NCBI GenBank assembly: GCA_021773175.1
Contig: JAJFKO010000059.1
Location: 845 to 64,844 of the forward strand
DNA from: Gammaproteobacteria bacterium
Lineage (GTDB): Bacteria > Pseudomonadota > Gammaproteobacteria > JAJFKO01
Reading direction: 5' to 3'
Length of the DNA: 64,000 nt
In this document: in pieces, positions 1-64,000 of the stretch
Layout of the letters: each line of letters begins with the position of its first letter
Position numbering within the stretch: the first letter of the stretch is position 1
Translations under genes and position numbers: made by a program
The notes under the pieces: model-generated
Seen by the model: the letters and a program-made list of their open reading frames with translations, nothing else
The model's database searches: none
What the model was told of the DNA's origin: nothing

Positions 1-529
1 CAGCCCGTTGTAAATAAACATCACGAGCACGCTGAAAAAACTGTTGTTGTTCTTGTTCAATACGGTCGAGCTCACCTCGGCTTTGTGTTCGTGTTAATCC
101 TTGTTCTATAGGTAAATCCAGCAAAATGGTAAGATCCGGCTTCAAATCACCAACAACCCATTCATCTAGGAACACAATTTTTTCTGCTGCTATTCCACGA
201 GCAGCACCTTGATAAGCATAACTCGCATCAACAAAGCGATCGCTAACCACCCACTTACCTGCAGCAAGTGAAGGTTTAATAACATGTTCAATATGTTGCG
301 CTCGTCCGGCAAAAAATAATAAAACTTCTGCTGTCGGCGTAATAGGTTCTTGGTGCTCATGTAATACAATATTGCGAATACGCTCAGCAACATCAGTGCC
401 GCCAGGTTCTCGCGTTAATACGAAATCAATGTTTTTATTTTTTAAAAATGACTCGATGCATTGAACCGCAGATGACTTGCCGGCACCTTCAACACCTTCA
501 ATGGTAATAAATCGACCTTTCACTTGCAT
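1..529 (-). CDS. tmk: thymidylate kinase, C-terminus cut by window start
   Basis: Hand translation of the minus strand from ATG at 529: MQVKGRFITIEGVEGAGKSS...EPGGT...DRF..SYAYQG. Classic Tmk P-loop and LID motifs. Not in the ORF track because there is no stop inside the window. The listed 190..393 ORF is a wrong-frame overlap. Confidence 0.85.
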   Translation of the reverse strand, partial: MQVKGRFITIEGVEGAGKSSAVQCIESFLKNKNIDFVLTREPGGTDVAERIRNIVLHEHQEPITPTAEVLLFFAGRAQHIEHVIKPSLAAGKWVVSDRFVDASYAYQGAARGIAAEKIVFLDEWVVGDLKPDLTILLDLPIEQGLTRTQSRGELDRIEQEQQQFFQRARDVYLQRA

Positions 530-537
530 GTTTCTTC

Positions 538-1908
538 CTATTTAAAGGCGCTAACCAAAAGTAAATTAAGTGATGGCAACAATGCTAACCAAATCGCAGC
601 AAAAGGAAAATGCTGCCTTACTCCTGTACGTTCACCAATTAATTTCATATGTGCTTGTTTATACAATAGAATCACCAAAACAACAAATAAAATTAACAAT
701 CCATAGAACTGGTAAGCATATCGAGTAAACATATAGGCAGGATTGTTAGCACTTTGAGCAGGAACGAGCATATAAGGAACATTCATTAAAAATAAACTGA
801 TTAGTAATGTAAAGATTATCGGCAAATTATAATAATATTTTTCAATAAATTTTATACTCAATAGTAAAGCAATCAATAAGACAGGAAAATAATATACCCA
901 CCCTAGCGGTGACAATAAAATCATGGCACATAAAACATAACTAAAATTCAAATCAAAACGTTGTTTGTCATCTTTCTGTTGACGTGTATTAAAAAACAAA
1001 ACACTTACAACGAATATAGCGGAAATAATATAGAGGCTGTGCGCAATTATAGGTATGTTGAGAATAGGCTGATTAAATGAGCCACCGAAAATACGCGATA
1101 AGAAACCATATAGTGATGCATTCCAACTTGCAGCAAACCAATCAGCAACGTGCAAAATCGCTATATAATCAATATAATTCTTACTGCCAACGATGCATAA
1201 GGTAATCAGATTTAAAATAATAAATGTTGTAACCATATACGCGAGTAAGCGCCAACGTTTTAAAAATAAGAAGTAAATTAAAAACATTCCAATAAACAGT
1301 TTTAAGGTTAGCAACAAGCCGAGCAGTACTCCTGCGGCTTTATCTCTACCGCTTCTTGACCAAGTCCAGCTAAATACTAAACCTGCAAATATAAATAGCC
1401 CGAGTTCCGCATAGCCAAAATTACTATAAACCGTAATGCTACCCAAAAACGCCGCGAGTCCCGCTACCATAAAGAGTAGATTATAGCGTTGTGGAAATAT
1501 TTTCTTTAACAAGTACAAAAATGCGCCAACACCCGCAATAAAAGATATTAGCAACCAACATGCAAGCGCTTGCTGATAAGTTAGTAACGCTAATGGTGTG
1601 ATTAATAATATAAAAAATGGTGAGTTTAATTCTGTCGAATGCTTTACACCAAGAAATGGAATTACTGGCGGTATATGTTTATAAACTGTCGCAATTTTTC
1701 GAACATTATAGTGCGCCCAATCTATTTTCATATACATCAGATGATGCTTAAGGAAGTCTTTAGCTGCCGAATAGAACATAGAGAAATCTGTTGCCAAATT
1801 TTTCTCTACCATTGTAACCATGATGATAGTCGTGGCTACTAGCATAACTATTAGCATACATATCGCCAACCATGTTAATACTGAACTAAAACTATTTTTT
1901 GGTGTCAT
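538..1908 (-). CDS. polytopic membrane protein, paralog 1 of 3; probable GT-C-fold glycosyltransferase (DUF2029/GT87-like)
   Basis: 456 aa with about 12 predicted TM helices. First loop carries D-F-x-x-F-Y-x-A-A. Shared motifs with the two paralogs: KLF(I/L)G(M/L)FLIYF..RWRLL, SWNASL.G...R..GG, LLSPLGW(V/L)YYFP(V/L)LL. 8-nt gap to tmk start. Confidence 0.5.
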   Translation of the reverse strand: MTPKNSFSSVLTWLAICMLIVMLVATTIIMVTMVEKNLATDFSMFYSAAKDFLKHHLMYMKIDWAHYNVRKIATVYKHIPPVIPFLGVKHSTELNSPFFILLITPLALLTYQQALACWLLISFIAGVGAFLYLLKKIFPQRYNLLFMVAGLAAFLGSITVYSNFGYAELGLFIFAGLVFSWTWSRSGRDKAAGVLLGLLLTLKLFIGMFLIYFLFLKRWRLLAYMVTTFIILNLITLCIVGSKNYIDYIAILHVADWFAASWNASLYGFLSRIFGGSFNQPILNIPIIAHSLYIISAIFVVSVLFFNTRQQKDDKQRFDLNFSYVLCAMILLSPLGWVYYFPVLLIALLLSIKFIEKYYYNLPIIFTLLISLFLMNVPYMLVPAQSANNPAYMFTRYAYQFYGLLILFVVLVILLYKQAHMKLIGERTGVRQHFPFAAIWLALLPSLNLLLVSAFK

Positions 1909-3058
1909 GCGTTTGCTTTTTTATATTTATTTCGCTGCCATCTTTATTATGACGATGAAACTTATGCTCTTTAATATATTCAATACGATGCTCTTCATCA
2001 ATTTCTTCACGCTCATGCTCGAGAATTTTCTCGTTTTTCTTAATCATTTTGGCGTTGAGAATATATTTCTTAACATTAGCATTATGTTGCTTTAATGTGG
2101 CTGAAAACACATGTGAACCATCACCCTTGCCGATAGCAACAAAATATAAATAATTCCCTGCCGCGGGATTGACCGCAGCTTTTAACGATGCCAACCCTGG
2201 TAACGCAATTGGCGTTGGCGGCAAACCTTTATTCAAATACGTGTTGTATGGCGTATTCAAACGTAGCTCGCTTCGCGTTAAAGTATTGCCATTATAATCG
2301 TAGTAGATACCATAAAGTAGTGTTGGATCAATTTGCAAGTACATATTCTTTTCCAAGCGTCTAACAATAACACCGGCAACCATCGCCCGCTCTTTTGGCA
2401 CACCGGTTTCTTTCTCAATCATAGATGCAACAATTAATGCTTGATAAGCAGTTTTAAACGGTAAATTCTTAGCGCGCTTTTGCCAAACTTTATGTAATCG
2501 TTTTTTCATCAACTGATAAGCTTTACGTAATACATAGCGATCAGATGTTCCGCGGGAAAACATATAGGTATCAGGGAAAAAACGTCCTTCAGGATGCTCG
2601 TTAGGATAACCGAGTTTTGTCATCACTTCATTTCTGCTCAATCCTTTCAACGTATGCTTTAAAAACTCATTCTTTTCTACTGCGCGTAACATGCGTTTAA
2701 AGGTCCATCCTTCAATAATCGTTAAACGATGCAAGATTACTTTACCCTTAACCATCATGTTAATTAATTGTTGCGGTTTCATTCCTGGAGAAATCTTATA
2801 TTCACCTGCCCGTAAAATTTTACCATCACGTTCAACACGAACCATAATGTCAAAAAATATAGGGTGGCGTATTAGACCTAACTTATATAATTGATGCGCA
2901 AAATCGCTAGTAGACTTACCTTTTTTAAACATGATATAAGTCGGTTGATCGCGCTTAACAAGAGGAGTATTTAAAAAGTTATACCATTCGGCTGCAAACC
3001 AGCCAATAATTAGACTCAACATGATTAAAACAATAATTGTTGTAAAACGCTTAATCAA
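1892..3058 (-). CDS. mltG: endolytic murein transglycosylase MltG (YceG-like) with an unusual K/E-rich C-terminal tail
   Basis: N-terminal TM, YceG signature GYPNEHPEGRFFPDTY, catalytic E region. About 55 extra C-terminal residues rich in K/E/H (KKNEKILEHEREEIDEEHRIEYIKEHKFHRHNK...). Overlaps paralog 1 start by 17 nt. Confidence 0.85.
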   Translation of the reverse strand: MIKRFTTIIVLIMLSLIIGWFAAEWYNFLNTPLVKRDQPTYIMFKKGKSTSDFAHQLYKLGLIRHPIFFDIMVRVERDGKILRAGEYKISPGMKPQQLINMMVKGKVILHRLTIIEGWTFKRMLRAVEKNEFLKHTLKGLSRNEVMTKLGYPNEHPEGRFFPDTYMFSRGTSDRYVLRKAYQLMKKRLHKVWQKRAKNLPFKTAYQALIVASMIEKETGVPKERAMVAGVIVRRLEKNMYLQIDPTLLYGIYYDYNGNTLTRSELRLNTPYNTYLNKGLPPTPIALPGLASLKAAVNPAAGNYLYFVAIGKGDGSHVFSATLKQHNANVKKYILNAKMIKKNEKILEHEREEIDEEHRIEYIKEHKFHRHNKDGSEINIKKQTHDTKK

Positions 3059-3070
3059 AGAATCATACTC

Positions 3071-4426
3071 CTAGAAAACATGAGGAATCACAAAAACAAC
3101 ACACAGTATTGATGGTAAAAATAACCATGGCAAAATGTTCTGCCATACTGATAACGAATCTACAGCAATAACCTTAGCCTGTGGCTCTATTAGTAGTTTT
3201 TTACGCACTATAATCAAGTTAGAAAATAATAGCAATAAACCATAGCAGGCTAGAGCATTACTGGAAAATAATTGTAACCATCCTGAAGCTATATGGTGAG
3301 CAAGACCAACAGGCCAGTTTGTTAAAATAAACGCTAAAAACATTGATGCTATCCAATATGATGAGAGCTGATAACTATACATAAAGCTAAAACATAATAA
3401 AAACACGAGCAATAGCAGCGGAAAATAATACAACCAGCCAAGCGGCGATAATAACAGCATGGTAACCAGCGTTAAGCAAAAGCCAATATCAAATTGAGAA
3501 GCACTATCATGTTCATGTTGTTGAGATTGTATTAGCGATATATCTCGCAAATACAAATAAAAACAAGTAATTGCTAATACAGCATAAGACAGAATTTCTT
3601 GTAATGACCAATGTACAATGACACTAGCATTATTCTGCCCTAATAATCGCGTTACCAACCCTAACAATGAAGCATTCCAACTTGCTGAATACCAATCAAT
3701 ACTATGAATAACATGCCAATAATTAATATATGCAGCACTACCAAAAACCCACGCCCCAATCAGCAACGTTAACAGAAAAGTAATCATTGCATAACAGAGT
3801 AATCGCCAGCGCCGTAATAATAGAAAGTAGATTAAAAACAAACCCAGAAATAATTTCATACCAAGAGTAAATCCAAGAATCACACCCGCTATATTGTCAC
3901 GACCTTTTCGCGCGCTTAGCCAAAAACAAATCAGAAAGAAGTACAGAATTAAGCCAAATTGACCATAAGCAATATTGGCATAAGTCGGAAAGTAGGCAAG
4001 CAAAAGTATAATCGATAATAATATTTGTTTGGTAGAACTTAATTTAAGGGTAAAGGTTTTTAGCAATAATAATGTCGCCATAAAACCTAATAATAAAGAT
4101 AAACATGTCCAGATAATAAAGGCCTGTGAATAACTGAGATAGGCAAAAGGCAGTATTAAACTAACAACAAATGGAGGGTTAAGATTTTCAGAATATTTAA
4201 TCAGTGGTGATAATTTCGCTCGCATACCTTTTGTTGTGAAATAAAGATTTTGTCGCTGCCGAGTATAAATTGATTCTTGATGATGGTAAGCATGCACAGA
4301 CTCATAGAAAGAGGTAAAGTCTGTCGCAATATTATTGCTGGCTTTGTAATAAGTCACACCGCCATATGCCAATAACAAGATCGGTAATAAACAAAGTATC
4401 GCTAAATAGTGGTATTTATTTAACAT
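3071..4426 (-). CDS. polytopic membrane protein, paralog 2 of 3 (GT-C/DUF2029-like)
   Basis: Same motif set as paralog 1 (NIATDFTSFYESVHAY; KLFLGLFLIYFLLLRRWRLL; SWNASLLG; LLSPLGWLYYFPLLLL). The ORF track start is 4498. The likelier start is ATG at 4426, overlapping the upstream paralog's TGA as TGATG (translational coupling). Coordinates given for that start. Confidence 0.5.
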   Translation of the reverse strand: MLNKYHYLAILCLLPILLLAYGGVTYYKASNNIATDFTSFYESVHAYHHQESIYTRQRQNLYFTTKGMRAKLSPLIKYSENLNPPFVVSLILPFAYLSYSQAFIIWTCLSLLLGFMATLLLLKTFTLKLSSTKQILLSIILLLAYFPTYANIAYGQFGLILYFFLICFWLSARKGRDNIAGVILGFTLGMKLFLGLFLIYFLLLRRWRLLCYAMITFLLTLLIGAWVFGSAAYINYWHVIHSIDWYSASWNASLLGLVTRLLGQNNASVIVHWSLQEILSYAVLAITCFYLYLRDISLIQSQQHEHDSASQFDIGFCLTLVTMLLLSPLGWLYYFPLLLLVFLLCFSFMYSYQLSSYWIASMFLAFILTNWPVGLAHHIASGWLQLFSSNALACYGLLLLFSNLIIVRKKLLIEPQAKVIAVDSLSVWQNILPWLFLPSILCVVFVIPHVF

Positions 4427-5817
4427 CAACTCACTACCGCCACAAAAGCATTTGCAATAATACTTAGCATTGAGGGTAATAACGCTAAGGCTAAACACAT
4501 CAATGTTATTTTATTTTCTCGTTGTAATATGACGCCTTTATTTTCATTTACACTTTTAGGCAGATAAAAAAATATTAAAATCAGTATCAGTAACGCATAA
4601 AAATAACTAGACGCCGCTGTTAACGAATACAATGTAGAACCAAGCTTCGCAGAATAAATTATTGTACTCGGAAGCGTAGCTAAAAAGACAACAACAATAA
4701 TTGCGTAGCGTATTTTATAATTGCCATTAAACTGATCTGTATAATGCCAAATCATAGCTAATGGCAATAATAAAACTGGAAAGTAATATACCCAGCCTAA
4801 AGGCGAAAGAAATAGCATTGCCACTACACAAAATGCATAGCCCAAATCAAACATCATCAGCTTATCAAGTGGCTTAGCATGTTTCATTGTAGGTGGTGTC
4901 TGTTGTTGTTTAGCATATTGAAATATTTTCCAGCTAAGCAAAAGCCAAATACCAACATAGATTATATTTTTCAGTAGCGGCAATGACCAAACAGAATATG
5001 GATAACGTCCACCAAATAAACGCGTTAAATAACCGAATAAAGAACCATTCCAGTTACCTTGAAACCAATGAACACCGTGTAAATTAGCAAAGTAAATAAG
5101 ATAAGCATGCTGCCCAACCAATGGTAAAGTACAAATAAAAATAAGCAGAAAACTGATAATCATTGCCGCAACCATTCGCCATTGTCGGCAAAAAATGAAA
5201 TAGATAAAGAAGAGCCCAATAAACAATTTTATCGTTGCAAGAAGTCCCAAAACTAAACCTGCGGTAACAAAAAAGCCACGTCGACATAAATACCAACTCG
5301 CAATGACACCACAACTTATTATTGTACCCACCTGTCCTAATAATATATTTGCAAGTAAAGGGAAACAAGCAAACATTAAAATATATAACGCCAGTTTTTT
5401 ATACGGGTAATGCTCTAGCAATTCCGTTCTATTAATTATCCAAACTGATAAAGCAGCCAATAGTAGAGACATAATCCCCCACACCCAATAAGCAGTGCGA
5501 TATGAAAGAAGAGCAAGAGGTGATATGAGAAAATAAAAACTCGGCATATTTAAATTTGCGGAATTACTCTGTTGCCACAGCTGCTGGATTGTTGGATGCT
5601 GAACCGCGTAATGATGCAGCGGTTTCACAAGTACGGGTTGATAGATATTTGTCCCAGCCAGTATTGCATGGGCAGAACGATAAAACATTAATAAATCGCT
5701 CGACATATTATGATTAGCTTTAAAAGCGACAACAATAATATTACAAATAATAAAAAATGATAAAACTAGAACGCCTTGCAGAAAACGTCGGCGATTGATT
5801 TGATTTAAGGCTATCAT
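4426..5817 (-). CDS. polytopic membrane protein, paralog 3 of 3 (GT-C/DUF2029-like)
   Basis: 463 aa. Motifs NMSSDLLMFYRSAHA; IKLFIGLFFIYFIFCRQWRM; NWNGSLFGYLTRLFGG; FLSPLGWVYYFPVLLL. Starts 14 nt after the fabF stop. Confidence 0.5.
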   Translation of the reverse strand: MIALNQINRRRFLQGVLVLSFFIICNIIVVAFKANHNMSSDLLMFYRSAHAILAGTNIYQPVLVKPLHHYAVQHPTIQQLWQQSNSANLNMPSFYFLISPLALLSYRTAYWVWGIMSLLLAALSVWIINRTELLEHYPYKKLALYILMFACFPLLANILLGQVGTIISCGVIASWYLCRRGFFVTAGLVLGLLATIKLFIGLFFIYFIFCRQWRMVAAMIISFLLIFICTLPLVGQHAYLIYFANLHGVHWFQGNWNGSLFGYLTRLFGGRYPYSVWSLPLLKNIIYVGIWLLLSWKIFQYAKQQQTPPTMKHAKPLDKLMMFDLGYAFCVVAMLFLSPLGWVYYFPVLLLPLAMIWHYTDQFNGNYKIRYAIIVVVFLATLPSTIIYSAKLGSTLYSLTAASSYFYALLILILIFFYLPKSVNENKGVILQRENKITLMCLALALLPSMLSIIANAFVAVVS

Positions 5818-5831
5818 TGTTTAACTACAAA

Positions 5832-7073
5832 CTAGGATATTTCAGTAAAAACTAAGCTACCATTAGTGCCACCAAAGCCAAATGAATTAGAAAGACTGAC
5901 TTTAATATTTCTTTCTTGTGCGGTATGTGCAACAAAGTTTAAATCACAACCTTCACTTGGGTTATCTAAGTTTATAGTAGGCGGCGCGACATTATCACAT
6001 AATGCCATAATTGCAAAAATAGCTTCAACAGCTCCCGCAGCTCCTAATAAATGACCCGTCATAGATTTTGTTGAACTAACCGCAAGCTTATGAGCATGAT
6101 CTTTAAAGGCCGTTTTAACCGCTAAATTCTCAACTTCATCCCCAGCCGGAGTTGATGTTGCATGCGCATTAATATAGTCAACTGAATCAGGATTTAGTTC
6201 AGCATCGCTTAATGCTGCCAGCATACTGCTCATTGCTCCTTTGCCCTCTTGTTCAGGTAAGGTCATATGATAAGCATCAGCCGTCGCCCCGAAACCTTTC
6301 AACTCAGCATAGATTTTGGCACCACGCTGCTTCGCATGTTCATATTCTTCTAAAACTAAAATACCAGCACCATCACCTAAGACAAAACCATCACGATCTT
6401 TATCCCATGGACGACTAGCACGTTGAGGGTCATCATTGCGTGTAGATAGTGCCCGCATAGAAGAGAAACCACCAACCCCTAATAATGAGGTTGCCATTTC
6501 GGCACCACCAGAAATCATTATATCGGCATCACCATATGCAACAGTTCTCGCGGCATAACCAATATTATGCGTACCCGTTGTACAAGCGGAGACTAAAGCA
6601 ATATTTGGTCCTGTTAAACCATATTTAATAGAAACCATACCTGCAGCAGTATTAATAATGGCACCAGGAATAAAGAAAGGTGAAATTTTACGCGGCCCAC
6701 CGTCAAGCCATGCTTTATAATTTGTTTCAATTTTAGCAAGACCACCGATACCAGCACCGATCGCCACACCTATTCGACTTAAATCCTGAGTATTAAGATC
6801 AAGACCAGAATCATCTAAAGCTTCTTGACTCGAGGCAAGAGAATATTGCACGAATAGAGCCGTTTTACGGATGTCTTTAGCAGACATAAAAGGACTAGGA
6901 TCGAAATTCTTAACTGTTCCACAAATTCGAGAAGCAAATCCGGAGGCATCAAAGTTATCTATCACGCCAACACCGCTTTTCGCAGCTAAAACATTCTGCC
7001 AAGTATCGGAAACATTTAAACCTAATGGTGTAACCATTCCAAGACCGGTTACCACGACGCGTCGCTTTGTCAC
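5832..7073 (-). CDS. fabF: 3-oxoacyl-ACP synthase II
   Basis: MTKRRVVVTGLGMVTPLG N-terminus. Full-length KAS II with conserved Cys/His/His regions. Confidence 0.9.
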   Translation of the reverse strand: MTKRRVVVTGLGMVTPLGLNVSDTWQNVLAAKSGVGVIDNFDASGFASRICGTVKNFDPSPFMSAKDIRKTALFVQYSLASSQEALDDSGLDLNTQDLSRIGVAIGAGIGGLAKIETNYKAWLDGGPRKISPFFIPGAIINTAAGMVSIKYGLTGPNIALVSACTTGTHNIGYAARTVAYGDADIMISGGAEMATSLLGVGGFSSMRALSTRNDDPQRASRPWDKDRDGFVLGDGAGILVLEEYEHAKQRGAKIYAELKGFGATADAYHMTLPEQEGKGAMSSMLAALSDAELNPDSVDYINAHATSTPAGDEVENLAVKTAFKDHAHKLAVSSTKSMTGHLLGAAGAVEAIFAIMALCDNVAPPTINLDNPSEGCDLNFVAHTAQERNIKVSLSNSFGFGGTNGSLVFTEIS

Positions 7074-7305
7074 AACTAAAACCTCATAGAATTAGTGATA
7101 ATCACAGGAGCTAAACTGCTCCTGTAACTATCTCCGTAATGTACTTAATTATAGTAAATTCAACAAGACATCTAAGTCACTCACAATAAAATGAGCTAAA
7201 ATATTTCAGCTCACCCATGGAAAATTCTTATCATCCTGCGGCTATAGACAAGTAACATTGCTAGACACTTACACCTTGTCTGCGCCTAAAACCTGAAAAT
7301 AAAAC

Positions 7306-7551
7306 TTATTCTTTTTCTGCTTGATGCTCTTTAATATAATTAATAGCTTGTTGAATTGTAGTGATTTTTTCAGCATCTTCATCTGGGATTTCAGTTTCAA
7401 ACTCTTCTTCAAGAGCCATAACTAATTCCACAGTATCTAAGGAATCTGCACCAAGGTCATCAACAAATGAAGCGTCATTACGAGCATCGTCTTCTTTAAC
7501 ACCTAACTGTTCAACAACGATTTTTTTTACTCTGTCATCTACTGTACTCAT
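7306..7551 (-). CDS. acpP: acyl carrier protein
   Basis: 81 aa; [20 protein letters not shown] phosphopantetheine-attachment motif. Confidence 0.9.
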
Positions 7552-7724
7552 ATGTACTATCTTCCTCTTAAAAATTGAAACTAAATCTTAAAGCCCATTT
7601 CGCGGTAGTTTATTCAAATCCATTGGCGCGTGCAACTAGCTTTTACAAAAACTCGATATATTTACCCATCGCATTTCGAAGTATGGGCGGTATTTACACA
7701 GAGTCTACGTAAAATCCTTCATTC

Positions 7725-8468
7725 TTAAGCCATAAACATTCCGCCATTCACATGAATAGTTTGTCCTGTAATATAATTTGCAGCGGGTGACGCTAAAAAT
7801 ACTGCAGCAGCAGCTATATCTTGAGGCTGTCCTAAACGCTGCATAGGAATGCCTTGAAAAATTGCCGTTTTCTGTTCATCTGTCAATTTGTTAGTCATAT
7901 CGGTTTCAATAAAACCAGGAGCAATCAAATTGGCAGTAATATTTCGTGTTGCGACTTCATAAGCTAAGGATTTAGTAAACCCCACTAAGCCCGCTTTTGC
8001 TGCCGCATAATTTGCTTGCCCAGGATTGCCTGTATAACCAACAACCGAACTAATATTAATAATGCGGCCCCAGCGTGCTTTTAACATGCCTTTTAAACAC
8101 AATTTACTCAATTTAAAAACTGCCGTAAGATTGGTTTGCATAACATCTTGCCATTCTTGGTCTTTCATCCTTAATAACAGATTGTCACAATTGATAGCCG
8201 CATTGTTGACGAGGATATCAATTTTGCCAGCTTTTTCTTGAGCATTAGCAAAAGCAGATTCGATACTGGCGTCATCTTTAGCATTAAATATAATTCCAGA
8301 CCCGGCTAAATTTGCTTCCGCCATTGTTTGAGCAAATTTCTCAGCACCTTGTTCACTTGTTGCAGTGCCAATAACTGTCGCGCCATGTTTAGCTAAATCT
8401 AATGCGATGGCATGGCCAATACCTCGACTTGCTCCAGTAACAAGAGCGATTTTGCCTTCTAAATTCAT
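7725..8468 (-). CDS. fabG: 3-oxoacyl-ACP reductase
   Basis: MNLEGKIALVTGASRGIG Rossmann motif and SDR catalytic YxxxK. Start moved to the FabG-like MNLEGK. Confidence 0.9.
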   Translation of the reverse strand: MNLEGKIALVTGASRGIGHAIALDLAKHGATVIGTATSEQGAEKFAQTMAEANLAGSGIIFNAKDDASIESAFANAQEKAGKIDILVNNAAINCDNLLLRMKDQEWQDVMQTNLTAVFKLSKLCLKGMLKARWGRIINISSVVGYTGNPGQANYAAAKAGLVGFTKSLAYEVATRNITANLIAPGFIETDMTNKLTDEQKTAIFQGIPMQRLGQPQDIAAAAVFLASPAANYITGQTIHVNGGMFMA

Positions 8469-8532
8469 CATAATCATCCCCCTATCAACATTTTCAACAG
8501 ATGAAACTAAACCTTGATTTAGCCGTTGCCAT

Positions 8533-9465
8533 CTACTGCGGAATTAAGGCTAAACGTAAACTTTCCGCAATAACGGATTGAGTTGCAATATCTTTTGTGA
8601 TGCGTTTATTTAATCCTGCAAGCACTTTGCCAGGACCACACTCCATAAAAACATCAACATTCTGTTGCGAAAGATACTCAATAATTTCAATCCAGCGTAC
8701 CGGCATATACAATTGTCGAATCAGCGCGTCTTGAATCGCACTGACCTCATTATTTATTGCGACATCAACATTATTCACAACAGCAACTTTAGGTTGCTGC
8801 CAAGTCATTGCTTTAACCACACTAATGAACTTTTCTGCAGCACTTTGCATTAACAAACAGTGAGATGGGACACTTACTTCAAGTAATTTCGCCTTCTTAG
8901 CGCCAACAGACTTAGCCTGTTCCACCGCTCTATTCACAGCATCAGTATGACCGGCAATAACAATTTGTCCCGGTGAATTATAATTTGCCGCACTTAATAT
9001 TTGTCCTTCCGCTGCTTGCTGACAAAGCACATTTACTTTGTCGGAATCTAAACCAATAATTGCAGCCATGCCTCCCTGTCCTGCCGGCACGGCTTCTTGC
9101 ATTAAGCGACCACGCTCAGCAACCAGCTTAATTGCATCAGCGAAATCAATTGCTCCAGCACAAACCAAAGCAGCATATTCCCCTAAACTATGGCCAGCGA
9201 AATAAATAGGCTCAGCTTGATTCAATTGTTGCCAAACACGATAGACGGCAACATCAGCAGCTAATAAAACGGGCTGTGTAAATTGCGTTTGATTTAATTT
9301 TTCTTCAGGACCATGTTGAGCTAACTGCCAGGCATCATAGCCCAAAATAGCAGAAGCTTGCTGAAAGGTTTCTTCAACAATAGAAAAAGTTTGAGCAAGC
9401 TCTGCAAGCATTGCGACAGCTTGTGAGCCTTGACCAGGAAAAACAAAAGCTAGATTTTGTGTCAT
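8533..9465 (-). CDS. fabD: malonyl-CoA:ACP transacylase
   Basis: AFVFPGQGSQ and GHSLGEYAAL motifs. Start set at MTQNLAFVFPG. Confidence 0.9.
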   Translation of the reverse strand: MTQNLAFVFPGQGSQAVAMLAELAQTFSIVEETFQQASAILGYDAWQLAQHGPEEKLNQTQFTQPVLLAADVAVYRVWQQLNQAEPIYFAGHSLGEYAALVCAGAIDFADAIKLVAERGRLMQEAVPAGQGGMAAIIGLDSDKVNVLCQQAAEGQILSAANYNSPGQIVIAGHTDAVNRAVEQAKSVGAKKAKLLEVSVPSHCLLMQSAAEKFISVVKAMTWQQPKVAVVNNVDVAINNEVSAIQDALIRQLYMPVRWIEIIEYLSQQNVDVFMECGPGKVLAGLNKRITKDIATQSVIAESLRLALIPQ

Positions 9466-9478
9466 ATTTTGCTCCCTA

Positions 9479-10516
9479 TTAATCATTCTCGGCTGTTTCA
9501 GTCGCTTGCATCAATACTGCAACACGATCATGAATAGTTTGAGTTACATTTTTTTCAACTTCTAACATGGCTTCTTTAATTGCATTGGTAAAACCAACAA
9601 CACTCGTACTACCGTGGCTTTTTACCACAACACCCCGCAAACCAATAAAACTTGCGCCATTATAACGAGCCGGATCGAGACTGGAATGAATTTTTTTCAA
9701 AACACCAAGGGCTATAAGACCGGTTAAACGCGTAAAAATATTTTTACCAAAGATTTTTTTGATTCGATCACTAATAAGGTGTGCGGCTCCTTCAGACACT
9801 TTCAAGGCAACATTGCCAACAAAGCCATCACAAACCACAACATCAGCAATACCTTTATAAAGCTCGGTACCTTCAATATAACCAGTATAATTTATAATTT
9901 CAGCAGCCGATAATAGTTGCGCAGTTTTTTTGACTTGTTCATTACCTTTAATTTCTTCTTCACCAATATTGAGCAATGCAACACGCGGTTTATCAAGATT
10001 GTCAACGGCTTCGGCTACAACGGAACCCATCACCGCAAATTGAAATAGATGTTCAGCTTTACAATCAACATTAGCGCCTAAATCTAAAACACGAACTTGG
10101 CCATTGGTCGTTGGTAATAGACTCAAAATAGCTGGTCGATCAATTCCTGGAAGTGTTTTCAAAACAAATCGAGCTGTTGCCATTAAGGCTCCGGTATTAC
10201 CAGCACTGACACAAGCATTGGCACAGCCCTCTTTAACTAGATTAATAGCAACACGCATAGAGGAATCTTTTTTGGTGCGTAATGCATGAGAAGGTAATTC
10301 ATCGCTGGCAACGACTTGTGATGCATGTCGAATAGATAAGCGCTCAGATTGCTGAACATTATGCTGCTTCAACTTTTCTAATAGCGTTGCCTGATCTCCT
10401 ACGATAATTAAGCGCAAATCTGCAAACTGTTGTAAAGCAGAATGCGCAGCAGGGATCACAACATCTGGACCGAAATCTCCACCCATAGCATCAAGTGCAA
10501 CTGTTACTTGATCCAA
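9479..10516 (-). CDS. plsX: phosphate acyltransferase PlsX
   Basis: ALDAMGGDFGP N-terminal signature. No fabH between plsX and fabD. Confidence 0.9.
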   Translation of the reverse strand: MDQVTVALDAMGGDFGPDVVIPAAHSALQQFADLRLIIVGDQATLLEKLKQHNVQQSERLSIRHASQVVASDELPSHALRTKKDSSMRVAINLVKEGCANACVSAGNTGALMATARFVLKTLPGIDRPAILSLLPTTNGQVRVLDLGANVDCKAEHLFQFAVMGSVVAEAVDNLDKPRVALLNIGEEEIKGNEQVKKTAQLLSAAEIINYTGYIEGTELYKGIADVVVCDGFVGNVALKVSEGAAHLISDRIKKIFGKNIFTRLTGLIALGVLKKIHSSLDPARYNGASFIGLRGVVVKSHGSTSVVGFTNAIKEAMLEVEKNVTQTIHDRVAVLMQATETAEND

Positions 10517-10522
10517 TGTTCA

Positions 10523-10732
10523 TTACTCTTCTGTTGTTGATTCTTCTTGTTCTTCTGCAACTTCTTTAACGTTAATCGGCTTACCACGGTAATAACCTTC
10601 AGCTGTCATATGATGACGAAGATGTGTTTCACCCGTAAAGCTATCAGTCGCTAACTCTTTACCAGTTAATGCATTATGAGCGCGTCGCATACCGCGTTTT
10701 GATCGAGTAGTGTGTTTACGTTGTACAGCCAT
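10523..10732 (-). CDS. rpmF: 50S ribosomal protein L32 with acidic C-terminal extension
   Basis: [22 protein letters not shown]...[15 protein letters not shown] matches L32, plus a 14-aa acidic tail [13 protein letters not shown]. No yceD upstream. Confidence 0.85.
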
Positions 10733-10885
10733 TTGCTGGAACTCCAATAAGTTTAATGAATTTGATAATGACTTCTAATTCAAACTGTTAACAGGCCGCA
10801 TCTAGTTCAAAGACAGCCCATAAAGGGGTGCAATTATACAGATTTCTGCTAACATTGTGCAAATATTATTTTCGGTCTTTCTAAG

Positions 10886-11476
10886 GTGCCTGTAATGTCC
10901 AAATTAATTCTAGGCTCAACCTCCTCTTCTCGTTATAAGCTATTGAAAAAACTGAAGATTGATTTCGAATCAGCAGCGCCTGATATTGATGAAAGTCCTT
11001 TGAAAGGTGAAACAGCTGCAGCGCTTGTCGAGCGTTTAGCCATTGCTAAAGCTGGAAAAATTGCAACCACCCAAGCCAATTCTATTATTATCGGTGCCGA
11101 TCAAGTGGCTGACTTTAATGGCCAAATTCTTGGTAAGCCAGGGAATTATGACAATGCCTTTGCCACCTTATCAATGCTTTCCGGGCACAAGGTTACATTT
11201 TATACGGGCATGTGTGTGATGAATAGTGAGACTCAAGAATATGAAGTTTGTGTCGAACCCTTTACCGTGATATTCCGTCAACTCACAGCAAGTATGATTG
11301 ATAATTATCTTAAGAAAGATGAACCCTGGCATTGTGCCGGTAGCTTCCAAATCGAAGGCTTAGGCATTACATTGTTTGAAAAGTTGATTGGCGATGATTA
11401 CAACGCCTTGATTGGTTTGCCTCTGATAAAACTCACCAGTATTTTACCTAAATTTGGCATTCATGTTTTGGATTGA
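10886..11476 (+). CDS. maf: Maf-like nucleoside triphosphate pyrophosphatase (YceF type)
   Basis: LILGSTSSSRYKLL...DIDES...IIGADQV Maf signature. Divergent from rpmF, as in enterics. Confidence 0.8.
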   Translation: MPVMSKLILGSTSSSRYKLLKKLKIDFESAAPDIDESPLKGETAAALVERLAIAKAGKIATTQANSIIIGADQVADFNGQILGKPGNYDNAFATLSMLSGHKVTFYTGMCVMNSETQEYEVCVEPFTVIFRQLTASMIDNYLKKDEPWHCAGSFQIEGLGITLFEKLIGDDYNALIGLPLIKLTSILPKFGIHVLD

Positions 11477-11523
11477 TATCCAACCACTATAATAATTAAA
11501 TGCTATGAAAATGCTTAACCTAT

Positions 11524-12966
11524 TTATGTCGCTAGTGTTGGCTTAAGCTGCGTCATGAATAAAGGTAACCACTTACCATTCAGATATAACATGCCGTTAC
11601 TAAACACCATATGAGCAACATAATTTTGCTGATCTCGATGTAAATAATCCTGCTTTAATGCTCGACTCAACCAATCTTTATCTGATTGTGATAATAAATT
11701 GCTTTGCATTACATGCTTAACAAAAGCTTGTGGAGCAATAACTTTAAGTGAAGCATCTAAACTTGACACGGTATGCGCTAATAATCCTGCTAAAAATTTG
11801 AATTCAGGCAATTTATTATTAACGAACATAGGCAAGCTCCTTGGCAAATCAACAACCCCATTCATACTTAATAGACCATTTGCTGTTTGCATTTGTAAGG
11901 TTTTTAATGTGATATGCGTAGCAGCAATTGCTTGTGGTAAAATTTTTCTCGAAAAAGCATTGTTCTTTTGTTGGGACAGCTTCGACTCAGTAGAACCCGT
12001 GTGTAAGGCTTGTAAATGTTGCCAATATTGCCAGCGTTGTAATGGTGACATAGCGAGTAAAGGACTTCCCCGTAAGGCTAAATTCAATTTAATTTTTTGC
12101 ATGCAAATGTTGTCTACGCATAATTCTGTAGCCATGCCTTTAAGGTGACTAAGCACTGATTGTGCGTGCAATGTATTATTCATATTAAGTTTAATATCAT
12201 TAATAACAGCATTATGCTCGTGTTGCTGCGCAGTCAATGTCAAAATATGTAAGCTGTTATTACCTAGCCATATTCCATTTTGATTTTTGTTCGCTGTAAA
12301 CGTATTTGTAATACCGGCAGCTGAAAATAAGTCTTGATTTGCCACCTGAAATTTTAATGAGGCAATCTGATAATCACCCTTAAAACACGCTGCACGCTTT
12401 TGCAAAAATATATGGCTCTGAAAATCATTCACTAAGATTTTAACCGTCTGCTTTGCCAATCCTTGATTAATTAATAATTTTGGTACGTTAATATTAAGCT
12501 CTATGTTTTGAGCGAAGTTGATCGAACCGTTAAAATTTGCCACAGCTTTATTATCGCTAGTGACAATTTGTCCCTGAAAATAGGCCAGCCCTGCTGCAAG
12601 ATGCGTATTATTTGTTGCAGTTTGTATAAATGCCAATGGACCATTAAAAATTTTCACATTTGCCAAGAGAGTTACATGTTTTATTCCTATTGGATTGGCA
12701 TTTAATGATGTGATGTGTCGATGTTGATTATTAATTTGAATGATAAACTCTGCATTAGAGTCAAACCAATGCGACTTATACTTCGTTAAGCTTATACTGA
12801 CGCCACTATGCCCAACGGTGTAGTTAGCAAAATGGCTTTGTATTTCATGTTTAAAATAATACGCAGCAACGCCTGGAAGTATTAAAATAGTGGCAAAGAT
12901 AAGAATTAAAGCGCTAGCAAGGAAATATAATCGACGCATAATGATAAAACCTACTTTAGACAACAA
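11524..12966 (-). CDS. membrane-anchored hypothetical protein (possibly DUF945/YdgA-like)
   Basis: 480 aa with a single N-terminal TM (LYFLASALILIFATILILPGVAAYYF), then a large soluble Q/N/L-rich domain. Family assignment is by size and architecture only. Confidence 0.35.
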   Translation of the reverse strand: MLSKVGFIIMRRLYFLASALILIFATILILPGVAAYYFKHEIQSHFANYTVGHSGVSISLTKYKSHWFDSNAEFIIQINNQHRHITSLNANPIGIKHVTLLANVKIFNGPLAFIQTATNNTHLAAGLAYFQGQIVTSDNKAVANFNGSINFAQNIELNINVPKLLINQGLAKQTVKILVNDFQSHIFLQKRAACFKGDYQIASLKFQVANQDLFSAAGITNTFTANKNQNGIWLGNNSLHILTLTAQQHEHNAVINDIKLNMNNTLHAQSVLSHLKGMATELCVDNICMQKIKLNLALRGSPLLAMSPLQRWQYWQHLQALHTGSTESKLSQQKNNAFSRKILPQAIAATHITLKTLQMQTANGLLSMNGVVDLPRSLPMFVNNKLPEFKFLAGLLAHTVSSLDASLKVIAPQAFVKHVMQSNLLSQSDKDWLSRALKQDYLHRDQQNYVAHMVFSNGMLYLNGKWLPLFMTQLKPTLAT

Positions 12967-13054
12967 AGCCCATTAGTGAATCAAAATTTCGCCAAGTGTA
13001 TCACTGTTGCCCACTAACTTCAAAACTTGTAACGTCCTCAATAACACTTCAATT

Positions 13055-13834
13055 CTACTTAAAATACAAGGCCATAAGCTCTTTACTTGATTTACAACCC
13101 AGCAACTCTTTGGTTTGAGCGATAATTCCTTCCACCGTTCTATGGGAAAGACTCATATCTCGAGCGATCAATTTTGATGACTTCCCTTGTGCTAATAACG
13201 TTAAACATGTTGCTTGCTGCGTTGAAAGTTGCACAGGTGAATGCCGTGTATTATGAAAAAAGATAGAATCAGACTTTTCTCGTGTGATGGCATTGCCGTC
13301 ATCTGACAAAACGTCAACATTAAATGATTCCCGCATAGCATTCATAACAACTTGTATATGCTCATCTAAAGCATGCTTATTGCCATCTATAGTGAGAGTG
13401 CTGACGAGTTTATTTAATTCATCGCGCTCATCATGAAGATTATCGAATAATTCTTTAGTTGTTATAAATGGTAACAATGGCGCTGCGCGCCGGATATTAC
13501 GCTCCAGCTGCACACTCGTGCTAGTATCTAAAAAAACAGAAAATTCCGCTGATAGAATTTCTCTATTAATTTTTGAACAAACCATACTGGCATCAGTTAC
13601 AACGACAACATGTTCTTCTTTTATCAAATTATTTAATATTATAGTTTGACAGTGAAAGAACGAGTCTGCAGCTTCTTTACTTAAAATTTCATGTATTGGA
13701 AGGCCTATTTTACTTTCTATTCCAATATCAGCATCGATGATGCGCCAACCTAATTTCTCTCCCAATGTTTTAGCAAATAAACCTTTTCCTGCACCAGGAT
13801 GACCAATAACAAAAACTCGTTTAATCTTATTCAT
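13055..13834 (-). CDS. fusion regulator: N-terminal shikimate-kinase-like P-loop domain plus C-terminal LuxR-type HTH
   Basis: N-terminus VFVIGHPGAGKGLFAKTLGEKLGWRIIDADIGIE is a Walker A with the shikimate-kinase DxDxxIE context. C-terminus LTLLAQGKSSKLIARDMSLSHRTVEGIIAQTKELLG is a LuxR/GerE HTH. Start set at MNKIKRVF. Confidence 0.6.
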   Translation of the reverse strand: MNKIKRVFVIGHPGAGKGLFAKTLGEKLGWRIIDADIGIESKIGLPIHEILSKEAADSFFHCQTIILNNLIKEEHVVVVTDASMVCSKINREILSAEFSVFLDTSTSVQLERNIRRAAPLLPFITTKELFDNLHDERDELNKLVSTLTIDGNKHALDEHIQVVMNAMRESFNVDVLSDDGNAITREKSDSIFFHNTRHSPVQLSTQQATCLTLLAQGKSSKLIARDMSLSHRTVEGIIAQTKELLGCKSSKELMALYFK

Positions 13835-14021
13835 GTCATATCTCACTTTTAAACACTTAGATTTTAAACCTAGATTCCGCAGTTGCCATCGTAGCAAGAG
13901 CGCTTAATATACTGAATCTAAGTTAAATATAGTATCGTTGTTATTGTCGCTAAATCAATACGTAGAACTACGTTATAAATAGTGTAAATATTAAGGGGAC
14001 GTCATAAACGCCGCTTGTAAA

Positions 14022-15011
14022 TCATAGAGTAACAAAACTTTGCGCAGAAGAAACTAGCGGCACTTTATTTAAAAAGTTTTGATTAAAATCTTCAGGAAGC
14101 ATTGCATTAACATTTAAATACCAGAGATTAGGCAAGCTAAAACTCTCACACTTCACCGCATCTTTCTCTGTCATAATAATGGGTAAGTCATCTTGGAAAT
14201 TAAGGTCTTGTACTTGATAAGTATAATGATCTGGAAAATAATGAGGAATAACCGCATAACCAAGTGACTTTAATGTTTGAAAAAAGCTCTCTGGATTACC
14301 AATACCCGCTACAGCATGAACAGGCTTATCGATAAAACTTTTATTATCCATGCGCTCAGCAGCTCGCTGTACGCAGCATAGTTCGCCAGGCAGTAATTGC
14401 ATAGCATACTCACCAACAGCAGCCTCCCCTTTAACAACGACGAAATCAACATCTTGTAAACGTTGTACCGGTTCACGTAAAGGTCCTGCCGGTAAACATA
14501 ATTCATTGCCACAACGCCGTTGGCCATCAAGCACTGCAATCTCGATATCACGTTGCATAGCATAATGCTGCAAACCATCGTCGGCTAAGATAACATTACA
14601 ATTTGTTGCGCCTAATAATGCTTTGATAGCAACATTTCGTTTTGGCGCTATAACGACTGGGCAGCCACTACGTCGTGCCATTAATACAGCTTCATCACCA
14701 ACATCCGTCGCTGATGCTAGCGTATCAACAAAGTGCGGAAACGTTTTAATATTAGCTTTATAGCCACGACTGACAATGCCTGGTACAAAGCCTTGTTGTC
14801 GCAGTAACTCGGCAAGGTAAATTGTTAATGGCGTTTTACCGGTACCGCCAACACTAATATTGCCAACAACAATTATCGGTACAGGAAATGCTTGTGAGGA
14901 TAAGATATTCTTTTGATATAAAAACTTTCTCGTTGCAGCGATACCCTTATATAAACCCGACAATGGTCTTAATAACTGGGAAATCGTATTATGAGAATAC
15001 CAAAAATCCAT
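14022..15011 (-). CDS. lpxK: tetraacyldisaccharide 4'-kinase
   Basis: PVPIIVVGNISVGGTGKTP P-loop typical of LpxK. Coupled to the msbA stop. Confidence 0.85.
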   Translation of the reverse strand: MDFWYSHNTISQLLRPLSGLYKGIAATRKFLYQKNILSSQAFPVPIIVVGNISVGGTGKTPLTIYLAELLRQQGFVPGIVSRGYKANIKTFPHFVDTLASATDVGDEAVLMARRSGCPVVIAPKRNVAIKALLGATNCNVILADDGLQHYAMQRDIEIAVLDGQRRCGNELCLPAGPLREPVQRLQDVDFVVVKGEAAVGEYAMQLLPGELCCVQRAAERMDNKSFIDKPVHAVAGIGNPESFFQTLKSLGYAVIPHYFPDHYTYQVQDLNFQDDLPIIMTEKDAVKCESFSLPNLWYLNVNAMLPEDFNQNFLNKVPLVSSAQSFVTL

Positions 15012-16777
15012 TATGATACTTCACTTTCTGCTTCAGATTGTAAACTTTCATCGTGAAACTGTAGGGCATGTAATTTCGCATAGTGTCCATCTTGTTCAAG
15101 CAAGGTTGAGTGATTACCCATCTCGATAATTCTACCCTTTTCCATAACAACGATTTTATCGGCTTTTTCAATTGTTGAAAGACGATGTGCAATCACTAAG
15201 GTCGTGCGGTTTTCCATCAACGTTTCCAGTGCGGCTTGAATATGGCGCTCCGCTTCGGTATCTAATGCTGATGTTGCTTCATCTAAAATCAAAATTGGCG
15301 CATCTTTTAATAAGGCTCGGGCTATTGCTAAACGCTGACGTTGACCACCTGAAAGTAAAACGCCTTTATCGCCAACCAAAGTATCCAAGCCTTCAGGAAG
15401 TTCTTGAATAAACTCGTAAGCATGTGCCGCTTTAGCTGCCGCAATAATTTCTTCGCGAGAAACAGTCTCTAATTGTCCATAGGCAATATTCTTAGCAATA
15501 CTATCATTAAACAACACCACGTGTTGTGACACTAACGCAACTTGTTGGCGTAACGACGATAAACTAAGGTCACGAATAGTATAACCATCTATAGTGATGC
15601 ACCCTGTCTGATATTCATAAAAGCGCGGCAATAAATTAACAAGCGTACTTTTACCACTACCAGAACGTCCAACTAGTGCCACGGTTTCACCCGGTTTAAT
15701 CGTCAAGTCAATATTATGCAACACACCTTTATGACTACGCTCATATTGAAAAGAAACGTTCTCATAGATTAGCTCACCTTGAGCTCGCGGTAATATTGTT
15801 GTGCCAGTATCTTGCTCTGTCGGTTCATCTAAAACAGCAAAGATACTTTCAGCACCGGCAATACCTTTTTGTATTGTACTATTAACCGTCGTCAAATTTT
15901 TCAAAGGCTTTAACATCGCAAGCATTGATGCCGTAAAAGAAACAAAGGCTCCAGCTGAAATCCCAAAGCGTCCATCCGACGTTGCTAGATATACGGTAAT
16001 GGCAATAGCAAATGAAGCAAGAATTTGCACACTTGATGTACCAATGGAGTCTGCCACGATCACTTTCATTTCACGTTGACGATTATGCTTTGTCACCGAA
16101 TTAAACTTACCTTGCTCATAGTTTTGACCGCCAAAACTTTTCACTTCGCGGTAGCCTTCTAAGCCTTCTTGCGCAATATGGGTAATTTCGCTCATATTAT
16201 CTTGAATACCATGACTTAAACTGCGCATACGTCGACTGGTATAACTTACAATCAAAGCAATCACAGGAACGGTCAATATAAAAATAAGACTTAAACGCCA
16301 GCTATTTAAAAACATAACAACAATGAGCCCCACAATTAAGAAGCTTTCACGAATTACGCGAATAAAAGCTTTAGTGCTGGCACTTGCCACTTGCTGTACG
16401 TTAAAAATGATTACAGAGAGAAGTTCACCGCTATTACGCGTATCAAAATACGCTGCAGGTAATTTTAGGAAATGGGCAAACAATAATTGCCGAAAACGCA
16501 TGACAACATTGCGTCCTATCCATGTAATAAAGTAATTTGCAGTGAAGGAAGCAATGCCTCGAAAAACAAAGGCACCGACGATAATATAAGGCAGCCAGAA
16601 TAGGAAATGTTGATTTTTATTAATAAAACCATCGTTGAGTAATGGCTTTAAAAACCAAGTAAATGCCGCATCACTGCCAGATGACATCAGCATACCCACA
16701 ATACCAAAAATAAAGGCAGGCCAATAATCAAGAGCATAGCCCATGAGCCGCTTATAAACGCTAACACCCTGTTTCAT
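15011..16777 (-). CDS. msbA: lipid A export ABC transporter (fused permease/ATPase)
   Basis: 588 aa. Six-TM N-terminal domain, Walker A GRSGSGKST, signature LSGGQRQR, Walker B ILILDEATSALD. Confidence 0.85.
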   Translation of the reverse strand: MKQGVSVYKRLMGYALDYWPAFIFGIVGMLMSSGSDAAFTWFLKPLLNDGFINKNQHFLFWLPYIIVGAFVFRGIASFTANYFITWIGRNVVMRFRQLLFAHFLKLPAAYFDTRNSGELLSVIIFNVQQVASASTKAFIRVIRESFLIVGLIVVMFLNSWRLSLIFILTVPVIALIVSYTSRRMRSLSHGIQDNMSEITHIAQEGLEGYREVKSFGGQNYEQGKFNSVTKHNRQREMKVIVADSIGTSSVQILASFAIAITVYLATSDGRFGISAGAFVSFTASMLAMLKPLKNLTTVNSTIQKGIAGAESIFAVLDEPTEQDTGTTILPRAQGELIYENVSFQYERSHKGVLHNIDLTIKPGETVALVGRSGSGKSTLVNLLPRFYEYQTGCITIDGYTIRDLSLSSLRQQVALVSQHVVLFNDSIAKNIAYGQLETVSREEIIAAAKAAHAYEFIQELPEGLDTLVGDKGVLLSGGQRQRLAIARALLKDAPILILDEATSALDTEAERHIQAALETLMENRTTLVIAHRLSTIEKADKIVVMEKGRIIEMGNHSTLLEQDGHYAKLHALQFHDESLQSEAESEVS

Positions 16778-16827
16778 ATGGAATTAAAATCTTTTTGGTC
16801 ATTTAAAAGTGGCCATTTTAACATACT

Positions 16828-16920
16828 TAGGACTTACGATAAACCAGCAAGGTTGAGGCGAATGTGCTTTCTAAAAGCCGACAGTATTACGTAATACGTG
16901 GGGGTTTTAGAAAGCACAGG
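16828..16920. repeat. degenerate MITE-like copy with internal 13-bp inverted repeat
   Basis: Left terminus TAGGACTTACGATAAACC matches the MITE family. Contains gtgctttctaaaa...ttttagaaagcac, a perfect 13-bp IR, around the attacgtaat core also present in the 125-bp copies. No right terminus. Confidence 0.35.
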
Positions 16921-16955
16921 TGGATTCAACTCGTTAATGCAACATGCTATATTTT

Positions 16956-16994
16956 AAAAAAACAAGAGAAAAAACGATACTGCCTTTTCTCTTG
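16956..16994 (-). terminator. rho-independent terminator-like hairpin (read on minus strand)
   Basis: Perfect 10-bp stem caagagaaaa / ttttctcttg with a 12-nt loop, followed on the minus strand by a T7 run (plus-strand aaaaaaa 16956-16962). Sits between the accessory islet and the msbA promoter. Confidence 0.45.
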
Positions 16995-17009
16995 CTTAGA
17001 TTATTTCTA

Positions 17010-17594
17010 TCATGTAAAGGTGTTGGCTTTTCTAGCTCTTTCTGGCTGTGGAGCAGCATTGAAACTCGAAGCAGTCTGCTCTTTGCGAGAAGGTTTGAAA
17101 AGCATCGACAGTGGTGTTGCTGTAGGAATAGTATTATTCGACGCACTACTAGCGAGCTGTATAGACGATGTTTTTAGCCTGATATAATGATTGAATCTTC
17201 GTGGTTCTGACGAAAAGCCCTCGGCAGATGTACAAAGAACATCAAGTGCCTCAAAGTTTGCTCCATGACAACTTGTTCTAGCTAAGGACAACCGTCCACT
17301 CGTTTTCGTCACAAAGATTCGTAGATTCTTTCTTAAAATTAGTGCTAAAGCATCCATTACAGATGGAGATTTTTCGTTAAATGGTATCCAAACGCCAGCT
17401 TTTAAGAATGAGTGTAAGTACTTCTCCACTCTGCGTACATTACTATCAAAATGCTCCAAAGTCCGCTCATAACGAACATTATGAGCCACCTCTAAACCAT
17501 CCAGTAGCAGGTTTACAAGATCTTCCCTCTGGGTGTTACCATTGACAGCTCTCGAGAACCAACCTTGATTGCTGACGTGATAAAGCAGTCATAA
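17010..17594 (-). pseudogene. unidentified gene fragment (GTG-start ORF with in-frame upstream stop; possible degraded mobile-element gene)
   Basis: The ORF-track 159-aa ORF starts with GTG. The same frame continues upstream (…LLYHVSNQGWFSRAVNGNTQREDLVNLLLDGLEVAHNVRYER…) to a stop at about 17594. Low-complexity C-terminus. Flanked by IS remnants. Confidence 0.25.
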
Positions 17595-17796
17595 AAGTAA
17601 TTTCTTTAGCAGTCCAATCCGCATAAAAAAATGGACTGTGTCGATTCAACACTGGAAACCTGCGATGAATCACTTTATGAGCGAGTTCGAGGAGCAGCTA
17701 ACTCCTTATGTTTAGAGCGAGTACTTACACAGAATTATTTACAGGCTCATATGATCGAACCTATCTTTTAACCTCTCATTCTCAGCTTTAACAAGC

Positions 17797-18060
17797 TCAT
17801 TTCTTGCAACGTGCTTTTCCTACCATAAAAATATTAATTTGATTACCAATCTCTTCGACTTGCCCCTTAATTTCTTTGATTTTTTCAGACAGTGTTTTTA
17901 TTTGTACCATATGCCTATGAACTACTTCTCTTTTTTCATCTTCCAAATCCACTTTATTAAAACATGTAGACACTTCCAGTTGTTGTATCTCTTCTATCAT
18001 GTCTAATGTAATAGCATCTTGTAACTCTTCAAGCTGATCTTGCCCCGATTTGAAGGACAC
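17797..18060 (-). CDS. small coiled-coil hypothetical protein, probably a 5'-truncated remnant
   Basis: 87 aa, heptad-like E/K/Q-rich sequence. The ORF start abuts the IS3-family left end at about 18051. Confidence 0.3.
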   Translation of the reverse strand: MSFKSGQDQLEELQDAITLDMIEEIQQLEVSTCFNKVDLEDEKREVVHRHMVQIKTLSEKIKEIKGQVEEIGNQINIFMVGKARCKK

Positions 18061-18410
18061 CTTACCAAGAGAGTAAACTAACTTTTAGTGAGGAAATAAA
18101 ATGAACGAAACAAATTAATCTAACTCATTCAACTGTAAAATATAGTCCAGAATTTAAAGGTAGAACTTTGCTCCGAGCTAAGTCTGAAGGCGTGCCTCAA
18201 GTTGCGAAAGATCTTGGGTTATCGGAATCGATACTTTATCCGTGGCGGGCCAAACAAAGGCAATTTGGACAGCCTCATGAGCTTCAAAAATAACAACAGG
18301 CTGAATTATCCCGTCTCAAATGCGAAAATGATCGTCTTACTCAGGAAAATGCCTTTCTAAAAAAGGTCGCGCAGTACTTTGCGACGGAGCAGGCGTTTTG
18401 TGGAATATGA
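18051..18410 (+). mobile_element. IS3-family element remnant: left end plus orfA with lost ATG and internal stop; orfB absent
   Basis: Starts TGAAGGACACC (IS3/IS911-like IRL, 5'-TG). Translation gives …STVKYSPEFKGRTLLRAKSEGVPQVAKDLGLSESILYPWRAKQRQFGQPHELQK*QQAELSRLKCENDRLTQENAFLKKVAQYFATEQA. That is the HTH plus leucine-zipper OrfA of IS3-family elements. No transposase catalytic ORF follows. Confidence 0.55.
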
Positions 18411-18464
18411 TTTGCGTTGTGCAATATTGGAGGTTGGGCAGACCTAGCTTAATGGTAGATAGAT

Positions 18465-18833
18465 TCAATTGCCATAACAACTACCATTCTTCAAACATGC
18501 GCGATACCCCCCAACACATGCAGCTCTATGGTCGGAGGTTGATGAAACGTTGAAACTCCCCGAGGGGGAATTATTTTGACTCATAACCACTTGTAGTTGA
18601 GATGTACTCGAGTCGTTATTAAGTCCTGCTTTAGTGGATACATAACACCCGTAACGAAGATCAGCTTTTGCTTCGCATACGGCTGTAATGCCGGGCGAAT
18701 CGGATATTAGGGTCCAATAGCTAGCGTTCTCGCAAACCTTTGAGTTGGTTGAATTAGCGGCCTGAATGGTCGAGCCAAAGATTAAGGTTGATAAATATAG
18801 TATGGATATGAATACATTAACTTTTTTGTTCAT
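18465..18833 (-). CDS. small secreted cysteine-rich protein
   Basis: 122 aa. Signal peptide MNKKVNVFISILYLSTLIFGSTIQA, then S/N/G-rich mature part with 8 Cys (CENASY…CEAKADLRYGCYV…CVGGYRACLKNGSCYGN). Local GC visibly higher than surroundings. Confidence 0.45.
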   Translation of the reverse strand: MNKKVNVFISILYLSTLIFGSTIQAANSTNSKVCENASYWTLISDSPGITAVCEAKADLRYGCYVSTKAGLNNDSSTSQLQVVMSQNNSPSGSFNVSSTSDHRAACVGGYRACLKNGSCYGN

Positions 18834-19589
18834 AATAGTGGTCCCCTTCAGTTAATATACCTTTGTCATTGGTATGCCCCAAACACGCCAGCGGCGCACA
18901 TAACAGCAGTTTAGTATTTGTTCGATGATTGACAGCATTCGTTTGTCGTTAATGCTCCTGGTAATGATGACCTCCATCATAACAAAAATATACGCGGTAT
19001 TTAATGCAGCTTTAGAGACAATCCGCAATATTTGCTTGGTATCATGATAGTGTTTTGTCTTCGAATGTGATCGCATGCTTCACCCTGTATTACTTACCAA
19101 AATTTGCTTTATATTGCTAATAATAGTATATATCTTTGTAAATTCCATACCGATTTGATCTACCTCCTCTTTCTGAAGCCCCCTATATTATATTGAGAAG
19201 CAAGCAAATTAATAATCAAAATATTTATTAGCATTTTTATCAAGCGTCTTTACAAATACTTTCTTCAATCTATAGAATAGCTACTAACGTTCTGAACACC
19301 CTGCTCTAGGTTCATTTAATCTATATTACTGGAACCTTCTTGTTAAGCGTTCGGGTGGATTAAGTCCTTAATGCAACAGCAAGCTACCAACTATACTAAA
19401 CTTATATAAAAACTTAAATTAAGATTCTATCTGCAGCAGCAGATAATCTTGAGATAGCCACTTGAAATATTCAAGATATTCAACAGAAGCCATAGCCTCA
19501 ATACCAACTGACAGGATTAAGTTAATGTTGTCTTAATAATTACCTGCATAAACTTTTACGTATACCATAGTTTTATTAGAGTTATAGAA

Positions 19590-27944: not shown

Positions 27945-29957
27945 TTAATCATCATGTAGAAAACATTTTACTTTATGCGTATCGGTAATATTTGTTGTGT
28001 GAGGGTACGCTTGTCGACACTTCGCCATAACATGTGGGCAACGCGCCGCAAAATGACAACCTTGCGGCGGATTAAAGGGTGATGGCGGCTCACCTGTTAA
28101 TTTCATAAATTGCTGAGCTGTCTCTTGCTCAACATCTGGCACCGCAGCTAATAATGATTGGGTATAGGGATGTTTCGCTTGCGTCAAAATTTCTGTAACA
28201 CTACCCTCTTCGACAATACGCCCTAAATACATCACCGCAACGCGTTGTGCTAAATAACCAACCACAGCTAAATTATGCGTAATAAATAAATATGACAATC
28301 CCAGCTTGCGCTGTAACTCTTGGAGTAAATTTAATATTTGTGCTTGTACCGAAACATCCAAAGCACTAGTGGGCTCATCACAAATAATCAATTTAGGTTC
28401 AACGGCTAATGCTCGCGCAATACAAATACGTTGGCGTTGTCCACCTGAAAATTCATGAGGATAACGATCTAAAATATCAGTTGGCATGCCTACAGCAGAT
28501 AATAACTCTTCGATCCGAGGTATTAGCTCATTGCGTTTATGCTTAATACGATGGATACGCATGCCTTCTGCAATAATATCGGCAATCATCATACGTGGAT
28601 TCATTGAAGAAAAAGGATCTTGAAAAATAAATTGCATTTGTTGGCGTAACTCATGGCCTTGTCTTCTTGAGTTGTGTTGATAATCCTGGCCATTAAAATA
28701 AAGCTCGCCAGCAGTAGGCTTAATCAAATTTAAAATACCCTTACCAACGGTGGTTTTACCACAACCTGATTCCCCCACCAAAGCCAATGTTTCCCCTTCT
28801 TTAATCGTAAGACTAACACCATCAACCGCTTTAATATTACCAACAACACGCTGTAATAAACCTTTGCGTACAGGAAAATGCACTTTTAGACCTTTTACTT
28901 CAAGCACAGACTTGCTTATATCCTCAGTCGCTTTTAATTGACTTGATTTTGCTGTAATGGTTTCTTCGGCTTGAAAATAGTGAGCGTAACTTTTAGTAAA
29001 TCGATGACACAAAACACCATGCTTTGTTTGTGAAGTATGCCAACGTGGTGTTTGTTTATAACATATTTCTTTTGTGTATTGGCAACGACCAGCAAAACGA
29101 CAACCTGTCGCATCGGCCTGTAAAGTCGGCACGATACCAGGAATAGTAATGAGTTGTTCTTCGCGTCGATTCAAACTCGGCAATGCTTGTAATAAACGTT
29201 GACTATAAGGATGTAGCGGTTCTTTAAAAAAATCTTTTGTCGTCGCAGATTCAACAATATTACCTGCATACATTACAATTAAACGATCGGACATTGCCTT
29301 AACAACAGCAAGATCATGCGTTATTAATAAAATCGCCATACCTGTTTTGGTTTGAATTTCTTGTAATAGAGCAAGAATTTGTGCTTGAATGGTTACATCA
29401 AGAGCGGTTGTTGGCTCATCCGCAACGAGAATATCAGGCTCACCAGCTAAAGCCATGGCAATTACAATTCGTTGTTTCATACCACCAGACAATTGATGAG
29501 GGTATTCTTTATAACGCCGTTCTGCTTCTGGAATACCAACTAAGCTTAATAACTCTAGCGCGCGCTCACGTACTTTTTTTGCAGATAAAGAAAAATGTGT
29601 TCGAATCGCCTCGGCGATTTGATCACCAATGGTTAATACAGGATTAAGAGAAGTCATGGGTTCTTGGAATATTTGGCTGATACGCCGACCACGAAATTGT
29701 CGCATAGCCACTTCAGGCAATGCTAATAAATTTTGTTGATCAATAATAATCTCACTGCCATCAACAATTCGCACAGCAGGAGGCAATAACTGCATTAACG
29801 CCATTGCTGTCATGCTTTTACCACAGCCAGATTCGCCGAGTAACGCTAGAGTTTCACCTCGTTTTAAGGTAAAACCAATTTGATTAATAACAATCGCCGT
29901 ATGGTTTTGCTGCTGTATGCCAAGAGTTAAATTATTAACTTCTAATACTGCTGTCAC
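27945..29957 (-). CDS. ABC transporter ATP-binding protein with two tandem NBDs (YejF/GsiA/DppDF-like); no partner permease or SBP nearby
   Basis: 670 aa. Two sets of Walker A (GESGCGKS / GESGCGKT), signature (LSGGMKQR / FSGGQRQR) and Walker B. Cys-rich oligopeptide-ABC C-terminal extensions (CRFAGRC…C; CHFAARCPHVMAKC). Confidence 0.85.
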   Translation of the reverse strand: MTAVLEVNNLTLGIQQQNHTAIVINQIGFTLKRGETLALLGESGCGKSMTAMALMQLLPPAVRIVDGSEIIIDQQNLLALPEVAMRQFRGRRISQIFQEPMTSLNPVLTIGDQIAEAIRTHFSLSAKKVRERALELLSLVGIPEAERRYKEYPHQLSGGMKQRIVIAMALAGEPDILVADEPTTALDVTIQAQILALLQEIQTKTGMAILLITHDLAVVKAMSDRLIVMYAGNIVESATTKDFFKEPLHPYSQRLLQALPSLNRREEQLITIPGIVPTLQADATGCRFAGRCQYTKEICYKQTPRWHTSQTKHGVLCHRFTKSYAHYFQAEETITAKSSQLKATEDISKSVLEVKGLKVHFPVRKGLLQRVVGNIKAVDGVSLTIKEGETLALVGESGCGKTTVGKGILNLIKPTAGELYFNGQDYQHNSRRQGHELRQQMQFIFQDPFSSMNPRMMIADIIAEGMRIHRIKHKRNELIPRIEELLSAVGMPTDILDRYPHEFSGGQRQRICIARALAVEPKLIICDEPTSALDVSVQAQILNLLQELQRKLGLSYLFITHNLAVVGYLAQRVAVMYLGRIVEEGSVTEILTQAKHPYTQSLLAAVPDVEQETAQQFMKLTGEPPSPFNPPQGCHFAARCPHVMAKCRQAYPHTTNITDTHKVKCFLHDD

Positions 29958-29998
29958 AATCTTCTTCCCTGATGCTTTATAAAGCGGCTATTTATTAT

Positions 29999-30123
29999 CA
30001 GGACTCACGCTAAACCCCAATCTCTTTGTTAATTATCTTGTCAAAAAATCTCATGTATTACGTATACTATCAATTATTTTGAAAACATAATTGCCTCGAC
30101 CTTGGCATTTAGCGTGAGTCCTG
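29999..30123. repeat. 125-bp MITE-like element, copy B
   Basis: TIRs CAGGACTCACGCTAAACC / CATTTAGCGTGAGTCCTG. Its right end overlaps the last codons and stop of the aldo-keto reductase gene (stop at 30109). Confidence 0.6.
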
Positions 30124-31062
30124 ATTGTTAAGTATCGAGTTAATGGTATTCATAACATTATTATCTAACTTCTCAACGACATTGAGAGCTTGAATATTAT
30201 CTTCTAATTGTGAAATTTTTGATGCACCTAAAATCACTGTGCTCACATGTGGGTTTTTCAAACACCAGGCTAATGCCAGTTGAGCCATACTACAATCAAG
30301 TTTCTCAGCAACGGATGTTAATTCATTTGTAATAGCAATACGTCTATCAAGATCTTCTGGTTTGAATTGCTCGAACAATGCCATGCGGCTGTCAGCAGGA
30401 ATACCATCTTTATATTTTCCGGTTAAAACACCAGAAGCTAAAGGACTCCAGATTGTTGTGCCTAAGCCATATTTTTCATACAGAGGTAAATATTCTTGTT
30501 CGACACGCTGACGATGAAACATATTATATTGCGGCTGCTCCATGGTTGGCGGGATGCAATTATATTTTTCGGCAAGCTGGTAAGCTTCTTCTAATTGCGC
30601 GGCACTCCATTCTGATGTTCCCCAATAAAATGTATAACCATGGCGTACAAGATAATCCATTGCTCGCACAGTTTCTAAAATAGGTGTATTTTCATCGGGT
30701 CGATGACAATATAATAAATCAACATATTCTAAATTTAAACGCTCTAATGAATTATACGTACCTTCAAGTAAGTGTTTACGTGATAATCCAGTATCATTGG
30801 GCCCATCACCACCCCAAAATAACTTCGTTGCTATGACTAAATCTTCACGACGGTAATCTTGAATAGCTTCACCTAATAAAGTTTCTGCGGCACCTTGAGA
30901 ATAAACTTCAGCAGTATCAAAAAAATTAATACCCTGCTCAAGGGCATAAGCAATACATTTCTTGGCATTATCTAAATCGAGTTGAGTGGAGAAAGTCAGC
31001 CATGAACCAAATGATAACGCGCTAACCCTAAGACCAGAATTACCAAGCCTGTTATATAACAT
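30109..31062 (-). CDS. aldo-keto reductase (Tas/YajO/Kv-beta-like)
   Basis: 317 aa. LRVSALSFGSWLTF N-terminus. AKR catalytic tetrad context (D…Y…K…H) and NADP-binding C-terminal region. Confidence 0.8.
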   Translation of the reverse strand: MLYNRLGNSGLRVSALSFGSWLTFSTQLDLDNAKKCIAYALEQGINFFDTAEVYSQGAAETLLGEAIQDYRREDLVIATKLFWGGDGPNDTGLSRKHLLEGTYNSLERLNLEYVDLLYCHRPDENTPILETVRAMDYLVRHGYTFYWGTSEWSAAQLEEAYQLAEKYNCIPPTMEQPQYNMFHRQRVEQEYLPLYEKYGLGTTIWSPLASGVLTGKYKDGIPADSRMALFEQFKPEDLDRRIAITNELTSVAEKLDCSMAQLALAWCLKNPHVSTVILGASKISQLEDNIQALNVVEKLDNNVMNTINSILNNQDSR

Positions 31063-31090
31063 AATCTCTCTCCTTGTTTGATTACTCTTT

Positions 31091-32500
31091 CTATTTCTTT
31101 TTCTTTTTGTGAAACTTAATCATCTCTTTACGACGTCGTTCTTGTCCAAGTGTTAATTTATTTTTCTTGTCAGCAAAAGGATTGACCGTACTCTTAAAAT
31201 TAATCCGCATTGGTGTACCTTCAATCTTTAACGCCTTAATGAAATAATTCATTAGATAACGCTTATACGCCGTTGGAATCATTTCTGCTTGTGTACCGTG
31301 AATAATTATCGTTGGTGGTTGCTTGGCTCCAGCATGCGCATAACGTAGTTTAATACGACGGCCATGAGACAATGGCGGTTGGTATTTTTCAACAGCATCT
31401 TCAAGCATTCTTGTTAATTTCGGTGTAGACAACGATTGTGATGCGCAAGCATACGCTTTATTGATGGACCGAAATAAGTCGCCAACACCACTACCATGTA
31501 ACGCTGAAATAAAATGTTTTTTCGCAAACTGCGTAAAGCTCAAACGCCGATCAATTTCTTTACGAATAAACTCGCGTTGTTCTTGAGCTAGCTTATCCCA
31601 TTTGTTCACCGCAATAACGAGAGCCTTGCCGGCATCAATAATATAACTTAATAACGTCAAATCCTGGGTTGCCAGCTCTTGTTGACCATCAACTAACATA
31701 ACAACAACATCAGAATCAGAAATCGCTTGCAGAGCTTTGACAACAGAGAATTTTTCTAAAACATCATCAATCCGACTACGGCGACGCACACCAGCCGTAT
31801 CAATAATCGTATACTTATCCTCATGTCGCTCAAAAGTAATATAAATACTATCGCGTGTTGTACCGGCTTGATCAAAAACCACAACACGCTCTTCACCAAG
31901 AATACGATTAACTAAGGTAGATTTGCCAACGTTAGGTCGACCAACAATTGCAACTTTAATACCAAGCGTTTCTTTATCTCTACTAGGCTCAGAAACATCC
32001 ACTATATTTTCAGGAAAACACGCACTTATGATTTGCCCTAGCTTTTGTATACCACGACCATGAGCCGCAGCAATCGGATGAGGATTGCCTAAGCCGAGCT
32101 GAAAAAAATCAGCACTGACAATGTCTGGGTTACTGCCATCAACTTTGTTGAGGACGACGTGGAGTGGTGTATTTTGTTGACGCAGATATCGAGCCGTTAC
32201 TTCATCTTGTGCACTCAAACCAGTTTGAGCATCGACCATAAATAAAATTAAATCAGCCTCTTCAATAGCAAGCCGCGTTTGTGCGACCATGTGCGGATCA
32301 ATACCTTCTTTTTCATCAGTTAAACCACCGGTATCAATGAGAATAAATTTGCGTTTATTAAGCGTCGCCTCACCATATTGGCGATCACGCGTCACGCCCG
32401 GTGTATCAAACACCAACGCATCACGTGATTTCGTTAAACGATTAAATAAAGTGGATTTACCAACATTTGGGCGTCCAACAATAGCAACTACTGGTAACAT
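31091..32500 (-). CDS. der: ribosome-associated GTPase Der (EngA) with two tandem GTPase domains and a KH-like C-terminus
   Basis: Two G-domains, GRPNVGKST twice, and a Lys-rich tail. Confidence 0.9.
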   Translation of the reverse strand: MLPVVAIVGRPNVGKSTLFNRLTKSRDALVFDTPGVTRDRQYGEATLNKRKFILIDTGGLTDEKEGIDPHMVAQTRLAIEEADLILFMVDAQTGLSAQDEVTARYLRQQNTPLHVVLNKVDGSNPDIVSADFFQLGLGNPHPIAAAHGRGIQKLGQIISACFPENIVDVSEPSRDKETLGIKVAIVGRPNVGKSTLVNRILGEERVVVFDQAGTTRDSIYITFERHEDKYTIIDTAGVRRRSRIDDVLEKFSVVKALQAISDSDVVVMLVDGQQELATQDLTLLSYIIDAGKALVIAVNKWDKLAQEQREFIRKEIDRRLSFTQFAKKHFISALHGSGVGDLFRSINKAYACASQSLSTPKLTRMLEDAVEKYQPPLSHGRRIKLRYAHAGAKQPPTIIIHGTQAEMIPTAYKRYLMNYFIKALKIEGTPMRINFKSTVNPFADKKNKLTLGQERRRKEMIKFHKKKKK

Positions 32501-33657
32501 TAGCCGTGAACTCGATAAGCATTTAAATACCCGTTTTGTGTCGCGATGTAATCAAGCTTGCCTGCGACTAACGGTCTATCGACAATAGTAGAACCAATAT
32601 TGACGCGTGCTAAGAAACGGCCATCATCCGGCGATAACCAGTGCATATAACCTTCTCTATCCGCAACAACTAAAGCACCATGCATTAACACAGGGCCAGT
32701 TACATGACGATATTTCAATTGATTCATTTTCCAAGAAATACTGCCAGTATAACGATTGAAAGCCCAAATTACGCCATTAGCAGAGGTCACAAATAAATTA
32801 TTGTTATTAAGCGCCATGCCGCTATATGAAGATAACTTATGATGCCAAACAATTTTGCCCGACATTAATTTTAATGCAGCTAATTGGCCTTGGTAAGTAA
32901 CGACATAAATCATGTTATTACGCACAACCGGTGTAGCGTCAATATCAACTAAGCGTTGTACAGAATAGCTTCCTTGTGGCATGGCAATCCGTTGATTCCA
33001 AACCCTCGTACCATTGTTATTGTTCAGTAAAGCTAATGTACCGTCAGCGAAACCAACAAGCACATGGTTACCCACAATTACCGGACTACTTGATAGACGC
33101 AGAGTCAACATCGGTGCAGGATGCTTATAACCCCACAATAATTTTTTCGTTTTGCGATTAACCGAGAAGACTGTACCACCAAGTGCTTTACCAACAATCA
33201 AATCTTGATTTATAGCCGGAGCCGCAATCATCGTATTTGGAATGCTTAAATGCCATAATACTTTACCGCTTTTTTGATTCATCACATACATCGTACTATT
33301 ACCAGCTCCGACAACCACAATGCCATCTTTTGCTGCAGGTGAACTAGTAATGGATGTGCCTATATTCTTTGACCAGAGTTGTTTTCCGGTTTTCAAATTA
33401 TAAGCATTAACCACGCCATCGGCATTCGCAGCAATAATTTCAGAACCAACAATGGCTGGTCGCAATGCTAAACCTGTATCATTACTACCAACGCCGGCAT
33501 TTACTGACCACGCTTGGGCGACCTGAATGCTAGGCTTAAAAGAATGTAGAGCTGTTGATTTAGTAAAAGGCTCAGATTGCGAAAATGGATTATAAGTACA
33601 AGCCGATAATAAACTAACTAATAAACCAATAAAGACAAATAAACGTAGATTCTTCAT
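32500..33657 (-). CDS. bamB: outer membrane protein assembly factor BamB
   Basis: Lipobox LLSAC. Repeated PQQ-like beta-propeller blades (…G.V.A.dA.TG..LW…). Confidence 0.85.
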   Translation of the reverse strand: MKNLRLFVFIGLLVSLLSACTYNPFSQSEPFTKSTALHSFKPSIQVAQAWSVNAGVGSNDTGLALRPAIVGSEIIAANADGVVNAYNLKTGKQLWSKNIGTSITSSPAAKDGIVVVGAGNSTMYVMNQKSGKVLWHLSIPNTMIAAPAINQDLIVGKALGGTVFSVNRKTKKLLWGYKHPAPMLTLRLSSSPVIVGNHVLVGFADGTLALLNNNNGTRVWNQRIAMPQGSYSVQRLVDIDATPVVRNNMIYVVTYQGQLAALKLMSGKIVWHHKLSSYSGMALNNNNLFVTSANGVIWAFNRYTGSISWKMNQLKYRHVTGPVLMHGALVVADREGYMHWLSPDDGRFLARVNIGSTIVDRPLVAGKLDYIATQNGYLNAYRVHG

Positions 33658-34349
33658 GCATGGGTTCTCGTATTTAGGACATTATTAACAGATACCGGTG
33701 CTAATTGGTGAAACTTCATTTCTAAAATTGGCCTATTAGCCGCATCTTTGGGTGCTTCTTGCAATGCAAGTTGATAAGCATCGCGAGCTTGTGACGTTTC
33801 ATTGAGAGCAACATAAGCATCACCACGAATTTCATCAATAGCCGCTTTATAAGCTCTATCACTAACTTTATTTAATAATTGCAACGCTTGTTTAGGTTGC
33901 TTTTCAGCAATCAGAATACGTGCTGCGCGATTACGAGCAACTTGCTTGAGAGCGGGCACTTCTGAATTCTTTATTACCCATTGCAATGATTTTACCGCAA
34001 CTTGATAGTGTTGCTGTTCAACTGCTTGTTTAGCCATAAACAAACCGGCTAGTGCGGCATAAGGTGAGCTGCTATGGTCTTTTTGTAATTTGCGCGCAGC
34101 CTGTTGTGCCTGCTGGCTGTGACCTGTACTATATTGTGTCAGCATCATTTCGTAATATTGCGATGCTTGCAAAGCATGTACAACCTGCATTTTTTTCCAG
34201 TAGCGCCAGCCCATACCGCCACCTAAACCAACAACAACAGCTAGAATTATCACCAGTCCATATTGCTTAATCCATTTCTTAATGCGTTCGACCTGTTCGT
34301 CTTCTGTATCAAATGTGCTCACCTGAAGCTCCTTCTGACCTAATCCCAT
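33654..34349 (-). CDS. yfgM: YfgM-family membrane-anchored TPR-like protein
   Basis: N-terminus …EQVERIKKWIKQYGLVIILAVVVGLGGGMGWRYW matches the YfgM anchor. Conserved position upstream of bamB-der. Confidence 0.7.
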   Translation of the reverse strand: MGLGQKELQVSTFDTEDEQVERIKKWIKQYGLVIILAVVVGLGGGMGWRYWKKMQVVHALQASQYYEMMLTQYSTGHSQQAQQAARKLQKDHSSSPYAALAGLFMAKQAVEQQHYQVAVKSLQWVIKNSEVPALKQVARNRAARILIAEKQPKQALQLLNKVSDRAYKAAIDEIRGDAYVALNETSQARDAYQLALQEAPKDAANRPILEMKFHQLAPVSVNNVLNTRTHA

Positions 34350-34513
34350 AAAAAATAACGGAATGACGGGATATCTGCTAAATTTTTTCGCATTATACCG
34401 ATTTTTAGTGATATTTCCATTAATATTGTATTCATTTGATCTAGCTTTTATTTCTATGGAAGGCTATCCAGCTCTTGCAAAAAATTATCAAATCGGATAC
34501 CTAAGATAAAAAT

Positions 34514-37500
34514 TTAGAGCTTATTGATTATATCTGTAATTTCTTTTAATGCTTGGCCATGAAGGATAGTGTCATGTGTTGCGGATATTGTTTTTATTTC
34601 TAAGTGGTCAATCAATGATTTCCATCCATAATCATCATCAACTTTAAGTCTTTTAATAGGTTTTATGCTTGCTTCTTGTTTTGTTTCCTTCGAGGCTTTA
34701 ATTAATATTGTATCTCCATTATATTTTTCAGGCTTATAGTTCTGCAATAGATCTTTTGCTAATTTCCAATTATTCTTTATATGCTCTTTATATGTCTTAG
34801 GTAATAAATGCCATAGTGTGTTTATCTGTTGGATATGCTTTTCACTATATTGGTATATATCTAAACTATAATCTGTTGTTAAACAACTATCGACTAAAAG
34901 CAACTTCTTAACTGGTTGGTTTTCTTTTCGTAATTGTTGTGCCATTTCAAAAGCAATGACGCCTCCAAATCCCCAGCCTCCTAAACAATAGCTCTCAACA
35001 TGATTTGTATTTCTAATACAGCTTAAATAACGATTTGCAAGAGCTTTAATAGTTTTAATACATTGTGACGATTGAAATACAAAATCAGAATCAATGCCAT
35101 AAAAAGGAATATCTTCATTTATCGTCTTTGCTAGCTCAGCATAGACCTCTGCTCCAGAAGATATGGGGTGCACAAAATATATAGGAATTTTGCCACCAAA
35201 ATCATTATATTTTATTATAGGTTGGAACTTTGTGTTAATCTCGGCAGCACTAAATGCATGTATTTGAGAATTAATCGTAGCATGCTCAAATAACCATGCT
35301 AAATCATACTCTCTATTAAACATTTTGTTGATACACTCTAAGATTCGTATCGATAGTATTCTATTGGCACCCACCATATAGAAAGGATCTTTTGTACTAA
35401 AGTTTGAGTGGCCAAGGATTTCATACCATATCTTCGACAACTTATATTTTAAAGCAAACTCTTTATCCTTTGTTGCTGACAATGCCACTTTACTCGAAAA
35501 AGATAATTGTTGTTTTGCGGAAGAAGAAAGCAATATTTTTTGTTTATTTTGAAAGTGTTTTTTCAACTGAGAAAAGAGCGGCATTTCTATAATAGGTTTG
35601 TCTGAATAGCCGGCAAACAAACTAGACATTAAATCTTTAAGCGCCTTAAACACTGTTTTTATAGTGCCATCATTATATAAGCTATTATTATAAACCAACT
35701 GCATCGACAAACCTTCTCGATGCTCTACAAATCTAAAAACCAATTCTAGTTTAGTGATTAAATGATCGTCTTTAATTGGAGATAAAACAAAACCAGGCAT
35801 ATCGATTTCCGACTCAGTTGCAGCAAGAGTATAGTCGATAGCAACTTTATACAAAGGCAACGCACTCACACCACTGGACATTTTCAATCTCTCAAGCAAA
35901 ACTTCAAAAGGCACATCTTGATTGGCATAAGCTTCTAAACAAGTTTCTTTTACTTGACTCAATAAGTCAGAGAAAAGTAAATCTTTATTAAATTGAGCCC
36001 TAAAAGGTAAGCTATTTGCAAAAAAACCTACAATATTTCCTGTGTCAGGATAATGCCTATTTGCAACATTAGAGCCAACAACAACATCATCACTACCACT
36101 ACAAGCATATAATAATGACATTACACAGGAGAGAAAAAACATAAACGGTGTCACATTATGATTACTAACTATCTCATGTATTTTATTTTTTTCTTTGTTA
36201 TTTAACATAATTGAAAATTGACTTGCCAGAAAATTATCTTGCTTAACCTCTTTATGGTCACAAGGCACCGTAACTATATTGAAATTTTTTAATTTTTTCT
36301 GCCAATAATCAATTTGTGAATTAAAAACATTCTCAGATAGAAGTCTACGTTGCCAAAAGACAAAATCTTTATAGTGGTATTTTTGAGGGCTAAGTTCAGG
36401 CTCTTGGTTTATTATATATGCTGAATAGATCGCCTTTAATTCATTTAATATAATCTTAACAGACCAACCATCTGTGATCAGGTGATGTTGAGATATTACT
36501 AAAACATGTTTTTTGGCACTGAGGTTATAGAGTTTTAATCTAATTAATGGGCCATTTATCAAATCAAAAGGCGCATAAAAATCTTTTTTCAAGTGTTCCG
36601 GCAACTGTGCTTTTTTAACTGCAATCACATCTAATTTGAAACATTGATTTGTTACGACTTTCTGTCGAACTTGACCACCCCTTTCTATAAATACGGTATT
36701 AAAAGACTCATGCCTTGATAATATTTTGTCTAATGATTTTTCTAGTACAGCAATATTTACCTCACCATCTAGATTATAGGCATGAGGCATGTTGTAAGCT
36801 GAAAAATTCTTACCATAATACTGACTTAAAAACCAGATGCGTTCCTGAGATGTTGATAAAGAATATTCATTTTTTCTATCCTTGATAACACACATCTTAA
36901 ACTTATAACCACTTACATCAAAGAGATTGTTTCTAATATAACTTGCCATTTCATCAACTGAAGAATACTTAAAAACCAAGTTCACGGGAAAACGAATGCT
37001 AAAATGTTCTTGTATTAAAGAACATAATGTCATGGCCAATAATGAATTTCCGCCAATACAAAAAAATCCAACGCCTTTAGCTACTTTATTAATATCCAGT
37101 ACTTTACACCAAATTGTTAATACAATTTCTTCTATTTCATCATATTGGCTCGTTTCTCCGGTACCTATTTCATCCGCATTTATTTCAATAGCACTTAGAG
37201 CTTGTCTATTAATTTTTCCATTCGCTGTTAATGGAAATTGTTCTAATATCGCAACTTTAGATGGCACCATATATTCAGGTAATCTATCATGTAAGTATCG
37301 TCGTAATTCTTTACTGGTAACAGGTTGTTGCGTATTAGCTAAGACGATATACGCAATGAGTTGATTTTGGTTTTTATTCGAGGTAAGCACTTCGGCATTC
37401 TTAACTGCATCATGTTGACTAAGAGTAACTTTAATTTCATTTAGTTCAATACGGTAACCACGAACTTTCACTTGAAAGTCCACGCGTCCGATATATATAA

Positions 37501-40500
37501 CATCACCTGCATCAGACCATTTACATAAATCACCAGTCTTATATAAACGAACAGCTTGAGTGTTTGTACTAAAGGGATTAGGTATAAAAGACTGCTCGGT
37601 TAAGCTTTTATTATTTAAATATCCACGAGCGACACCCGCGCCACCAATATATAACTCCCCAATCACTCCCTCAGGTACAGGTTGTTGCATTTTATCTAAA
37701 ATATAGAGAGAAACATTCGCTAGCCCTTTACCAAGAGGTAAAGAATATTTTTGGTTATCGTCCCGCTTTAATTCATGTGTTATCGCCCCGATAGTGGCTT
37801 CTGTTGGTCCATAGTGATTGATGATGCGTAACTGAGGACTTAATGCTTGAATCTTTTTTAGTAAACATGGGCTGCTGCTTTCTCCTCCGAGTATTAATAC
37901 TTTCTTAGGCAATAAAGTAGGACCGTCATCAATACTGAGTAATCCTTCTAAATGTGACGGTGTTATTTTAAGACAATCTATATTATGAGTTCGCATATAA
38001 GTTGAGAAAGCTTGTCCATCAAGGCTATATTCATCCGTTAAAAAGTGTAAGGTTCCTGCTGACATTAGAGACATAAATAGAGTGGTATAACCTAAATCTG
38101 CCGCAAGTGTCGAGATATGAACAAAGCTTGTTTCAGAAGAGAATTCTAACCGTCGCTGTAATGCATGAGCATAATTGGTAACATTTTTATGTTCAATCAT
38201 AACTCCTTTTGGCTTACCCGTGGAGCCTGAGGTATAAACAATATAAGCAAGTTTATCTGATTGCACAGATGGTAAGGTCAGTTCTTTATATGAGCTATCT
38301 TGATGCTTGGCAATCTCAAGAATACTTATATATTCTACTTTCGTATGCTCACAAATTTCAGGTAAAGACGCAGGTTCTGCTATTAAAAATTGTGCATGAG
38401 CACTATTTAAAATATTTATCACTCGTTGTGCTGGAAATTTCAGATCAAATGGAATATAGGCAGCACCCGATTTCCAAACAGCAAGCATTGCAACAAGAAA
38501 TGCAACGGAACGTTCTAAAAGGATACCCACAAAAACTTCAGAGTCCTTATCGATGCCCAGAGCACGATGCCTGCTCATTAAATATTTAGCAAGAAGGTCA
38601 GAGCGTTTATCAAGCTCTGCATATGTGAGCTGCGACACAGCATCTACTACAGCTACCGCATCAGGGCAGGTCTGAGTATGGCTTTTCAACGATGCTAAAA
38701 GTGATACGTCCTTTATAGGTTGAGAATCGACTAGACTCCAATCATTTAAAATTAAATCATATTCTCCAGGACTTAATATCTTGTGACAAAGAATAGGTTG
38801 CTTTGGACTAGCTAGTGCTTCTTGTAGCAGCATAGCAAAATGGCCAGCCATATTAGCAATGGTTGACTCACAAAATAACGCTTTATCATAATTTATACTG
38901 CATGCTAATTTATCTTCTTTATCTATAATATCTAATGTTAAGTCAAACTTAGAAACCTTTAAACGTTGAGGATACTCTTCGACTTCGATGTCTGGTAATA
39001 ATAATTCCAATTGTTCGTCTTGTTGTTGCAAAACAAATCTCACTTGAAATAATGGCGTGCGTCGAGTATCACGAACGACCTCAAGTTCATCAACTAAATG
39101 TTCGAACGCAACATCTTGATGGCTATATGCTGCTAGACATGTTGACTTAACACGTTTTACCAACTCAATAAAATTAATATCACCAGACAAATCGCTTCGA
39201 ATCGCCAATGAGTTAATAAAGAAGCCCAGCATTGAAGCAACACTTTCTTGCTTACGGCTCGTGATCGGAGTACCAACAATAATGTCACTTTGACCACTAT
39301 ATCGTTGTAAAAGCATATTAAATGCAGCTAACATTACCATGAACAAGGTACTATCTGTCTCAGAACACAGTAATTTTACTGCCTCAACAATATTTTCATC
39401 CAATTCAAAATTATAGCTCTCACCCTCCGTTTTCTTTATTGCCGGACGAGGATAATCTGTAGGCAAATTCAATATAGGCATATTTGCTAACTGAGTTCGC
39501 CAATAATCAACTTGCTTTAATCTCTGTTCACTCGCTAAGCTTGACTGCTCCCATACCGCATAGTCAGTATATTGATATTGCAGTTCTGGGAGAGTTGGAC
39601 TCTGGTTCTTTATATACGACTGATAGGTTTCACCTAGCTCTTGAAGTAAAATTTGTAATGACCATCCATCCGTAGCAATATGATGATGATTAATTAATAA
39701 AACATAGTTTTTATCTGATAGCAGATAAAGATAAACTTTAATTATTGGCCCTGAACTGAGGTCAAAAGATTGATGAATATCTTTATGCAAAATAGCGTCG
39801 AGCGAGTTATTTTTAACATCCTTTTCAACAAACTCTATATCTACTTTTGCTTTAACAAATTGACGAGGAACACTCTTTTCCATGCCATAATGCGTTCGCA
39901 AAATATCATGCCGAGCTAATAGATAATCAAAACTTTTTTTCAACACAGCGGCATCTAACTCACCAAGCAAACGTATGACATAAGGGACATTATATGTTGA
40001 GCTAGATGAGGACTCATACGCATCTAAAAACCATAATCGCTGTTGCGCAGAAGAGAGCGGGTATGATGACGCCTTCTTTGCTTTTGTTAAAGTTGTTGTT
40101 TCATGTTGTTCTTGTGACACACTCTGATGGTCTTGAATATAACCTGATAATTCTGCGATAGTTTTATGACTAAACAGAATCGCAACGGGACAATCAATAT
40201 TAAAGTTTTTCTGTATTTTTAATGATAATTGTATTGCTAAAAGAGAATGTCCACCTAGTCTAAAAAAGTCATCATAAACACCAATTTTTTCAACAGTTAA
40301 AATATTTTGCCATAACTCTGTTAAGGTCTGCTCGGTTTTATTACGAGGTGCGGTATATTTTGCTTTAGATAATTTCCCCTTGTTTATTTCAGGTAGCGCT
40401 TTGTGATCTACCTTGCCATTAGCTGTAAGTGGTAAACTCTGCATTTTTATAATGACAGTAGGAATCATATGCTCAGGTAATCGCTCAGCTAACCATACTA

Positions 40501-43500
40501 ATAATTCATCAGTATCTAACATCTCAACTTCATTGTTATATACAACATAGGCAACAAGATGTGATGCATCACCAACTTTTGATAATAGTACTACAGCTTG
40601 ACTTACACTATCATGAGACTGTAACTCAGCCTCAATTTCACCTAATTCAACACGAAATCCGCGAATTTTTATTTGAAAATCCGAACGTCCAATATAATCA
40701 ATATTACCATCAGCTAAGCGACGGACAAGATCACCTGTTCTATAAAGTCGTAGATTACGTCCATCCTCAAGTTCCTCAGCTGTTAGAAAAGGATTATTAA
40801 TGAAACGTTCTTGTGTAAGCTCCTCACGATTCAAGTATCCTCGTGCAACACCAATACCACCAAGATATAGCTCACCCGTTATCCCAATAGGAACAGGACT
40901 TTTATCTCTATCTAGTATATAGGCGGTCGTATTTGAAGATGGTTTGCCTATGGGATAATGAGAAAGGCCTTCATGTTTGTCTCTAGAAATATTAAAGCCC
41001 GTTGATAAAGTTGTATTCTCAGAAGGTCCATATAAATTCAGCACTTGTACTTTGTTATTTTCTGGTATCTGTAACAGTTTATCAACAATTGCAGTATTTA
41101 CTGCCTCACCACCAAACATAATATATTTTAAACTAGAGAAAATTGTACTATCAAACAATACATATTCATGAAATAAAGCTGTAGTCATCACGATATGAGT
41201 CATATTATGTTGCGTTATAATATTTTTAAACCGTTCCGGATGTAATAAATCTTGTTTATCTATACAAACCATTGTGGCGCCATTCAGAAACCCAATCCAT
41301 AATTCAAAAGCTGCGACATCTGAGGAAATATTAGCAGCAAAAGCATAAACGTCCCCTTCTTGCATATCTATAAGGTGTTCTTCTTTTGCTAATGCAATGA
41401 CACTCTCATGTTCAATCATCACGCCCTTAGGAAGACCTGTTGAACCAGATGTATAAGAAATATAAGCAAGAGAAGAAGGTTTAGCAATATTAGGAGGTGC
41501 AGATTCAGGGCAGGCAAGAATGTCTGGCATTACTTGTTCAATAATAATAATTTCATTTTTAAGCTCATGTAGGAGCGCTAAAACATTAAATGTTTTTTCA
41601 TTTGTTATTAATAACTCTGCTTTTGTATCGTTTAACATATGTGCTAAACGTGCTTCAGGATAATTGAGGTCAAGAGGAACATATGCTGCTCCTACCTTTA
41701 ATATAGCTAATATAGAAATAATAAGGTCAATACTTCTTTCCATACAAAGAGCAATAAATGTATCAGGTTGAATGGCGACTTTCACTCTATCTTGATAACT
41801 TGTCCGTAAATAATTTGCCATTTGGTTAGCTTGCTTATCTAGCTCTGCATAGGTTAGAGATTTATTCTGATAAACAACTGCGATATTATTTGGATTGCGT
41901 TTCACTTGTTCTGCGAATAGTTCTGTAATATTTTTGGACTTTGGATAATCACTATTTGTCTGATTCCAACCATACAAAAGTTGCTCGCGCTCAATTGATG
42001 TTAACATTGTCAAACTAGCAATATTATCGGTCTTTCTCGTTACGACGTCTTGTAATAGTGAGGTGAAATGCCCTGACATTTGTGAAATCGTCACATTAGA
42101 AAACAGAGCTTTATCATAATTAAACCTACAACCAATTCGATTATTTTTCTCTGTAACACTTAATGTTAAGTCAAATTTTGCAACTTCAAGGCCTTGAGAA
42201 TAATCTTGTACCTCTACCCCAGGTAAGACTAATGTTGATAACTCATCAGCTTGTTCTAAAACAAACATAACTTGAAATAAAGGTGTACGACTTGTATCAC
42301 GCTCAATATTTAGAGTATCAACCAAGTGCTCAAACGCAATATCTTGATGACCATATGCTGATAAGCATGTTGCTTTTATTGTTTTAATATAGTCAATTGT
42401 ACTAATGTTTTCTGTGATATTACTACGAATTGCCAAAGTATTAATAAAGAATCCCAGCATCGTTGCGACACCATCTTGATGACGATTTGCAATGGGCGTG
42501 CCAACAACAATATCATCTTGCCCACTGTATTTATGTAGCAAAAGATTAAAGACTGCAAACAACACCATAAATAAAGTACTATCTGCTTCATCACACAATG
42601 ATCGTACGGACTTAACAAGTTCAGAGTCTAATTCAAAAAAACAGTTAGCCCCATCATATTTTTTCACTGCAGGACGAACATAATCTAAAGGTAATGTTAG
42701 GGTTGGCGCATCCAGTAGCTGTTCTTGCCAATAGCTTATCTGTTCAGAAAACCTTTTACTAATAGAGTTAGACTGCTCCCATGTAGCATAGTCAATGTAT
42801 TGATACTTTTGTTCAGGTAATTCAGGCATCCGCTCTTCAAGCAGTGCAGAGTAATACTCACTCAATTCATTTGTGATAATTTGTAAAGACCATCTATCAG
42901 TAATAATATGATGCTGGTTTATAAGTAGAATAAATTCATTATTGGCTAGAAAATATAAATATACCTTGAAGACAGGGCCATTGGCCAAGTCAAAGGGACT
43001 GTGTATAGCGGTGCGAGTTAATGCTATCGCATTCTTCTCATCCGTATGGATTTCCTCAAAAAAAACGTCGCATTTTTCATCTACACATTGATAGGTGGCA
43101 TCATCCTTAAATCCAAAATAGGTTCGTAATATTTGATGACGTTGTAGCAGAAGTACAAAACTTTGCTTAAGAATAGAAACATTTATTTTACCATGCAAGT
43201 GTACAATATAAGGAACATTGTAGGTTGCAGATGAAGAAGACTCATATGCATCCAGAAACCATAATCGCTGTTGTGCAGAAGAAAGAAGATATGAATCCGA
43301 TTTTTCTGCTTTTGTTATATTAATAATATTGTCTTTCACACTATTTTTATTAATACCACTCTTTATATGGGATGATAAATCAGCAACAGTTTTATACTTA
43401 AATAATATAGCAACGGGACAGTCAACATGGAAATATTGCTGTATTTTTAACGATAATTGCATCGCTAAAATAGAATGTCCACCTAGTTTAAAGAAGTCAT

Positions 43501-46500
43501 CATGAATTCCAACTTGCTTAACATTCAAGACCTCTTGCCATAGGTTTATTAAATTCACTTCCATTTCATCACGAGGTGCAGTATAGATAGATCGCGCTCT
43601 AAATGTATCCCATTCCGGTGCCGGTAATGCTTTCCTATCAAGCTTATCATTGGAAGTTAAAGGCAAGCTATCCAGTCTTATTATAACAGAAGGTACCATG
43701 TATTCTGGTAAGCACTTAGATAACCATGTTTGCAATTTCATGGATATCGCCATTTCTTTATTTATTGATTTTTTATTTAACACCACATAAGCGACTAAAC
43801 ATGCGACCTGATTATTCTCTGATAATATAACTACAGCCTGGCTAACATCTTCGTGTTGTTGTAATTTTGCCTCTATCTCACCAAGCTCTATCCTATACCC
43901 TCGTACTTTTACTTGAAAATCCATTCGCCCAACATACTCTATATTGCCATCAGGTAACCAGCGGCATAGATCTCCTGTTTTGTATAAAAGCAAATTACGC
44001 CCAGCAAGCTTATCTTCAGTACTTACAAATGGATTCGCAATGAAACGCTCGCTCGTCAATTTAGCTCTATTTAGATAACCTCGAGCCAGGCCTTCACCAC
44101 CAATATAAAGTTCTCCAACCATAGCAACAGGCAATAAATTTAAATTTTTATCTAAAACATATAATTGAGTATTAAAAATAGGGCGACCAATCGGCACAAT
44201 AGGTAGCTCATCTGAGCGCTCCTGCCGACAATTATAGATGCTCACTCCAATTGAAGCTTCCGTAGGTCCATAAAAATTATATAACGCAGCATCAAAACAC
44301 TGCGTAAATAACATAGCTAGTTCACTACTTAAAGCCTCTCCAATGACAAAAACTCTAGATAAGGATGTTAATTTCATACTCGCATTATCACGCAAGAAAT
44401 TTTTCACAAATGCATCAAGCATTGTGGGTACAAATTGTAATGTTGTGATTCTTTTTCTGTTAATCAACTCCATAAGATAGTGTGGGTCTTTATGCCCTTT
44501 CGGCTCCGCGATAACCAACTCCGCACCTGTAACGAGCGGCAAAAAAAGTTCCCAGACAGATATATCAAAACTGAATACGGTTGTCTGGAGCACACGATCG
44601 TCAGATGTGAAATTATATGCTCGCTGCATCCAAAGAAGCTCATTAACAATGCCTCTATGCTGCAACATCACACCTTTAGGATTTCCTGTAGAACCAGACG
44701 TATAAATGACATATGCTAACTGCTCAGCAGAAAATGGATCAAGATTATCTATAGGTTCAGCAGCGACCTCTGAGAGCTTCTCACTTATTAAAACTGGACA
44801 CGGAAGCTCATCAATCGAAAAAAGTTGTGATGCAAATTTTTCTTGGCAAAGAATTAAAACTGGCTGACTATCTTTAAGCATATAAGCTATACGTGATATT
44901 GGAAAGTCAGGATCAATTGGCATATATGCAGCATTAACCTGCATAATACTTAAAAGCGTAACGACTAAATCAAGATTACGCTCCATACACACGCCTATTA
45001 TAGAGTCTTTAGAGATGCCTTCCTTATAATGTTTGTGATACGTGTAATGCAATGCATTTGCTTTTAACATAACTTGCTGTTGTAATTCTGCATAGGTAAG
45101 CATTTCATCACGATAGCTTACCGCTATATTTTGGGGAGTTTGCGCTACCTGCTCTGTAAATAGCTCTACTATTGTTTTATCTCGAGGATAGCTTACAGAG
45201 GTGTCATTCCATTCAGTCAAAATCTGGCGACGCTCTTTTGCAGTTAATATATCAAGATTAGCAAGAGGCACTTGGGGATTTGCCAACAGGTTGGTAAAAG
45301 TCCTTTTGAACTGCTTTAAGAGAATGCCAATTGCTTCACTCTTAATTCGATTAGCGTCATATTGAATTTGTACAAATATGCCGTTATTTTTTGTAAAGTT
45401 GAAGCCTAGTGTGAAACTGTTTTTCTCATTGATCTTATAATTAGCAAAATCTGTGGATTGAATATAATCTGGATAATGTTCATAATTTGAAAAGCAATCA
45501 AATAACAAACGTTCATCACTGATATTTGAAAGTTTTTTAATGTCAGTAATACCAATTGCGGCATTGGAATTTACACTATGAATTTTTTGTTGTAATGCCG
45601 ATAAGAGGTCAATAATATTCTTATCATTATCCAGTGTCATGCGTAAAGGCAAGGTGTTAACTAGCAAACCAACAATTTTATCTGATTCCAACACTTCTGG
45701 AGGTCGACCAGAACAGACCATACCGAAAATAATGTCATCTGTATTTGTATATCTTGAAAATAAAGTCATTAATGTCATTTGCAGTAAAGTATTTAAGGTG
45801 ATTTTATAGTCTGCCTTAAATTTCACTGCTTTCTGTAAAACATTTACCGATAACTTCATTGACTTATCTTTAATAACTTTCACACGTTGAGAATGAGAGA
45901 TACCTTCCTTATAGCTAATGAATGGCAGTTGCATAGGAGAATTAAGACCTTCAACTTCAGATTTCCAAAATGCCATTACGCGATCCATGTTACTTGTGTG
46001 TAGCCATCGCAAATAATTATCATAGCTAGTAAGTTTTAAATTCGTATATTTTTCATTATTACAGTAGGCATGGTAGGCAGACATCACCTCTTTTTTAATT
46101 ATAGAAACACTCCAGCCATCCATAGTAATATGATGATGATTCCAAATGAAAACATACTTTTCATCTTCAAGACGAACCAAAAAAAACCGCATAATACAAG
46201 GTTCAGAAAGCATGAAACCCTTCTCTCGGTCATTTTTACATAATTTGCTCAATGCTCGATTGAGATTTTTCTTTGCGCGTTGACGCCAATCTAACACCAC
46301 CCAGGGGATTGTTGTATTCTTGTGAACAATCTGAATAGGCTCTGGTAAATTTTCCCATAGAAAAGAAAGTCTAAACACTGGATATCGCTGAATAATTTCT
46401 TGCCATGCTTGTTTAAAAAGATGAGGTTTACAGCTAGCCTCTAACTCCCATGATATTTGCACGCAATATTCATCAGAGATCGGTCCATAAAGATAGTGAA

Positions 46501-49500
46501 ATAACATCCCTTCCTGTATTGGACTTAAATAAGAAATATTCTCAACCTGATTCTTCTCAAAAATATGGTCTAATGTTTTTTGTGGAAAATCTCGTTTAAG
46601 TAGAAAGTCAGATGGAGTATAATAACGCTGGCTAGTATTGCAACAAGCATTAATAATATTTTCCAAATGAAATTCTAAAAGAGACAATAAATTATTAATT
46701 TCGTCAATTGAATACTGTTTAGTACTTGCATTAATTTGCAAACTAAATTTATCGTCAATAACCCATGATAGAAAATATAAAGAATGGATCGCTCTATTCT
46801 GTGGCGCTACTCTAAAGTTATCTAATGGTGATATCTTTTTATATAATGAGCTTGTTTTGATAACGCTATCAAGTTGTCCAATATAATTAAAGCAAATATT
46901 AAATTCTGGCTCGAAAGAAGCGTTATCATTATTTTGCTGTAAATAACGATACATTCCATAACTAAGTCCATTATCAGGAATATAGTGTAAAATATTTTTT
47001 ATATGCTTAATTAAAGAAAAGTAATCAGTCTCACTCTCAATTAAGCTACAAGGGTTTGTTAGAATAACAGGATACATCGATGTAAACCAACCAACCACAC
47101 TAGATACATCGATATCTTGAATACAATCTTCACGCCCATGACCTTCTAAACATAATCCAATCTTTTCTGTTTTTTGCCATGTACTATACGCAGCCACCAA
47201 GGCTGATAACAAAATATCATTAATATTTGTATTTATAAGCTTGTTGGCATCTTTTAATAACATTGTTGACAGTTTTTTACTTAATGTAAAAGTATAGGTA
47301 CCTGTATCTTCATTATTACTAGCATTATTTTTCTGAGCATGCTCTTGTGGAAAATCTTTCTCTACTGCTTGCCAGTAGTTAATCTCGTTCTCTTGCAGTT
47401 TGCTTGAACAGAACTTTAATAGAGCATCCTGCCAATCAAGAAAAGATTGAGTTTTGGCCGGAAAAGACAACGCTTTATTATCACACTGTAACTCATATAA
47501 AAAAGCAAAATCAGCAAATAAAACATGCCAAGAAATAATATCAACATATAAATGATGGATGGTTATATAAAGAAAATATTCCTTTTTAATATCATCATGT
47601 AATAAGCCTACTTGCAGAATGTCTCCATTCGAAATGTCTAACTGCTTATTCAGCTGACATACTATCTTATCAGTTTTCTGTTTTCTCAACTCTTCATTTT
47701 CTGCAGCAATTAAATGTTCATGTACCGACACATTGAAAATGTTGGTATTATTTTGGTAAGTTTGCAATATGTTACCGTCATCAAATCGAAAGCGTATTCT
47801 AAAAGTGGAGTGCTGCTCTATTAAAGCACAAATGATTTTTTCAACCTCAGGCTTCTTTAATTTAACTTTAGTTTCTAATAAGAAAGCCTGGTTATAATGG
47901 TTTTGGTTTAAAAGTTTTAATGAAAAGAAATGTTGTTGTATCGGTGATAAAGGGATATCACCTTCTTCGCATGAATTATGTATAACTAAATTTTTATTTG
48001 CATTTGTCGACTCTATAAATTTTGCTAGTTTAAAAACAGATGGATTGTCAAACACAAACTGTATTTGCAGACTATATCCTAATCGTCCAGCTCGAGAGAT
48101 AATTTGAATAGCAGAAATAGAATCACCACCCAATTCGAAAAAGTCATCATTTACAGAGATATTATCCAGCCCTAAGACCTCTTTGTAAATTTTTAGTATT
48201 TGTATTTCAATATCCGTCTCTGTATGTCCCTGTACTTCAGCTTTGTGCGTTTTGAATTTTTCTAACAGTTTTTTTCGATCTAGTTTGCCGTTGTTATTTA
48301 AAGGCAACTTTTCTAAAAAGATAATGCTCCCAGGAATCATATATTGAGGCAATATATCTTTTAAGTACTCTTTTATTTGTTGGAGGTCTAGCAGTGTTTT
48401 TTTATTAGTCAAAATAACATATGCGACTAAAACTGTTTTATCATTACGTTTAGCGCCGAGTACAACAGCATTTTTTATATCAGGATGAAGATTAAGAGCA
48501 TGTTCTATCTCTGTCAGCTCAACACGATAGCCTCGAACTTTAAGCTGGTAATCTTGACGCCCAATATACTCCACATTATTATCGGATAATACTCTAACAA
48601 GATCTCCAGTTTTATAAGCTCGCGTGGAGCCTTTCAAAAAGACACTATCTATAAAGGACTTTTTAGTTTCTTCTGGATTCTTCAAATAACCTCTCGCGAC
48701 ACCGTCTCCGGAGAGATATAACTCGCCAATCTCTCCTGATTTAACGGGTTTACGCTCTTCATCAAGCACATAAGCCTGCATACCATTTAAAACTTTACCA
48801 ATAGGAAGTGACTCTAAATATTTATTACCCTTTGTAAATGTAAAAGCCCCAATCGTTGTTTCCGTGGGGCCATAATGATTAATGATTTTTAATTTTGGCG
48901 ACAAATTGTGTAGCTTCATCAAAAGCTGTGGAGATGCGACCTCACCACCTAAAATTAATTGCTTATTAGGTAAAATTGCTTGTGGATTTTCACAATCCAA
49001 TAATACATTTAGATGAGAGGGGACTATTTTTACAACATCAATAGAGTGAGCATCCATTGTTTGTGCAAAAAGCATGGGATTATATGTTTGCTCTTCTGTT
49101 ATTAAAACTAATGTGTTAGCAGAACAAAGTGCCAGAAAAATATTGGTATAGCCTAAATCAGCATAAACTGGAGATAGATTTGCAAATTTCCCGCCTGGTT
49201 TTAATTTTAAAATGTCAGAAATAGCATTAATGTAATGGTTCAAATTTTGATGTTCAATCATCACGCCCTTAGGTTCACCCGTTGAACCAGAGGTATAAAT
49301 CACATAAGCCAAACTATCTATCGGTATGGTTATGTCCGGTGAGACATTTAAATTTGATTGTTCTCCATCATTTTTTTGAAGGTTCTCTATATACTCTACT
49401 TGACAATCTGCTAGAAAAGCTGAATTTTCATATTGATTACTTGTTAGCGCCAGCTTACATTCTGCTTGTTGTATTATAAAATCTAATCTTTGCTTTGGAG

Positions 49501-49810
49501 CATTGAGAGCAACAGGTAAAAATGCGGCTCCCGTTTTTAATACGCCAAGTAGAGCAATAATAAAATCAATATCTCTTTCAAAAACTAACAAAATAATGTC
49601 GTTGGCTTGTAAAGGATGCTTTACTATCGACTTGTATTGTTTGATAAGATTATACGCAACTTGATTAGCCGCAGAATTCAATTCATTGAACGTTAGCTGT
49701 CTATGGTTACAAATAACAGCAATTTTATCTGGGTAAATCGACGCTATTTTTTCAAATAGCCGGGAAAAACCTATATTACTGGTTGTTTTACCTCGATTGC
49801 CATCCTGCAT
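34514..49810 (-). CDS. non-ribosomal peptide synthetase, 5098 aa. Domains A1-T1-E | C2(DCL)-A2-T2 | C3(LCL)-A3-T3 | C4(LCL)-A4-T4 | C5-T*-TE*, with the terminal T and TE degenerate
   Basis: By motif. A cores: YTSGSTGxPKG at aa 172, 1703, 2785, 3859; A10 NGK/NDK. T serines: GGDS 561-564, GGHS 2110-2113, GGHS 3186-3189, GGNS 4253-4256. E motifs: PLSPIQQHFF 620, HHLYVDIISW 752, EGHGRE 889, VGWFTSMYPV 906. C motifs: HHHITMDGWS 1225, HHIITDRWS 2300, HHHIATDGWS 3375, HHLITDGWS 4442. Approx nt (±60): A1 48266-49753; T1 47996-48208; E 46631-47968; C2 45266-46543; A2 43625-45178; T2 43361-43573; C3 42011-43303; A3 40391-41938; T3 40136-40348; C4 38771-40078; A4 37196-38713; T4 36926-37138; C5 35576-36883. 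Confidence 0.95.
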   Translation of the reverse strand: MQDGNRGKTTSNIGFSRLFEKIASIYPDKIAVICNHRQLTFNELNSAANQVAYNLIKQYKSIVKHPLQANDIILLVFERDIDFIIALLGVLKTGAAFLPVALNAPKQRLDFIIQQAECKLALTSNQYENSAFLADCQVEYIENLQKNDGEQSNLNVSPDITIPIDSLAYVIYTSGSTGEPKGVMIEHQNLNHYINAISDILKLKPGGKFANLSPVYADLGYTNIFLALCSANTLVLITEEQTYNPMLFAQTMDAHSIDVVKIVPSHLNVLLDCENPQAILPNKQLILGGEVASPQLLMKLHNLSPKLKIINHYGPTETTIGAFTFTKGNKYLESLPIGKVLNGMQAYVLDEERKPVKSGEIGELYLSGDGVARGYLKNPEETKKSFIDSVFLKGSTRAYKTGDLVRVLSDNNVEYIGRQDYQLKVRGYRVELTEIEHALNLHPDIKNAVVLGAKRNDKTVLVAYVILTNKKTLLDLQQIKEYLKDILPQYMIPGSIIFLEKLPLNNNGKLDRKKLLEKFKTHKAEVQGHTETDIEIQILKIYKEVLGLDNISVNDDFFELGGDSISAIQIISRAGRLGYSLQIQFVFDNPSVFKLAKFIESTNANKNLVIHNSCEEGDIPLSPIQQHFFSLKLLNQNHYNQAFLLETKVKLKKPEVEKIICALIEQHSTFRIRFRFDDGNILQTYQNNTNIFNVSVHEHLIAAENEELRKQKTDKIVCQLNKQLDISNGDILQVGLLHDDIKKEYFLYITIHHLYVDIISWHVLFADFAFLYELQCDNKALSFPAKTQSFLDWQDALLKFCSSKLQENEINYWQAVEKDFPQEHAQKNNASNNEDTGTYTFTLSKKLSTMLLKDANKLINTNINDILLSALVAAYSTWQKTEKIGLCLEGHGREDCIQDIDVSSVVGWFTSMYPVILTNPCSLIESETDYFSLIKHIKNILHYIPDNGLSYGMYRYLQQNNDNASFEPEFNICFNYIGQLDSVIKTSSLYKKISPLDNFRVAPQNRAIHSLYFLSWVIDDKFSLQINASTKQYSIDEINNLLSLLEFHLENIINACCNTSQRYYTPSDFLLKRDFPQKTLDHIFEKNQVENISYLSPIQEGMLFHYLYGPISDEYCVQISWELEASCKPHLFKQAWQEIIQRYPVFRLSFLWENLPEPIQIVHKNTTIPWVVLDWRQRAKKNLNRALSKLCKNDREKGFMLSEPCIMRFFLVRLEDEKYVFIWNHHHITMDGWSVSIIKKEVMSAYHAYCNNEKYTNLKLTSYDNYLRWLHTSNMDRVMAFWKSEVEGLNSPMQLPFISYKEGISHSQRVKVIKDKSMKLSVNVLQKAVKFKADYKITLNTLLQMTLMTLFSRYTNTDDIIFGMVCSGRPPEVLESDKIVGLLVNTLPLRMTLDNDKNIIDLLSALQQKIHSVNSNAAIGITDIKKLSNISDERLLFDCFSNYEHYPDYIQSTDFANYKINEKNSFTLGFNFTKNNGIFVQIQYDANRIKSEAIGILLKQFKRTFTNLLANPQVPLANLDILTAKERRQILTEWNDTSVSYPRDKTIVELFTEQVAQTPQNIAVSYRDEMLTYAELQQQVMLKANALHYTYHKHYKEGISKDSIIGVCMERNLDLVVTLLSIMQVNAAYMPIDPDFPISRIAYMLKDSQPVLILCQEKFASQLFSIDELPCPVLISEKLSEVAAEPIDNLDPFSAEQLAYVIYTSGSTGNPKGVMLQHRGIVNELLWMQRAYNFTSDDRVLQTTVFSFDISVWELFLPLVTGAELVIAEPKGHKDPHYLMELINRKRITTLQFVPTMLDAFVKNFLRDNASMKLTSLSRVFVIGEALSSELAMLFTQCFDAALYNFYGPTEASIGVSIYNCRQERSDELPIVPIGRPIFNTQLYVLDKNLNLLPVAMVGELYIGGEGLARGYLNRAKLTSERFIANPFVSTEDKLAGRNLLLYKTGDLCRWLPDGNIEYVGRMDFQVKVRGYRIELGEIEAKLQQHEDVSQAVVILSENNQVACLVAYVVLNKKSINKEMAISMKLQTWLSKCLPEYMVPSVIIRLDSLPLTSNDKLDRKALPAPEWDTFRARSIYTAPRDEMEVNLINLWQEVLNVKQVGIHDDFFKLGGHSILAMQLSLKIQQYFHVDCPVAILFKYKTVADLSSHIKSGINKNSVKDNIINITKAEKSDSYLLSSAQQRLWFLDAYESSSSATYNVPYIVHLHGKINVSILKQSFVLLLQRHQILRTYFGFKDDATYQCVDEKCDVFFEEIHTDEKNAIALTRTAIHSPFDLANGPVFKVYLYFLANNEFILLINQHHIITDRWSLQIITNELSEYYSALLEERMPELPEQKYQYIDYATWEQSNSISKRFSEQISYWQEQLLDAPTLTLPLDYVRPAVKKYDGANCFFELDSELVKSVRSLCDEADSTLFMVLFAVFNLLLHKYSGQDDIVVGTPIANRHQDGVATMLGFFINTLAIRSNITENISTIDYIKTIKATCLSAYGHQDIAFEHLVDTLNIERDTSRTPLFQVMFVLEQADELSTLVLPGVEVQDYSQGLEVAKFDLTLSVTEKNNRIGCRFNYDKALFSNVTISQMSGHFTSLLQDVVTRKTDNIASLTMLTSIEREQLLYGWNQTNSDYPKSKNITELFAEQVKRNPNNIAVVYQNKSLTYAELDKQANQMANYLRTSYQDRVKVAIQPDTFIALCMERSIDLIISILAILKVGAAYVPLDLNYPEARLAHMLNDTKAELLITNEKTFNVLALLHELKNEIIIIEQVMPDILACPESAPPNIAKPSSLAYISYTSGSTGLPKGVMIEHESVIALAKEEHLIDMQEGDVYAFAANISSDVAAFELWIGFLNGATMVCIDKQDLLHPERFKNIITQHNMTHIVMTTALFHEYVLFDSTIFSSLKYIMFGGEAVNTAIVDKLLQIPENNKVQVLNLYGPSENTTLSTGFNISRDKHEGLSHYPIGKPSSNTTAYILDRDKSPVPIGITGELYLGGIGVARGYLNREELTQERFINNPFLTAEELEDGRNLRLYRTGDLVRRLADGNIDYIGRSDFQIKIRGFRVELGEIEAELQSHDSVSQAVVLLSKVGDASHLVAYVVYNNEVEMLDTDELLVWLAERLPEHMIPTVIIKMQSLPLTANGKVDHKALPEINKGKLSKAKYTAPRNKTEQTLTELWQNILTVEKIGVYDDFFRLGGHSLLAIQLSLKIQKNFNIDCPVAILFSHKTIAELSGYIQDHQSVSQEQHETTTLTKAKKASSYPLSSAQQRLWFLDAYESSSSSTYNVPYVIRLLGELDAAVLKKSFDYLLARHDILRTHYGMEKSVPRQFVKAKVDIEFVEKDVKNNSLDAILHKDIHQSFDLSSGPIIKVYLYLLSDKNYVLLINHHHIATDGWSLQILLQELGETYQSYIKNQSPTLPELQYQYTDYAVWEQSSLASEQRLKQVDYWRTQLANMPILNLPTDYPRPAIKKTEGESYNFELDENIVEAVKLLCSETDSTLFMVMLAAFNMLLQRYSGQSDIIVGTPITSRKQESVASMLGFFINSLAIRSDLSGDINFIELVKRVKSTCLAAYSHQDVAFEHLVDELEVVRDTRRTPLFQVRFVLQQQDEQLELLLPDIEVEEYPQRLKVSKFDLTLDIIDKEDKLACSINYDKALFCESTIANMAGHFAMLLQEALASPKQPILCHKILSPGEYDLILNDWSLVDSQPIKDVSLLASLKSHTQTCPDAVAVVDAVSQLTYAELDKRSDLLAKYLMSRHRALGIDKDSEVFVGILLERSVAFLVAMLAVWKSGAAYIPFDLKFPAQRVINILNSAHAQFLIAEPASLPEICEHTKVEYISILEIAKHQDSSYKELTLPSVQSDKLAYIVYTSGSTGKPKGVMIEHKNVTNYAHALQRRLEFSSETSFVHISTLAADLGYTTLFMSLMSAGTLHFLTDEYSLDGQAFSTYMRTHNIDCLKITPSHLEGLLSIDDGPTLLPKKVLILGGESSSPCLLKKIQALSPQLRIINHYGPTEATIGAITHELKRDDNQKYSLPLGKGLANVSLYILDKMQQPVPEGVIGELYIGGAGVARGYLNNKSLTEQSFIPNPFSTNTQAVRLYKTGDLCKWSDAGDVIYIGRVDFQVKVRGYRIELNEIKVTLSQHDAVKNAEVLTSNKNQNQLIAYIVLANTQQPVTSKELRRYLHDRLPEYMVPSKVAILEQFPLTANGKINRQALSAIEINADEIGTGETSQYDEIEEIVLTIWCKVLDINKVAKGVGFFCIGGNSLLAMTLCSLIQEHFSIRFPVNLVFKYSSVDEMASYIRNNLFDVSGYKFKMCVIKDRKNEYSLSTSQERIWFLSQYYGKNFSAYNMPHAYNLDGEVNIAVLEKSLDKILSRHESFNTVFIERGGQVRQKVVTNQCFKLDVIAVKKAQLPEHLKKDFYAPFDLINGPLIRLKLYNLSAKKHVLVISQHHLITDGWSVKIILNELKAIYSAYIINQEPELSPQKYHYKDFVFWQRRLLSENVFNSQIDYWQKKLKNFNIVTVPCDHKEVKQDNFLASQFSIMLNNKEKNKIHEIVSNHNVTPFMFFLSCVMSLLYACSGSDDVVVGSNVANRHYPDTGNIVGFFANSLPFRAQFNKDLLFSDLLSQVKETCLEAYANQDVPFEVLLERLKMSSGVSALPLYKVAIDYTLAATESEIDMPGFVLSPIKDDHLITKLELVFRFVEHREGLSMQLVYNNSLYNDGTIKTVFKALKDLMSSLFAGYSDKPIIEMPLFSQLKKHFQNKQKILLSSSAKQQLSFSSKVALSATKDKEFALKYKLSKIWYEILGHSNFSTKDPFYMVGANRILSIRILECINKMFNREYDLAWLFEHATINSQIHAFSAAEINTKFQPIIKYNDFGGKIPIYFVHPISSGAEVYAELAKTINEDIPFYGIDSDFVFQSSQCIKTIKALANRYLSCIRNTNHVESYCLGGWGFGGVIAFEMAQQLRKENQPVKKLLLVDSCLTTDYSLDIYQYSEKHIQQINTLWHLLPKTYKEHIKNNWKLAKDLLQNYKPEKYNGDTILIKASKETKQEASIKPIKRLKVDDDYGWKSLIDHLEIKTISATHDTILHGQALKEITDIINKL
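34517..35224 (-). other. degenerate thioesterase (TE*) domain of the NRPS: nucleophile position is Gly (GWGFG instead of GWSxG)
   Basis: aa 4863-5098. Codon GGA at 34970-34972, checked on DNA (…TTA GGA GGC TGG GGA TTT GGA GGC…). The second NRPS TE has GWSLGG at the homologous position. Confidence 0.7.
35261..35473 (-). other. degenerate carrier (T*) domain of the NRPS: Ser of the GGxS motif replaced by Arg (GANR)
   Basis: aa about 4780-4850: KYKLSKIWYEILGHSNFSTKDPFYMVGANRILSI. Checked on DNA (GGT GCC AAT AGA). Homologous to the T domain of the second NRPS (EYKLYRIWCHLLDQEKINFDEEFFACGGNSLLVI). Confidence 0.7.
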
Positions 49811-50071
49811 TCTCTACTTTCCCACAAGTCCATTTAACATAATATATTATAGTTATAATTCTTATTATCTATTTGGTATTTATAGCAAAAAATAAAATAA
49901 TGTCAAGCTGTAAAGTTAACGAGATTATTATAATTTCCCAGAAATTCTACTTTTAGTCAGAGATAGTCTAAGGGAGGATGATCCTCCTGCTTGACGTTTT
50001 TTTTGTGAGCCTATAAATTATAAAAGCATTTTCCATTTTTTTTAAATTTTTTCATCCATGCTAGAGATCTA

Positions 50072-50106
50072 CCCATTGGAATTCGAAATGCGAGAATTCC
50101 AATGGG
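50072..50106. promoter_or_regulatory. perfect 13-bp inverted repeat CCCATTGGAATTC-N9-GAATTCCAATGGG in the divergent NRPS / transporter intergenic region
   Basis: Seen directly. Sits mid-way in the about 650-bp AT-rich region between the NRPS start (49810, minus) and the first MOP transporter (50464, plus). Candidate operator for a dimeric regulator, or an intergenic hairpin. Confidence 0.4.
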
Positions 50107-50463
50107 TATATACATCATCTTATATGAAGATGCGAGAGTGACTAAAATGAGATACTTTATGAGCTGGCCGCTTTTAGTGGCGAATAGCCATTCTATGTAA
50201 CAATTTTTTCCATATGATTTATTGTCAATAATGATGTGCGAATGGCGTATTAAAAGTCGCATATTCATTTAAAGAAGATGTTACTAATATGATCGAATAT
50301 TAACACTTTAATTTTATACTAGAATTTAACTGTAAAATTTATGATAATCTCTTAAGAATGTTTATAACATCATCAGAGATAATGAAAATACTAACGCTGT
50401 ACCTAACAACTAAAAACATAAGACAAACTGATACTAGTTTGCACACTAAGCAACTAAAAAAAA

Positions 50464-51795
50464 ATGAAAGATAAGTACGTTAATACACACTTCCCACCTT
50501 TTAAGGTTCTCTTGAAAAATTCGATCGCAAGTATATTTCTAATGTTAGCTGCATTTATTATCAACTATTCATTCAACCTCTTGTTAGCCCGCTTACTAAC
50601 TGCAAAAGAGTATGGTGATGTCAATATTACAATTGCAGTTATTATGATATGTACACCATTTTTAATTGTTGGGGCAAATTATGCTGCAATGGTTTTTTTA
50701 AGTGGCTACTTTATTAACAAAGATTATTCACATGCTAAAGGCTTTCTCCTCTGGATAAAAAAACGATTCTTTCTAGGCTCGTTAATAACCATTTTTATTG
50801 GCAGTTTTGGAATCAGCCTAGAAATTGTGTTAATTAAATATAATATTGTTAACGCCCCTTTTATACATCCAGCTATTTTTTCTTTTTGGATAATTCCATT
50901 TTCTGCGGCAATGCTTATTCTGACCGCAATTACAGCAGCGTTTCAAGAGTATATTTTCTCTTCATTTAGTAACAAGGTTTTAATTTATTTATTCTCAATG
51001 ATACTTATCTATGTATGGTCAACATCAATAGGGATTCTAAATACTTATGTTGCAATTTTATGTATTGGTATAGCTTATATTATAACGGTTATCCTACAAT
51101 TAATTTATTTGTTTTTTAAAATCCCTGAAAGCTATTATAAAGCAAAATTTTTACGTGAAGACAAGTCATGGAAATCAGTATCATTACAATTATTTTATAC
51201 AAGACTCGGCTATCTTATTTCTTCAACAATTAATCTGATTATGTTAGAAGTTTTAGGTACTCACAAAGCGGATGTTGGTAACTTTGCGGCAATACTAACA
51301 ATTCTAAGTGTCATGCAGCTTACAAGTATAGCTTTTAGTTTCGTTCTAGAACCAATGATAAAACCATGCTTCACATATAATCGTCTTAAATTCCTGCAAT
51401 ATTTTCTAAATATTGTCAATGCAGTTAACGTATCCGCTCTTATTCTGTTCTCTCTCATTATTGCAATCTTTGGCAAAGAATTACTTGCCCACTTTAACCC
51501 TATCTTTGCTAACGCCTATGACTCATTAATCTTATCACTAATAGGAATAACTATTTATTTTCTATTACCTACATCACGGGCGGTACTGAACTTTGCTGGA
51601 TATACTCCAAAAATGACAAAAATCCTGTCTTATCAAGTTGCCATTTTCCTTGTTTTAGATTGTATATTGATTCCAAGATATAATTTATTTGGTGTCGCAA
51701 TTGCTATGACATCAGGTTACATTTTCACGAGTCTAATGGGGCTATTTTATTGTAAAAAATATATAAAGCAATTAAAGACATTCTTTATAATATAA
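50464..51795 (+). CDS. MOP-superfamily transporter, Wzx/PST-like, paralog A
   Basis: 443 aa, about 12 TM. N-terminal PST-like pattern …LKNSIASIFLMLAAFIINYSFNLLLARLLTAKEYGDVNITIAVI… About 35-40% identical to paralogs B and C. Confidence 0.55.
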   Translation: MKDKYVNTHFPPFKVLLKNSIASIFLMLAAFIINYSFNLLLARLLTAKEYGDVNITIAVIMICTPFLIVGANYAAMVFLSGYFINKDYSHAKGFLLWIKKRFFLGSLITIFIGSFGISLEIVLIKYNIVNAPFIHPAIFSFWIIPFSAAMLILTAITAAFQEYIFSSFSNKVLIYLFSMILIYVWSTSIGILNTYVAILCIGIAYIITVILQLIYLFFKIPESYYKAKFLREDKSWKSVSLQLFYTRLGYLISSTINLIMLEVLGTHKADVGNFAAILTILSVMQLTSIAFSFVLEPMIKPCFTYNRLKFLQYFLNIVNAVNVSALILFSLIIAIFGKELLAHFNPIFANAYDSLILSLIGITIYFLLPTSRAVLNFAGYTPKMTKILSYQVAIFLVLDCILIPRYNLFGVAIAMTSGYIFTSLMGLFYCKKYIKQLKTFFII

Positions 51796-52069
51796 CGAAT
51801 ATACAGCTGTTACTTGTTTAAAATAATCACTATAACAACAAAAATGTTTGGTATGATTTTCGCATTTTGAGATTTCTGAATAACGATAACCGTCATCATA
51901 AGCTAATACTGCTTTTATGCGGTCATGGATCGCTCGCATCTTCATTGGTGAGAGCTATATATCCCAAGACATTTGAATAATGCATAAAAATGGGCTCAGG
52001 AAGTGGACAAGCTTCAATTTTTAGTCTAGATATTGATAATGATAGTTAAATAAATCAGAATAAATCAAT

Positions 52070-53443
52070 ATGTCTCAAGAATATAGACGTCACACCAGTA
52101 ACAAACTAGATGAGGCTCCGCATAAAAAGGAAAACCTTTTTCCATCAGGGAAAGTACTCTTTAAAAACTCTTTATTCAGTATCTTCATGCTTCTACTATC
52201 TTACATTGTTATTTATTTTTACAATATTATTCTCGCACGATTATTAACACCTGCACAATACGGAGATATAGGCGTAACAATTGCCATTATTACAATTTGT
52301 ATCCCTCTTCTGCTTATAGGTGGAAACCTCGCCTCCAAATTGTATCTTGGCTCTTACTTTATGAGTCAAGATTATTCGCATGCGCGCGGATTTCTTGTTT
52401 GGCTACGTCGACGTTTTCTAATTGGAACACTTGTCATTAGTATTATTGGCACACTATTAATTACCGCGGATACGACTCTTCTAAATCTCGGCATAATCAA
52501 ACAACACTTTTTTCATCCTGCTATCTACGCTTTCTGGTTGGTCCCTCTTGCAACTTTTGCAACGTTACAGTCAGCCATTGCCAATGCATTACAGCGTTTT
52601 GTTTTATCTATTTTCCCCATAAAAGTATTACTCTATCTTCTCGCTATGCCTATATTTTATATTTATGCGGTTTGTATCGACAAAATGAACACTTATAGTG
52701 CCATATTTTGTATCGGTATTACTTACGTGATCGTCATTATAGTCCAGACTACATTTCTTTATATAAACTTTCCGAGCAAATATTTTAATATAAAAGTTAA
52801 AATGAAACATATTGAGTGGCATAAAACCTCCCTACAACTTTTTATTTCCACGCTTGCGTTCTTGAGTGTCGCAACAATAAGTTTAGTTATGGTTGAAGTA
52901 TTAGCCACACAAGAAGGTGACGTTGGAATCTTTACTGCAATATTAGCTATTACGGGCTCTTTACCACTGCCAAGTCTCGCCTTTAACTATATTATCTCTC
53001 CTATTATAGCCCCTGCATTTACACAAAATCAGATACCTTATTTACAAAAATTATTACATCACTGCAATTTCTTTAATATTATTATTACCTTTACTCTCTT
53101 AGTTATTATTATCTTTTTTGGGAAAACTCTATTAGCACACTTTAACCCAACATTTTCTCTCGCATACTCAACACTATTAATCTGTGCTATTAGTTTTGCA
53201 ATATATTACCTTGCCTTTTCTGCCATTATGCTATTAATGTATCATGGTCAAACAAAATTGCTTAGTAAAATTCTTATAGCTCAGTTGTTAATTATTATAG
53301 TTTTAGATCTGATTCTTATTCCAGAATATCAAATGTTGGGTGCTGCAATCAGCTTAGCTTGTGGATATATAACTGCGGGATTAGCCTTTATCTTCTTTGC
53401 CAGAAGACACATAAAAGATCTAAAAACATTCTTTATTCTTTAA
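52070..53443 (+). CDS. MOP-superfamily transporter, Wzx/PST-like, paralog B
   Basis: 457 aa. About 70% identical to paralog C over full length (FPSGKVLFKNSLFSIF…LARLLTPAQYGDIGVTIAII…). Confidence 0.55.
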   Translation: MSQEYRRHTSNKLDEAPHKKENLFPSGKVLFKNSLFSIFMLLLSYIVIYFYNIILARLLTPAQYGDIGVTIAIITICIPLLLIGGNLASKLYLGSYFMSQDYSHARGFLVWLRRRFLIGTLVISIIGTLLITADTTLLNLGIIKQHFFHPAIYAFWLVPLATFATLQSAIANALQRFVLSIFPIKVLLYLLAMPIFYIYAVCIDKMNTYSAIFCIGITYVIVIIVQTTFLYINFPSKYFNIKVKMKHIEWHKTSLQLFISTLAFLSVATISLVMVEVLATQEGDVGIFTAILAITGSLPLPSLAFNYIISPIIAPAFTQNQIPYLQKLLHHCNFFNIIITFTLLVIIIFFGKTLLAHFNPTFSLAYSTLLICAISFAIYYLAFSAIMLLMYHGQTKLLSKILIAQLLIIIVLDLILIPEYQMLGAAISLACGYITAGLAFIFFARRHIKDLKTFFIL

Positions 53444-53448
53444 CTGTG

Positions 53449-53525
53449 TAGGACTTACGATAAATGATAACATCAGCTTGAGCCCTCTGGGTATAATAAA
53501 GAAATCGGTGTTTAGCATAAGTCCT
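53449..53525. repeat. 77-bp MITE-like copy between transporter paralogs B and C
   Basis: AGGACTTACGATAAA … TTTAGCATAAGTCCT terminal inverted repeats. Begins 6 nt after the paralog B stop. Confidence 0.5.
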
Positions 53526-53622
53526 AATTATATTATTGACAGGACTACTGCATTTAAAAAAGTAGACTAAATGCCATTCCTAATCTAAACTTTTACAATC
53601 ATAGTTTAATAATTAAATAAAT

Positions 53623-54996
53623 ATGCCAATAAAAATAAATAATCCCCTACATAATCAACCGATTAGCGAACAGAAAAAAAACGAAACTCTTTTTCCTTCA
53701 GGGAAAAAACTCGCCCAAAACTCTGTACTCAGTATTTTTATCATGATCCTAAGTTATATCGCTATTTATTTCTACAATATCGTTCTAGCAAAATTACTTC
53801 CTCCTGGGCAATTTGGTGATATAGGCGTTACTATGGCTATTATTGCAATTTGTATTCCAATACTTGTTCTGGGTGGATCTCTTGCATCCAAACTATATCT
53901 TGGCAATTATTTTGTTTCTCAAGATTATCCTCATGCTCGCGGTTTTCTTGTTTGGTTACGTCGACGTTTCTTTTTTGGAACCCTTCTTATTAGTATAATC
54001 GGTACTCTTTTAATTACGACCGACCTTACTTTACTTAGACTGGGTATTATAAAAGAACATTTTTTTCATGTTGCGATCTATGCATTTTGGCTTGTGCCAC
54101 TTGCAACCTATGCAATGCTACAAGCAGCGATAGCCAATGCATTACAACGCTATGTTTTGTCAATCTTTCCAACCGGCGTCTTACGTTATTTTCTAGCTAT
54201 CCCAATACTTTATCTATTTGCGGTTTATGTTGATAAAATGAATGCTTTTCATGCTATTTTTTGTATTGGCATAACATATGTAATTCTTATTTGTATTCAA
54301 GCAGTATTCTTATATATCAACCTTCCTAATAAATATTTTAATACCAAAGTTAAAATAGAACATATAGAATGGAAAAAAACATCATTACAGCTCTTTATTA
54401 CTACTATTATTTATCTTTGTGTATCATCCGCCAGTTTAATGTTATTGGAAGCAATCGGAAATACGGAGTCTGAAGTTGGAACAATGACAGCGATGCTAGT
54501 CATTCTTGGCATAATGCCATTATCCAGCGTCGCATTTGGTTACATTGTTAATCCTATTGTGAAACCAGCACTTGAGCTCAATCAAATAGATTACTTACAA
54601 AAACTTTTAAATAGATGCAATTTTTTTAATATAATAACTCTTGCCATTGTACTATGTATTATTATATTTTTTGGAAGTGATTTATTATCACATTTCAATC
54701 CTGACTTTAAGCAGGCATATATACCCTTATTAATCTGTGCATTTGCATTTGCAATAAATTCCTGCCTTTACTTTACTAGAATGGTGTTGATGTTTGGTGG
54801 CGAACAAAAACTTTTTAATAAAATAGTCATCGCCCAGTTAATCATTATTGTTGTTTTAGATTTAATACTTATCCCCATCTATCAACTCCTTGGGGCTGCA
54901 ATTGGTTTAGCAACAGGGTATATAGCTATTGCCTTTATTGCTCTCTTCTTTGTAAGACGGCGCTTTAAAAATATCAAAACATTTTTTATTATTTAG
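53623..54996 (+). CDS. MOP-superfamily transporter, Wzx/PST-like, paralog C
   Basis: 457 aa. Near-duplicate of B. Convergent with hisS (11-nt gap). Confidence 0.55.
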   Translation: MPIKINNPLHNQPISEQKKNETLFPSGKKLAQNSVLSIFIMILSYIAIYFYNIVLAKLLPPGQFGDIGVTMAIIAICIPILVLGGSLASKLYLGNYFVSQDYPHARGFLVWLRRRFFFGTLLISIIGTLLITTDLTLLRLGIIKEHFFHVAIYAFWLVPLATYAMLQAAIANALQRYVLSIFPTGVLRYFLAIPILYLFAVYVDKMNAFHAIFCIGITYVILICIQAVFLYINLPNKYFNTKVKIEHIEWKKTSLQLFITTIIYLCVSSASLMLLEAIGNTESEVGTMTAMLVILGIMPLSSVAFGYIVNPIVKPALELNQIDYLQKLLNRCNFFNIITLAIVLCIIIFFGSDLLSHFNPDFKQAYIPLLICAFAFAINSCLYFTRMVLMFGGEQKLFNKIVIAQLIIIVVLDLILIPIYQLLGAAIGLATGYIAIAFIALFFVRRRFKNIKTFFII

Positions 54997-55007
54997 CCGT
55001 GCGAGCG

Positions 55008-64000: not shown

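What the first reader, a model, noticed from the sequence alone, without database searches (positions are those of the whole stretch)
538..5832. Three paralogous GT-C/DUF2029-like membrane proteins spliced into the core fabF-mltG-tmk operon
The rpmF-plsX-fabD-fabG-acpP-fabF-(pabC)-mltG-tmk arrangement is among the most conserved in Proteobacteria. Here pabC is replaced by two roughly 460-aa polytopic membrane proteins and a third sits between mltG and tmk.

All junctions are tight or overlapping: a 14-nt fabF gap, a TGATG stop/start overlap, a 17-nt overlap with mltG and an 8-nt gap to tmk. They are therefore almost certainly co-transcribed and translationally coupled with fatty-acid and cell-wall genes.

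The three share a first-loop D-F-x-x-F-Y-x-A motif and several conserved blocks reminiscent of GT87/DUF2029 polyprenyl-phosphate-sugar-dependent glycosyltransferases. Embedding an accessory-looking glycosyltransferase trio into this operon is unusual and suggests an envelope glycosylation function tied to growth.

fabH (between plsX and fabD) and yceD (upstream of rpmF) are also absent.
Basis: partly seen in the sequence, partly recalled or inferred. Interest (0 to 1): 0.7.

Follow-up and report, generated by a model that had tools for sequence, protein, structure and literature searches.

The report
Three GT87 glycosyltransferase genes flanking mltG
Three related membrane sugar-transferase genes (GT87 family, the family of mycobacterial PimE) really are wedged on both sides of the cell-wall gene mltG inside the conserved fatty-acid/cell-wall operon of an unclassified gammaproteobacterium; the layout is rare but inherited, the enzymes are new members of a known family, and their sugar and target are unknown.

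Summary
On the minus strand the order is fabF, GT87-A (4426-5817), GT87-B (3071-4426), mltG (1892-3058), GT87-C (538-1908), tmk. The junctions are 14 nt, a TGATG overlap, 12 nt, a 17-nt overlap and 8 nt.

One other genome, a gammaproteobacterial MAG, has fabF-GT87-mltG-GT87-tmk with orthologues of B and C. The insertion is therefore old and inherited, and third-codon-position GC content (GC3) matches the neighbouring genes. Four other relatives have no GT87 gene in the fabF-mltG-tmk stretch; pabC is present in one and absent in three, so "pabC replaced" is unproven.

Homologues elsewhere sit in mltB-rlpA-(UbiA)-GT87-lgt blocks, beside DprE1/DprE2/UbiA genes, or in arrays upstream of waaA.

Best reading: three periplasm-facing glycosyltransferases that use polyprenyl-phosphate-sugar donors and build a constitutive envelope glycan. 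The donor (pentofuranose or mannose) and the acceptor are undetermined. These are new members of a known kind, of moderate interest.

The parts
4426..5817 (-). GT87-A, 463-aa polytopic GT-C glycosyltransferase (PF09594)
   Evidence: ORF. Pfam GT87 E 6e-26, 92.1 bits. Starts 14 nt after the fabF stop. Carries D41, the Lys of IKLF, and SPLGWVYYFP. No orthologue in L005. Its place in the family tree is unresolved.
3071..4426 (-). GT87-B, 451-aa paralogue; its ATG overlaps the stop of A (TGATG)
   Evidence: Pfam GT87 E 3.7e-28, 99.3 bits. Weak NCBIfam hit to the PimE equivalog, 46.6 bits against a cut-off of 413. Orthologue of L005:2414-3691 with 83.5% bootstrap. The ATG start is supported by alignment with that orthologue.
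1892..3058 (-). mltG (endolytic murein transglycosylase), TTG start, 388 aa with a charged C-terminal tail of about 50 aa
   Evidence: Pfam YceG E 4e-84 and TIGR00247 at 261 bits. AGGAG lies 10 nt upstream of the TTG. The 3' end overlaps GT87-C by 17 nt.
538..1908 (-). GT87-C, 456-aa paralogue between mltG and tmk
5832..7073 (-). fabF, upstream neighbour
   Evidence: ORF; 72% identical to the fabF of L005.
1..529 (-). tmk (thymidylate kinase), 5' part; ATG at 529, 8 nt after the GT87-C stop
   Evidence: Sequence; 57% identical to the tmk of L005.
7306..10747 (-). Upstream part of the same gene string: rpmF, plsX, fabD, fabG, acpP (no fabH, no yceD)
   Evidence: ORFs. Same order as E. coli apart from the missing genes. 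The relative L085 also lacks fabH.

Best explanation
The three ORFs are intact, anciently diverged paralogues of the GT87 family (Pfam PF09594), which has the GT-C fold. They belong to an uncharacterised proteobacterial subclade found mostly in Legionellales/Coxiellales-type genomes.

At least B and C were already fixed on either side of mltG in the common ancestor of this organism and the MAG in L005. Since then they have been inherited as part of the fabF-mltG-tmk gene string. They are most probably transcribed with it, which is inferred from the 8-14-nt gaps and the overlaps.

Mechanism, inferred by homology with PimE. Each enzyme sits in the inner membrane with its active site facing the periplasm. 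It takes a sugar from a polyprenyl-monophosphate-sugar donor. The invariant Asp just after the first transmembrane helix (TM1) acts as the catalytic base on the acceptor hydroxyl. The invariant Lys and Trp hold the leaving polyprenyl phosphate. Three diverged paralogues imply three different linkages or acceptor stages, so they would build or decorate one envelope glycoconjugate made constitutively during growth.

Donor and acceptor are not shown. The donor is either a polyprenyl-P-pentofuranose (D-arabinofuranose or ribofuranose) or polyprenyl-P-mannose. Gene neighbourhoods of homologues favour the pentofuranose; PimE is the precedent for mannose. The acceptor is most plausibly LPS inner core or lipid A, or another lipid-anchored glycan. 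Lipoproteins and peptidoglycan are less likely alternatives.
For: Family and fold
- Pfam GT87 at 92-99 bits against a cut-off of 25 for all three.
- A profile of the family finds PimE (9dm5) in the PDB at E 1.7e-11.
- The AlphaFold2 model of C has pLDDT 86.6 and pTM 0.90.

Catalytic apparatus
- Across 100 relatives the first-loop Asp is present in 95 of 95 ungapped sequences, the Lys aligned to PimE K195 in 99 of 99, and the Trp aligned to W319 in 99 of 99.
- The roles of these residues in PimE are taken from PMC12041525.

Old, vertical insertion
- L005 has fabF-GT87-mltG-GT87-tmk-holB-tatD with equally tight junctions.
- Orthology has bootstrap support of 97.5% (C) and 83.5% (B).
- GC3 of the three genes is 0.29-0.31, within the 0.25-0.34 of neighbouring genes.
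- Nothing resembling a mobile element lies in the stretch.

Relatives without the insert
- L085, L086, L087 and L170.

Donor hint
- Homologues sit next to UbiA, DprE2 and DprE1 in L001, L003, L006 and about 13-15 loci in all.
- L038 has pilin-GT87-Wzy_C-DprE2-DprE1-GtrA-UbiA-PAP2. This matches the lipid-linked pentofuranose scheme of PMC11127046.
- All of these homologues share the SPLGWxYYFP, LNPPF and GQ motifs with A, B and C.

Acceptor hint
- Arrays of GT87 genes lie directly upstream of waaA (L031, L129, L133).
- An mltB-rlpA-GT87-lgt block is found across Rickettsiella and Aquirickettsiella genomes.
Against: - No activity, transcript or glycan data exist for any proteobacterial GT87. Four literature searches found nothing.
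- No donor-synthesis gene (UbiA-type synthase, DprE1/E2 or GtrB-like GT2) was found. tblastn covered the whole 64-kb window. The Pfam scans covered the larger ORFs only. The rest of the genome is not available.
- PimE's H321/H322 are Tyr-Tyr here and Y92 is Asn, so donor handling differs from the only solved member.
- C and its orthologue carry Glu where PimE's essential Q163 aligns.
- Equivalence of the first-loop Asp to PimE D58 rests on topology and helix position, not on a residue-level superposition.
- Conserved synteny with lgt, rlpA or mltG within one order may reflect shared ancestry rather than function.
- The scan for other examples was pattern-limited and only the best 80 loci were kept.
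Confidence: 0.75

Rival explanations
1. They are PimE/MptC-like mannosyltransferases that use polyprenyl-phosphate-mannose to build a mannose-containing glycolipid or LPS-core branch. This is the same mechanism as the best explanation with the donor fixed as mannose.
For: - The only solved structure and the characterised members known to me in GT87 are mannosyltransferases.
- The best sequence and fold match is PimE.
- There is a weak NCBIfam hit to the PimE model.
- No UbiA or DprE genes are in the window.
- The next structural neighbours use Dol-P-Man.
Against: - NCBIfam score is 46.6 bits against a cut-off of 413.
- PimE's mannose- and phosphate-contacting H321/H322 are replaced by YY in all relatives.
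- No polyprenyl-P-mannose synthase was seen next to any homologue examined, whereas UbiA/DprE1/DprE2 sets recur.
Confidence: 0.35
2. One or more of the three are non-catalytic GT87-like partners. They would act as scaffolds that pair with a catalytic paralogue or with MltG, as proposed for mycobacterial ML2687c with Pmt.
For: - A 2026 preprint describes a GT87-like protein that lacks catalytic residues and acts as a Pmt partner.
- PIG-U, a non-catalytic GT-C-fold protein, is a strong structural neighbour.
- C carries Glu instead of the conserved Gln.
- The tight linkage with mltG is compatible with a physical complex.
Against: - All three keep the first-loop Asp, the Lys, the Trp and the other family motifs.
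- The Gln-to-Glu change in C is conserved in its orthologue and recurs in two members of the L031 array. That looks like altered specificity rather than decay.
Confidence: 0.1
3. The genes form a recently acquired accessory surface-glycan modification module, like the Gtr O-antigen seroconversion genes, that landed in the operon by chance and has no functional tie to it.
For: - GT-C modification enzymes are often horizontally mobile.
- GT87 genes are patchy within Legionella.
- The five genes of the two genomes are not monophyletic (2% bootstrap), and A has no orthologue in L005. At least A may therefore be a later gain.
Against: - B and C orthologues occupy the same two junctions in L005 although FabF is 72% and MltG 56% identical.
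- GC3 is indistinguishable from neighbouring genes.
- No integrase, insertion sequence (IS) or tRNA lies at the junctions; the nearest IS-like ORF is at 20.3 kb.
- No GtrA or GtrB genes are adjacent.
- Gaps of 8-14 nt leave no room for separate regulatory regions.
Confidence: 0.08
4. They are not glycosyltransferases at all but polytopic transporters or other membrane proteins.
For: Only the general look of a 12-13-helix membrane protein.
Against: - Pfam GT87 scores are far above threshold.
Confidence: 0.02

Closest known systems
PimE (Mycobacterium; PDB 9dm5/9dm7), a polyprenyl-P-mannose-dependent alpha-1,2-mannosyltransferase of PIM biosynthesis; CAZy GT87 / Pfam PF09594
   Same: - Same Pfam family.
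- Similar size, about 380-460 aa with no extra domain.
- An acidic residue just after TM1.
- The Lys (K195) and Trp (W319) of the phosphate site are conserved.
   Different: - Only 15-17% identity.
- Fails the NCBIfam PimE equivalog cut-off (46.6 against 413 bits).
- H321/H322 are Tyr-Tyr here, Y92 is Asn, and Q163 is Glu in paralogue C.
- The host is a Gram-negative with no known phosphatidylinositol mannosides (my own knowledge).
- Three copies are embedded in fabF-mltG-tmk rather than at a glycolipid locus.
Lipid-linked pentofuranose glycosylation systems: the mycobacterial decaprenyl-P-arabinose (DPA) pathway (UbiA/Rv3806c, Rv3807c, DprE1, DprE2) with GT-C arabinofuranosyltransferases; Citrobacter youngae PPPRS + MATE flippase + GT136 (PMC11127046); Pseudomonas aeruginosa TfpW pilin arabinosylation
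   Same: Homologues of these GT87 proteins lie directly beside UbiA, DprE2, DprE1, GtrA and PAP2 genes. In Methylobacter (L038) they also lie directly after a pilin gene. That is the same three-component logic of donor synthase, flippase and periplasmic GT-C.
   Different: - No UbiA, DprE or adjacent flippase gene in this window.
- The GT-C here is GT87, not GT136, GT53, GT85 or GT89, and not TfpW (646 aa with a TPR domain).
- Pentofuranose use is inferred from neighbours of relatives only.
Canonical gammaproteobacterial rpmF-plsX-fabHDG-acpP-fabF-pabC-mltG-tmk-holB gene string (E. coli b1089-b1099)
   Same: Same gene order and strand for rpmF, plsX, fabD, fabG, acpP, fabF, mltG and tmk.
   Different: - Two GT87 genes between fabF and mltG and one between mltG and tmk.
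- No pabC, fabH or yceD.
- Close relatives vary in pabC and fabH content.
ArnT / Rgt / Gtr-type periplasmic GT-C enzymes that modify lipid A, core or O antigen in Gram-negative bacteria
   Different: They belong to different families (GT83 and Gtr families), and similarity is much lower than to PimE. No partner synthase or flippase genes are adjacent here.

Membership tests
Pfam PF09594 / CAZy GT87 (GT-C fold glycosyltransferases) | Sequence match to the family profile above the curated gathering score | tested here: met
   A 92.1, B 99.3 and C 95.5 bits against a cut-off of 25.
Pfam PF09594 / CAZy GT87 (GT-C fold glycosyltransferases) | GT-C architecture: a polytopic membrane protein with juxtamembrane helices after TM1, closest to a solved GT87 member | tested here: met
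Pfam PF09594 / CAZy GT87 (GT-C fold glycosyltransferases) | Conserved acidic catalytic residue in the first extracytoplasmic loop (PimE D58 at the tip of JM1) | tested here: met
   The Asp in [S/T]-D-[F/L]-x-x-F-Y is present in A, B and C and in 95 of 95 ungapped relatives. In the model it starts helix 41-53, directly after TM1 (residues 9-35). Equivalence to D58 is positional; no residue-level superposition was done.
Pfam PF09594 / CAZy GT87 (GT-C fold glycosyltransferases) | Phosphate-binding Lys and Trp (PimE K195 and W319) | tested here: met
   The HMM alignment to 9dm5 pairs K195 with K203 and W319 with W337 (numbering of C). Each is present in 99 of 99 relatives.
PimE orthologue (NCBIfam NF009915, polyprenyl-P-mannose: PIM4 alpha-1,2-mannosyltransferase) | Score above the equivalog cut-off, and the PimE donor-contact residues H321/H322 and Y92 | tested here: not met
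   B scores 46.6 bits against a cut-off of 413; A and C give no hit. H321/H322 are Tyr-Tyr and Y92 is Asn.
PimE orthologue (NCBIfam NF009915, polyprenyl-P-mannose: PIM4 alpha-1,2-mannosyltransferase) | Mannosyl transfer from polyprenyl-P-mannose to a phosphatidylinositol mannoside | not testable with these tools
   This needs biochemistry. No PIM pathway genes were seen in the window.
Three-component lipid-linked pentofuranose glycosylation (UbiA-type polyprenyl phosphoribose synthase + flippase + GT-C, with or without DprE1/DprE2) | A UbiA-family synthase, with or without the DprE1/DprE2 epimerase, encoded with the GT-C gene | tested here: not met
   tblastn with the L001 UbiA, DprE1-like and DprE2-like proteins finds nothing in the 64-kb window except fabG. 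The genes are present beside homologues in L001, L003, L006, L036, L038, L061, L071 and others. The rest of this genome was not available.
Three-component lipid-linked pentofuranose glycosylation (UbiA-type polyprenyl phosphoribose synthase + flippase + GT-C, with or without DprE1/DprE2) | A dedicated donor flippase (MATE, GtrA or SMR) encoded with the GT-C gene | tested here: inconclusive
   None is adjacent. Three tandem MOP/Wzx-like genes lie 45 kb away at 50464-54996, with a sub-threshold Polysacc_synt hit. No link to the GT87 genes was shown.
Gtr-type O-antigen seroconversion module (GtrA-GtrB-Gtr*) | GtrA flippase and GtrB synthase adjacent, usually prophage-borne | tested here: not met
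   The neighbours are fabF, mltG and tmk. There are no phage or IS genes at the junctions, and GC3 is native.
Single transcription unit with fabF-mltG-tmk | One transcript spanning the junctions, with translational coupling | not testable with these tools
   The spacing (an A/B overlap, a 17-nt overlap, and gaps of 8-14 nt) is compatible. The consensus promoter/terminator scan was no different from shuffled sequence.

The most novel reading that the evidence does not exclude
This proteobacterial GT87 subclade would make a pentofuranose-containing (D-arabinofuranose or ribofuranose) glycan on a core envelope component: peptidoglycan, lipoproteins or the LPS inner core. That would be a Gram-negative counterpart of mycobacterial arabinan chemistry. 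Its expression would be hard-wired to cell-wall turnover genes: mltG here, and mltB-rlpA-lgt in Rickettsiella/Aquirickettsiella and Coxiellaceae MAGs. In that case the three paralogues around mltG would be a growth-coupled, near-essential envelope pathway that has gone unnoticed in Legionellales/Coxiellales-type bacteria.
Probability: 0.15. Interest if true: 0.75.

Novelty: new member of a known kind. Interest (0 to 1): 0.42.

Why it matters
As far as the searchable literature shows, GT87 enzymes have been studied only in Actinobacteria, where they build PIM, LM/LAM and arabinan. Here a distinct GT87 subclade is spread through Legionellales/Coxiellales-type gammaproteobacteria and sits inside housekeeping envelope operons. 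In this lineage three copies bracket mltG.

If the genes are co-expressed with fatty-acid and cell-wall genes, they point to a constitutive envelope glycan of unknown structure in a group that includes intracellular pathogens and symbionts. The links to DprE1/DprE2/UbiA genes in relatives suggest concrete sugars to look for. Culturable Legionella species that carry homologues offer a place to test this.

On its own, however, the finding is a correct family assignment plus an unusual but inherited gene order.

Tried and rejected
- Exact-sequence look-up of the window's own contig failed twice. Cluster look-up gave no accession or organism name, only one NCBI contig of 74,687 nt. The organism therefore stays 'unclassified gammaproteobacterium'. 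Its MltG is at most 56% identical to anything else, and named hits at about 47-49% are Coxiella, Coxiellaceae, Legionellaceae and Competibacteraceae.
- Two further protein searches and the JGI metagenome scan found no relative closer than L005.
- The word-index search missed even the 41%-identical L005 orthologue, so absence from it is weak evidence.
- The afdb50 fold library was unavailable.
- The promoter/terminator scan gave 35 promoter-like sites against 37.8 expected and 11 terminator-like sites against 9.2 expected, which is uninformative.
- Literature searches for DUF2029, GT87 and PF09594 returned nothing on proteobacterial members.
- Transporter identity was considered and rejected.
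- Recent horizontal acquisition of B and C was rejected.
- Recent tandem duplication as the origin of the trio was rejected. A+B and A+C clades have 0-0.5% bootstrap support and all five genes together 2%.
- 'pabC replaced' is left open, because relatives differ.
- Short contigs carrying the closest protein hits (P0002, P0007) did not show the fab-mltG context.

Full report
**1. Observation**

The genes below are all on the minus strand.

| Gene | Coordinates | Notes |
|---|---|---|
| rpmF | 10523-10747 | |
| plsX | 9479-10516 | overlaps fabD |
| fabD | 8533-9486 | |
| fabG | 7725-8477 | |
| acpP | 7306-7551 | |
| fabF | 5832-7073 | |
| GT87-A | 4426-5817 | 463 aa |
| GT87-B | 3071-4426 | 451 aa from the ATG |
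| mltG | 1892-3058 | TTG start, 388 aa |
| GT87-C | 538-1908 | 456 aa |
| tmk | ATG at 529 | runs off the window |

The junctions are:
- fabF to A: a 14-nt gap.
- A to B: a TGATG stop/start overlap.
- B to mltG: a 12-nt gap with AGGAG 10 nt upstream of the TTG.
- mltG to C: a 17-nt overlap.
- C to tmk: an 8-nt gap.

The mechanical ORF for B starts at GTG 4498. Alignment with its orthologue supports the ATG at 4426 instead.

The three membrane proteins are 30-35% identical, with pairwise E-values from 3e-37 to 2e-64. fabH and yceD are indeed missing (E. coli baseline).

**2. What the proteins are**

All three match Pfam PF09594 (GT87) at 92-99 bits against a gathering score of 25, and mltG is a normal YceG/MltG. 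None passes the NCBIfam PimE equivalog: B reaches 46.6 bits against a cut-off of 413, and A and C give no hit.

**3. Catalytic residues**

The PimE paper assigns D58 as catalytic base and Y62, Y92, Q163, K195 and W319 as essential. H321 and H322 contribute to donor binding (PMC12041525). The table gives the equivalents here, in the numbering of C.

| PimE residue | Equivalent here | Conservation among 100 relatives from 84 loci |
|---|---|---|
| K195 | K203 | 99 of 99 |
| W319 | W337 | 99 of 99 |
| Q163 | position 168 | Gln in 95 of 100; Glu in C, in its L005 orthologue and in two L031 paralogues |
| H321/H322 | Tyr-Tyr | Tyr in 96 and 98 of 100 |
| Y92 | Asn | Asn in 90 of 100 |

The Asp of the [S/T]-D-[F/L]-x-x-F-Y motif is present in 95 of 95 ungapped sequences. 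In the model it lies at the start of the first juxtamembrane helix (residues 41-53), right after TM1 (9-35). That is the place D58 occupies in PimE. I did not make a residue-level superposition, so this equivalence is positional.

All three paralogues therefore look catalytically competent. Their donor pocket differs from PimE's.

**4. How old and how rare the arrangement is**

One pattern-based scan covered one genome per GTDB species and kept 80 loci out of 135 confirmed relatives. Only L005, a gammaproteobacterial MAG (IP29b_bin.72), repeats the layout. Its order is fabG-acpP-fabF-GT87-mltG-GT87-tmk-holB-tatD. Its junctions are gaps of 13, 16 and 27 nt and one 4-nt overlap.

FabF is 72% and MltG 56% identical between the two genomes. 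Neighbour-joining (NJ) trees with 200 bootstraps pair C with the downstream L005 gene (97.5%) and B with the upstream one (83.5%). The position of A is unresolved. It is never sister to B or C alone, and the five genes are monophyletic in only 2% of replicates.

So B and C were already in place before the two lineages split. The trio consists of ancient paralogues, not a recent tandem duplication. A was either lost in L005 or gained later.

GC3 of the three genes is 0.29-0.31, within the range of their neighbours (0.25-0.34). Their lower overall GC comes from codon positions 1 and 2, that is, from membrane-protein amino-acid composition.

The JGI metagenome scan and two protein searches gave nothing closer than L005.

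**5. What relatives have at this site**

| Locus | MltG identity or source | Order at the site |
|---|---|---|
| L085 | 52% | rpmF-plsX-fabD-fabG-acpP-fabF-mltG-tmk-holB-tatD; also without fabH |
| L087 | Legionellaceae MAG | the same plus fabH |
| L086 | Coxiellaceae genome | acpP-fabF-mltG-tmk |
| L170 | 54% | canonical fabF-pabC-mltG-tmk |

The GT87 genes are therefore additions at both flanks of mltG. Whether pabC was displaced cannot be decided.

**6. Family-wide neighbourhoods**

Across 168 fetched loci, homologues fall into recurrent contexts:

- **mltB-rlpA-[UbiA]-GT87-lgt.** This block occurs in Rickettsiella, Aquirickettsiella and Coxiellaceae MAGs. About 36 loci have lgt directly downstream, and 26-30 have mltB and rlpA directly upstream.
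- **GT87 beside DprE1-like, DprE2-like and UbiA genes.** About 13-15 loci from several clades show this, including L001, L003 and L006, which belong to the same large gammaproteobacterial clade as A, B and C.
- **Pilin-linked cluster in Methylobacter (L038).** The full set is pilin-GT87-Wzy_C-DprE2-DprE1-GtrA-UbiA-PAP2. This mirrors the Pseudomonas TfpW D-arabinofuranose pilin system and the three-component pentofuranose scheme, although the GT-C there belongs to other families.
- **NUDIX-HAD-(GT87)n-waaA.** L031 has five tandem copies; L129 and L133 are similar.
- **Tandem pairs** in several Legionella species and other MAGs.

Multi-copy arrays and embedding in housekeeping envelope operons are therefore typical of this subclade. 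Only the fab-mltG-tmk location is particular to this lineage.

The window itself holds no UbiA, DprE or GT2 synthase gene. tblastn covered the whole window, and the Pfam scans covered the larger ORFs.

**7. Mechanism**

Shown:
- Family and fold.
- Conserved catalytic and phosphate-binding residues.
- Gene order and junctions.
- Orthology with L005.
- Native composition.

Inferred:
- Co-transcription with fabF, mltG and tmk. Spacing is the only evidence, and the consensus scan was uninformative.
- A periplasmic active site, from a basic N-terminus in A and C and from GT-C topology.
- Inverting transfer from a polyprenyl-monophosphate sugar.
- Three distinct linkages.

Donor: linkage of relatives to UbiA, DprE1 and DprE2 argues for a pentofuranose such as D-arabinofuranose, as do the motifs those relatives share with A, B and C. 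The precedent of PimE argues for mannose. I rate the two about equal.

Acceptor: waaA adjacency in relatives points to LPS core or lipid A. The lgt, rlpA, mltB and mltG adjacencies keep lipoproteins and peptidoglycan open.

**8. Comparison and novelty**

These are new, uncharacterised members of GT87 and not PimE orthologues. They resemble lipid-linked pentofuranose systems only through the neighbours of their relatives.

I found no paper on any proteobacterial GT87. One preprint describes a non-catalytic GT87-like partner of Pmt. That motivates the scaffold rival, but the conserved catalytic residues argue against it.

**Verdict**

These are new members of a known kind, in an unusual but inherited operon position. 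Interest is moderate. It would rise if the subclade proves to make a pentofuranose glycan on a core envelope component.

Noticed in passing
window 34514-49810 (-) and 60296-63988 (-): A 5098-aa four-module non-ribosomal peptide synthetase (NRPS) ending in a thioesterase, and a second NRPS ORF (C-A-T-TE, at least 1230 aa) that runs to the window end. The relative L005 also carries a 2428-aa ORF just after tatD, and L085 has a PKS upstream of rpmF.
   Followed up: partly
window 50464-51795, 52070-53443, 53623-54996 (+): Three tandem polytopic membrane proteins between the NRPS and hisS. The first gives a sub-threshold Polysacc_synt (Wzx/MOP flippase) hit. The second and third are visibly close paralogues (not quantified) and match no Pfam or NCBIfam family at significance. 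They could be lipid-linked sugar flippases or peptide exporters. No link to the GT87 genes was shown.
   Followed up: partly
window 13055-13897 (-): An unusual fusion of a shikimate-kinase-like P-loop domain (SKI, E 3e-20) with a C-terminal LuxR/GerE helix-turn-helix domain.
   Followed up: no
window 8533-10885: plsX and fabD overlap, so there is no fabH in the operon. Only 138 nt separate maf from rpmF, so there is no yceD. The relative L085 also lacks fabH, whereas L087 and L170 have it.
   Followed up: partly
window 1892-2040 (C-terminal ~50 residues of MltG): MltG carries a highly charged Lys/Glu/His-rich C-terminal tail that is absent from typical 335-350-aa MltG proteins. The start of GT87-C overlaps its last codons. 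The L005 MltG (374 aa) is also longer than typical MltG proteins.
   Followed up: no
window 16800-21160: A gene-poor stretch with only short ORFs that have no family match (for example 17010-17489 and 19590-20246). It is followed by an IS30-like ORF with an HTH_38 domain at 20349-21158, which may be a remnant of a mobile element.
   Followed up: no
L038 9312-16631 (Methylobacter MAG): The cluster pilin-GT87-Wzy_C(O-antigen-ligase-like)-DprE2-DprE1-GtrA-UbiA-PAP2. It is an apparent pilin D-arabinofuranosylation system built on a GT87 enzyme instead of TfpW.
   Followed up: partly
L031 7335-16672 (gammaproteobacterial MAG SMAG_U6420): NUDIX-HAD followed by five tandem GT87 paralogues overlapping by 10 nt each, then a waaA (Kdo transferase) fused to an isochorismatase domain. 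Similar blocks occur in L129 and L133.
   Followed up: partly
L013, L017, L022 and about 25 further loci (Rickettsiella, Aquirickettsiella, Coxiellaceae MAGs): A conserved block mltB(SLT_2)-rlpA-GT87-lgt, with a UbiA-family gene inserted before GT87 in L003 (and UbiA-GT87-lgt in L001 and L006). This is a second, independent association of this GT87 subclade with lytic transglycosylase genes.
   Followed up: partly

What the first reader, a model, noticed from the sequence alone, without database searches (positions are those of the whole stretch)
13055..13834. Shikimate-kinase-like P-loop domain fused to a LuxR-type DNA-binding domain
The N-terminal about 170 residues have the shikimate kinase / NMP-kinase fold signature (GHPGAGKG…IIDADIGIE). 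The C-terminal about 60 residues are a canonical LuxR/GerE HTH. There is no receiver or autoinducer-binding domain.

This architecture implies a transcription factor whose activity is gated by nucleotide or shikimate-like ligand binding, or by phosphotransfer, rather than by phosphorylation or an AHL.

It sits between lpxK-msbA and a large membrane-anchored protein, on the same strand as both. A periplasmic chorismate-mutase-like gene occurs 14 kb away, a possible link to aromatic metabolism, but this is weak.
Basis: partly seen in the sequence, partly recalled or inferred. Interest (0 to 1): 0.55.

Follow-up and report, generated by a model that had tools for sequence, protein, structure and literature searches.

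The report
Shikimate-kinase-like sensor fused to LuxR regulator
This gene encodes a small transcription factor whose sensor half is a former shikimate kinase that has lost its shikimate-binding residues; it belongs to an unstudied Legionella-group family that carries a conserved DNA palindrome at its own promoter, so it most likely controls its own expression in response to a still unknown small molecule.

Summary
A 259-aa ORF on the minus strand (13055-13834) has a shikimate kinase (SK) fold domain (Pfam SKI, E=2.5e-20) joined to a GerE/LuxR HTH (E=1.6e-9). It has no receiver or autoinducer domain.

It is very unlikely to be a shikimate kinase. Across 62 relatives the P-loop Lys, D34, R110 and R136 (M. 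tuberculosis SK numbering) are kept. The Walker A Ser/Thr, R58, the GGG shikimate loop and lid R117 are replaced.

The family is small: about 17 clusters at 50% identity among 1.84 billion representatives. It is confined to Legionellaceae and Coxiellaceae and their conjugative plasmids (plpp0115), where it is annotated "shikimate kinase". The literature searched mentions it once, in passing.

New here is a palindrome, ACGTA-N4-TACGT, that abuts the -35 of the gene's own promoter.
- It is exact in 27 of 51 loci and near-exact in most others.
- It is found nowhere else in 645 kb.
- It occurs once in the window (13960-13973; 0.04 expected) and once on the 132-kb plasmid pLPP.
- It is absent from 20 stand-alone SK-like loci.

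Best reading: an autoregulated one-component regulator with an enzyme-derived sensor, analogous to BzdR. The ligand and the sign of regulation are unknown. The proposed link to chorismate mutase is unsupported.

The parts
13055..13834 (-). Complete ORF of the SK-like/LuxR regulator (259 aa plus TAG stop)
   Evidence: the start is supported by the aligned N-termini of 60 homologues
13325..13822 (-). Shikimate-kinase-fold domain (residues about 5-170), with a complete five-stranded core and lid
   Evidence: Pfam SKI E=2.5e-20; the family profile matches PDB SKs at 2.6e-31; AF2 pLDDT >90; Foldseek target-normalised TM 0.75-0.79 to SKs
13781..13804 (-). P-loop GHPGAGKG (residues 11-18). Lys17 is invariant; the Ser/Thr that follows it in kinases is Gly here (Ala/Gly in 59/62 relatives)
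   Evidence: sequence read directly; residue table
13586..13594 (-). D81-A82-S83, which replaces the G79-G80-G81 shikimate-binding loop of SK
   Evidence: Asp in 61/62 fused and 13/13 stand-alone relatives; Gly in 7/7 canonical SKs
13277..13324 (-). Variable, low-confidence interdomain linker (residues 171-186)
   Evidence: pLDDT 57-62 and a segment below 50 at residues 177-180; poorly conserved columns
13229..13276 (-). Conserved pre-HTH element (residues 187-202, family consensus KDLxLFHKxxHxPVxLS; F193 and H194 nearly invariant), predicted as a short helix plus two short strands
13058..13231 (-). GerE/LuxR-type helix-turn-helix DNA-binding domain (residues 202-259), with recognition-helix motif SHRTVEG
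   Evidence: Pfam GerE E=1.6e-9; profile hits to GerE, EvgA, NarL and FixJ structures
13960..13973 (.). Candidate operator: the perfect palindrome ACGTAGAACTACGT (ACGTA-N4-TACGT), centred 132 bp upstream of the ATG
   Evidence: the only match in the 64-kb window, 0.04 expected; the same element lies upstream of relatives in 27/51 loci exactly and in most others at 8-9 of 10 positions; footprint identity 0.81 against 0.32 in the flanks
13953..13958 (-). Predicted -35 hexamer TTGATT, 1 nt downstream of the palindrome
   Evidence: the same offset and the hexamer TTGAT(G/T) occur in 31/39 distinct upstream regions; inferred, not tested
13929..13934 (-). Predicted -10 hexamer TACTAT (18-nt spacer), giving a leader of about 90 nt
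   Evidence: relatives carry TATAAT or TATACT at 17-18 nt; the window's version is weaker (4/6); inferred

Best explanation
The gene encodes a one-component transcription factor of an uncharacterised family specific to Legionellales. Its N-terminal domain descends from shikimate kinase but is no longer a shikimate kinase. The domain keeps the phosphate-binding P-loop and the mobile lid architecture, and has remodelled the substrate pocket with new invariant residues W30, D81, H134, D138 and H159. It most likely serves as the sensor for a phosphate-bearing small ligand that is not shikimate. Ligand-driven closure of the kinase fold would be passed through the linker and the conserved pre-HTH element to the C-terminal LuxR-type HTH. 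The HTH would bind as a dimer to the 14-bp palindrome ACGTA-N4-TACGT that abuts the -35 hexamer of the gene's own promoter. The protein therefore autoregulates, and on Legionella plasmids it probably also controls the divergent GNAT/APH phosphotransferase operon. Shown here: the architecture, the fold, the residue losses, the family distribution, and the conservation and specificity of the operator. Inferred: binding to the operator, ligand sensing, and loss of catalysis. Unknown: the ligand and whether regulation is positive or negative.
For: Architecture and fold. Residue map onto M. tuberculosis SK: K15 62/62, D34 61/62, R110 62/62 and R136 59/62 are kept; S16 is Ala/Gly in 59/62, R58 is Arg in 0/62, G79 is Asp in 61/62, and R117 is not Arg. 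SK activity needs Mg2+ held by one Thr and two Asp, and loss of catalysis was necessary for an SK domain to act as a sensor in BzdR chimeras (PMC3602430). An invariant P-loop implies that phosphate binding is still under selection. Operator: it is exact in 27/51 full-length loci, once per locus, always 68-132 bp upstream of the start codon, and all 27 hits in 645 kb are at that place. Another 11 loci match 9/10 positions, against a background of 0.012 per 250 bp. It occurs once in the window, with 0.04 expected, and once in the complete 131,885-bp plasmid pLPP, 70 bp upstream of plpp0115. None of 20 stand-alone SK-like loci that lack the HTH has it, but frameshifted or fragmentary fused copies do. 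The spacing to -35 and -10 is fixed in 31/39 distinct regions. Footprint identity is 0.81 in the palindrome against 0.32 in the flanks. Proteins with RTVEG in the recognition helix go with ACGTA arms, and RTVED variants go with C[AC]GTA arms. LuxR-type solos with N-terminal sensor domains that act locally through inverted repeats are established in Legionella (LexR1, RegK3; PMC13555631).
Against: There is no experimental data for any family member. The Walker A substitution alone does not prove loss of catalysis: adenylate kinases also have Gly after the P-loop Lys (my own knowledge), and D34/D36, R112 and R137 are retained. Binding of this protein to the palindrome is inferred from co-occurrence only. 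The covariation evidence rests on 2-3 independent lineages. In the window the -10 is weak and the leader unusually long, so this copy's promoter assignment is less secure than in relatives. Many of the 27 exact sites come from closely related plasmid-type loci, although 30 regions remain after filtering at below 80% identity.
Confidence: 0.6

Rival explanations
1. A bifunctional protein: the N-domain is still an active small-molecule kinase with a new, non-shikimate substrate, and catalysis or substrate occupancy is coupled to DNA binding. This would resemble the engineered Q1 chimera of BzdR.
For: The P-loop Lys, both Asp of the DxD motif, R110 and R136 are retained and nearly invariant. A complete lid is predicted. 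SK-fold kinases with other substrates exist, for example the homoserine kinase model NF040667, which scores 60 bits. The plasmid paralogues sit among small-molecule phosphotransferases.
Against: The Mg2+-binding Ser/Thr is replaced in 59/62 and lid R117 is lost. In the BzdR work an active kinase domain made a poor sensor, because the loaded conformation is too short-lived. No curated kinase model reaches its cut-off.
Confidence: 0.2
2. A genuine shikimate kinase fused to a regulator, giving feedback control of aromatic amino-acid synthesis. This is the current database annotation and part of the first reader's idea.
For: The Pfam SKI hit is above threshold. PGAP and JGI name relatives 'shikimate kinase'. 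A secreted chorismate mutase gene lies 13.7 kb away.
Against: R58, GGG, R117 and the Walker A Ser/Thr are lost family-wide. AroK/AroL equivalogs score 57-65 bits against cut-offs of 161-195. L. pneumophila has a separate aroK, lpg0932 (PMC5928044), while the fusion is carried on accessory plasmids. No aromatic-pathway neighbours recur in 51 loci.
Confidence: 0.04
3. A pure adenine-nucleotide (ATP/ADP) switch: a miniature analogue of the large ATP-binding LuxR-family (LAL/MalT) regulators, reporting energy state rather than a specific metabolite.
For: The P-loop and R110 are invariant. The combination of a P-loop domain with a LuxR HTH is known from MalT/LAL regulators (my own knowledge).
Against: The former shikimate pocket is remodelled with new invariant residues (D81, H134, D138, H159, W30) rather than left to decay. 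That argues a second, specific ligand site is under selection. The adenine-loop Pro155 equivalent is Leu.
Confidence: 0.15
4. The palindrome is bound by some other factor, or is a promoter UP-like element, and the SK-LuxR protein regulates distant targets instead.
For: No binding data exist. Only 12-kb loci, one plasmid and this window could be scanned, so chromosomal sites elsewhere are not excluded.
Against: The element is strictly tied to genes that encode the HTH domain (0/20 stand-alone loci). It occurs in unrelated genomic contexts and on plasmids. Its arms change where the recognition helix changes.
Confidence: 0.12

Closest known systems
BzdR / BoxR (Azoarcus sp. CIB) benzoyl-CoA-responsive repressors
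   Same: A one-component regulator whose effector-binding domain is a shikimate-kinase-derived P-loop domain without SK activity. Ligand-induced conformational change is passed through a linker to a dimeric HTH (PMC3602430). That paper names the Legionella plasmid homologue plpp0115 as carrying 'a similar SK domain'.
   Different: BzdR has an N-terminal XRE-type HTH and a C-terminal SK-like domain. Here the order is reversed and the HTH is GerE/LuxR-type. The BzdR-type model PRK08154 scores only 36 bits (cut-off 204), while AroK scores 65 bits, which suggests an independent recruitment of an SK domain. BzdR keeps a full Walker A; this family replaces its Ser/Thr. The ligand here is unknown, and no benzoate-catabolism genes are nearby.
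Shikimate kinase AroK/AroL (EC 2.7.1.71)
   Same: The same fold, P-loop Lys, DxD motif, R110 and R136. It is the best sequence and structure match.
   Different: The family lacks the Walker A Ser/Thr, R58, the GGG loop and lid R117. It has family-specific invariant residues W30, D81, H134, D138 and H159, and an appended DNA-binding domain.
Legionella LuxR-type 'solo' local regulators (LexR1/lpg2524, RegK3/lpg2557)
   Same: A C-terminal LuxR HTH with a non-receiver N-terminal sensor domain. Patchy, HGT-prone distribution in the genus, sometimes with two paralogues per genome. They act through a conserved inverted repeat at a fixed distance from the -10 of nearby genes, and LexR1 is ligand-activated (casamino acids) (PMC13555631).
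   Different: A different sensor domain: PAS in RegK3 and none recognisable in LexR1. The LexR1 operator is different, with GTC and GAC in its arms. The SK-LuxR type is not among the five LuxR-type regulators listed for strain Philadelphia-1. No effector genes are demonstrably linked.
MalT / LAL (large ATP-binding regulators of the LuxR family)
   Same: An N-terminal P-loop nucleotide-binding module combined with a C-terminal LuxR HTH, with nucleotide plus small-molecule control (my own knowledge).
   Different: LAL proteins are STAND ATPases of about 900 aa with sensor repeats. This protein is 259 aa with an NMP-kinase-class fold, and no homology beyond the P-loop and the HTH was detected.
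Stand-alone SK-like proteins of Legionellales (for example P0079-P0095, about 170 aa)
   Same: The closest relatives of the N-domain: 190-260 bits against the family profile, compared with 125 bits or less for canonical SKs. They share the substitutions K-[AG], D81, H134 and H159.
   Different: They have no HTH domain and no operator. Several keep lid R117, and several lie beside ABC exporters.

Membership tests
Shikimate kinase (AroK/AroL) | SK / NMP-kinase-like alpha-beta fold with a lid | tested here: met
   AF2 pLDDT 92.3; Foldseek target-normalised TM 0.75-0.79 to 4y0a, 2iyx and 1kag; Pfam SKI 73.7 bits against 22.1
Shikimate kinase (AroK/AroL) | Walker A GxxGxGK[S/T], with the Ser/Thr ligating Mg2+ | tested here: not met
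   The window has GHPGAGKG. The family has Ala 34, Gly 25, Thr 2 and Ser 1 of 62. The Lys itself is invariant.
Shikimate kinase (AroK/AroL) | Shikimate-binding residues R58, G79-G80-G81 and R136, plus D34 (MtSK numbering) | tested here: not met
   R58 is F in the window and Arg in 0/62. GGG is D-A-S, with Asp in 61/62. D34 and R136 are kept.
Shikimate kinase (AroK/AroL) | Lid arginine R117 (RPLL motif) | tested here: not met
   The window has A118. None of the six commonest residues at this position among the 62 fused proteins is Arg, whereas canonical SKs have Arg in 7/7.
Shikimate kinase (AroK/AroL) | Score above NCBIfam equivalog cut-offs | tested here: not met
   AroK 65.1 against 195; AroL 57.2 against 161
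Shikimate kinase (AroK/AroL) | Shikimate-dependent ATP turnover | not testable with these tools
   This needs an enzyme assay or aroK/aroL complementation.
GerE/LuxR-type HTH DNA-binding domain (PF00196) | A C-terminal four-helix HTH domain matching PF00196 above threshold | tested here: met
   37.7 bits against 23.5, residues 202-254; profile hits to GerE 1fse, EvgA, NarL and FixJ; four helices predicted at 205-258
LuxR-type quorum-sensing receptors | N-terminal autoinducer (AHL)-binding domain | tested here: not met
   No Autoind_bind hit at E<=1; the N-terminus has the SK fold.
NarL/FixJ response regulators | N-terminal receiver domain with a phospho-acceptor Asp | tested here: not met
   No Response_reg hit. 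The NCBIfam response-regulator models match only the HTH, residues about 190-255.
BzdR/BoxR subfamily | N-terminal XRE HTH plus C-terminal SK-like benzoyl-CoA-binding domain | tested here: not met
   The domain order is reversed and the HTH is GerE-type. PRK08154 scores 36.3 bits against a cut-off of 204.
BzdR/BoxR subfamily | SK-derived domain devoid of SK activity that binds the effector | not testable with these tools
   The residue losses predict no SK activity. Effector binding is untested.
SK-like/LuxR fusion family of Legionellales (plpp0115-like; uncharacterised) | SKI plus GerE architecture of about 250-260 aa, with signature residues W30, D81, H134, D138 and H159 and the pre-HTH motif | tested here: met
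   The window protein is 38-52% identical over its full length to 59 family clusters and has all the invariant residues.
SK-like/LuxR fusion family of Legionellales (plpp0115-like; uncharacterised) | ACGTA-N4-TACGT palindrome abutting the -35 of its own promoter | tested here: met
   13960-13973, followed by TTGATT one nucleotide later

The most novel reading that the evidence does not exclude
The family is a new class of small one-component sensors, in which a pseudo-kinase derived from shikimate kinase detects a specific phosphate-bearing or cationic xenobiotic or metabolite. On the large conjugative Legionella plasmids it would switch on the divergent GNAT/aminoglycoside-phosphotransferase operon, making it a dedicated, mobile antibiotic- or toxin-sensing module. 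The chromosomal copy in this window would then be a domesticated, purely autoregulated relative whose signal feeds into envelope functions (the lpxK-msbA / DUF945 neighbourhood).
Probability: 0.15. Interest if true: 0.7.

Novelty: new variant of a known kind. Interest (0 to 1): 0.45.

Why it matters
Regulators built from retired enzymes are a textbook idea with few worked examples, and BzdR is the only studied regulator with an SK-derived sensor. This family appears to be a second, independent recruitment of the same enzyme fold, joined to a different DNA-binding domain. It is compact (259 aa) and now comes with a precisely predicted operator and promoter, so it can be tested directly by EMSA, reporter fusions and ligand screens. 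It is spread through Legionella species, including L. pneumophila, L. longbeachae and L. anisa, on conjugative plasmids rich in drug-modifying enzymes. In all of these records it is mis-annotated as 'shikimate kinase', which could mislead metabolic reconstructions. In practical terms, the annotation should read 'LuxR-family transcriptional regulator with SK-like sensor domain'.

Tried and rejected
1. Conserved synteny. tblastn of the window's LpxK, MsbA, DUF945, Maf, PlsX and FabD against 81 related loci found no shared neighbours. Functional linkage to lpxK/msbA/DUF945 is therefore unsupported.
2. Neighbour clustering. No universal partner emerged. The most frequent (17/51 loci) is a divergent GNAT/APH plus APH pair. 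Other contexts include uracil-DNA glycosylase-like and PHA-synthase-like genes.
3. Empty-site test for insertion. LpxK's nearest relatives are only 50-57% identical, so there is no close genome to compare.
4. The look-up of encoding contigs for the exact protein found no record. The listing of cluster members gave no accession or name. The host organism therefore remains an unnamed low-GC (36.9%) gammaproteobacterium.
5. The repeat finder reported no inverted repeat in the intergenic regions, because the 6-bp arms fall below its length threshold. The palindrome was found only by comparing the upstream regions of homologues.
6. The generic promoter scan did not list the promoter proposed here (8/12 match) and found no terminator between this gene and DUF945.
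7. A second aroK in the window: none.
8. The LexR1 operator (GTC/GAC arms) is unrelated. LexR1 (lpg2524) and lpg1448 are described as lacking recognisable N-terminal domains, so they are not this family.
9. The searches for 'LpnR1/2/3' and for 'shikimate kinase-like' regulators found nothing relevant.
11. Other operator-like sites in the window: none better than 3 mismatches, which is the chance level.
Full report
**1. What is in the sequence**

The coordinates hold a 780-nt ORF on the minus strand (13834 down to 13055; ATG start, TAG stop; 259 aa). A longer TTG-initiated frame reaching 13897 is listed mechanically. All aligned homologues, however, begin at the same Met (consensus MxxxKRIFIxGHPGAGK), so the ATG is the start and the P-loop (residues 11-18) lies inside the protein.

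Pfam gives two domains above their curated thresholds:
- SKI (PF01202), residues 13-166, E=2.5e-20.
- GerE (PF00196), residues 202-254, E=1.6e-9.
- No receiver or autoinducer-binding domain appears, even at E<=1.

An AlphaFold2 model built on a 60-sequence family alignment is confident (mean pLDDT 92.3, pTM 0.72). The exception is a linker at residues 171-186. The model's best matches among solved structures are shikimate kinases from A. baumannii, M. tuberculosis, E. coli and C. burnetii, with target-normalised TM-scores of 0.75-0.79.

- msbA, 15011-16777.
- lpxK, 14022-15011.
- this gene.
- a 480-aa DUF945 membrane-anchored protein, 11524-12966.

The chorismate mutase gene also exists (27541-27918; CM_2 E=6.2e-16; signal-peptide-like N-terminus).

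**2. It is not a shikimate kinase**

I built a family profile and aligned it to M. tuberculosis and E. coli SK. I then tabulated 62 fused relatives, 13 stand-alone relatives and 7 canonical SKs.

Residues that are kept:
- P-loop Lys (K15 in MtSK; K17 here), 62/62.
- D34, 61/62.
- D32: Asp in 50, Asn in 11.
- R110, 62/62.
- R136, 59/62.

Residues that are lost:
- Walker A Ser/Thr (S16) is Ala or Gly in 59/62. The window has Gly18.
- R58 is never Arg. The window has Phe60.
- The G79-G80-G81 shikimate loop is D-[A/G/V]-S, with Asp in 61/62. The window has D81-A82-S83.
- Lid R117 is not Arg. The window has Ala118.

Curated AroK and AroL equivalog models score 65 and 57 bits against cut-offs of 195 and 161.

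The BzdR literature states that SK activity strictly needs Mg2+ held by one Thr and two Asp. It also states that abolishing catalysis was what turned an SK domain into a usable sensor (PMC3602430).

The former substrate pocket has not simply decayed. It has acquired new invariant residues: W30, D81, H134 and D138 at 61-62/62, and H159 at 56/62. The invariant P-loop implies that phosphate binding is still under selection.

One caution from my own knowledge: adenylate kinases also have Gly after the P-loop Lys. Loss of catalysis is therefore likely but not proven.

**3. The family**

A word-indexed search of 5.8 billion proteins found 62 clusters.
- 59 of them are full-length relatives with the same two domains, at 38-52% identity.
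- Every named one is a Legionella species and is labelled 'shikimate kinase'.

An exhaustive profile search of 1.84 billion representatives at 50% identity showed three tiers:
- About 17 full-length two-domain representatives.
- A tier of stand-alone proteins of about 170 aa, scoring 190-260 bits.
- Canonical SKs, at 125 bits or less.

The stand-alone proteins share the diagnostic substitutions. A distinct SK-like clade therefore exists in Legionellales, and part of it acquired the LuxR HTH.

A scan of GTDB species representatives found the fused gene in many Legionella and Fluoribacter species and in Legionellaceae and Coxiellaceae MAGs. Several genomes carry two copies, including L. steelei, L. 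drancourtii, L. parisiensis, L. anisa, L. santicrucis and F. gormanii.

The gene is also on the 130-150-kb conjugative plasmids of L. pneumophila, L. longbeachae, L. anisa, L. sainthelensi and L. hackeliae. On pLPP of strain Paris it is plpp0115. There it sits inside a cargo region full of GNAT acetyltransferases, aminoglycoside/choline-kinase-type phosphotransferases, nucleotidyltransferases and a beta-lactamase.

The window's host is not a close relative of any sequenced genome. Its LpxK is at most 57% identical to anything in the database, and the nearest named hits are Methylococcaceae and unnamed Gammaproteobacteria. The gene's GC content (36.7%) matches the window's (36.9%).

No related locus shares the window's neighbours. 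Neither lpxK/msbA/DUF945 nor the chorismate mutase can therefore be linked to the gene by conservation.

**4. A conserved operator (new)**

I compared the 250 bp upstream of the 51 full-length loci. This revealed a palindrome, ACGTA-N4-TACGT, with consensus cACGTAGTTCTACGTATTGAT in gene orientation.

- *Specificity in the loci.* The exact pattern occurs 27 times in 645 kb of loci plus window. It occurs once per locus, and every occurrence is centred 68-132 bp upstream of the regulator's start codon.
- *Near-matches.* Of the 24 loci without an exact match, 11 have a 9/10 match at the same place, against a background of 0.012 per 250 bp. Most of the rest have an 8/10 match.
- *The window.* The pattern occurs once, at 13960-13973, in the lpxK to regulator intergenic region. 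Chance expectation is 0.04, and 4 of 100 shuffles had a match. No other site in the window comes within 3 mismatches of the full consensus above the chance level.
- *pLPP.* The complete 131,885-bp plasmid has a single exact site, 70 bp upstream of plpp0115, in the region shared with the divergent GNAT/APH operon.
- *Link to the HTH.* None of 20 loci that encode only the stand-alone SK-like protein has the element. A frameshifted fused copy (L051) and a fragment (L071) do.
- *Promoter layout.* In 31 of 39 distinct upstream regions the palindrome is followed after 1 nt by TTGAT(G/T), and 17-18 nt later by TATAAT or TATACT. The operator thus abuts the -35 of a near-consensus sigma-70 promoter, centred at about -44.
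- *The window's promoter.* The window has TTGATT (13953-13958) and, 18 nt on, TACTAT (13929-13934). This is a weaker -10 and implies a leader of about 90 nt.
- *Phylogenetic footprint.* Among 30 upstream regions that are less than 80% identical to one another, mean pairwise identity is 0.81 in the palindrome and 0.63 in the -35. It is 0.32-0.37 in the flanks and spacer.
- *Covariation.* Proteins with RTVEG in the recognition helix go with ACGTA arms. The few with RTVED(Y) have C[A/C]GTA arms, and the RTVEDH proteins have no recognisable site. This is suggestive only, since it rests on 2-3 lineages.

**5. Mechanism**

The most economical reading is a one-component regulator. The SK-derived domain binds a phosphate-bearing ligand other than shikimate. 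The closure movement typical of this fold is relayed through the linker and a conserved pre-HTH element (residues 187-202; F193 and H194 nearly invariant) to the LuxR HTH. The HTH binds as a dimer to the palindrome at its own promoter.

On plasmids the same site probably also serves the divergent phosphotransferase operon. PGAP's start for that CDS overlaps the operator and is probably too far upstream.

The sign of regulation cannot be decided from sequence. A site centred near -44 fits class II activation, as at lux boxes (my own knowledge). But the adjacent -35 and -10 are already close to consensus, which fits repression.

The Asp and His residues newly fixed in the pocket, and the plasmid neighbours, hint at a cationic or xenobiotic ligand. 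This is speculation.

**6. Comparison with what is known**

- *BzdR/BoxR* is the closest functional precedent: an XRE HTH plus an SK-like domain that senses benzoyl-CoA and has no SK activity. Here the domain order and the HTH class differ. The N-domain scores higher against AroK (65 bits) than against the BzdR-type model (36 bits), which suggests an independent recruitment. The BzdR paper mentions plpp0115 in one sentence. That is the only mention found in 8 million full texts.
- *Legionella LuxR solos* (LexR1, RegK3) are analogous: patchily distributed, ligand-responsive local regulators acting through inverted repeats. They have other sensor domains and another operator. The SK type is not among the five LuxR-type proteins listed for strain Philadelphia-1.
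- *MalT/LAL* regulators also combine a P-loop module with a LuxR HTH, but they are large STAND ATPases (my own knowledge).

**7. Verdict**

It is wrong in its particulars (shikimate, and the link to aromatic metabolism).

The thing is a member of an uncharacterised, mis-annotated family restricted to Legionellales, and a new variant of the 'retired enzyme as sensor' theme. The operator and promoter prediction make it directly testable.

Interest is moderate, at 0.45. A specialist would not be greatly surprised given BzdR. But nothing is known experimentally, and the plasmid-borne paralogues beside drug-modifying enzymes could be biologically important.

Noticed in passing
loci L052-L070 and L079 (for example L053 6001-6504, L059 3931-4443, L065 4060-4563): A clade of stand-alone SK-like proteins of about 170 aa in Legionellaceae and related MAGs shares the pseudo-kinase substitutions (K-[A/G], G79 to D, H134, H159). 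These proteins have no HTH and no operator. In at least seven loci an MsbA-like ABC exporter gene lies within a few kb.
   Followed up: partly
L081 / NC_006365.1 109545-111149 (pLPP): The PGAP-annotated start of the divergent bifunctional GNAT/APH gene lies upstream of the operator (109555-109568), so the annotated CDS overlaps the site. The true start is probably further in (near MSKYSMPNYL), which would leave a larger shared control region.
   Followed up: partly
public annotations of relatives: All named family members, including those on L. pneumophila, L. longbeachae, L. anisa and L. sainthelensi plasmids, are annotated 'shikimate kinase'. One frameshifted copy (NZ_CP011106.1) is split into 'shikimate kinase' and 'helix-turn-helix transcriptional regulator'. 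This is a systematic misnomer.
   Followed up: yes
window 34514-49810 (-) and 60296-63988 (-): There is a very large non-ribosomal peptide synthetase ORF of 5098 aa (A, PCP, C and TE domains). A second NRPS ORF (C-A-PCP-TE) is listed as 60296-63988 by my own ORF extraction, close to the window's end at 64000.
   Followed up: partly
window 50464-51795, 52070-53443, 53623-54996 (+): Three tandem paralogous ORFs of 443-457 aa have similar N-termini (…FPSGK.L..NS..SIF…) and no Pfam match at E<=1e-5. They lie immediately next to the NRPS.
   Followed up: no
window 27541-27918 (-): A small (125 aa) chorismate mutase type II with a signal-peptide-like N-terminus, that is, a secreted or periplasmic CM. 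It lies next to an oligopeptide-type double ABC ATPase (27945-29957).
   Followed up: partly
window 20349-21158 (-) and 21314-23662 (-): An ORF with IS30-like HTH_38/HTH_23 domains (possibly a transposase) lies next to comEC. Several small ORFs with no Pfam match (17010-20246) lie between msbA and this region, which may be a variable segment.
   Followed up: no
window as a whole: The host appears to be a deep-branching, low-GC (36.9%) gammaproteobacterium. Its LpxK is at most 57% identical to any protein among 5.8 billion. The best large-contig hit is on the same MAG contig (CAWFAS010000003.1) that carries a stand-alone SK-like gene (L079).
   Followed up: partly

Follow-up and report, generated by a model that had tools for sequence, protein, structure and literature searches.

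Bacteria offer precedents for the release of a peptide by a terminal condensation (C) domain, and in Legionella gene clusters such release is common (PMC5640695). The crocacin, FK520 and C-1027 lines release their products in this way, by a C domain at the C terminus. The tyrocidine, gramicidin S and bacitracin lines begin with an A-T-E module (T, carrier; E, epimerisation domain) that is followed by a C domain of the D-donor type. Module 9 of SyrE, the syringomycin synthetase, is an A-less terminal C-T-TE (TE, thioesterase) that is loaded in trans by a separate A-T protein, and the serines of both its carrier and its thioesterase are functional.

PST-type proteins of the MOP superfamily normally flip lipid-linked glycans and not free peptides, which counts against peptide transport by proteins of this kind. 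A precedent for a MOP transporter serving an NRPS-type pathway is ClbM (PDB 4z3p), a MATE transporter of the colibactin NRPS-PKS island that exports precolibactin. In the NRPS clusters for imacidin and taeanamide, resistance is conferred by an additional copy of MurJ (bioRxiv 10.1101/2025.10.02.680127), and for carenaemin, which is made by an NRPS-PKS, secretion coupled to Wzx has been proposed (PMC8313283).

The locus described here pairs an NRPS with three long-maintained copies of a transporter type that is not normally tied to peptides. It lies in a window of 64 kb, by which we mean the whole stretch of DNA analysed, and it interrupts a gene adjacency, that of hisS and yfgM, which is among the most conserved in the gammaproteobacteria, leaving yfgM-bamB-der downstream of a 15-kb gene. 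In the gene layout of the window, 20,658 nt separate hisS from yfgM, and this block of ~20.7 kb consists of one giant four-module NRPS and three membrane transporter copies. A reading of the sequence alone had described the two genes as split by a 15.3-kb NRPS ORF and three transporter paralogs on the opposite strand; its layout and coordinates proved exact. The features are as follows.

33654 to 34349, minus strand: yfgM, the left flank, followed by bamB and der; Pfam TPR_21, 6e-54
34350 to 34513, minus strand: left junction, from the NRPS1 stop to yfgM, 164 nt
34514 to 49810, minus strand: NRPS1, one ORF of 5098 aa, in the order A1-T1-E / C2-A2-T2 / C3-A3-T3 / C4-A4-T4 / C5-T5-TE, the last two domains degenerate
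34520 to 35185, minus strand: thioesterase fold (TE), nucleophile Ser of GxSxG changed to Gly (GGWGFGG); Pfam Thioesterase, 7.7e-17
35273 to 35434, minus strand: carrier-like domain T5, phosphopantetheine Ser changed to Arg, VGANRIL replacing GGHSL
35624 to 36868, minus strand: C5, terminal condensation domain, HHLITDGWS intact, with no A domain after it
36935 to 40069, minus strand: module 4, with C4, A4 (Asp-like code DLTKIGHIGK, identical to that of A1) and carrier T4 (GGNS)
40136 to 43300, minus strand: module 3, with C3 (LSSAQQRLWFL, HHIITDRWS), A3 (code DVFVMGLTLK) and its carrier
43364 to 46462, minus strand: module 2, with C2 (D-donor type), A2 and its carrier
46571 to 49735, minus strand: initiation module, with A1 (aa 26-509), its carrier (aa 539-600) and E (aa 637-1080)
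49811 to 50463, no strand: divergent intergenic region between NRPS1 and transporter T1, 653 nt
50464 to 51795, plus strand: transporter T1, a 443-aa MOP-superfamily membrane protein; PF01943 at 24.9 bits, below cut-off
52070 to 53443, plus strand: transporter T2, a 457-aa paralog; PF01943 at 11.9 bits
53623 to 54996, plus strand: transporter T3, a 457-aa paralog ending 11 nt from the convergent hisS stop codon
55008 to 56285, minus strand: hisS, the right flank; Pfam tRNA-synt_His, 7e-47
60296 to the window end, minus strand as for NRPS1: NRPS2, its N-terminal part beyond the window

We suggest that the block is an old, lineage-specific insertion carrying an orphan NRPS pathway, in a deep-branching gammaproteobacterium of ~38% GC, and we give this explanation, taken as a whole, an even chance of being right. 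Module A1-T1-E would load Asp and then epimerise it, modules 2 and 3 would add two further residues through A2 and A3, and module 4 would add a second Asp through A4, leaving a D-Asp-X-X-Asp tetrapeptide bound to the module 4 carrier. Release would then fall to the intact C5, through hydrolysis, cyclisation or transfer to a free nucleophile, and the transporters T1-T3 would most likely move the peptide itself or a conjugate of it through the inner membrane. In this account the insertion, the order of the domains, the states of the active sites, the Asp-type codes, the MOP fold and the paralogy of T1-T3 with its age are observations, while the product, its release by C5 and its transport are inferences. 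The locus is real and uncharacterised, and is otherwise an ordinary kind of natural-product locus; on present evidence, no feature of it requires a new kind of system. It represents an uncharacterised peptide pathway in a lineage without a sequenced close relative, and its product is likely to be new chemistry.

NRPS1 contains four A, six C-like and five T domains and one TE, identified with the Pfam models Condensation, AMP-binding, PP-binding and Thioesterase and mapped by self-seeded phmmer. As read from the sequence, motifs A3, A5, A7, A8 and A10 are intact in all four A domains, HHxxxD is kept in all C domains, and GGxS retains its serine in the carriers of modules 1 to 4; in its recurring A, T and C domains, whose core motifs are intact, NRPS1 thus conforms to a type I modular NRPS. 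In the initiation module, the carrier motif is GGDS and the E motif HHLYVDIIS, and every one of the top PDB matches to aa 621-1100 is an epimerisation domain (BacC, GrsA, TycA, TycB and PvdL). C2 (LSPIQEGMLFH, HHHITMDGWS) finds its best PDB matches among C domains that follow E domains, namely those of McyB, the second C of BacC, SrfA-C, TycB1 and PvdL. The same domain families and the same logic, an A-T-E start and then a D-donor C, are those of the tyrocidine, gramicidin S and bacitracin lines, with the NRPS1 E domain matching those of GrsA, TycA and BacC. NRPS1 differs from these lines in having all of its modules on one protein, in being 33-40% identical to any searched homologue, and in ending with an A-less module whose T5 and TE are catalytically dead. 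Only generic NRPS models matched in NCBIfam, none of them with a score that qualifies as an equivalog. As DNA, the T-C stretches of modules 2/3 and 3/4 share 70-76% identity (repeat families D2 and D3).

Stachelhaus codes of the A domains were extracted against GrsA. The code shared by A1 and A4, DLTKIGHIGK, resembles the Asp code DLTKVGHI of SrfAB-M2, and because both domains have Asp-type codes the product of NRPS1 is probably a D-Asp-X-X-Asp tetrapeptide. For A2 (code DIWQFIFIGK), the literature codes gave a loose DIWQF match alone, to a domain judged Gln-like, and we did not adopt it; a literature search for the A3 code returned no match giving a substrate. The NRPS1 segments searched (the terminal C-T-TE in a protein database, module 1 in plasmid records) are only 24-35% identical to other proteins and the transporters are at most ~27% identical to any other protein, which bears out the earlier description of the locus as uncharacterised.

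To judge from its last module, whose A domain is missing and whose carrier and TE serines are substituted, NRPS1 is not a complete canonical line. C5 is itself well preserved, with the TycC C domain as its best PDB match (2.6e-58), and only ~64 aa lie between it and T5. There the codon AGA at 35360-35362 encodes Arg, and a HMMER alignment to the TycC PCP sets GGHS opposite GANR, so that module 5 has neither its own A domain nor a phosphopantetheine-competent serine. In the TE, the codon GGA at 34970-34972 encodes Gly, and GGWSFGG of the NocB TE aligns opposite GGWGFGG; Asp (LLLVDS) and His (SATHD) are kept, which leaves the Ser-Asp-His triad of a terminal thioesterase incomplete (GWGFG). Together, the change of Ser to Arg in T5 and of Ser to Gly in the TE exclude the normal release route; either another route is needed or the enzyme is partly decayed. 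With an A-less last module, a carrier without its serine and a TE without its nucleophile, C5 becomes the likeliest candidate for the release catalyst. As in the crocacin, FK520 and C-1027 lines, catalysis ends with a competent C domain; NRPS1 differs from them in that C5 is followed by a degenerate carrier and thioesterase and not by the end of the protein. SyrE is alike in the A-less C-T-TE end of a multimodular NRPS, whereas in NRPS1 both serines are substituted and the window holds no stand-alone A-T protein. A dead release end beside an intact terminal C5 makes NRPS1 a natural test case for C-domain release. The best matches to the C5-T5-TE segment (A-less C-C-T-TE, FAAL-PKS clusters) are 24-30% identical and have a working Ser or Cys; they are not relatives of the locus.

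The two dead active sites may, on the other hand, mean that the synthetase is decaying rather than re-wired. NRPS1 would then be a relic, its fifth module having lost first the A domain and then the carrier and TE serines, with no means of release, and T1-T3 would be independent of it, for instance surface-glycan flippases. Two independent losses of catalytic residues in an A-less last module are what such decay would leave, GC falls to its lowest value in the gene (0.32) over C5-T5-TE, and a distant relative of the transporters, P0004, sits in a locus with Wzy, glycosyltransferase and sulfotransferase genes, other relatives standing alone in housekeeping contexts. However, all 5098 codons are open in AT-rich DNA, and so long an intact ORF at 35% GC speaks for a gene that is still being maintained. 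The motifs are kept in all four A domains, in every C domain and in the first four carriers, and the TE, with Asp and His in place, still matches its Pfam model at 7.7e-17. Moreover, of the Wzy, glycosyltransferase and initiating transferase genes that would accompany a PST/Wzx protein, Pfam found none in or beside the insert; three GT87 genes lie 45 kb away. We consider decay unlikely and prefer an old insertion whose pathway is still maintained.

Accessory genes for such a pathway are missing from the window: Pfam found no PPTase (PF01648) or stand-alone thioesterase among its ORFs of at least 100-110 aa, and tblastn with approximate MbtH- and Sfp-like query sequences gave nothing below E = 0.4, in agreement with the earlier statement that PPTase, MbtH and type II TE are absent. 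It is usual for the PPTase gene to lie in another part of the genome; all clusters of Legionella are served by one distant PPTase (PMC5126622).

A second synthetase gene, NRPS2, lies 1 kb beyond ndk on the far side of the ndk-hisS block, ~10.5 kb from NRPS1. The peptide locus had been described as sitting inside a core-genome block; the insertion is real, but it is not isolated, as NRPS2 flanks the ndk-hisS genes on their other side. NRPS2 ends in C-A-T-TE with its GGNS and GWSLG motifs intact, and its GC is as low as that of NRPS1. The two could form one pathway, in which C5 would join the tetrapeptide, in trans, to a residue carried by NRPS2 or by a different carrier protein, the dead T5-TE would act only as a docking scaffold and the NRPS2 thioesterase would release the product. 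Such an arrangement would account for a competent terminal C domain ahead of dead domains, and both genes are on the same strand. However, five housekeeping genes, a cysZ-like gene and the three transporters lie between them, the two proteins are only 30-39% identical and the N terminus of NRPS2 falls outside the window; we regard a joint pathway as very doubtful.

Under the preferred reading, an old insertion with its own orphan pathway, T1-T3 would serve the peptide made by NRPS1. All three have the MOP fold, with ~12 transmembrane helices in two six-helix lobes. T1 is 43% identical to T2 and 38% to T3, while T2 and T3 are 65% identical, with dN 0.27, dS 1.6 and dN/dS ~0.17, values that indicate purifying selection after an old duplication. 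The PF01943 gathering threshold of 28.2 bits is missed by T1 and T2, and T3 has no match at all; no NCBIfam model and no MurJ Pfam model matches any of the three, nor does MatE (PF01554) up to E = 5. Among ~15 billion proteins no relative exceeds ~27% identity, and a profile built from T1-T3 and two matches reaches 42,009 proteins, the top-scoring of which carry PF01943. WzxE (PDB 9g9p) gives the best TM-score, 0.71/0.78, and ClbM is among the structural matches, but the fold is as similar to MATE as to Wzx and MurJ, and these equal scores rule out a choice among the subfamilies by fold. The sequence-only reading had called the transporters Wzx/PST-type; this could not be upheld, as the fold is not decisive against MATE or MurJ and, of the three, only T1 gives a sub-threshold PF01943 match that speaks for it. 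T1-T3 resemble WzxE and the PST flippases in the 12-helix fold and in having PF01943 proteins as nearest sequence relatives, and differ from them in falling below the Pfam gathering score and in standing as three tandem copies beside an NRPS, with no glycan locus; ClbM is of the MATE family, whereas T1-T3 have no MatE match. The single plasmid match to T1, from Legionella adelaidensis (25% identity), was set aside, as the record is in fact a piece of chromosome and no NRPS lies close to the matching gene. Conserved charged residues are present in the helices of T1-T3, and are not diagnostic. In the claim of a peptide biosynthesis and export locus, the case for export consists of the adjacency of T1-T3 to NRPS1 and their common divergent intergenic region.

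The cargo of T1-T3 might also be a lipid-anchored conjugate. C5 could off-load the D-Asp tetrapeptide onto a polyprenyl or other lipid-linked acceptor in the membrane, and T1-T3, as Wzx-like or PST-like flippases, could turn the conjugate to the periplasmic face. The PF01943 (Wzx/PST) relatives and the WzxE match are in keeping with this idea, as are a competent terminal C domain without a cis acceptor and the Wzx-coupled route proposed for carenaemin (PMC8313283). However, that route is itself only a proposal, the fold of T3 is equally close to MATE exporters, and the insert holds no priming transferase, glycosyltransferase or ligase, so that we find a flipped conjugate slightly more doubtful still than a joint pathway with NRPS2. 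If true, it would amount to an NRPS-to-flippase route that decorates the cell envelope without glycosyltransferases.

It is highly improbable that T1-T3 are self-resistance genes, that is, drug-insensitive copies of a MOP flippase inhibited by the peptide: ImcL is likewise a MOP-superfamily flippase paralog in an NRPS cluster, that of imacidin (bioRxiv 10.1101/2025.10.02.680127), the taeanamide cluster also has a resistance-conferring MurJ, and three maintained copies beside an NRPS would suit a role in dosage or as decoys, but ImcL, with 14 helices, is clearly homologous to MurJ and its part in resistance is proven, whereas T1-T3, with ~12 helices, 443-457 aa and no MurJ or MatE Pfam match, are not MurJ-like, and their identity of at most ~27% to any other protein means that they are not recent duplicates of a housekeeping flippase.

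The preferred reading, an old insertion, depends on the state of the hisS-yfgM junction elsewhere. The synteny comparison that had been proposed as a check covered 80 other gammaproteobacterial hisS loci, all from other orders and with a hisS at most 62% identical to that of the window. In 77 of them the gap from hisS to yfgM is 4-517 nt (median 48), and none of the 80 has NRPS or transporter homologues at this position. The order in E. coli K-12, checked directly, is ndk-rlmN-rodZ-ispG-hisS-yfgM-bamB-der, in agreement with the claim that hisS and yfgM are normally adjacent. The comparison supports a lineage-specific interruption of an otherwise near-universal adjacency. The flanking genes are as expected: the hisS C terminus is intact (homologues span residues 1-423 of 425), bamB matches PQQ_2 (1e-55), der has two GTPase domains and a KH-like domain by Pfam, rodZ has HTH_25, and the identities of rlmN and ndk were confirmed. 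The gene ispG is indeed absent throughout the 64-kb window, but there is nothing unusual in this: it adjoins hisS in only 34 of the 80 loci, and its absence is therefore not linked to the insert. The closest database match to hisS is 64% identical, a genome scan gave other orders only, and the housekeeping proteins of the window that were found in the sequence collection are all singletons at 90% identity.

Total GC is 0.340 in the insert and 0.384 in the rest of the window, so the earlier statement that the two have the same composition is not exact for total GC; at third codon positions the insert genes (GC3 0.25-0.29) fall inside the host range of 0.25-0.37. This supports the view that the insert was not imported recently from a compositionally different donor. 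Host-like GC3 and old paralogs (dS 1.6) together point to an acquisition that is probably ancient. The hallmarks of site-specific integration are missing: Pfam found no integrase or transposase domain beside the insert among ORFs of at least 100-110 aa, the sole tRNA of the window (27425-27501) is 7 kb from the left junction, and a repeat search found no att-like or junction-spanning repeats at the insert ends, all as the sequence-only reading had reported for integrase and tRNA. That nothing was inserted, and that the ndk-hisS block was instead relocated to an NRPS region already there or the present order is the ancestral one of the lineage, is just as improbable as self-resistance: NRPS genes do lie on both sides of ndk-hisS, and the lack of integrase, tRNA and flanking repeats and the host-like GC3 would agree with it, but the map is accounted for by a single break between hisS and yfgM, the conserved ndk-to-der block does not include NRPS2 and the adjacency is near-universal in other orders.

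At the left junction, a promoter-like TGGAAA-16-TATAAT at 34419-34392 is a consensus match alone, the regional count of such sites not being above that of shuffled sequence. The divergent region between NRPS1 and T1 holds an 85-aa ORF (50011-50268) without a Pfam match, and no Rfam family or riboswitch was found in it. It also contains a palindrome at 50067-50111 (repeat I21), with 18-nt arms that are 94% complementary and a 9-nt spacer, which is a candidate operator.

The block that separates hisS from yfgM holds a single very long non-ribosomal peptide synthetase gene, NRPS1, and three paralogous membrane-protein genes, T1 to T3. Our ORF map reproduced exactly the layout and coordinates of the sequence-only reading, and Pfam backed the synthetase and the identity of every flanking gene:

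31091-32500 (-), der
32500-33657 (-), bamB
33654-34349 (-), yfgM
34514-49810 (-), NRPS1, one ORF of 5098 codons
50464-51795 (+), T1, 443 codons
52070-53443 (+), T2, 457 codons
53623-54996 (+), T3, 457 codons
55008-56285 (-), hisS
right of hisS (-), in order: rodZ, a TPR gene (pilW position), rlmN, ndk

T3 and hisS converge, their ends only 11 nt apart. The start of yfgM is probably the in-frame GTG at 34322 (-), 6 nt after AAGGAG (region 34320-34349), the ATG at 34349 being without a ribosome-binding site; for hisS, the database version likewise begins later than the GTG at 56285, by two codons.

Self-seeded phmmer searches gave NRPS1 the domain order A1-T1-E-C2-A2-T2-C3-A3-T3-C4-A4-T4-C5-T5-TE, in which T denotes a carrier domain. 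Judged from its sequence, the first of the C-like domains is an epimerase, with the motifs HHLYVDIIS and NDILLSAL and with closest solved relatives that are all E domains (BacC, GrsA, TycA, TycB and PvdL). C2, with the motif LSPIQEGMLFH, is closest to C domains sitting after E domains (McyB, BacC, SrfA-C, TycB1 and PvdL), as fits a D-configured donor, while C3, C4 and C5 have in common an SxAQxRLWFL-type N-terminus and HHxxxD. To read the specificity codes we aligned the A domains to a GrsA sequence, validated by the recovery of DAWTIAAICK at the canonical positions. A1 and A4 have the identical code DLTKIGHIGK, which differs by one conservative change from the Asp code of SrfAB-M2, DLTKVGHI, and by one change from DLTKIGHV, predicted to be Asp-type in a published study of pyoverdine synthetase modules from Pseudomonas syringae. 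For the codes of A2 (DIWQFIFIGK) and A3 (DVFVMGLTLK) we found no match in the literature, only a loose likeness to a Gln-like code and to hydrophobic codes. The predicted chain on carrier domain T4 is D-Asp-X-X-Asp; NRPS1 has neither a starter C domain nor an acyl ligase, and therefore no lipid tail is expected.

NRPS1 has a defective release end. The spacing between C5 and T5 is only about 64 residues, and module 5 therefore has no A domain. Aligned with a TycC carrier domain, T5 has GANR opposite GGHS, so that the attachment serine is replaced by arginine (AGA, 35360-35362); this serine is present in all four of the carrier domains T1-T4, encoded by TCT or TCA. In the thioesterase, GGWGFGG stands opposite GGWSFGG of NocB, with glycine at the nucleophile position (GGA, 34970-34972) and the Asp and His kept. 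Because GGA is two changes from any serine codon, a single sequencing error is unlikely. Together the two substitutions exclude canonical thioesterase release, leaving three possibilities: the chain is released by the intact C5, a trans-acting partner is encoded elsewhere, or NRPS1 is a recent relic. Crocacin, FK520 and C-1027 provide precedents for release by a C domain, which is also reported for 9 of 33 Legionella clusters (PMC5640695). The C5-T5-TE piece is most closely related to C-C-T-TE proteins of about 1320 residues with no A domain (10001-14167 and 10001-13945 in comparison loci L088 and L089), some with a GxCxG thioesterase. Their genes directly follow those for an A-T protein and a PKS of about 2680 residues with an aminotransferase domain, in what looks like a conserved, apparently undescribed cluster of lipo-amine type.

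We suggest, with roughly even confidence, that the locus is an orphan four-module pathway. The four modules of NRPS1 would assemble an acidic D-Asp-X-X-Asp peptide, C5 would free it from the synthetase, and one or more of T1-T3 would move it across the inner membrane. Such a pairing has a precedent in ClbM, the MOP transporter that serves the assembly line encoded by the colibactin island. The substitutions in T5 and the thioesterase might also mark a decaying synthetase beside flippases unrelated to it, but we consider this unlikely: the frame is unbroken over 5098 codons in DNA of 35% GC and all other motifs are intact, which argues against long-standing decay.

A second synthetase gene, which the sequence-only reading did not mention, lies beyond ndk:

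60296-64000 (-), NRPS2, running off the right window end, visible part C-A-T-TE

Its visible serines are intact (GGNS in the carrier domain, GWSLG in the thioesterase), its A-domain code is DAYLLGCTIK, and it is only 30-39% identical to the NRPS1 modules, with a similarly low GC of 0.358. Hand-over in trans from NRPS1 to NRPS2 would supply a serine-bearing release end; we give it little credence. The 4.3-kb ndk-hisS block thus has NRPS genes on either side, and a single break within the conserved block, with NRPS2 outside it, is the simplest history.

Turning to the export step of the proposed pathway, T1, T2 and T3 are paralogs with pairwise identities of 43%, 38% and 65%. T2 and T3 differ with dN 0.27 and dS 1.6; therefore the duplication is old and both copies have been kept under purifying selection. 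Their membership of the MOP superfamily is secure, but their earlier designation as Wzx/PST-type is a best sequence-based guess, below the curated PF01943 threshold (T1 24.9 bits, T2 11.9 and T3 no score, against a cut-off of 28.2). No NCBIfam model matched them, and their fold does not separate the MOP subfamilies. Among 5.8 billion proteins, a word-indexed search recovered nothing but T3 itself, T2 and two proteins that are 24-25% identical, and a full HMM scan, run with a profile of five sequences, reached 42,009 proteins, the best outsiders being about 26-27% identical and carrying PF01943. One distant relative sits in a locus with glycosyltransferase, sulfotransferase and Wzy genes; others stand alone amid unrelated genes. 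That T1-T3 flip a lipid-linked peptide conjugate, a reading reminiscent of the carenaemin proposal (PMC8313283), seems very improbable, and we have still less faith in their being self-resistance copies, as ImcL, an extra MurJ, is in the imacidin cluster. An unannotated 436-aa protein of Legionella adelaidensis, 25% identical to T1, lies alone beside hemE (locus L087, 14953-16263); its record, 'plasmid 23' (NZ_LR134432.1), carries dnaK, dnaJ, argS and recG and looks like a chromosome fragment.

Nothing that we searched matched a known cluster, in agreement with the claim of an uncharacterised locus. For NRPS1 the searches covered two segments, module 1 and the terminal C-T-TE, whose homologues were only 24-35% identical; T1-T3 had none above about 27%. 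The parts of the locus are of known kinds; the features worth experiment are the live C domain followed by a dead T-TE end, and the PST-like transporter in three copies.

The claimed split of a conserved adjacency was borne out in 80 gammaproteobacterial hisS loci, taken from a scan with one genome per species. The hisS-yfgM gap is 4-517 nt (median 48 nt) in 77 of them; of the other three, bamB lies at the expected distance in two, and the contig ends in the third. E. coli K-12 has ndk-rlmN-rodZ-ispG-hisS-yfgM-bamB-der with a gap of 17 nt, and homologues of NRPS1 or T1-T3 are absent at all 80 loci. From the distance of 20,658 nt in the window, against the short gap elsewhere, we infer that the interruption is real and derived, and that there was no insertion at all is barely credible. 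The window does lack ispG, as had been stated, but this is not unusual: ispG is beside hisS in only 34/80 loci, so its absence is unrelated to the insert, and in Methylococcales-type loci pilW leads directly to hisS without it. The yfgM, der, rlmN, T1, T3 and NRPS1 products of the window are each singletons at 90% identity in the protein collection, and for hisS the closest match in 5.8 billion proteins has 64% identity; the source organism belongs to an isolated lineage of Gammaproteobacteria with a GC content of about 38%.

The insert had been described as matching its surroundings in composition. This holds for GC3 (0.25-0.29 in insert genes, 0.25-0.37 in host genes) but not for total GC (0.340 versus 0.384 elsewhere in the window), the difference sitting at codon positions 1 and 2. 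Host-like GC3 and saturated paralog divergence point either to acquisition long ago or to a donor with similar composition. As had been noted, no integrase or adjacent tRNA was found for the insert, nor any transposase or junction-spanning repeat. Between the NRPS1 stop and yfgM (164 nt), the best promoter-like match, by consensus only, is TGGAAA-16-TATAAT at 34419-34392, a predicted promoter that could keep yfgM-bamB-der expressed. The divergent intergenic region of 653 nt that NRPS1 and T1 share contains a near-perfect palindrome with 18-nt arms at 50067-50111 (ATCTACCCATTGGAATTC, a 9-nt spacer, GAATTCCAATGGGTATAT), a possible operator, which falls within an 85-codon ORF without a Pfam hit.

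Other membrane-protein genes in the window are:

59424-60188 (+), CysZ/EI24-family membrane protein, between ndk and NRPS2
538-1908, 3071-4498 and 4426-5817 (-), three GT87-family membrane glycosyltransferase paralogs

None of the 80 loci has a CysZ/EI24-family homologue at that position. The GT87 genes (GC 0.34-0.35), around yceG/mltG and adjoining fabF, are another tandem membrane-protein expansion. An ORF at 13055-13897 (-) joins a shikimate-kinase-like domain to a C-terminal LuxR/GerE helix-turn-helix, an unusual fusion. Finally, the stretch 17010-21158 may be another accessory islet, with lower GC (about 0.35), three ORFs without a Pfam hit and long intergenic gaps (756-975 nt); it also encodes a 269-aa protein whose HTH_38/HTH_23 domains are of a type seen in IS30-type transposases.

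What the first reader, a model, noticed from the sequence alone, without database searches (positions are those of the whole stretch)
34517..36883. NRPS ends in C5-T*-TE* with both active-site serines lost; the region is a decayed duplicate of the second NRPS's T-TE
After module 4 (A4-T4) the protein continues with a full condensation domain (HHLITDGWS), but no adenylation domain follows. Instead there is a carrier-like domain whose GGxS serine is Arg (…FYMVGANRILSI…), and a thioesterase whose GxSxG nucleophile is Gly (LGGWGFGG). Both were checked at the DNA level.

These two domains and their linkers are clearly homologous to the intact T-TE of the second NRPS gene at 60296-61276 (KYKLSKIWYEIL vs EYKLYRIWCHLL; VHPISSGAEVYAELAK vs VHPGHAGAEVYMQLTS; LLLVDS vs LFLIDS).

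So the terminal module looks like a fossil of a C-A-T-TE duplication in which A was deleted and T/TE inactivated. The assembly line cannot offload by its own TE. Possible alternatives are release by C5 (amide formation with a soluble amine, or in-trans hand-over to another carrier), a trans-acting TE, or a non-functional locus.
Basis: seen in the sequence. Interest (0 to 1): 0.75.

Follow-up and report, generated by a model that had tools for sequence, protein, structure and literature searches.

The report
NRPS ending in dead carrier-thioesterase tail
A 5,098-residue peptide synthetase ends in a condensation domain followed by a well-folded carrier-thioesterase pair that has lost both catalytic serines, so it cannot release its product in the standard way; this tail is not a copy of the neighbouring synthetase's end.

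Summary
NRPS1 (34514-49810, minus strand) reads A1-T1-E1-C2-A2-T2-C3-A3-T3-C4-A4-T4-C5-T*-TE*. T* has Arg (AGA, 35360-35362) at the phosphopantetheine serine. TE* has Gly (GGA, 34970-34972) at the nucleophile, with Asp and His kept. No adenylation domain lies between C5 and T*.

Gly at the nucleophile was found in none of about 250 related thioesterases and not in a metagenome motif scan. A carrier without the serine is very rare: 203 of 203 carriers in fetched loci have it, and only two uncharacterised proteins lack it.

"Decayed" overstates it. TE* scores inside the range of functional relatives, is predicted to fold as well as the intact paralogue, and shows no rate acceleration against similarly isolated lineages. 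The 363-codon frame is open. Only T* shows mild relaxation.

"Duplicate of the second NRPS" is not supported. The two T-TE pairs share a subfamily at 31% identity, but other sequences are as close or closer. C5 is unrelated to NRPS2's C domain. The nearest T-TE by identity, among many at 31-33%, sits in a stand-alone A-less C-T-TE protein.

Most likely this is a catalytically dead, structurally retained tail, with release from T4 by C5 or a trans-acting factor. No orthologue exists, so function stays inferred.

The parts
34514..49810 (-). NRPS1, one 5,098-residue ORF: A1-T1-E1-C2-A2-T2-C3-A3-T3-C4-A4-T4-C5-T*-TE*
   Evidence: ORF list; Pfam finds 4 A, 4 T and 4 C/E in residues 1-4303, plus C, T*, TE* in the tail; motif positions.
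36911..37138 (-). T4, the last functional carrier domain (GGNSLLAM; Ser4256 at 37043-37045). It is the donor carrier for C5.
   Evidence: PP-binding 47.7 bits; motif and codon TCA.
35576..36886 (-). C5, an LCL-type condensation domain. HHLITDGWS is intact (His4443 at 36482-36484). Asn4371 (36698-36700) replaces the motif-C2 Arg (RHExLRT becomes RHESFNT).
   Evidence: Pfam 307.7 bits. Closest paralogues are C3 and C4 at 29-31%. Closest solved structures are the Txo2, Txo1 and TycC6 C domains. C5 matches 44 of 50 columns that are at least 90% conserved (10th percentile). Arg is present in 59 of 59 close homologues but in only 112 of 122 C/E domains in a wider sample.
35456..35575 (-). The 35-40 residue linker that stands where an adenylation domain of about 547 positions would be.
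   Evidence: With a module HMM, C5 aligns to positions 6-448 and T* to positions 996-1072. There is no significant A-domain remnant (179 of 2000 shuffles reach the real score).
35216..35455 (-). T*, a carrier-like four-helix domain with Arg4817 (AGA, 35360-35362) at the phosphopantetheinylation site (GANR in place of GGxS).
   Evidence: PP-binding 19.5 or 22.6 bits against 48-64 for T1-T4. Family HMM 50.4 bits, at the bottom of the 50.6-90.8 range. AF2 pLDDT 81-90 with four helices.
34517..35215 (-). TE*, an alpha/beta-hydrolase thioesterase domain with Gly4947 (GGA, 34970-34972) at the nucleophile. Asp4974 (34889-34891) and His5079 (34574-34576) are retained.
   Evidence: Pfam Thioesterase 65-67 bits. 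Family HMM 127.9 bits, within the 99.7-167.4 range of independent relatives. Foldseek top hits are AB3403, EntF PCP-TE and SulM PCP-TE.
60296..61276 (-). The intact T-TE of NRPS2 (GGNSLL; GGWSLGG). It is in the same subfamily as T*-TE* but is not its parent.
50464..54996 (+). Three tandem paralogous polytopic membrane proteins (weak MOP/Polysacc_synt similarity), divergent from NRPS1. They are candidate exporters within the same insertion.
34350..55007 (.). A low-GC (0.339) insertion of about 20.6 kb between yfgM (33654-34349) and hisS (55008-56285). It carries NRPS1 and the three membrane proteins.
   Evidence: The relative L082 has hisS directly next to yfgM-bamB-der. Flanking GC is 0.396-0.399. 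Pfam on the neighbours.

Best explanation
The last 313 residues of NRPS1 are a catalytically dead but structurally preserved carrier-thioesterase didomain. It belongs to the AB3403-like 'GAEVY' subfamily of NRPS termination domains. It sits behind an LCL-type condensation domain (C5) with no adenylation domain.

Shown:
- T* cannot be phosphopantetheinylated at the canonical site, because Arg replaces Ser.
- TE* has no acyl-enzyme nucleophile, because Gly replaces Ser or Cys.
- Both domains keep family-typical sequence and a confident predicted fold.
- The reading frame runs intact to the normal C-terminus.

Inferred:
- The four upstream modules still build a tetrapeptide. It probably starts with D-Asp and ends with Asp.
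- The chain is released from T4 without TE* and without a cis acceptor. The likeliest route is C5 acting as a terminal condensation domain that passes the peptidyl group to a soluble amine or amino acid, to water, or to an internal nucleophile.
- The T*-TE* tail is kept because truncating it would harm folding or positioning of C5.
- The three adjacent MOP-like membrane proteins would export the product.

The tail is not a copy of NRPS2's end. It is an old, independent member of the same T-TE subfamily. Its nearest T-TE by identity, among many at 31-33%, lies in a stand-alone A-less C-T-TE protein.
For: Dead residues and their rarity.

Fold and family integrity:
- TE* scores 127.9 bits against a family HMM built without it; independent relatives score 99.7-167.4.
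- AF2 gives pLDDT 77.9 and pTM 0.80 for T*-TE*, against 79.8 and 0.80 for the intact NRPS2 T-TE with the same six-sequence alignment.
- Foldseek top hits are PCP-TE didomains.
- Asp and His are retained.

Constraint:
- No stop in 363 codons, while the five other frames hold 14-45 stops.
- 6.1% of single-base changes would create a stop, so P(no stop) is 0.037 after 0.05 neutral substitutions per site.
- The codon-position GC pattern is like that of the intact paralogue.
- TE* unique changes equal those of isolated functional relatives: 33-42 against 27-35.
- T* shows a mild excess: 11-20 against 4-10.

C5 looks competent: 307.7 bits, HHxxxDG intact, canonical LCL.

The rest of the 15.3-kb ORF is intact, with all A, T, C and E core motifs present.

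The 64-kb window contains no type II thioesterase, PPTase or free carrier gene apart from the fatty-acid synthesis genes.

Precedents:
- Terminal or stand-alone C domains release chains to free amines, as Kj12C does (PMC6195595), or by cyclisation, as fungal CT domains do (PMC10510592).
- Inactive domains are retained in NRPSs, for example the X-domain and the LgrA E domain.
- Ser-less T-like domains occur in front of TEs in P0181 and P0251.
Against: - No orthologue exists. The best of 1.84 billion representatives is 35% identical or less. Conservation of Arg and Gly, and therefore selection on the dead state, cannot be tested.
- C5 lacks the motif-C2 Arg that all 59 close LCL homologues keep. 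It sits at the 2nd-10th percentile for conserved positions.
- From memory, Bergendahl et al. 2002 found this Arg essential in TycB. If so, C5 may itself be impaired. However, 10 of 122 C/E domains in a wider sample also lack it.
- C5 is a canonical elongation-type LCL domain. It does not resemble known releasing C domains: TqaA E = 4e-4, VibH E = 4e-7.
- T*-TE* matches fewer highly conserved columns than any of the 82 relatives in the first 83-sequence alignment (32 of 45; the others have at least 37). Its terminal branch is long, 0.77-0.92 against a median of 0.39-0.44.
- Against P0130, both T* and TE* look accelerated: 18 against 7, and 58 against 22. Some relaxation is therefore real.
- C3 also carries a rare HHxxxDR.
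- No product, expression or read-level data are available.
Confidence: 0.4

Rival explanations
1. Early pseudogenisation. The synthetase has lost its termination chemistry and makes nothing useful. The ORF is still open only because inactivation is recent. T*, TE* and perhaps C5 and C3 are the first casualties.
For: - Catalytic or near-invariant residues are lost in three consecutive domains: C5 motif-C2 Arg to Asn, T* Ser to Arg, TE* Ser to Gly. C3 has HHxxxDR.
- T*-TE* matches fewer highly conserved columns than any of the 82 relatives in the first alignment.
- Its terminal branch is long.
- The gene is a singleton with no orthologue, in a low-GC insertion in an isolated lineage.
Against: - 5,098 codons carry no stop or frameshift in a 34% GC gene where 6% of substitutions create stops.
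- T* has accumulated about 10 extra changes. Each dead codon is two steps from the TCN codon used at all six intact sites, so the loss is not very recent.
- TE* scores and folds like functional relatives and is not accelerated against isolated lineages.
- All other core motifs are intact.
Confidence: 0.27
2. Trans hand-over. C5 condenses the T4-bound peptide onto an aminoacyl or other acyl carrier on a separate protein. That could be a free-standing A-T or a SyrB1/SyrC-type system encoded elsewhere, or NRPS2. The partner's own TE then releases the product. T*-TE* is a relic of the time when the acceptor carrier was in cis.
For: - A-less C-T-TE units exist among the relatives: stand-alone P0130 between tilS and pyrG, plus P0052, P0075, L029, L080, and 7 of the 150 best representatives.
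- The SyrE C-T-TE terminal module is loaded in trans (PMC8949500).
- C5 is a normal elongation-type LCL domain.
- A second NRPS ending in an intact C-A-T-TE lies 10 kb away.
Against: - The window holds no free carrier, A-T gene or shuttle acyltransferase gene.
- NRPS2's terminal module has its own DCL-type C domain, and housekeeping genes separate it from NRPS1.
- A cis T* would compete for the acceptor site.
- In all the A-less examples found, the cis carrier keeps its serine.
Confidence: 0.15
3. Release from T4 by an unlinked trans-acting hydrolase (a type II thioesterase or another alpha/beta hydrolase), or spontaneously. The whole C5-T*-TE* tri-domain would be non-catalytic ballast or a scaffold.
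For: C5 lacks the motif-C2 Arg and is at the low end of conservation. Both downstream domains are dead.
Against: HHxxxDG and a 308-bit Pfam score in C5 argue for retained catalysis. The window has no thioesterase gene. The motif-C2 Arg is missing in 8% of other C/E domains, which may well be functional.
Confidence: 0.1
4. Sequencing or assembly artefact. The true sequence encodes Ser at both sites, or the tail is a chimeric join.
For: The source appears to be a single 74.7-kb NCBI contig from a lineage with no close relatives. Read data could not be inspected.
Against: - Each site needs at least one or two base changes to give Ser, and the flanking motif residues differ too.
- A 15.3-kb uninterrupted frame argues for high base accuracy.
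- C5, the linker, T* and TE* are continuous in one frame, and the whole tail is collinear with P0130.
Confidence: 0.03

Closest known systems
AB3403-type C-A-T-TE termination modules (Acinetobacter baumannii ABBFA_003403, PDB 4ZXH/4ZXI), and the 'GAEVY' T-TE subfamily found here (NRPS2, L001, L010, L084-L102)
   Same: Best solved sequence match (E = 1.3e-16) and best fold match (Foldseek E = 3e-19) for T*-TE*. Shared signatures: HP-x3-GAEVY, a 53-residue spacing to the GGWxxGG elbow, VIAFEMAQQL, and the Asp and His positions.
   Different: Those modules have an A domain, a Ser in the carrier and a Ser or Cys nucleophile. Here A is absent, the carrier Ser is Arg and the nucleophile is Gly.
A-less terminal C-T-TE units: SyrE module 9 of syringomycin synthetase (PMC8949500), and the uncharacterised P0130, P0052, P0075, L029 and L080
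   Same: Same C-T-TE order with a short C-to-T linker and no A domain. P0130 aligns collinearly with all 790 residues of the tail and is the nearest T-TE by identity, 33-35%.
   Different: In SyrE the carrier is loaded in trans (SyrB1/SyrC), which requires its serine. All the A-less examples found here keep the carrier Ser and the TE nucleophile. P0130's C domain is not specifically related to C5.
Chain-releasing condensation domains: Kj12C Cterm of rhabdopeptide synthetases (free amine acceptor, PMC6195595), fungal CT domains such as TqaA (cyclisation, PMC10510592), and VibH
   Same: A condensation-family domain placed after the last functional carrier, with no loaded acceptor carrier available.
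   Different: C5 is a canonical LCL domain with HHxxxDG, closest to the Txo1, Txo2 and TycC C domains. It is far from TqaA and VibH. It lacks the SHxxxD motif of fungal CT domains and carries an extra dead T-TE behind it.
Catalytically inactive domains retained in NRPSs: the X-domain of glycopeptide synthetases, and the inactive E domain of LgrA (PMC10510592, PMC8949500)
   Same: The domain fold is kept while catalytic residues are lost, inside an otherwise working assembly line.
   Different: Those cases are condensation-family domains with a shown role (P450 recruitment) or a known product. Four literature searches of the held library returned no paper describing a terminal carrier-thioesterase pair with both serines lost.
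Ser-less carrier-like domains in front of thioesterases in uncharacterised proteins P0181 (A-T-C-A-T[GGTQ]-TE[Cys]-T-C, a Coxiellaceae-like MAG) and P0251 ([T(GGND)-TE][T(GGTP)-TE])
   Same: A carrier-like domain of the same family without the phosphopantetheine serine, directly upstream of a TE. P0181 has the same TE subfamily and was seen identically in two independent data sets.
   Different: Their TE domains keep a Ser or Cys nucleophile. Here the TE is dead as well. None of them has been studied.

Membership tests
Peptidyl carrier (thiolation) domain, Pfam PF00550 | Profile match at or above the curated cut-off | tested here: inconclusive
   19.5 bits within the tail and 22.6 bits as an excised domain, against a cut-off of 20.8. 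T1-T4 score 48-64. The family-specific HMM gives 50.4 bits.
Peptidyl carrier (thiolation) domain, Pfam PF00550 | Four-helix bundle fold | tested here: met
   The AF2 model has helices 2-15, 33-47, 53-58 and 62-70 with pLDDT 81-90. Foldseek aligns it to the PCP-TE didomains 3TEJ, 8W2D and 2ROQ.
Peptidyl carrier (thiolation) domain, Pfam PF00550 | Conserved Ser of the (L/F)GGxS motif, the site of phosphopantetheinylation | tested here: not met
   The motif reads GANR, with Arg4817 (AGA) at the Ser column in four alignments. Ser is present in 203 of 203 T domains of the fetched loci.
Type I NRPS thioesterase, Pfam PF00975 | Profile match and alpha/beta-hydrolase fold with a lid | tested here: met
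   65-67 bits against a cut-off of 26.4, covering profile positions 2-224 of 226. Family HMM 127.9 bits. AF2 and Foldseek agree.
Type I NRPS thioesterase, Pfam PF00975 | Catalytic triad: a Ser or Cys nucleophile in GxSxG, plus Asp and His | tested here: not met
   The nucleophile is Gly4947 (GGA). Asp4974 and His5079 are present. The nucleophile is Ser or Cys in 98 of 98 and in 150 of 150 relatives.
LCL-type condensation domain, Pfam PF00668 | Profile match, HHxxxDG, and closest relatives of LCL type | tested here: met
   307.7 bits. The motif reads HHLITDGWS. Nearest relatives are C3, C4 and the Txo1, Txo2 and TycC6 C domains.
LCL-type condensation domain, Pfam PF00668 | Motif-C2 Arg (RHExLRTxF) | tested here: not met
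   Asn4371 occupies this position. Arg is present in 59 of 59 close homologues and in 112 of 122 C/E domains of a wider sample. The functional weight of this residue is taken from memory of Bergendahl et al. 2002 and was not verified here.
LCL-type condensation domain, Pfam PF00668 | A downstream holo-carrier that presents the acceptor substrate | tested here: not met
   The only downstream carrier lacks the serine, and no A domain is present to load it.
Chain-releasing terminal condensation domains (fungal CT, RXP Cterm) | Position after the last functional carrier with no acceptor carrier | tested here: met
   The order is T4-C5, followed only by dead domains.
Chain-releasing terminal condensation domains (fungal CT, RXP Cterm) | Sequence affiliation with known releasing C domains, or the SHxxxD motif | tested here: not met
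   C5 has HHxxxDG. TqaA matches at E = 4e-4 and VibH at E = 4e-7, against E = 8e-57 for Txo2. The motif definition comes from PMC10510592.
Chain-releasing terminal condensation domains (fungal CT, RXP Cterm) | Demonstrated release activity | not testable with these tools
   This needs expression and product analysis.
Trans-loaded A-less C-T-TE termination modules (SyrE type) | C-T-TE order without an A domain | tested here: met
   Module-HMM alignment. The tail is collinear with the stand-alone C-T-TE protein P0130.
Trans-loaded A-less C-T-TE termination modules (SyrE type) | A functional carrier Ser to receive the trans-delivered substrate, and an active TE | tested here: not met
   Arg and Gly occupy these positions.
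Trans-loaded A-less C-T-TE termination modules (SyrE type) | A partner A-T protein or shuttle enzyme encoded nearby | tested here: not met
   None was found among the ORFs of 150 residues or more in the window. The rest of the genome was not available.

The most novel reading that the evidence does not exclude
C5-T*-TE* is a purpose-built release module and not debris. In this reading, the serine-less carrier docks permanently at, or gates, the acceptor entrance of C5, possibly with Arg4817 reaching into the pantetheine tunnel. The dead thioesterase braces it from behind. This would turn an ordinary elongating LCL domain into a chain-releasing one (aminolysis, hydrolysis or cyclisation). It would be a bacterial route to the function that fungal CT domains reach by occluding the acceptor site. 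The Ser-less carrier-like domains in front of thioesterases in P0181 and P0251 would then point to a wider, unrecognised class of non-carrier adaptor T domains.
Probability: 0.1. Interest if true: 0.75.

Novelty: new variant of a known kind. Interest (0 to 1): 0.45.

Why it matters
Genome-mining tools read C-T-TE as a working termination module. Here that call would predict the wrong product length and the wrong release chemistry.

If the tail is retained under selection, it would be the first example I found of a carrier-thioesterase pair kept as a pseudo-enzyme at the end of a bacterial NRPS. It would also be a natural case of an elongation-type condensation domain taking over chain release. 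That bears on engineering TE-independent off-loading.

If instead the gene is dying, it shows the order in which an assembly line decays: catalytic residues of the terminal module go first, and the reading frame last.

With a single sequence and no orthologue, the two cannot be separated computationally. The finding is a lead for experiment, not a result.

Tried and rejected
**Searches for an orthologue that would show whether Arg and Gly are conserved**
- The word-indexed protein search found only four hits at 32% identity or less. It seems not to return proteins above about 1,000 residues.
- The GTDB genome scan gave 80 loci, the best at 31% identity.
- The plasmid collection gave at most 28% identity.
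- The exhaustive search of 1.84 billion representatives gave at most 35% identity.
- None is an orthologue.
- Exact look-ups of window proteins (HisS, Der, YfgM/P0088) failed, so the source contig and organism could not be retrieved.

**Other negative or rejected results**
- A metagenome scan for the dead-nucleophile motif gave zero hits. No count of Ser-bearing motifs in that collection was available as a denominator. 45 of the 100 other family sequences do match the motif context with Ser or Cys.
- The idea that the C5-to-T* linker keeps a remnant of the A sub-domain was rejected. The alignment to A-HMM positions 435-473 scored 0.7 bits, and 179 of 2000 shuffles did as well.
- P0127's "GANR" match turned out to lie in an ankyrin repeat between tandem thioesterases. 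It is not a dead carrier.
- L084 first seemed to lack a carrier. That came from how the sequence was cut; it has a normal GGSS carrier.
- A Ser three residues after Arg4817 (RILS) was considered as an alternative attachment site. It was rejected because every alignment keeps the flanking F-x-x-x-G and I-R-L register without a shift.
- dN/dS between T*-TE* and NRPS2's T-TE was not attempted, because 31% identity is saturated.
- Four literature searches returned no description of a terminal T-TE with both serines lost.
- Consensus-based rate tests are biased by clusters of near-identical metagenome sequences. Only comparisons with isolated lineages were used.


Full report
**1. What is there**

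The window holds a 15.3-kb open reading frame on the minus strand (34514-49810, 5,098 residues). Pfam and motif scans give the order A1-T1-E1-C2-A2-T2-C3-A3-T3-C4-A4-T4-C5-T*-TE*.

After T4 (GGNSLLAM) comes a complete condensation domain, C5. It scores 307.7 bits and carries HHLITDGWS. A module profile built from the window's own C-A-T modules aligns C5 to positions 6-448 and the next domain to positions 996-1072. The roughly 547 positions of an adenylation domain are therefore replaced by a linker of about 35-40 residues.

The carrier-like domain reads DPFYMVGANRILSIRIL. Arg4817 (AGA, 35360-35362) stands where the phosphopantetheine serine should be. The thioesterase reads ESYCLGGWGFGGVIAFEMAQQL. 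Gly4947 (GGA, 34970-34972) is at the nucleophile, while Asp4974 and His5079 are kept.

**2. Not an alignment or sequencing artefact**

Four independent alignments put Arg and Gly in the serine columns without gaps. The five intact T-domain serines in the window and the one intact TE nucleophile serine all use TCN codons. AGA and GGA are each two substitutions away from TCA.

The neighbouring motif positions are also altered: GG to GA, DNFF to DPFY, GPY to ESY, and GDH to ATH. An uninterrupted 5,098-codon frame speaks for accurate sequence. Raw reads could not be inspected.

**3. How unusual it is**

- In the 100-odd loci fetched, 203 of 203 carrier domains have the serine. All 98 thioesterases that cover the nucleophile column have Ser (84) or Cys (14).
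- An exhaustive HMMER search of 1.84 billion cluster representatives returned 30,334 relatives. Among the best 150 the nucleophile is Ser (138) or Cys (12), never Gly.
- A scan of 241 million metagenome records for [GA]GWGxGG[VIM]IA[FY]E found nothing. 45 of the 100 other family sequences match that motif context with Ser or Cys.
- The carrier serine is missing in three of the 150. One is spurious: an ankyrin repeat in P0127.
- Two are real. P0181 is an A-T-C-A-T[GGTQ]-TE[Cys]-T-C synthetase from a Coxiellaceae-like MAG, seen identically in two data sets. P0251 is a tandem [T(GGND)-TE][T(GGTP)-TE] protein.
- A serine-less carrier in front of a thioesterase is thus very rare but not unique. A Gly nucleophile, and the combination of both losses, was not seen anywhere else.

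**4. Is it "decayed"?**

Mostly not.

- Against family profiles built without either window sequence, TE* scores 127.9 bits. That lies inside the range of 18 independent metagenomic relatives (99.7-167.4) and near the intact NRPS2 domain (138.7).
- T* scores 50.4 bits, at the bottom of its range (50.6-90.8).
- With the same six-sequence alignment, AlphaFold2 gives pLDDT 77.9 and pTM 0.80 for T*-TE*, and 79.8 and 0.80 for the intact NRPS2 T-TE.
- Foldseek returns PCP-TE didomains: AB3403, EntF and SulM.
- Relative-rate counts against similarly isolated functional lineages show no excess in TE* (33-42 unique changes against 27-35). T* shows a mild excess (11-20 against 4-10, p from 0.0015 to 1 across the comparisons).
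- Against the slowly evolving P0130, both domains look faster. T*-TE* also keeps fewer of the most conserved columns than any of the 82 relatives in the first alignment (32 of 45, where the same-genome control NRPS2 keeps 38). Some relaxation around the active sites is therefore real.
- The frame has no stop in 363 codons, while the other five frames have 14-45. Because 6.1% of single-base changes would create a stop, the chance of staying open falls to 0.037 after only 0.05 neutral substitutions per site.
- The codon-position GC pattern matches that of the intact paralogue.

This is the pattern of a pseudo-enzyme, or of a very recent loss. It is not free decay. The extra changes in T* and the two-step codons argue against "very recent".

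**5. Is it a duplicate of NRPS2's end?**

No.

- The two T-TE pairs are homologous (31% identity, 159 bits). They share rare signatures such as HP-x3-GAEVY and AW. The same signatures occur in L001, L010 and 18 metagenomic loci recovered with a subfamily-specific pattern.
- Several of these match T*-TE* about as well as or slightly better than NRPS2 does. L087 gives 184 bits by tblastn, P0124 gives 193 bits by phmmer, and P0130 reaches 33-35% identity. These scores come from different programs, so they are only roughly comparable.
- NRPS2's own nearest relatives are other sequences at 36-37.5% identity.
- Bootstrap support for NRPS2 as sister fell from 28% to 8.5%, and NRPS2 was absent from the listed sister groupings in the densest tree, as sampling grew.
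- C5 is LCL-type and closest to C3 and C4 (29-31%). NRPS2's C domain groups with the post-epimerisation C2 and matches C5 at 25.5% over 231 residues.
- NRPS2's C-A-T is in fact most like NRPS1 modules 2 and 3 (36-39%).

**6. Was an A domain deleted?**

This stays undecided.

- Most relatives have A directly before the carrier: 73 of 80 and 126 of 150.
- A-less C-T-TE units exist with intact serines: P0052, P0075, L029, L080, and 7 of the best 150.
- The nearest T-TE by identity, P0130, is a stand-alone 772-residue C-T-TE protein between tilS and pyrG. It aligns collinearly with all 790 residues of the tail. Its C domain is not specifically related to C5.
- The linker holds no significant A remnant.

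**7. Context**

The relative L082 has the gene order ndk-rlmN-rodZ-hisS-yfgM-bamB-der, with hisS next to yfgM. In the window, NRPS1 and three tandem MOP-like membrane-protein paralogues form a 20.6-kb low-GC insertion between hisS and yfgM. Its GC is 0.339 against 0.396-0.399 in the flanks.

The host's YfgM has no relative above 46% identity, so the lineage is isolated. The window encodes no type II thioesterase, PPTase, MbtH-like protein, free carrier or A-T gene other than the fatty-acid synthesis genes.

**8. How it most likely works**

Shown: the line cannot load T* and cannot form a TE acyl-enzyme.

Inferred: because the whole 15-kb frame has stayed open while T* drifted, the synthetase has probably remained useful. 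Release must then occur from T4. The only catalytic candidate in cis is C5, so terminal-C release to a soluble nucleophile or by cyclisation is the favoured mechanism. T*-TE* would be kept as a structural tail, and the MOP-like proteins would act as exporters.

Precedents are Kj12C (PMC6195595) and fungal CT domains (PMC10510592). Retained inactive domains are known too, such as the X-domain and the LgrA E domain.

Against this reading:
- C5 is a canonical elongation-type domain, not related to known releasing C domains.
- C5 lacks the motif-C2 Arg kept by 59 of 59 close homologues. However, 10 of 122 C/E domains in a wider sample also lack it.

Rivals:
- early pseudogenisation, 0.27
- trans hand-over to an unlinked carrier, 0.15
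- release by an unlinked hydrolase, 0.10
- artefact, 0.03

From a Stachelhaus-type extraction, A1 and A4 share DLTKIGHIGK, which is Asp-like. The GrsA reference fragment and the code assignment are from my memory. With E1 present, this suggests a D-Asp-X-X-Asp tetrapeptide.

**9. Verdict**

- The evolutionary interpretation (decayed duplicate of NRPS2) is largely wrong.
- The functional consequence (no self-off-loading) is right.
- It is a new variant of known things: an A-less C-T-TE terminus and a retained dead domain.
- It is of moderate interest, limited by being a singleton with no orthologue and no functional data.

Noticed in passing
window 50464-54996 (+): Three tandem paralogous polytopic membrane proteins of about 450 residues. 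Identities are 43% (first and second), 38% (first and third) and 65% (second and third). Only the first has a weak Pfam Polysacc_synt (MOP flippase) hit, and none matches NCBIfam. They are divergently oriented from NRPS1 and lie in the same low-GC insertion, so they are possible exporters.
   Followed up: partly
window 36698-36700 (C5 Asn4371): C5 reads RHESFNT where the C2 motif is RHExLRT. Arg is present in 59 of 59 close LCL homologues and in 112 of 122 C/E domains of the fetched loci. Several of the exceptions sit in C-A-T-TE modules of the same TE subfamily (L084, L091, L097).
   Followed up: partly
window 42893-42895 (C3 Arg2306) and E1 around residue 752: C3 has HHIITDRWS. Gly is found at this position in 54 of 59 homologues. 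E1 has HHLYVDIISW, with Ile where Gly is usual. Both domains otherwise score strongly in Pfam.
   Followed up: partly
window 60296-64000 (-): NRPS2 runs off the window end. Its visible C-A-T is 36-39% identical to NRPS1 modules 2 and 3. Its C domain groups with the post-E C2, which implies a D-configured donor and so an upstream E domain outside the window.
   Followed up: partly
L104:4943-12403 and L105:4844-12304 (P0181): A 2,486-residue NRPS from a Coxiellaceae-like MAG (a neighbour carries PF26604 CBU_0592) with an internal thioesterase. The order is A-T-C-A-T[GGTQ, no Ser]-TE[Cys]-T-C. The identical protein occurs in two independent data sets. Precomputed Pfam does not detect the Ser-less carrier.
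   Followed up: partly
P0251 (696 aa): A protein made of two T-TE units whose carrier-like domains read GGND and GGTP in place of GGxS. Both thioesterases keep the Ser nucleophile.
   Followed up: partly
L103:3445-5763 (P0130): A stand-alone A-less C-T-TE protein (772 residues, HHIISDA) inserted between tilS and pyrG in a housekeeping neighbourhood (accA-tilS-[C-T-TE]-pyrG-kdsA-eno-ftsB). No other NRPS gene is present on the 13.5-kb contig.
   Followed up: partly
window 538-5817 (-): Three paralogous GT87-family glycosyltransferase genes interleaved with yceG/mltG, downstream of the plsX-fabD-fabG-fabF cluster.
   Followed up: no
window 20349-21158 (-): A 269-residue ORF with only HTH_38, HTH_23 and HTH_29 matches. 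It may be the N-terminal part of an IS30- or IS630-type transposase. It lies next to comEC.
   Followed up: no
window, A1 (residues 1-520) and A4 (3700-4215): A1 and A4 share the same ten-residue specificity code DLTKIGHIGK, which is Asp-like. A3 and NRPS2's A domain have GPSENT and GPAENT in place of GPTE. The codes were extracted against a GrsA fragment recalled from memory.
   Followed up: partly
P0127 (3,896 aa): An NRPS ending in T-TE, then an ankyrin-like repeat segment, then a second TE. Both thioesterases belong to the same family as TE*.
   Followed up: no

What the first reader, a model, noticed from the sequence alone, without database searches (positions are those of the whole stretch)
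37196..49753. Predicted product features: free N-terminal D-Asp/Asn-type residue, second Asp at position 4; module 1 is A-T-E followed by a DCL condensation domain
The NRPS starts with an A domain and has no starter C, so the peptide should have a non-acylated N-terminus. Module 1 carries a textbook epimerization domain (PIQxxFF, HHxxxDxxSW, EGHGRE, VGWFTSxYPV). The next C domain has the DCL-type LSPIQEGMLFH N-terminus, consistent with a D-configured residue 1.

I aligned A1 and A4 by hand to GrsA-PheA and extracted the ten specificity positions. Both give D-L-T-K-I-G-H-I-G-K, one conservative change from the classical Asp code DLTKVGHIGK (Asn is DLTKLGEVGK). That points to two acidic (Asp-like) residues at positions 1 and 4.

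A2 (tentative DIWQFIFIGK) and A3 do not match codes I recognise. C3 has HHIITDRWS, a Gly-to-Arg change in HHxxxDG.
Basis: partly seen in the sequence, partly recalled or inferred. Interest (0 to 1): 0.6.

Follow-up and report, generated by a model that had tools for sequence, protein, structure and literature searches.

The report
Orphan four-module NRPS, two Asp modules
This is an ordinary but previously unseen peptide-making enzyme (NRPS) that should build a short acidic peptide starting with an unmodified D-aspartate and carrying a second aspartate at position 4; its only odd feature is that its final release domains have lost their catalytic serines.

Summary
One 15.3-kb ORF (34514-49810, minus strand, 5098 aa) reads A1-T1-E1 / C2-A2-T2 / C3-A3-T3 / C4-A4-T4 / C5-T5*-TE*.

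- **Specificity codes.** Automated extraction against a verified GrsA reference gives A1 = A4 = DLTKIGHIGK, A2 = DIWQFIFIGK and A3 = DVFVMGLTLK.
- **Asp assignment.** Of the 120 nearest database relatives of A1, 111 carry DLTK-type codes, nearly all with the Asp-type His. Only two carry the Asn-type Glu, so Asp is favoured over Asn.
- **Domain typing.** E1 types as a true epimerase. C2 types as a DCL domain, and C3 and C5 as LCL.
- **N-terminus.** An in-frame stop two codons upstream of the ATG rules out a starter C domain.

The predicted product is therefore H2N-D-Asp–X2–X3–L-Asp. X2 is weakly Gln-like and X3 is probably small or aliphatic.

An intact fifth C domain is followed by a carrier domain with Ser→Arg and a thioesterase with Ser→Gly, so release is non-canonical or the enzyme is partly decayed.

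The gene lies in a low-GC island between hisS and yfgM, next to three paralogous membrane proteins. No ortholog was found anywhere. It is a new member of a known kind, of modest interest.

The parts
34514..49810 (-). Single NRPS ORF, 5098 aa: A1-T1-E1-C2-A2-T2-C3-A3-T3-C4-A4-T4-C5-T5*-TE*
   Evidence: One stop in frame against 238-628 in the other frames. In-frame TAG two codons upstream of the ATG.
48206..49810 (-). A1 adenylation domain, code DLTKIGHIGK (predicted L-Asp)
   Evidence: A4-motif ADLGYTNIF at 49136-49162.
47996..48205 (-). T1 carrier domain, LGGDSISAIQ core (the form seen before E domains, as in GrsA)
   Evidence: GrsA reference sequence verified.
46616..47995 (-). E1 epimerization domain: PIQQHFF, HHLYVDIISW, EGHGRE, VGWFTSMYPV
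45221..46615 (-). C2 condensation domain, DCL type: LSPIQEGMLFH, HHHITMDGWS
43586..45220 (-). A2 adenylation domain, code DIWQFIFIGK (unassigned; nearest published code is Gln-type, 6/10)
43361..43585 (-). T2 carrier domain (GGHS)
41981..43360 (-). C3 condensation domain, LCL type, with HHIITDRWS (Gly to Arg, codon AGA at 42893-42895)
40361..41980 (-). A3 adenylation domain, code DVFVMGLTLK (unassigned; resembles small or aliphatic codes)
40136..40360 (-). T3 carrier domain (GGHS)
38756..40135 (-). C4 condensation domain, LCL-like by its N-terminal motif (LSSAQQRLWFL) and 52% identity to C3; HHHIATDGWS
37166..38755 (-). A4 adenylation domain, code DLTKIGHIGK (predicted L-Asp). Only 38.5% identical to A1 overall, but 10/10 in the code and 29/34 in the 8-angstrom pocket signature
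36941..37165 (-). T4 carrier domain (GGNS)
35531..36940 (-). C5 terminal condensation domain, LCL type, intact HHLITDGWS, with no A domain after it
35216..35458 (-). T5* carrier-like domain with GANR in place of GGxS (Ser to Arg, codon AGA at 35360-35362)
34517..35173 (-). TE* thioesterase domain with GGWGFGG (nucleophile Ser to Gly, codon GGA at 34970-34972). Asp and His of the triad are retained
50464..54996 (+). Three tandem paralogous multi-pass membrane proteins (443, 457 and 457 aa), transcribed divergently from the NRPS. Candidate exporters that share the low-GC island

Best explanation
The region encodes one linear, co-linear nonribosomal peptide synthetase.

- **Module 1 (A1-T1-E1)** activates L-aspartate, loads it on T1 and epimerizes the aminoacyl thioester.
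- **C2**, a D-donor-selective (DCL) condensation domain, passes D-Asp to residue 2. A2 selects residue 2; its code is unrecognised and weakly Gln-like.
- **C3 and C4**, both LCL type, add residue 3 and then a second L-Asp. A3 is unrecognised and probably takes a small or aliphatic residue. A4 has the same pocket as A1.

The protein begins directly with the A domain, so the peptide amine should stay free: H2N-D-Asp–X2–X3–L-Asp-S-T4.

After T4 comes an intact LCL-type C5. It is followed by a carrier domain and a thioesterase that have both lost their catalytic serines. The usual acyl-O-TE release and a tethered fifth residue are therefore both excluded. The most likely route is that C5 transfers the tetrapeptide to a free nucleophile (an amine, an alcohol or water). 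This step is inference.

Shown here: the domain order, motifs, specificity codes, domain sub-typing and the missing serines. Inferred: substrates, stereochemistry, co-linearity, the free N-terminus and the release route.
For: - **Architecture:**
- **Codes:**, with the GrsA reference verified.
- **Asp-type clade.** DLTKVGHI is the SrfAB-M2 Asp code, and DLTKIGHV is the code of the pyoverdine modules that place Asp (PMC3207962). Of the 120 nearest homologs of A1, 111 carry DLTK-type codes; 67 of these are DLTKIGHVGK and 5 match A1 exactly (one of them truncated before K517), and only 2 of the 120 have Glu322. A1 and A4 are 38.5% identical overall yet identical in the code, which points to the same substrate rather than a recent duplication.
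- **E typing:**
- **DCL against LCL typing:**. In PDB chains 9rde and PvdL, E1 and C2 match the adjacent E and C domains of one chain in the same order.
- **No N-terminal extension:**
- **Serine-less T5* and TE*:**. The background in 150 large NRPSs is Ser at 799 of 803 T cores, and Ser (29) or Cys (1) at all 30 TE nucleophile positions.
- **C5:** active-site motif intact and LCL-like.
- **Precedent for release by a C-terminal C domain in bacteria:** PMC5640695.
- **Open frame:** kept through the tail.
Against: - There is no biochemical or metabolite evidence.
- No ortholog could be found, so conservation of the codes and of the serine losses cannot be tested.
- Core motifs deviate in four places, which raises doubt about full activity. 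E1 has Ile and C3 has Arg at the Gly of HHxxxDG (Arg in 3 of 683 C-type motifs, Ile in 0 of 25 E-type motifs). The other two are T5* Ser to Arg and TE* Ser to Gly.
- A2 and A3 remain unassigned.
- No phosphopantetheinyl transferase, MbtH-like protein or tailoring enzyme was recognised in the window.
Confidence: 0.7

Rival explanations
1. A1 and A4 activate Asn or a modified Asp (such as beta-methyl- or beta-hydroxy-Asp) rather than plain L-Asp.
For: The predictor class quoted in PMC3207962 groups Asp, Asn, Glu, Gln and Aad together.
Against: Position 322 is His, as in the Asp codes, not Glu. Of A1's 120 nearest homologs, 116 carry His there and only 2 carry the Asn-type Glu. No TauD/SyrP-type hydroxylase, glutamate-mutase-type gene or asparagine synthetase lies in the island.
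Confidence: 0.12
2. The synthetase is partly or wholly inactive and in early decay, so no tetrapeptide is made or released.
For: Four core-motif deviations occur in one protein: E1 Gly to Ile, C3 Gly to Arg, T5 Ser to Arg and TE Ser to Gly. All are rare or absent in a background of 150 large NRPSs. The gene is a lineage-restricted orphan.
Against: The 15.3-kb frame is fully open in 35%-GC DNA, where the other frames carry 238-628 stops. The 338-codon tail is open against 22 and 44 stops in its other frames. All four A domains, T1-T4, C2, C4 and C5 keep their canonical motifs. The E1 residues aligned to GrsA H753, D757, E892, R896, N975 and Y976 are all present.
Confidence: 0.2
3. The terminal C5-T5*-TE* is a working fifth module, or release goes through a partner acting in trans. 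Candidates are the neighbouring NRPS with a canonical T-TE, or a type II thioesterase encoded elsewhere. The product would then be longer than, or different from, a tetrapeptide.
For: C5 is intact. T5*-TE* aligns along its length with the canonical T-TE of the neighbouring NRPS at 60296-63988. A-less C-T-TE and C-T-C-T-TE proteins exist in the database (P0004, P0006, P0009, P0011, P0014).
Against: T5* has no serine to carry a substrate and TE* has no nucleophile. The neighbouring NRPS has its own C-A-T-TE terminal module and is separated from this gene by housekeeping genes.
Confidence: 0.15
4. The module-1 'E' domain is inactive or is really a condensation domain, so residue 1 stays L-configured.
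For: HHLYVDIISW has Ile where E domains normally have Gly (0 of 25 in the background).
Against: All PDB matches are E domains. TIGR01720 scores above its cut-off. The residues aligned to GrsA H753, D757, E892, R896, N975 and Y976 are conserved. The downstream C2 is DCL type. T1 has the GGDSI core, as GrsA does.
Confidence: 0.05

Closest known systems
GrsA / TycA A-T-E initiation modules feeding the DCL domain of GrsB / TycB module 1
   Same: The module starts with an A domain and has the same A-T-E order. The carrier core is GGDSI. The E motifs match, and the residues aligned to GrsA H753, D757, E892, R896, N975 and Y976 are conserved (31% identity to GrsA E). A DCL-type C domain follows (TycB1 168 bits).
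   Different: The substrate is predicted to be Asp, not Phe. E and the DCL domain are fused in one polypeptide rather than split across two proteins. The E-domain His motif has Ile in place of Gly.
Asp-activating A domains: SrfA-B module 2 (DLTKVGHI) and the P. syringae pyoverdine Asp modules (DLTKIGHV)
   Same: The 8-residue code DLTKIGHI differs from each by one conservative Ile/Val change. Every residue in it is found in one or the other (PMC3207962). Nearest database relatives are overwhelmingly DLTK(I/V)GH(V/I)GK.
   Different: The nearest homologs are only 37-44% identical to A1. The exact 10-residue string was not found in the searchable literature. The pyoverdine Asp residues are beta-hydroxylated, and no hydroxylase is present here.
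Chain release by a C-terminal condensation domain (crocacin, FK520, C-1027; frequent in Legionella clusters)
   Same: An intact C domain follows the last loaded carrier and no usable thioesterase is present. PMC5640695 reports C-domain termination in 9 of 33 Legionella clusters.
   Different: Here the C domain is not the last domain. It is followed by a serine-less carrier and a serine-less thioesterase. No acceptor substrate can be named, and membership was not tested biochemically.
A-less terminal C-T-TE modules loaded in trans (for example SyrE module 9; recalled from memory, not tested here)
   Same: C-T-TE order with no A domain. Database proteins with C-T-(C-T)-TE architecture align over 74-87% of the T4-C5-T5*-TE* query.
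   Different: Those have a carrier serine and a Ser or Cys nucleophile. This one has neither, so trans-loading is impossible.

Membership tests
Type I modular NRPS | Repeated A (AMP-binding), T (PP-binding) and C (Condensation) domains in one polypeptide, with core motifs A3, A5, A8 and A10 | tested here: met
   Pfam finds 4 A, 4 T and 5 C-type domains. SGSTGxPKG, GRxDxQxKxRG and the A10 Lys motif each occur 4 times (NGK in three domains, NDK in A2).
Type I modular NRPS | Phosphopantetheine-accepting Ser in every carrier domain | tested here: not met
   T1-T4 have GG(D/H/N)S. The fifth carrier-like domain has GANR. The background is Ser in 799 of 803.
Type I modular NRPS | Terminal thioesterase with a GxSxG nucleophile | tested here: not met
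   PF00975 matches at E = 7.7e-17, but the motif is GWGFG. Aligned homologs have Ser or Cys, and the background is 29 Ser and 1 Cys out of 30.
NRPS epimerization (E) domain | E-specific sequence signature (TIGR01720 region) and closest similarity to characterised E domains | tested here: met
   TIGR01720 scores 75.8 bits against a 74.2 cut-off. All 10 PDB hits are E domains: BacC, GrsA, TycA, TycB and PvdL.
NRPS epimerization (E) domain | Residues corresponding to GrsA H753, D757, E892, N975 and Y976. The list of essential residues is recalled from Stachelhaus & Walsh 2000. | tested here: met
   All are conserved in the pairwise alignment. The Gly after D757 is Ile.
NRPS epimerization (E) domain | Epimerase activity on the aminoacyl-S-T substrate | not testable with these tools
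   Needs an enzyme assay or chiral analysis of the product.
DCL condensation subtype | DCL-type N-terminal motif, and greater similarity to C domains that accept D-donors than to LCL domains | tested here: met
   LSPIQEGMLFH is present. Scores are McyB-C1 256, BacC C-after-E 192, SrfA-C 175, TycB1 168 and PvdL C-after-E 165 bits, against 64 bits or less for LCL domains. C3 and C5 show the opposite ranking.
DCL condensation subtype | Not a dual E/C domain (no second His motif near the N-terminus; criterion recalled from Balibar 2005) | tested here: met
   The only HH in C2 is the canonical WNHHHITMDGWS (direct reading). A separate E domain precedes it.
Asp-specific adenylation domain | Specificity code DLTK(V/I)GH(I/V)GK, with His at position 322 | tested here: met
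   A1 = A4 = DLTKIGHIGK. Reference codes are in PMC3207962. 111 of 120 neighbours are DLTK-type, and only 2 of the 120 have Glu322.
Asp-specific adenylation domain | Preferential adenylation of L-Asp | not testable with these tools
   Needs ATP-PPi exchange. NRPSpredictor2 and SANDPUMA were not available.
Release by a terminal condensation domain | A catalytically intact C domain after the last loaded carrier, with no functional TE or reductase | tested here: met
   C5 has HHLITDGWS. TE* lacks a nucleophile. No reductase domain was found.
Release by a terminal condensation domain | Demonstrated transfer of the chain to a free nucleophile | not testable with these tools
   Needs in vitro reconstitution or the product structure.

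The most novel reading that the evidence does not exclude
The assembly line is active. It releases its D-Asp–X–X–Asp chain without any thioesterase chemistry. The intact terminal C5 would hand the peptide to a free nucleophile, or the C-terminal Asp thioester would self-cleave through its side-chain anhydride. The serine-less carrier and thioesterase would be kept as a structural or docking scaffold. That would be an undescribed termination architecture (C-T°-TE°) in a deep-branching gammaproteobacterium with no sequenced relatives.
Probability: 0.2. Interest if true: 0.5.

Novelty: new member of a known kind. Interest (0 to 1): 0.3.

Why it matters
The finding is a sound and testable structure prediction for an orphan NRPS: a free-amine D-Asp1, an L-Asp4 and two unknown residues. 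That helps anyone who wants to look for the metabolite by mass spectrometry or to express the gene.

It does not change what is known about NRPS logic. A-T-E initiation, DCL gating and the Asp code are textbook.

An open, apparently maintained C-T-TE tail has lost both catalytic serines. If the enzyme is active, it must use an unusual release route.

The gene has no detectable ortholog in very large public collections, and its host lineage is poorly sampled. The product would probably be a new compound, though likely a small acidic peptide of unknown role.

Tried and rejected
1. **LgrA false lead.** The top PDB hit for A1 was LgrA (506 bits), which briefly suggested a Gly-type domain. The alignment showed the score is the sum of two separate A-domain matches (229 + 275 bits), and LgrA-A2 has an FDISV pocket. 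Rejected; per domain, GrsA (302 bits) scores higher than either LgrA match.

2. **Ortholog searches.** None found anything closer than about 30-44% identity.
   - The genome-contig scan with the NRPS found no relative.
   - The metagenome-contig scan found only 32-38% relatives.
   - The 5.8-billion-protein search with T4-C5-tail gave 35% identity or less, and all listed hits were 1545 aa or shorter.
   - The 1.84-billion-representative search gave 32% or less and was dominated by giant multi-C NRPSs.
   - Two searches with the near-full-length protein failed on length or time.

3. **Source organism.** Exact look-ups of three window proteins found nothing. The Der protein is a nameless NCBI singleton on a 74.7-kb contig, and the next best Der is 59-60% identical. 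HisS is at best 61-62% identical to Methylococcales and others. The organism is unresolved beyond 'gammaproteobacterium'.

4. **Literature searches for the codes.** There was no hit for DLTKIGHIGK, DIWQFIFIGK, DVFVMGLTLK or DAYLLGCTIK. Partial strings gave only DIWQFGLILK in Collimonas cplA, which its authors considered Gln-like.

5. **MbtH-like motif scan** of all six frames: none.

6. **Rfam and tRNA scans** of the window: only one tRNA-Arg, which is irrelevant.

7. **NCBIfam on the three membrane paralogs:** nothing.
Full report
**Observation.** The window holds one very long ORF on the minus strand, 34514..49810, 5098 aa. The finding's coordinates (37196-49753) run from the first residues of the first adenylation domain to the end of the fourth.

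| Motif | Residue |
|---|---|
| PIQQHFF | aa 623 |
| HHLYVDIISW | aa 752 |
| EGHGRE | aa 889 |
| VGWFTSMYPV | aa 906 |
| LSPIQEGMLFH | aa 1095 |
| HHIITDRWS | aa 2300 |

The frame has a single, terminal stop, while the other five frames over the same 15.3 kb have 238-628 stops. It is a real gene, not a chance ORF.

**Architecture.** Pfam finds four AMP-binding domains, four PP-binding domains, five Condensation-type domains and one Thioesterase domain. Motif positions give the order A1-T1-E1 / C2-A2-T2 / C3-A3-T3 / C4-A4-T4 / C5-T5*-TE*.

A1 aligns to GrsA-PheA from its residue 16. The codon two positions upstream of the ATG is an in-frame TAG, and it is followed by about 650 nt of AT-rich intergenic DNA up to a divergently transcribed gene. 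There is no room for a starter C, formylation or acyl-ligase domain. The only other NRPS gene in the window (60296..63988) ends in its own T-TE and lies beyond several housekeeping genes, so it does not feed this one.

**Specificity codes.** I wrote out the GrsA sequence from memory and checked it against the PDB. It matches 1amu_A in register (1-557 to 1-557, 1258 bits) and 5isw nearly residue for residue. It also returns its own published code DAWTIAAICK at positions 235, 236, 239, 278, 299, 301, 322, 330, 331 and 517.

A MAFFT alignment of the four A domains to it gives:

| Domain | Code |
|---|---|
| A1 | DLTKIGHIGK |
| A2 | DIWQFIFIGK |
| A3 | DVFVMGLTLK |
| A4 | DLTKIGHIGK |

A1 and A4 are only 38.5% identical overall, but they agree at 10 of 10 code positions and 29 of 34 positions of the 8-angstrom pocket signature. 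That is what selection for one substrate looks like, not a recent duplication.

**Asp or Asn.** A published table lists SrfAB-M2-Asp as DLTKVGHI. It lists DLTKIGHV for the two P. syringae pyoverdine modules that place Asp (PMC3207962). The code here, DLTKIGHI, is one conservative Ile/Val step from each.

I also extracted the codes of the 120 best database homologs of A1, which are 37-44% identical. Of these, 111 are DLTK-type: DLTKIGHVGK occurs 67 times, and five match A1 exactly (one of them truncated before K517). Across all 120, 116 have His at position 322 and only two have the Asn-type Glu. A1 thus sits in the Asp-type clade by overall similarity as well as by pocket residues. I take Asp as clearly favoured over Asn. 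There is no biochemical proof.

**E and DCL typing.**
- *E1.* It matches only epimerization domains in the PDB: BacC, GrsA, TycA, TycB and PvdL, at 168-207 bits. It passes the curated cut-off of the E-specific model TIGR01720. It conserves the residues aligned to GrsA H753, D757, E892, R896, N975 and Y976.
- *T1.* It carries the LGGDSIxAIQ core also seen in GrsA, whereas T2 and T3 have LGGHS.
- *C2.* Its best matches are C domains that follow an E domain or accept a D-residue: McyB-C1 256, BacC 192, SrfA-C 175, TycB1 168 and PvdL 165 bits. LCL domains such as LgrA-C2 and TycC6 score 64 bits or less.
- *E1 and C2 together.* In the BacC and PvdL chains they match the adjacent E and C domains in the same order.
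- *C3 and C5.* They show the opposite ranking, with TycC6, Txo1/2 and the fuscachelin PCP-C on top. They carry the LCL-type SxAQxRLWFL start.

**A2 and A3.** Neither code, nor long substrings of either, appears in the searchable literature. The nearest published string to A2 is DIWQFGLILK of Collimonas CplA, which its authors compared to the Gln code DAWQFGLIDK (PMC8313283). A2 shares 6 of 10 positions with that Gln code.

A3 belongs to the 'NxYGPSENTT' type. From memory, it shares 5 of 10 positions with Ala, Val and Ile codes. Both assignments are weak.

**Deviating core motifs.** C3 has Arg (AGA, one transition from GGA) at the Gly of HHxxxDG. E1 has Ile at the same place. In 150 large NRPSs retrieved, that position is Gly in 586 of 683 C-type motifs and Arg in 3. 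It is Gly in 21 of 25 E-type motifs and never Ile. These changes are rare but not unprecedented, and their effect is unknown.

After T4 comes a fifth C domain with an intact HHLITDGWS. No A domain follows. Next is a segment that aligns along its length with carrier domains but reads GANR where GGxS should be (Ser to Arg). Then comes a PF00975 thioesterase (E = 7.7e-17) reading GGWGFGG, where the aligned homologs have Ser or Cys. The Asp and His of the triad are kept. Those homologs include the canonical T-TE of the neighbouring NRPS.

In the background set, Ser occupies 799 of 803 carrier cores. The TE nucleophile is Ser 29 times and Cys once, out of 30. The Ser-to-Gly change needs two nucleotide changes, so a single sequencing error is unlikely. 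The 338-codon tail is still open, against 22 and 44 stops in its other frames.

A tethered fifth residue and acyl-O-TE release are therefore both excluded. The most economical reading is release by C5 to a free nucleophile. Bacterial precedents exist: crocacin, FK520, C-1027, and 9 of 33 Legionella clusters (PMC5640695). Alternatives are a trans-acting thioesterase, self-cleavage of the C-terminal Asp thioester through its anhydride (my speculation), or early decay of the gene.

**Context.** The NRPS and three divergently transcribed, tandemly duplicated multi-pass membrane proteins form a 20.5-kb block.
- The membrane proteins are 39-65% identical to one another. Their only family signal is a sub-threshold MOP/Polysacc_synt match.
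- The block has 32-35% GC, and its flanks have about 40%.
- The block lies between hisS and yfgM-bamB-der, which are housekeeping genes.
- No tailoring enzyme, MbtH-like protein, PPTase, TonB receptor or regulator is in the block.
- No ortholog of the NRPS was found in any collection.
- The host's Der and HisS are only about 60% identical to their nearest relatives. The lineage is a poorly sampled gammaproteobacterium.

**Verdict.** The gene is a co-linear four-module NRPS predicted to make H2N-D-Asp–X2–X3–L-Asp. It has textbook A-T-E then DCL logic and two Asp-code A domains. It is a new member of a known kind.

The finding itself is routine natural-product bioinformatics. The only unusual element is the serine-less T-TE behind an intact terminal C domain, and that cannot be resolved without orthologs or experiments. 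Interest is modest.

Noticed in passing
window 34517-35530 (aa 4761-5098 of the NRPS): The carrier-like domain has Ser to Arg (GANR) and the thioesterase has Ser to Gly (GWGFGG). Both sit behind an intact fifth C domain with no A domain. The frame is still open.
   Followed up: yes
window 50464-51795, 52070-53443, 53623-54996 (+): Three tandem paralogous membrane proteins of about 12 TM helices, 39-65% identical, all ending in ...LKTFFI(I/L). Only the first gives a sub-threshold Pfam Polysacc_synt (MOP flippase) hit, and none hits NCBIfam. They share the low-GC island with the NRPS and may be exporters.
   Followed up: partly
window 34350-55007: The NRPS plus the three membrane-protein genes form a 20.5-kb block of 32-35% GC between hisS and yfgM-bamB-der, whose flanks are about 40% GC. 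No integrase, tRNA or flanking repeat was examined.
   Followed up: partly
window 60296-63988 (-): A second NRPS gene, cut by the window end: C-A-T-TE with code DAYLLGCTIK and canonical GGNS and GGWSLGG motifs. Its A domain is 49.6% identical to A3 and its C domain is closest to the DCL-type C2 (31.7%). Its T-TE is the best local homolog of the degenerate tail.
   Followed up: partly
window 42893-42895 and 47537-47539: C3 has Arg and E1 has Ile at the Gly of HHxxxDG. In a background of large NRPSs, Arg occurs in 3 of 683 C-type motifs and Ile in 0 of 25 E-type motifs.
   Followed up: yes
window 538-1908, 3071-4498, 4426-5817 (-): Three paralogous GT87-family glycosyltransferase genes are interleaved with mltG/yceG, directly downstream of the plsX-fabD-fabG-fabF fatty-acid operon.
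   Followed up: no
window 13055-13897 (-): A 280-aa protein combines a shikimate-kinase-like (SKI) domain with a C-terminal LuxR/GerE helix-turn-helix. This is an unusual fusion.
   Followed up: no
window 17000-21160: A gene-poor stretch with short ORFs, an IS3-type OrfA fragment (18168-18293) and a transposase-like HTH_38/HTH_23 protein (20349-21158). It is probably IS debris.
   Followed up: no
window 31091-32500 (-): The Der GTPase of this window is present in the protein collection as a nameless NCBI singleton on a 74,687-bp contig, and the next best Der is 59-60% identical. The host is a deep-branching, poorly sampled gammaproteobacterium. ispG is absent from its usual place between rodZ and hisS.
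   Followed up: partly
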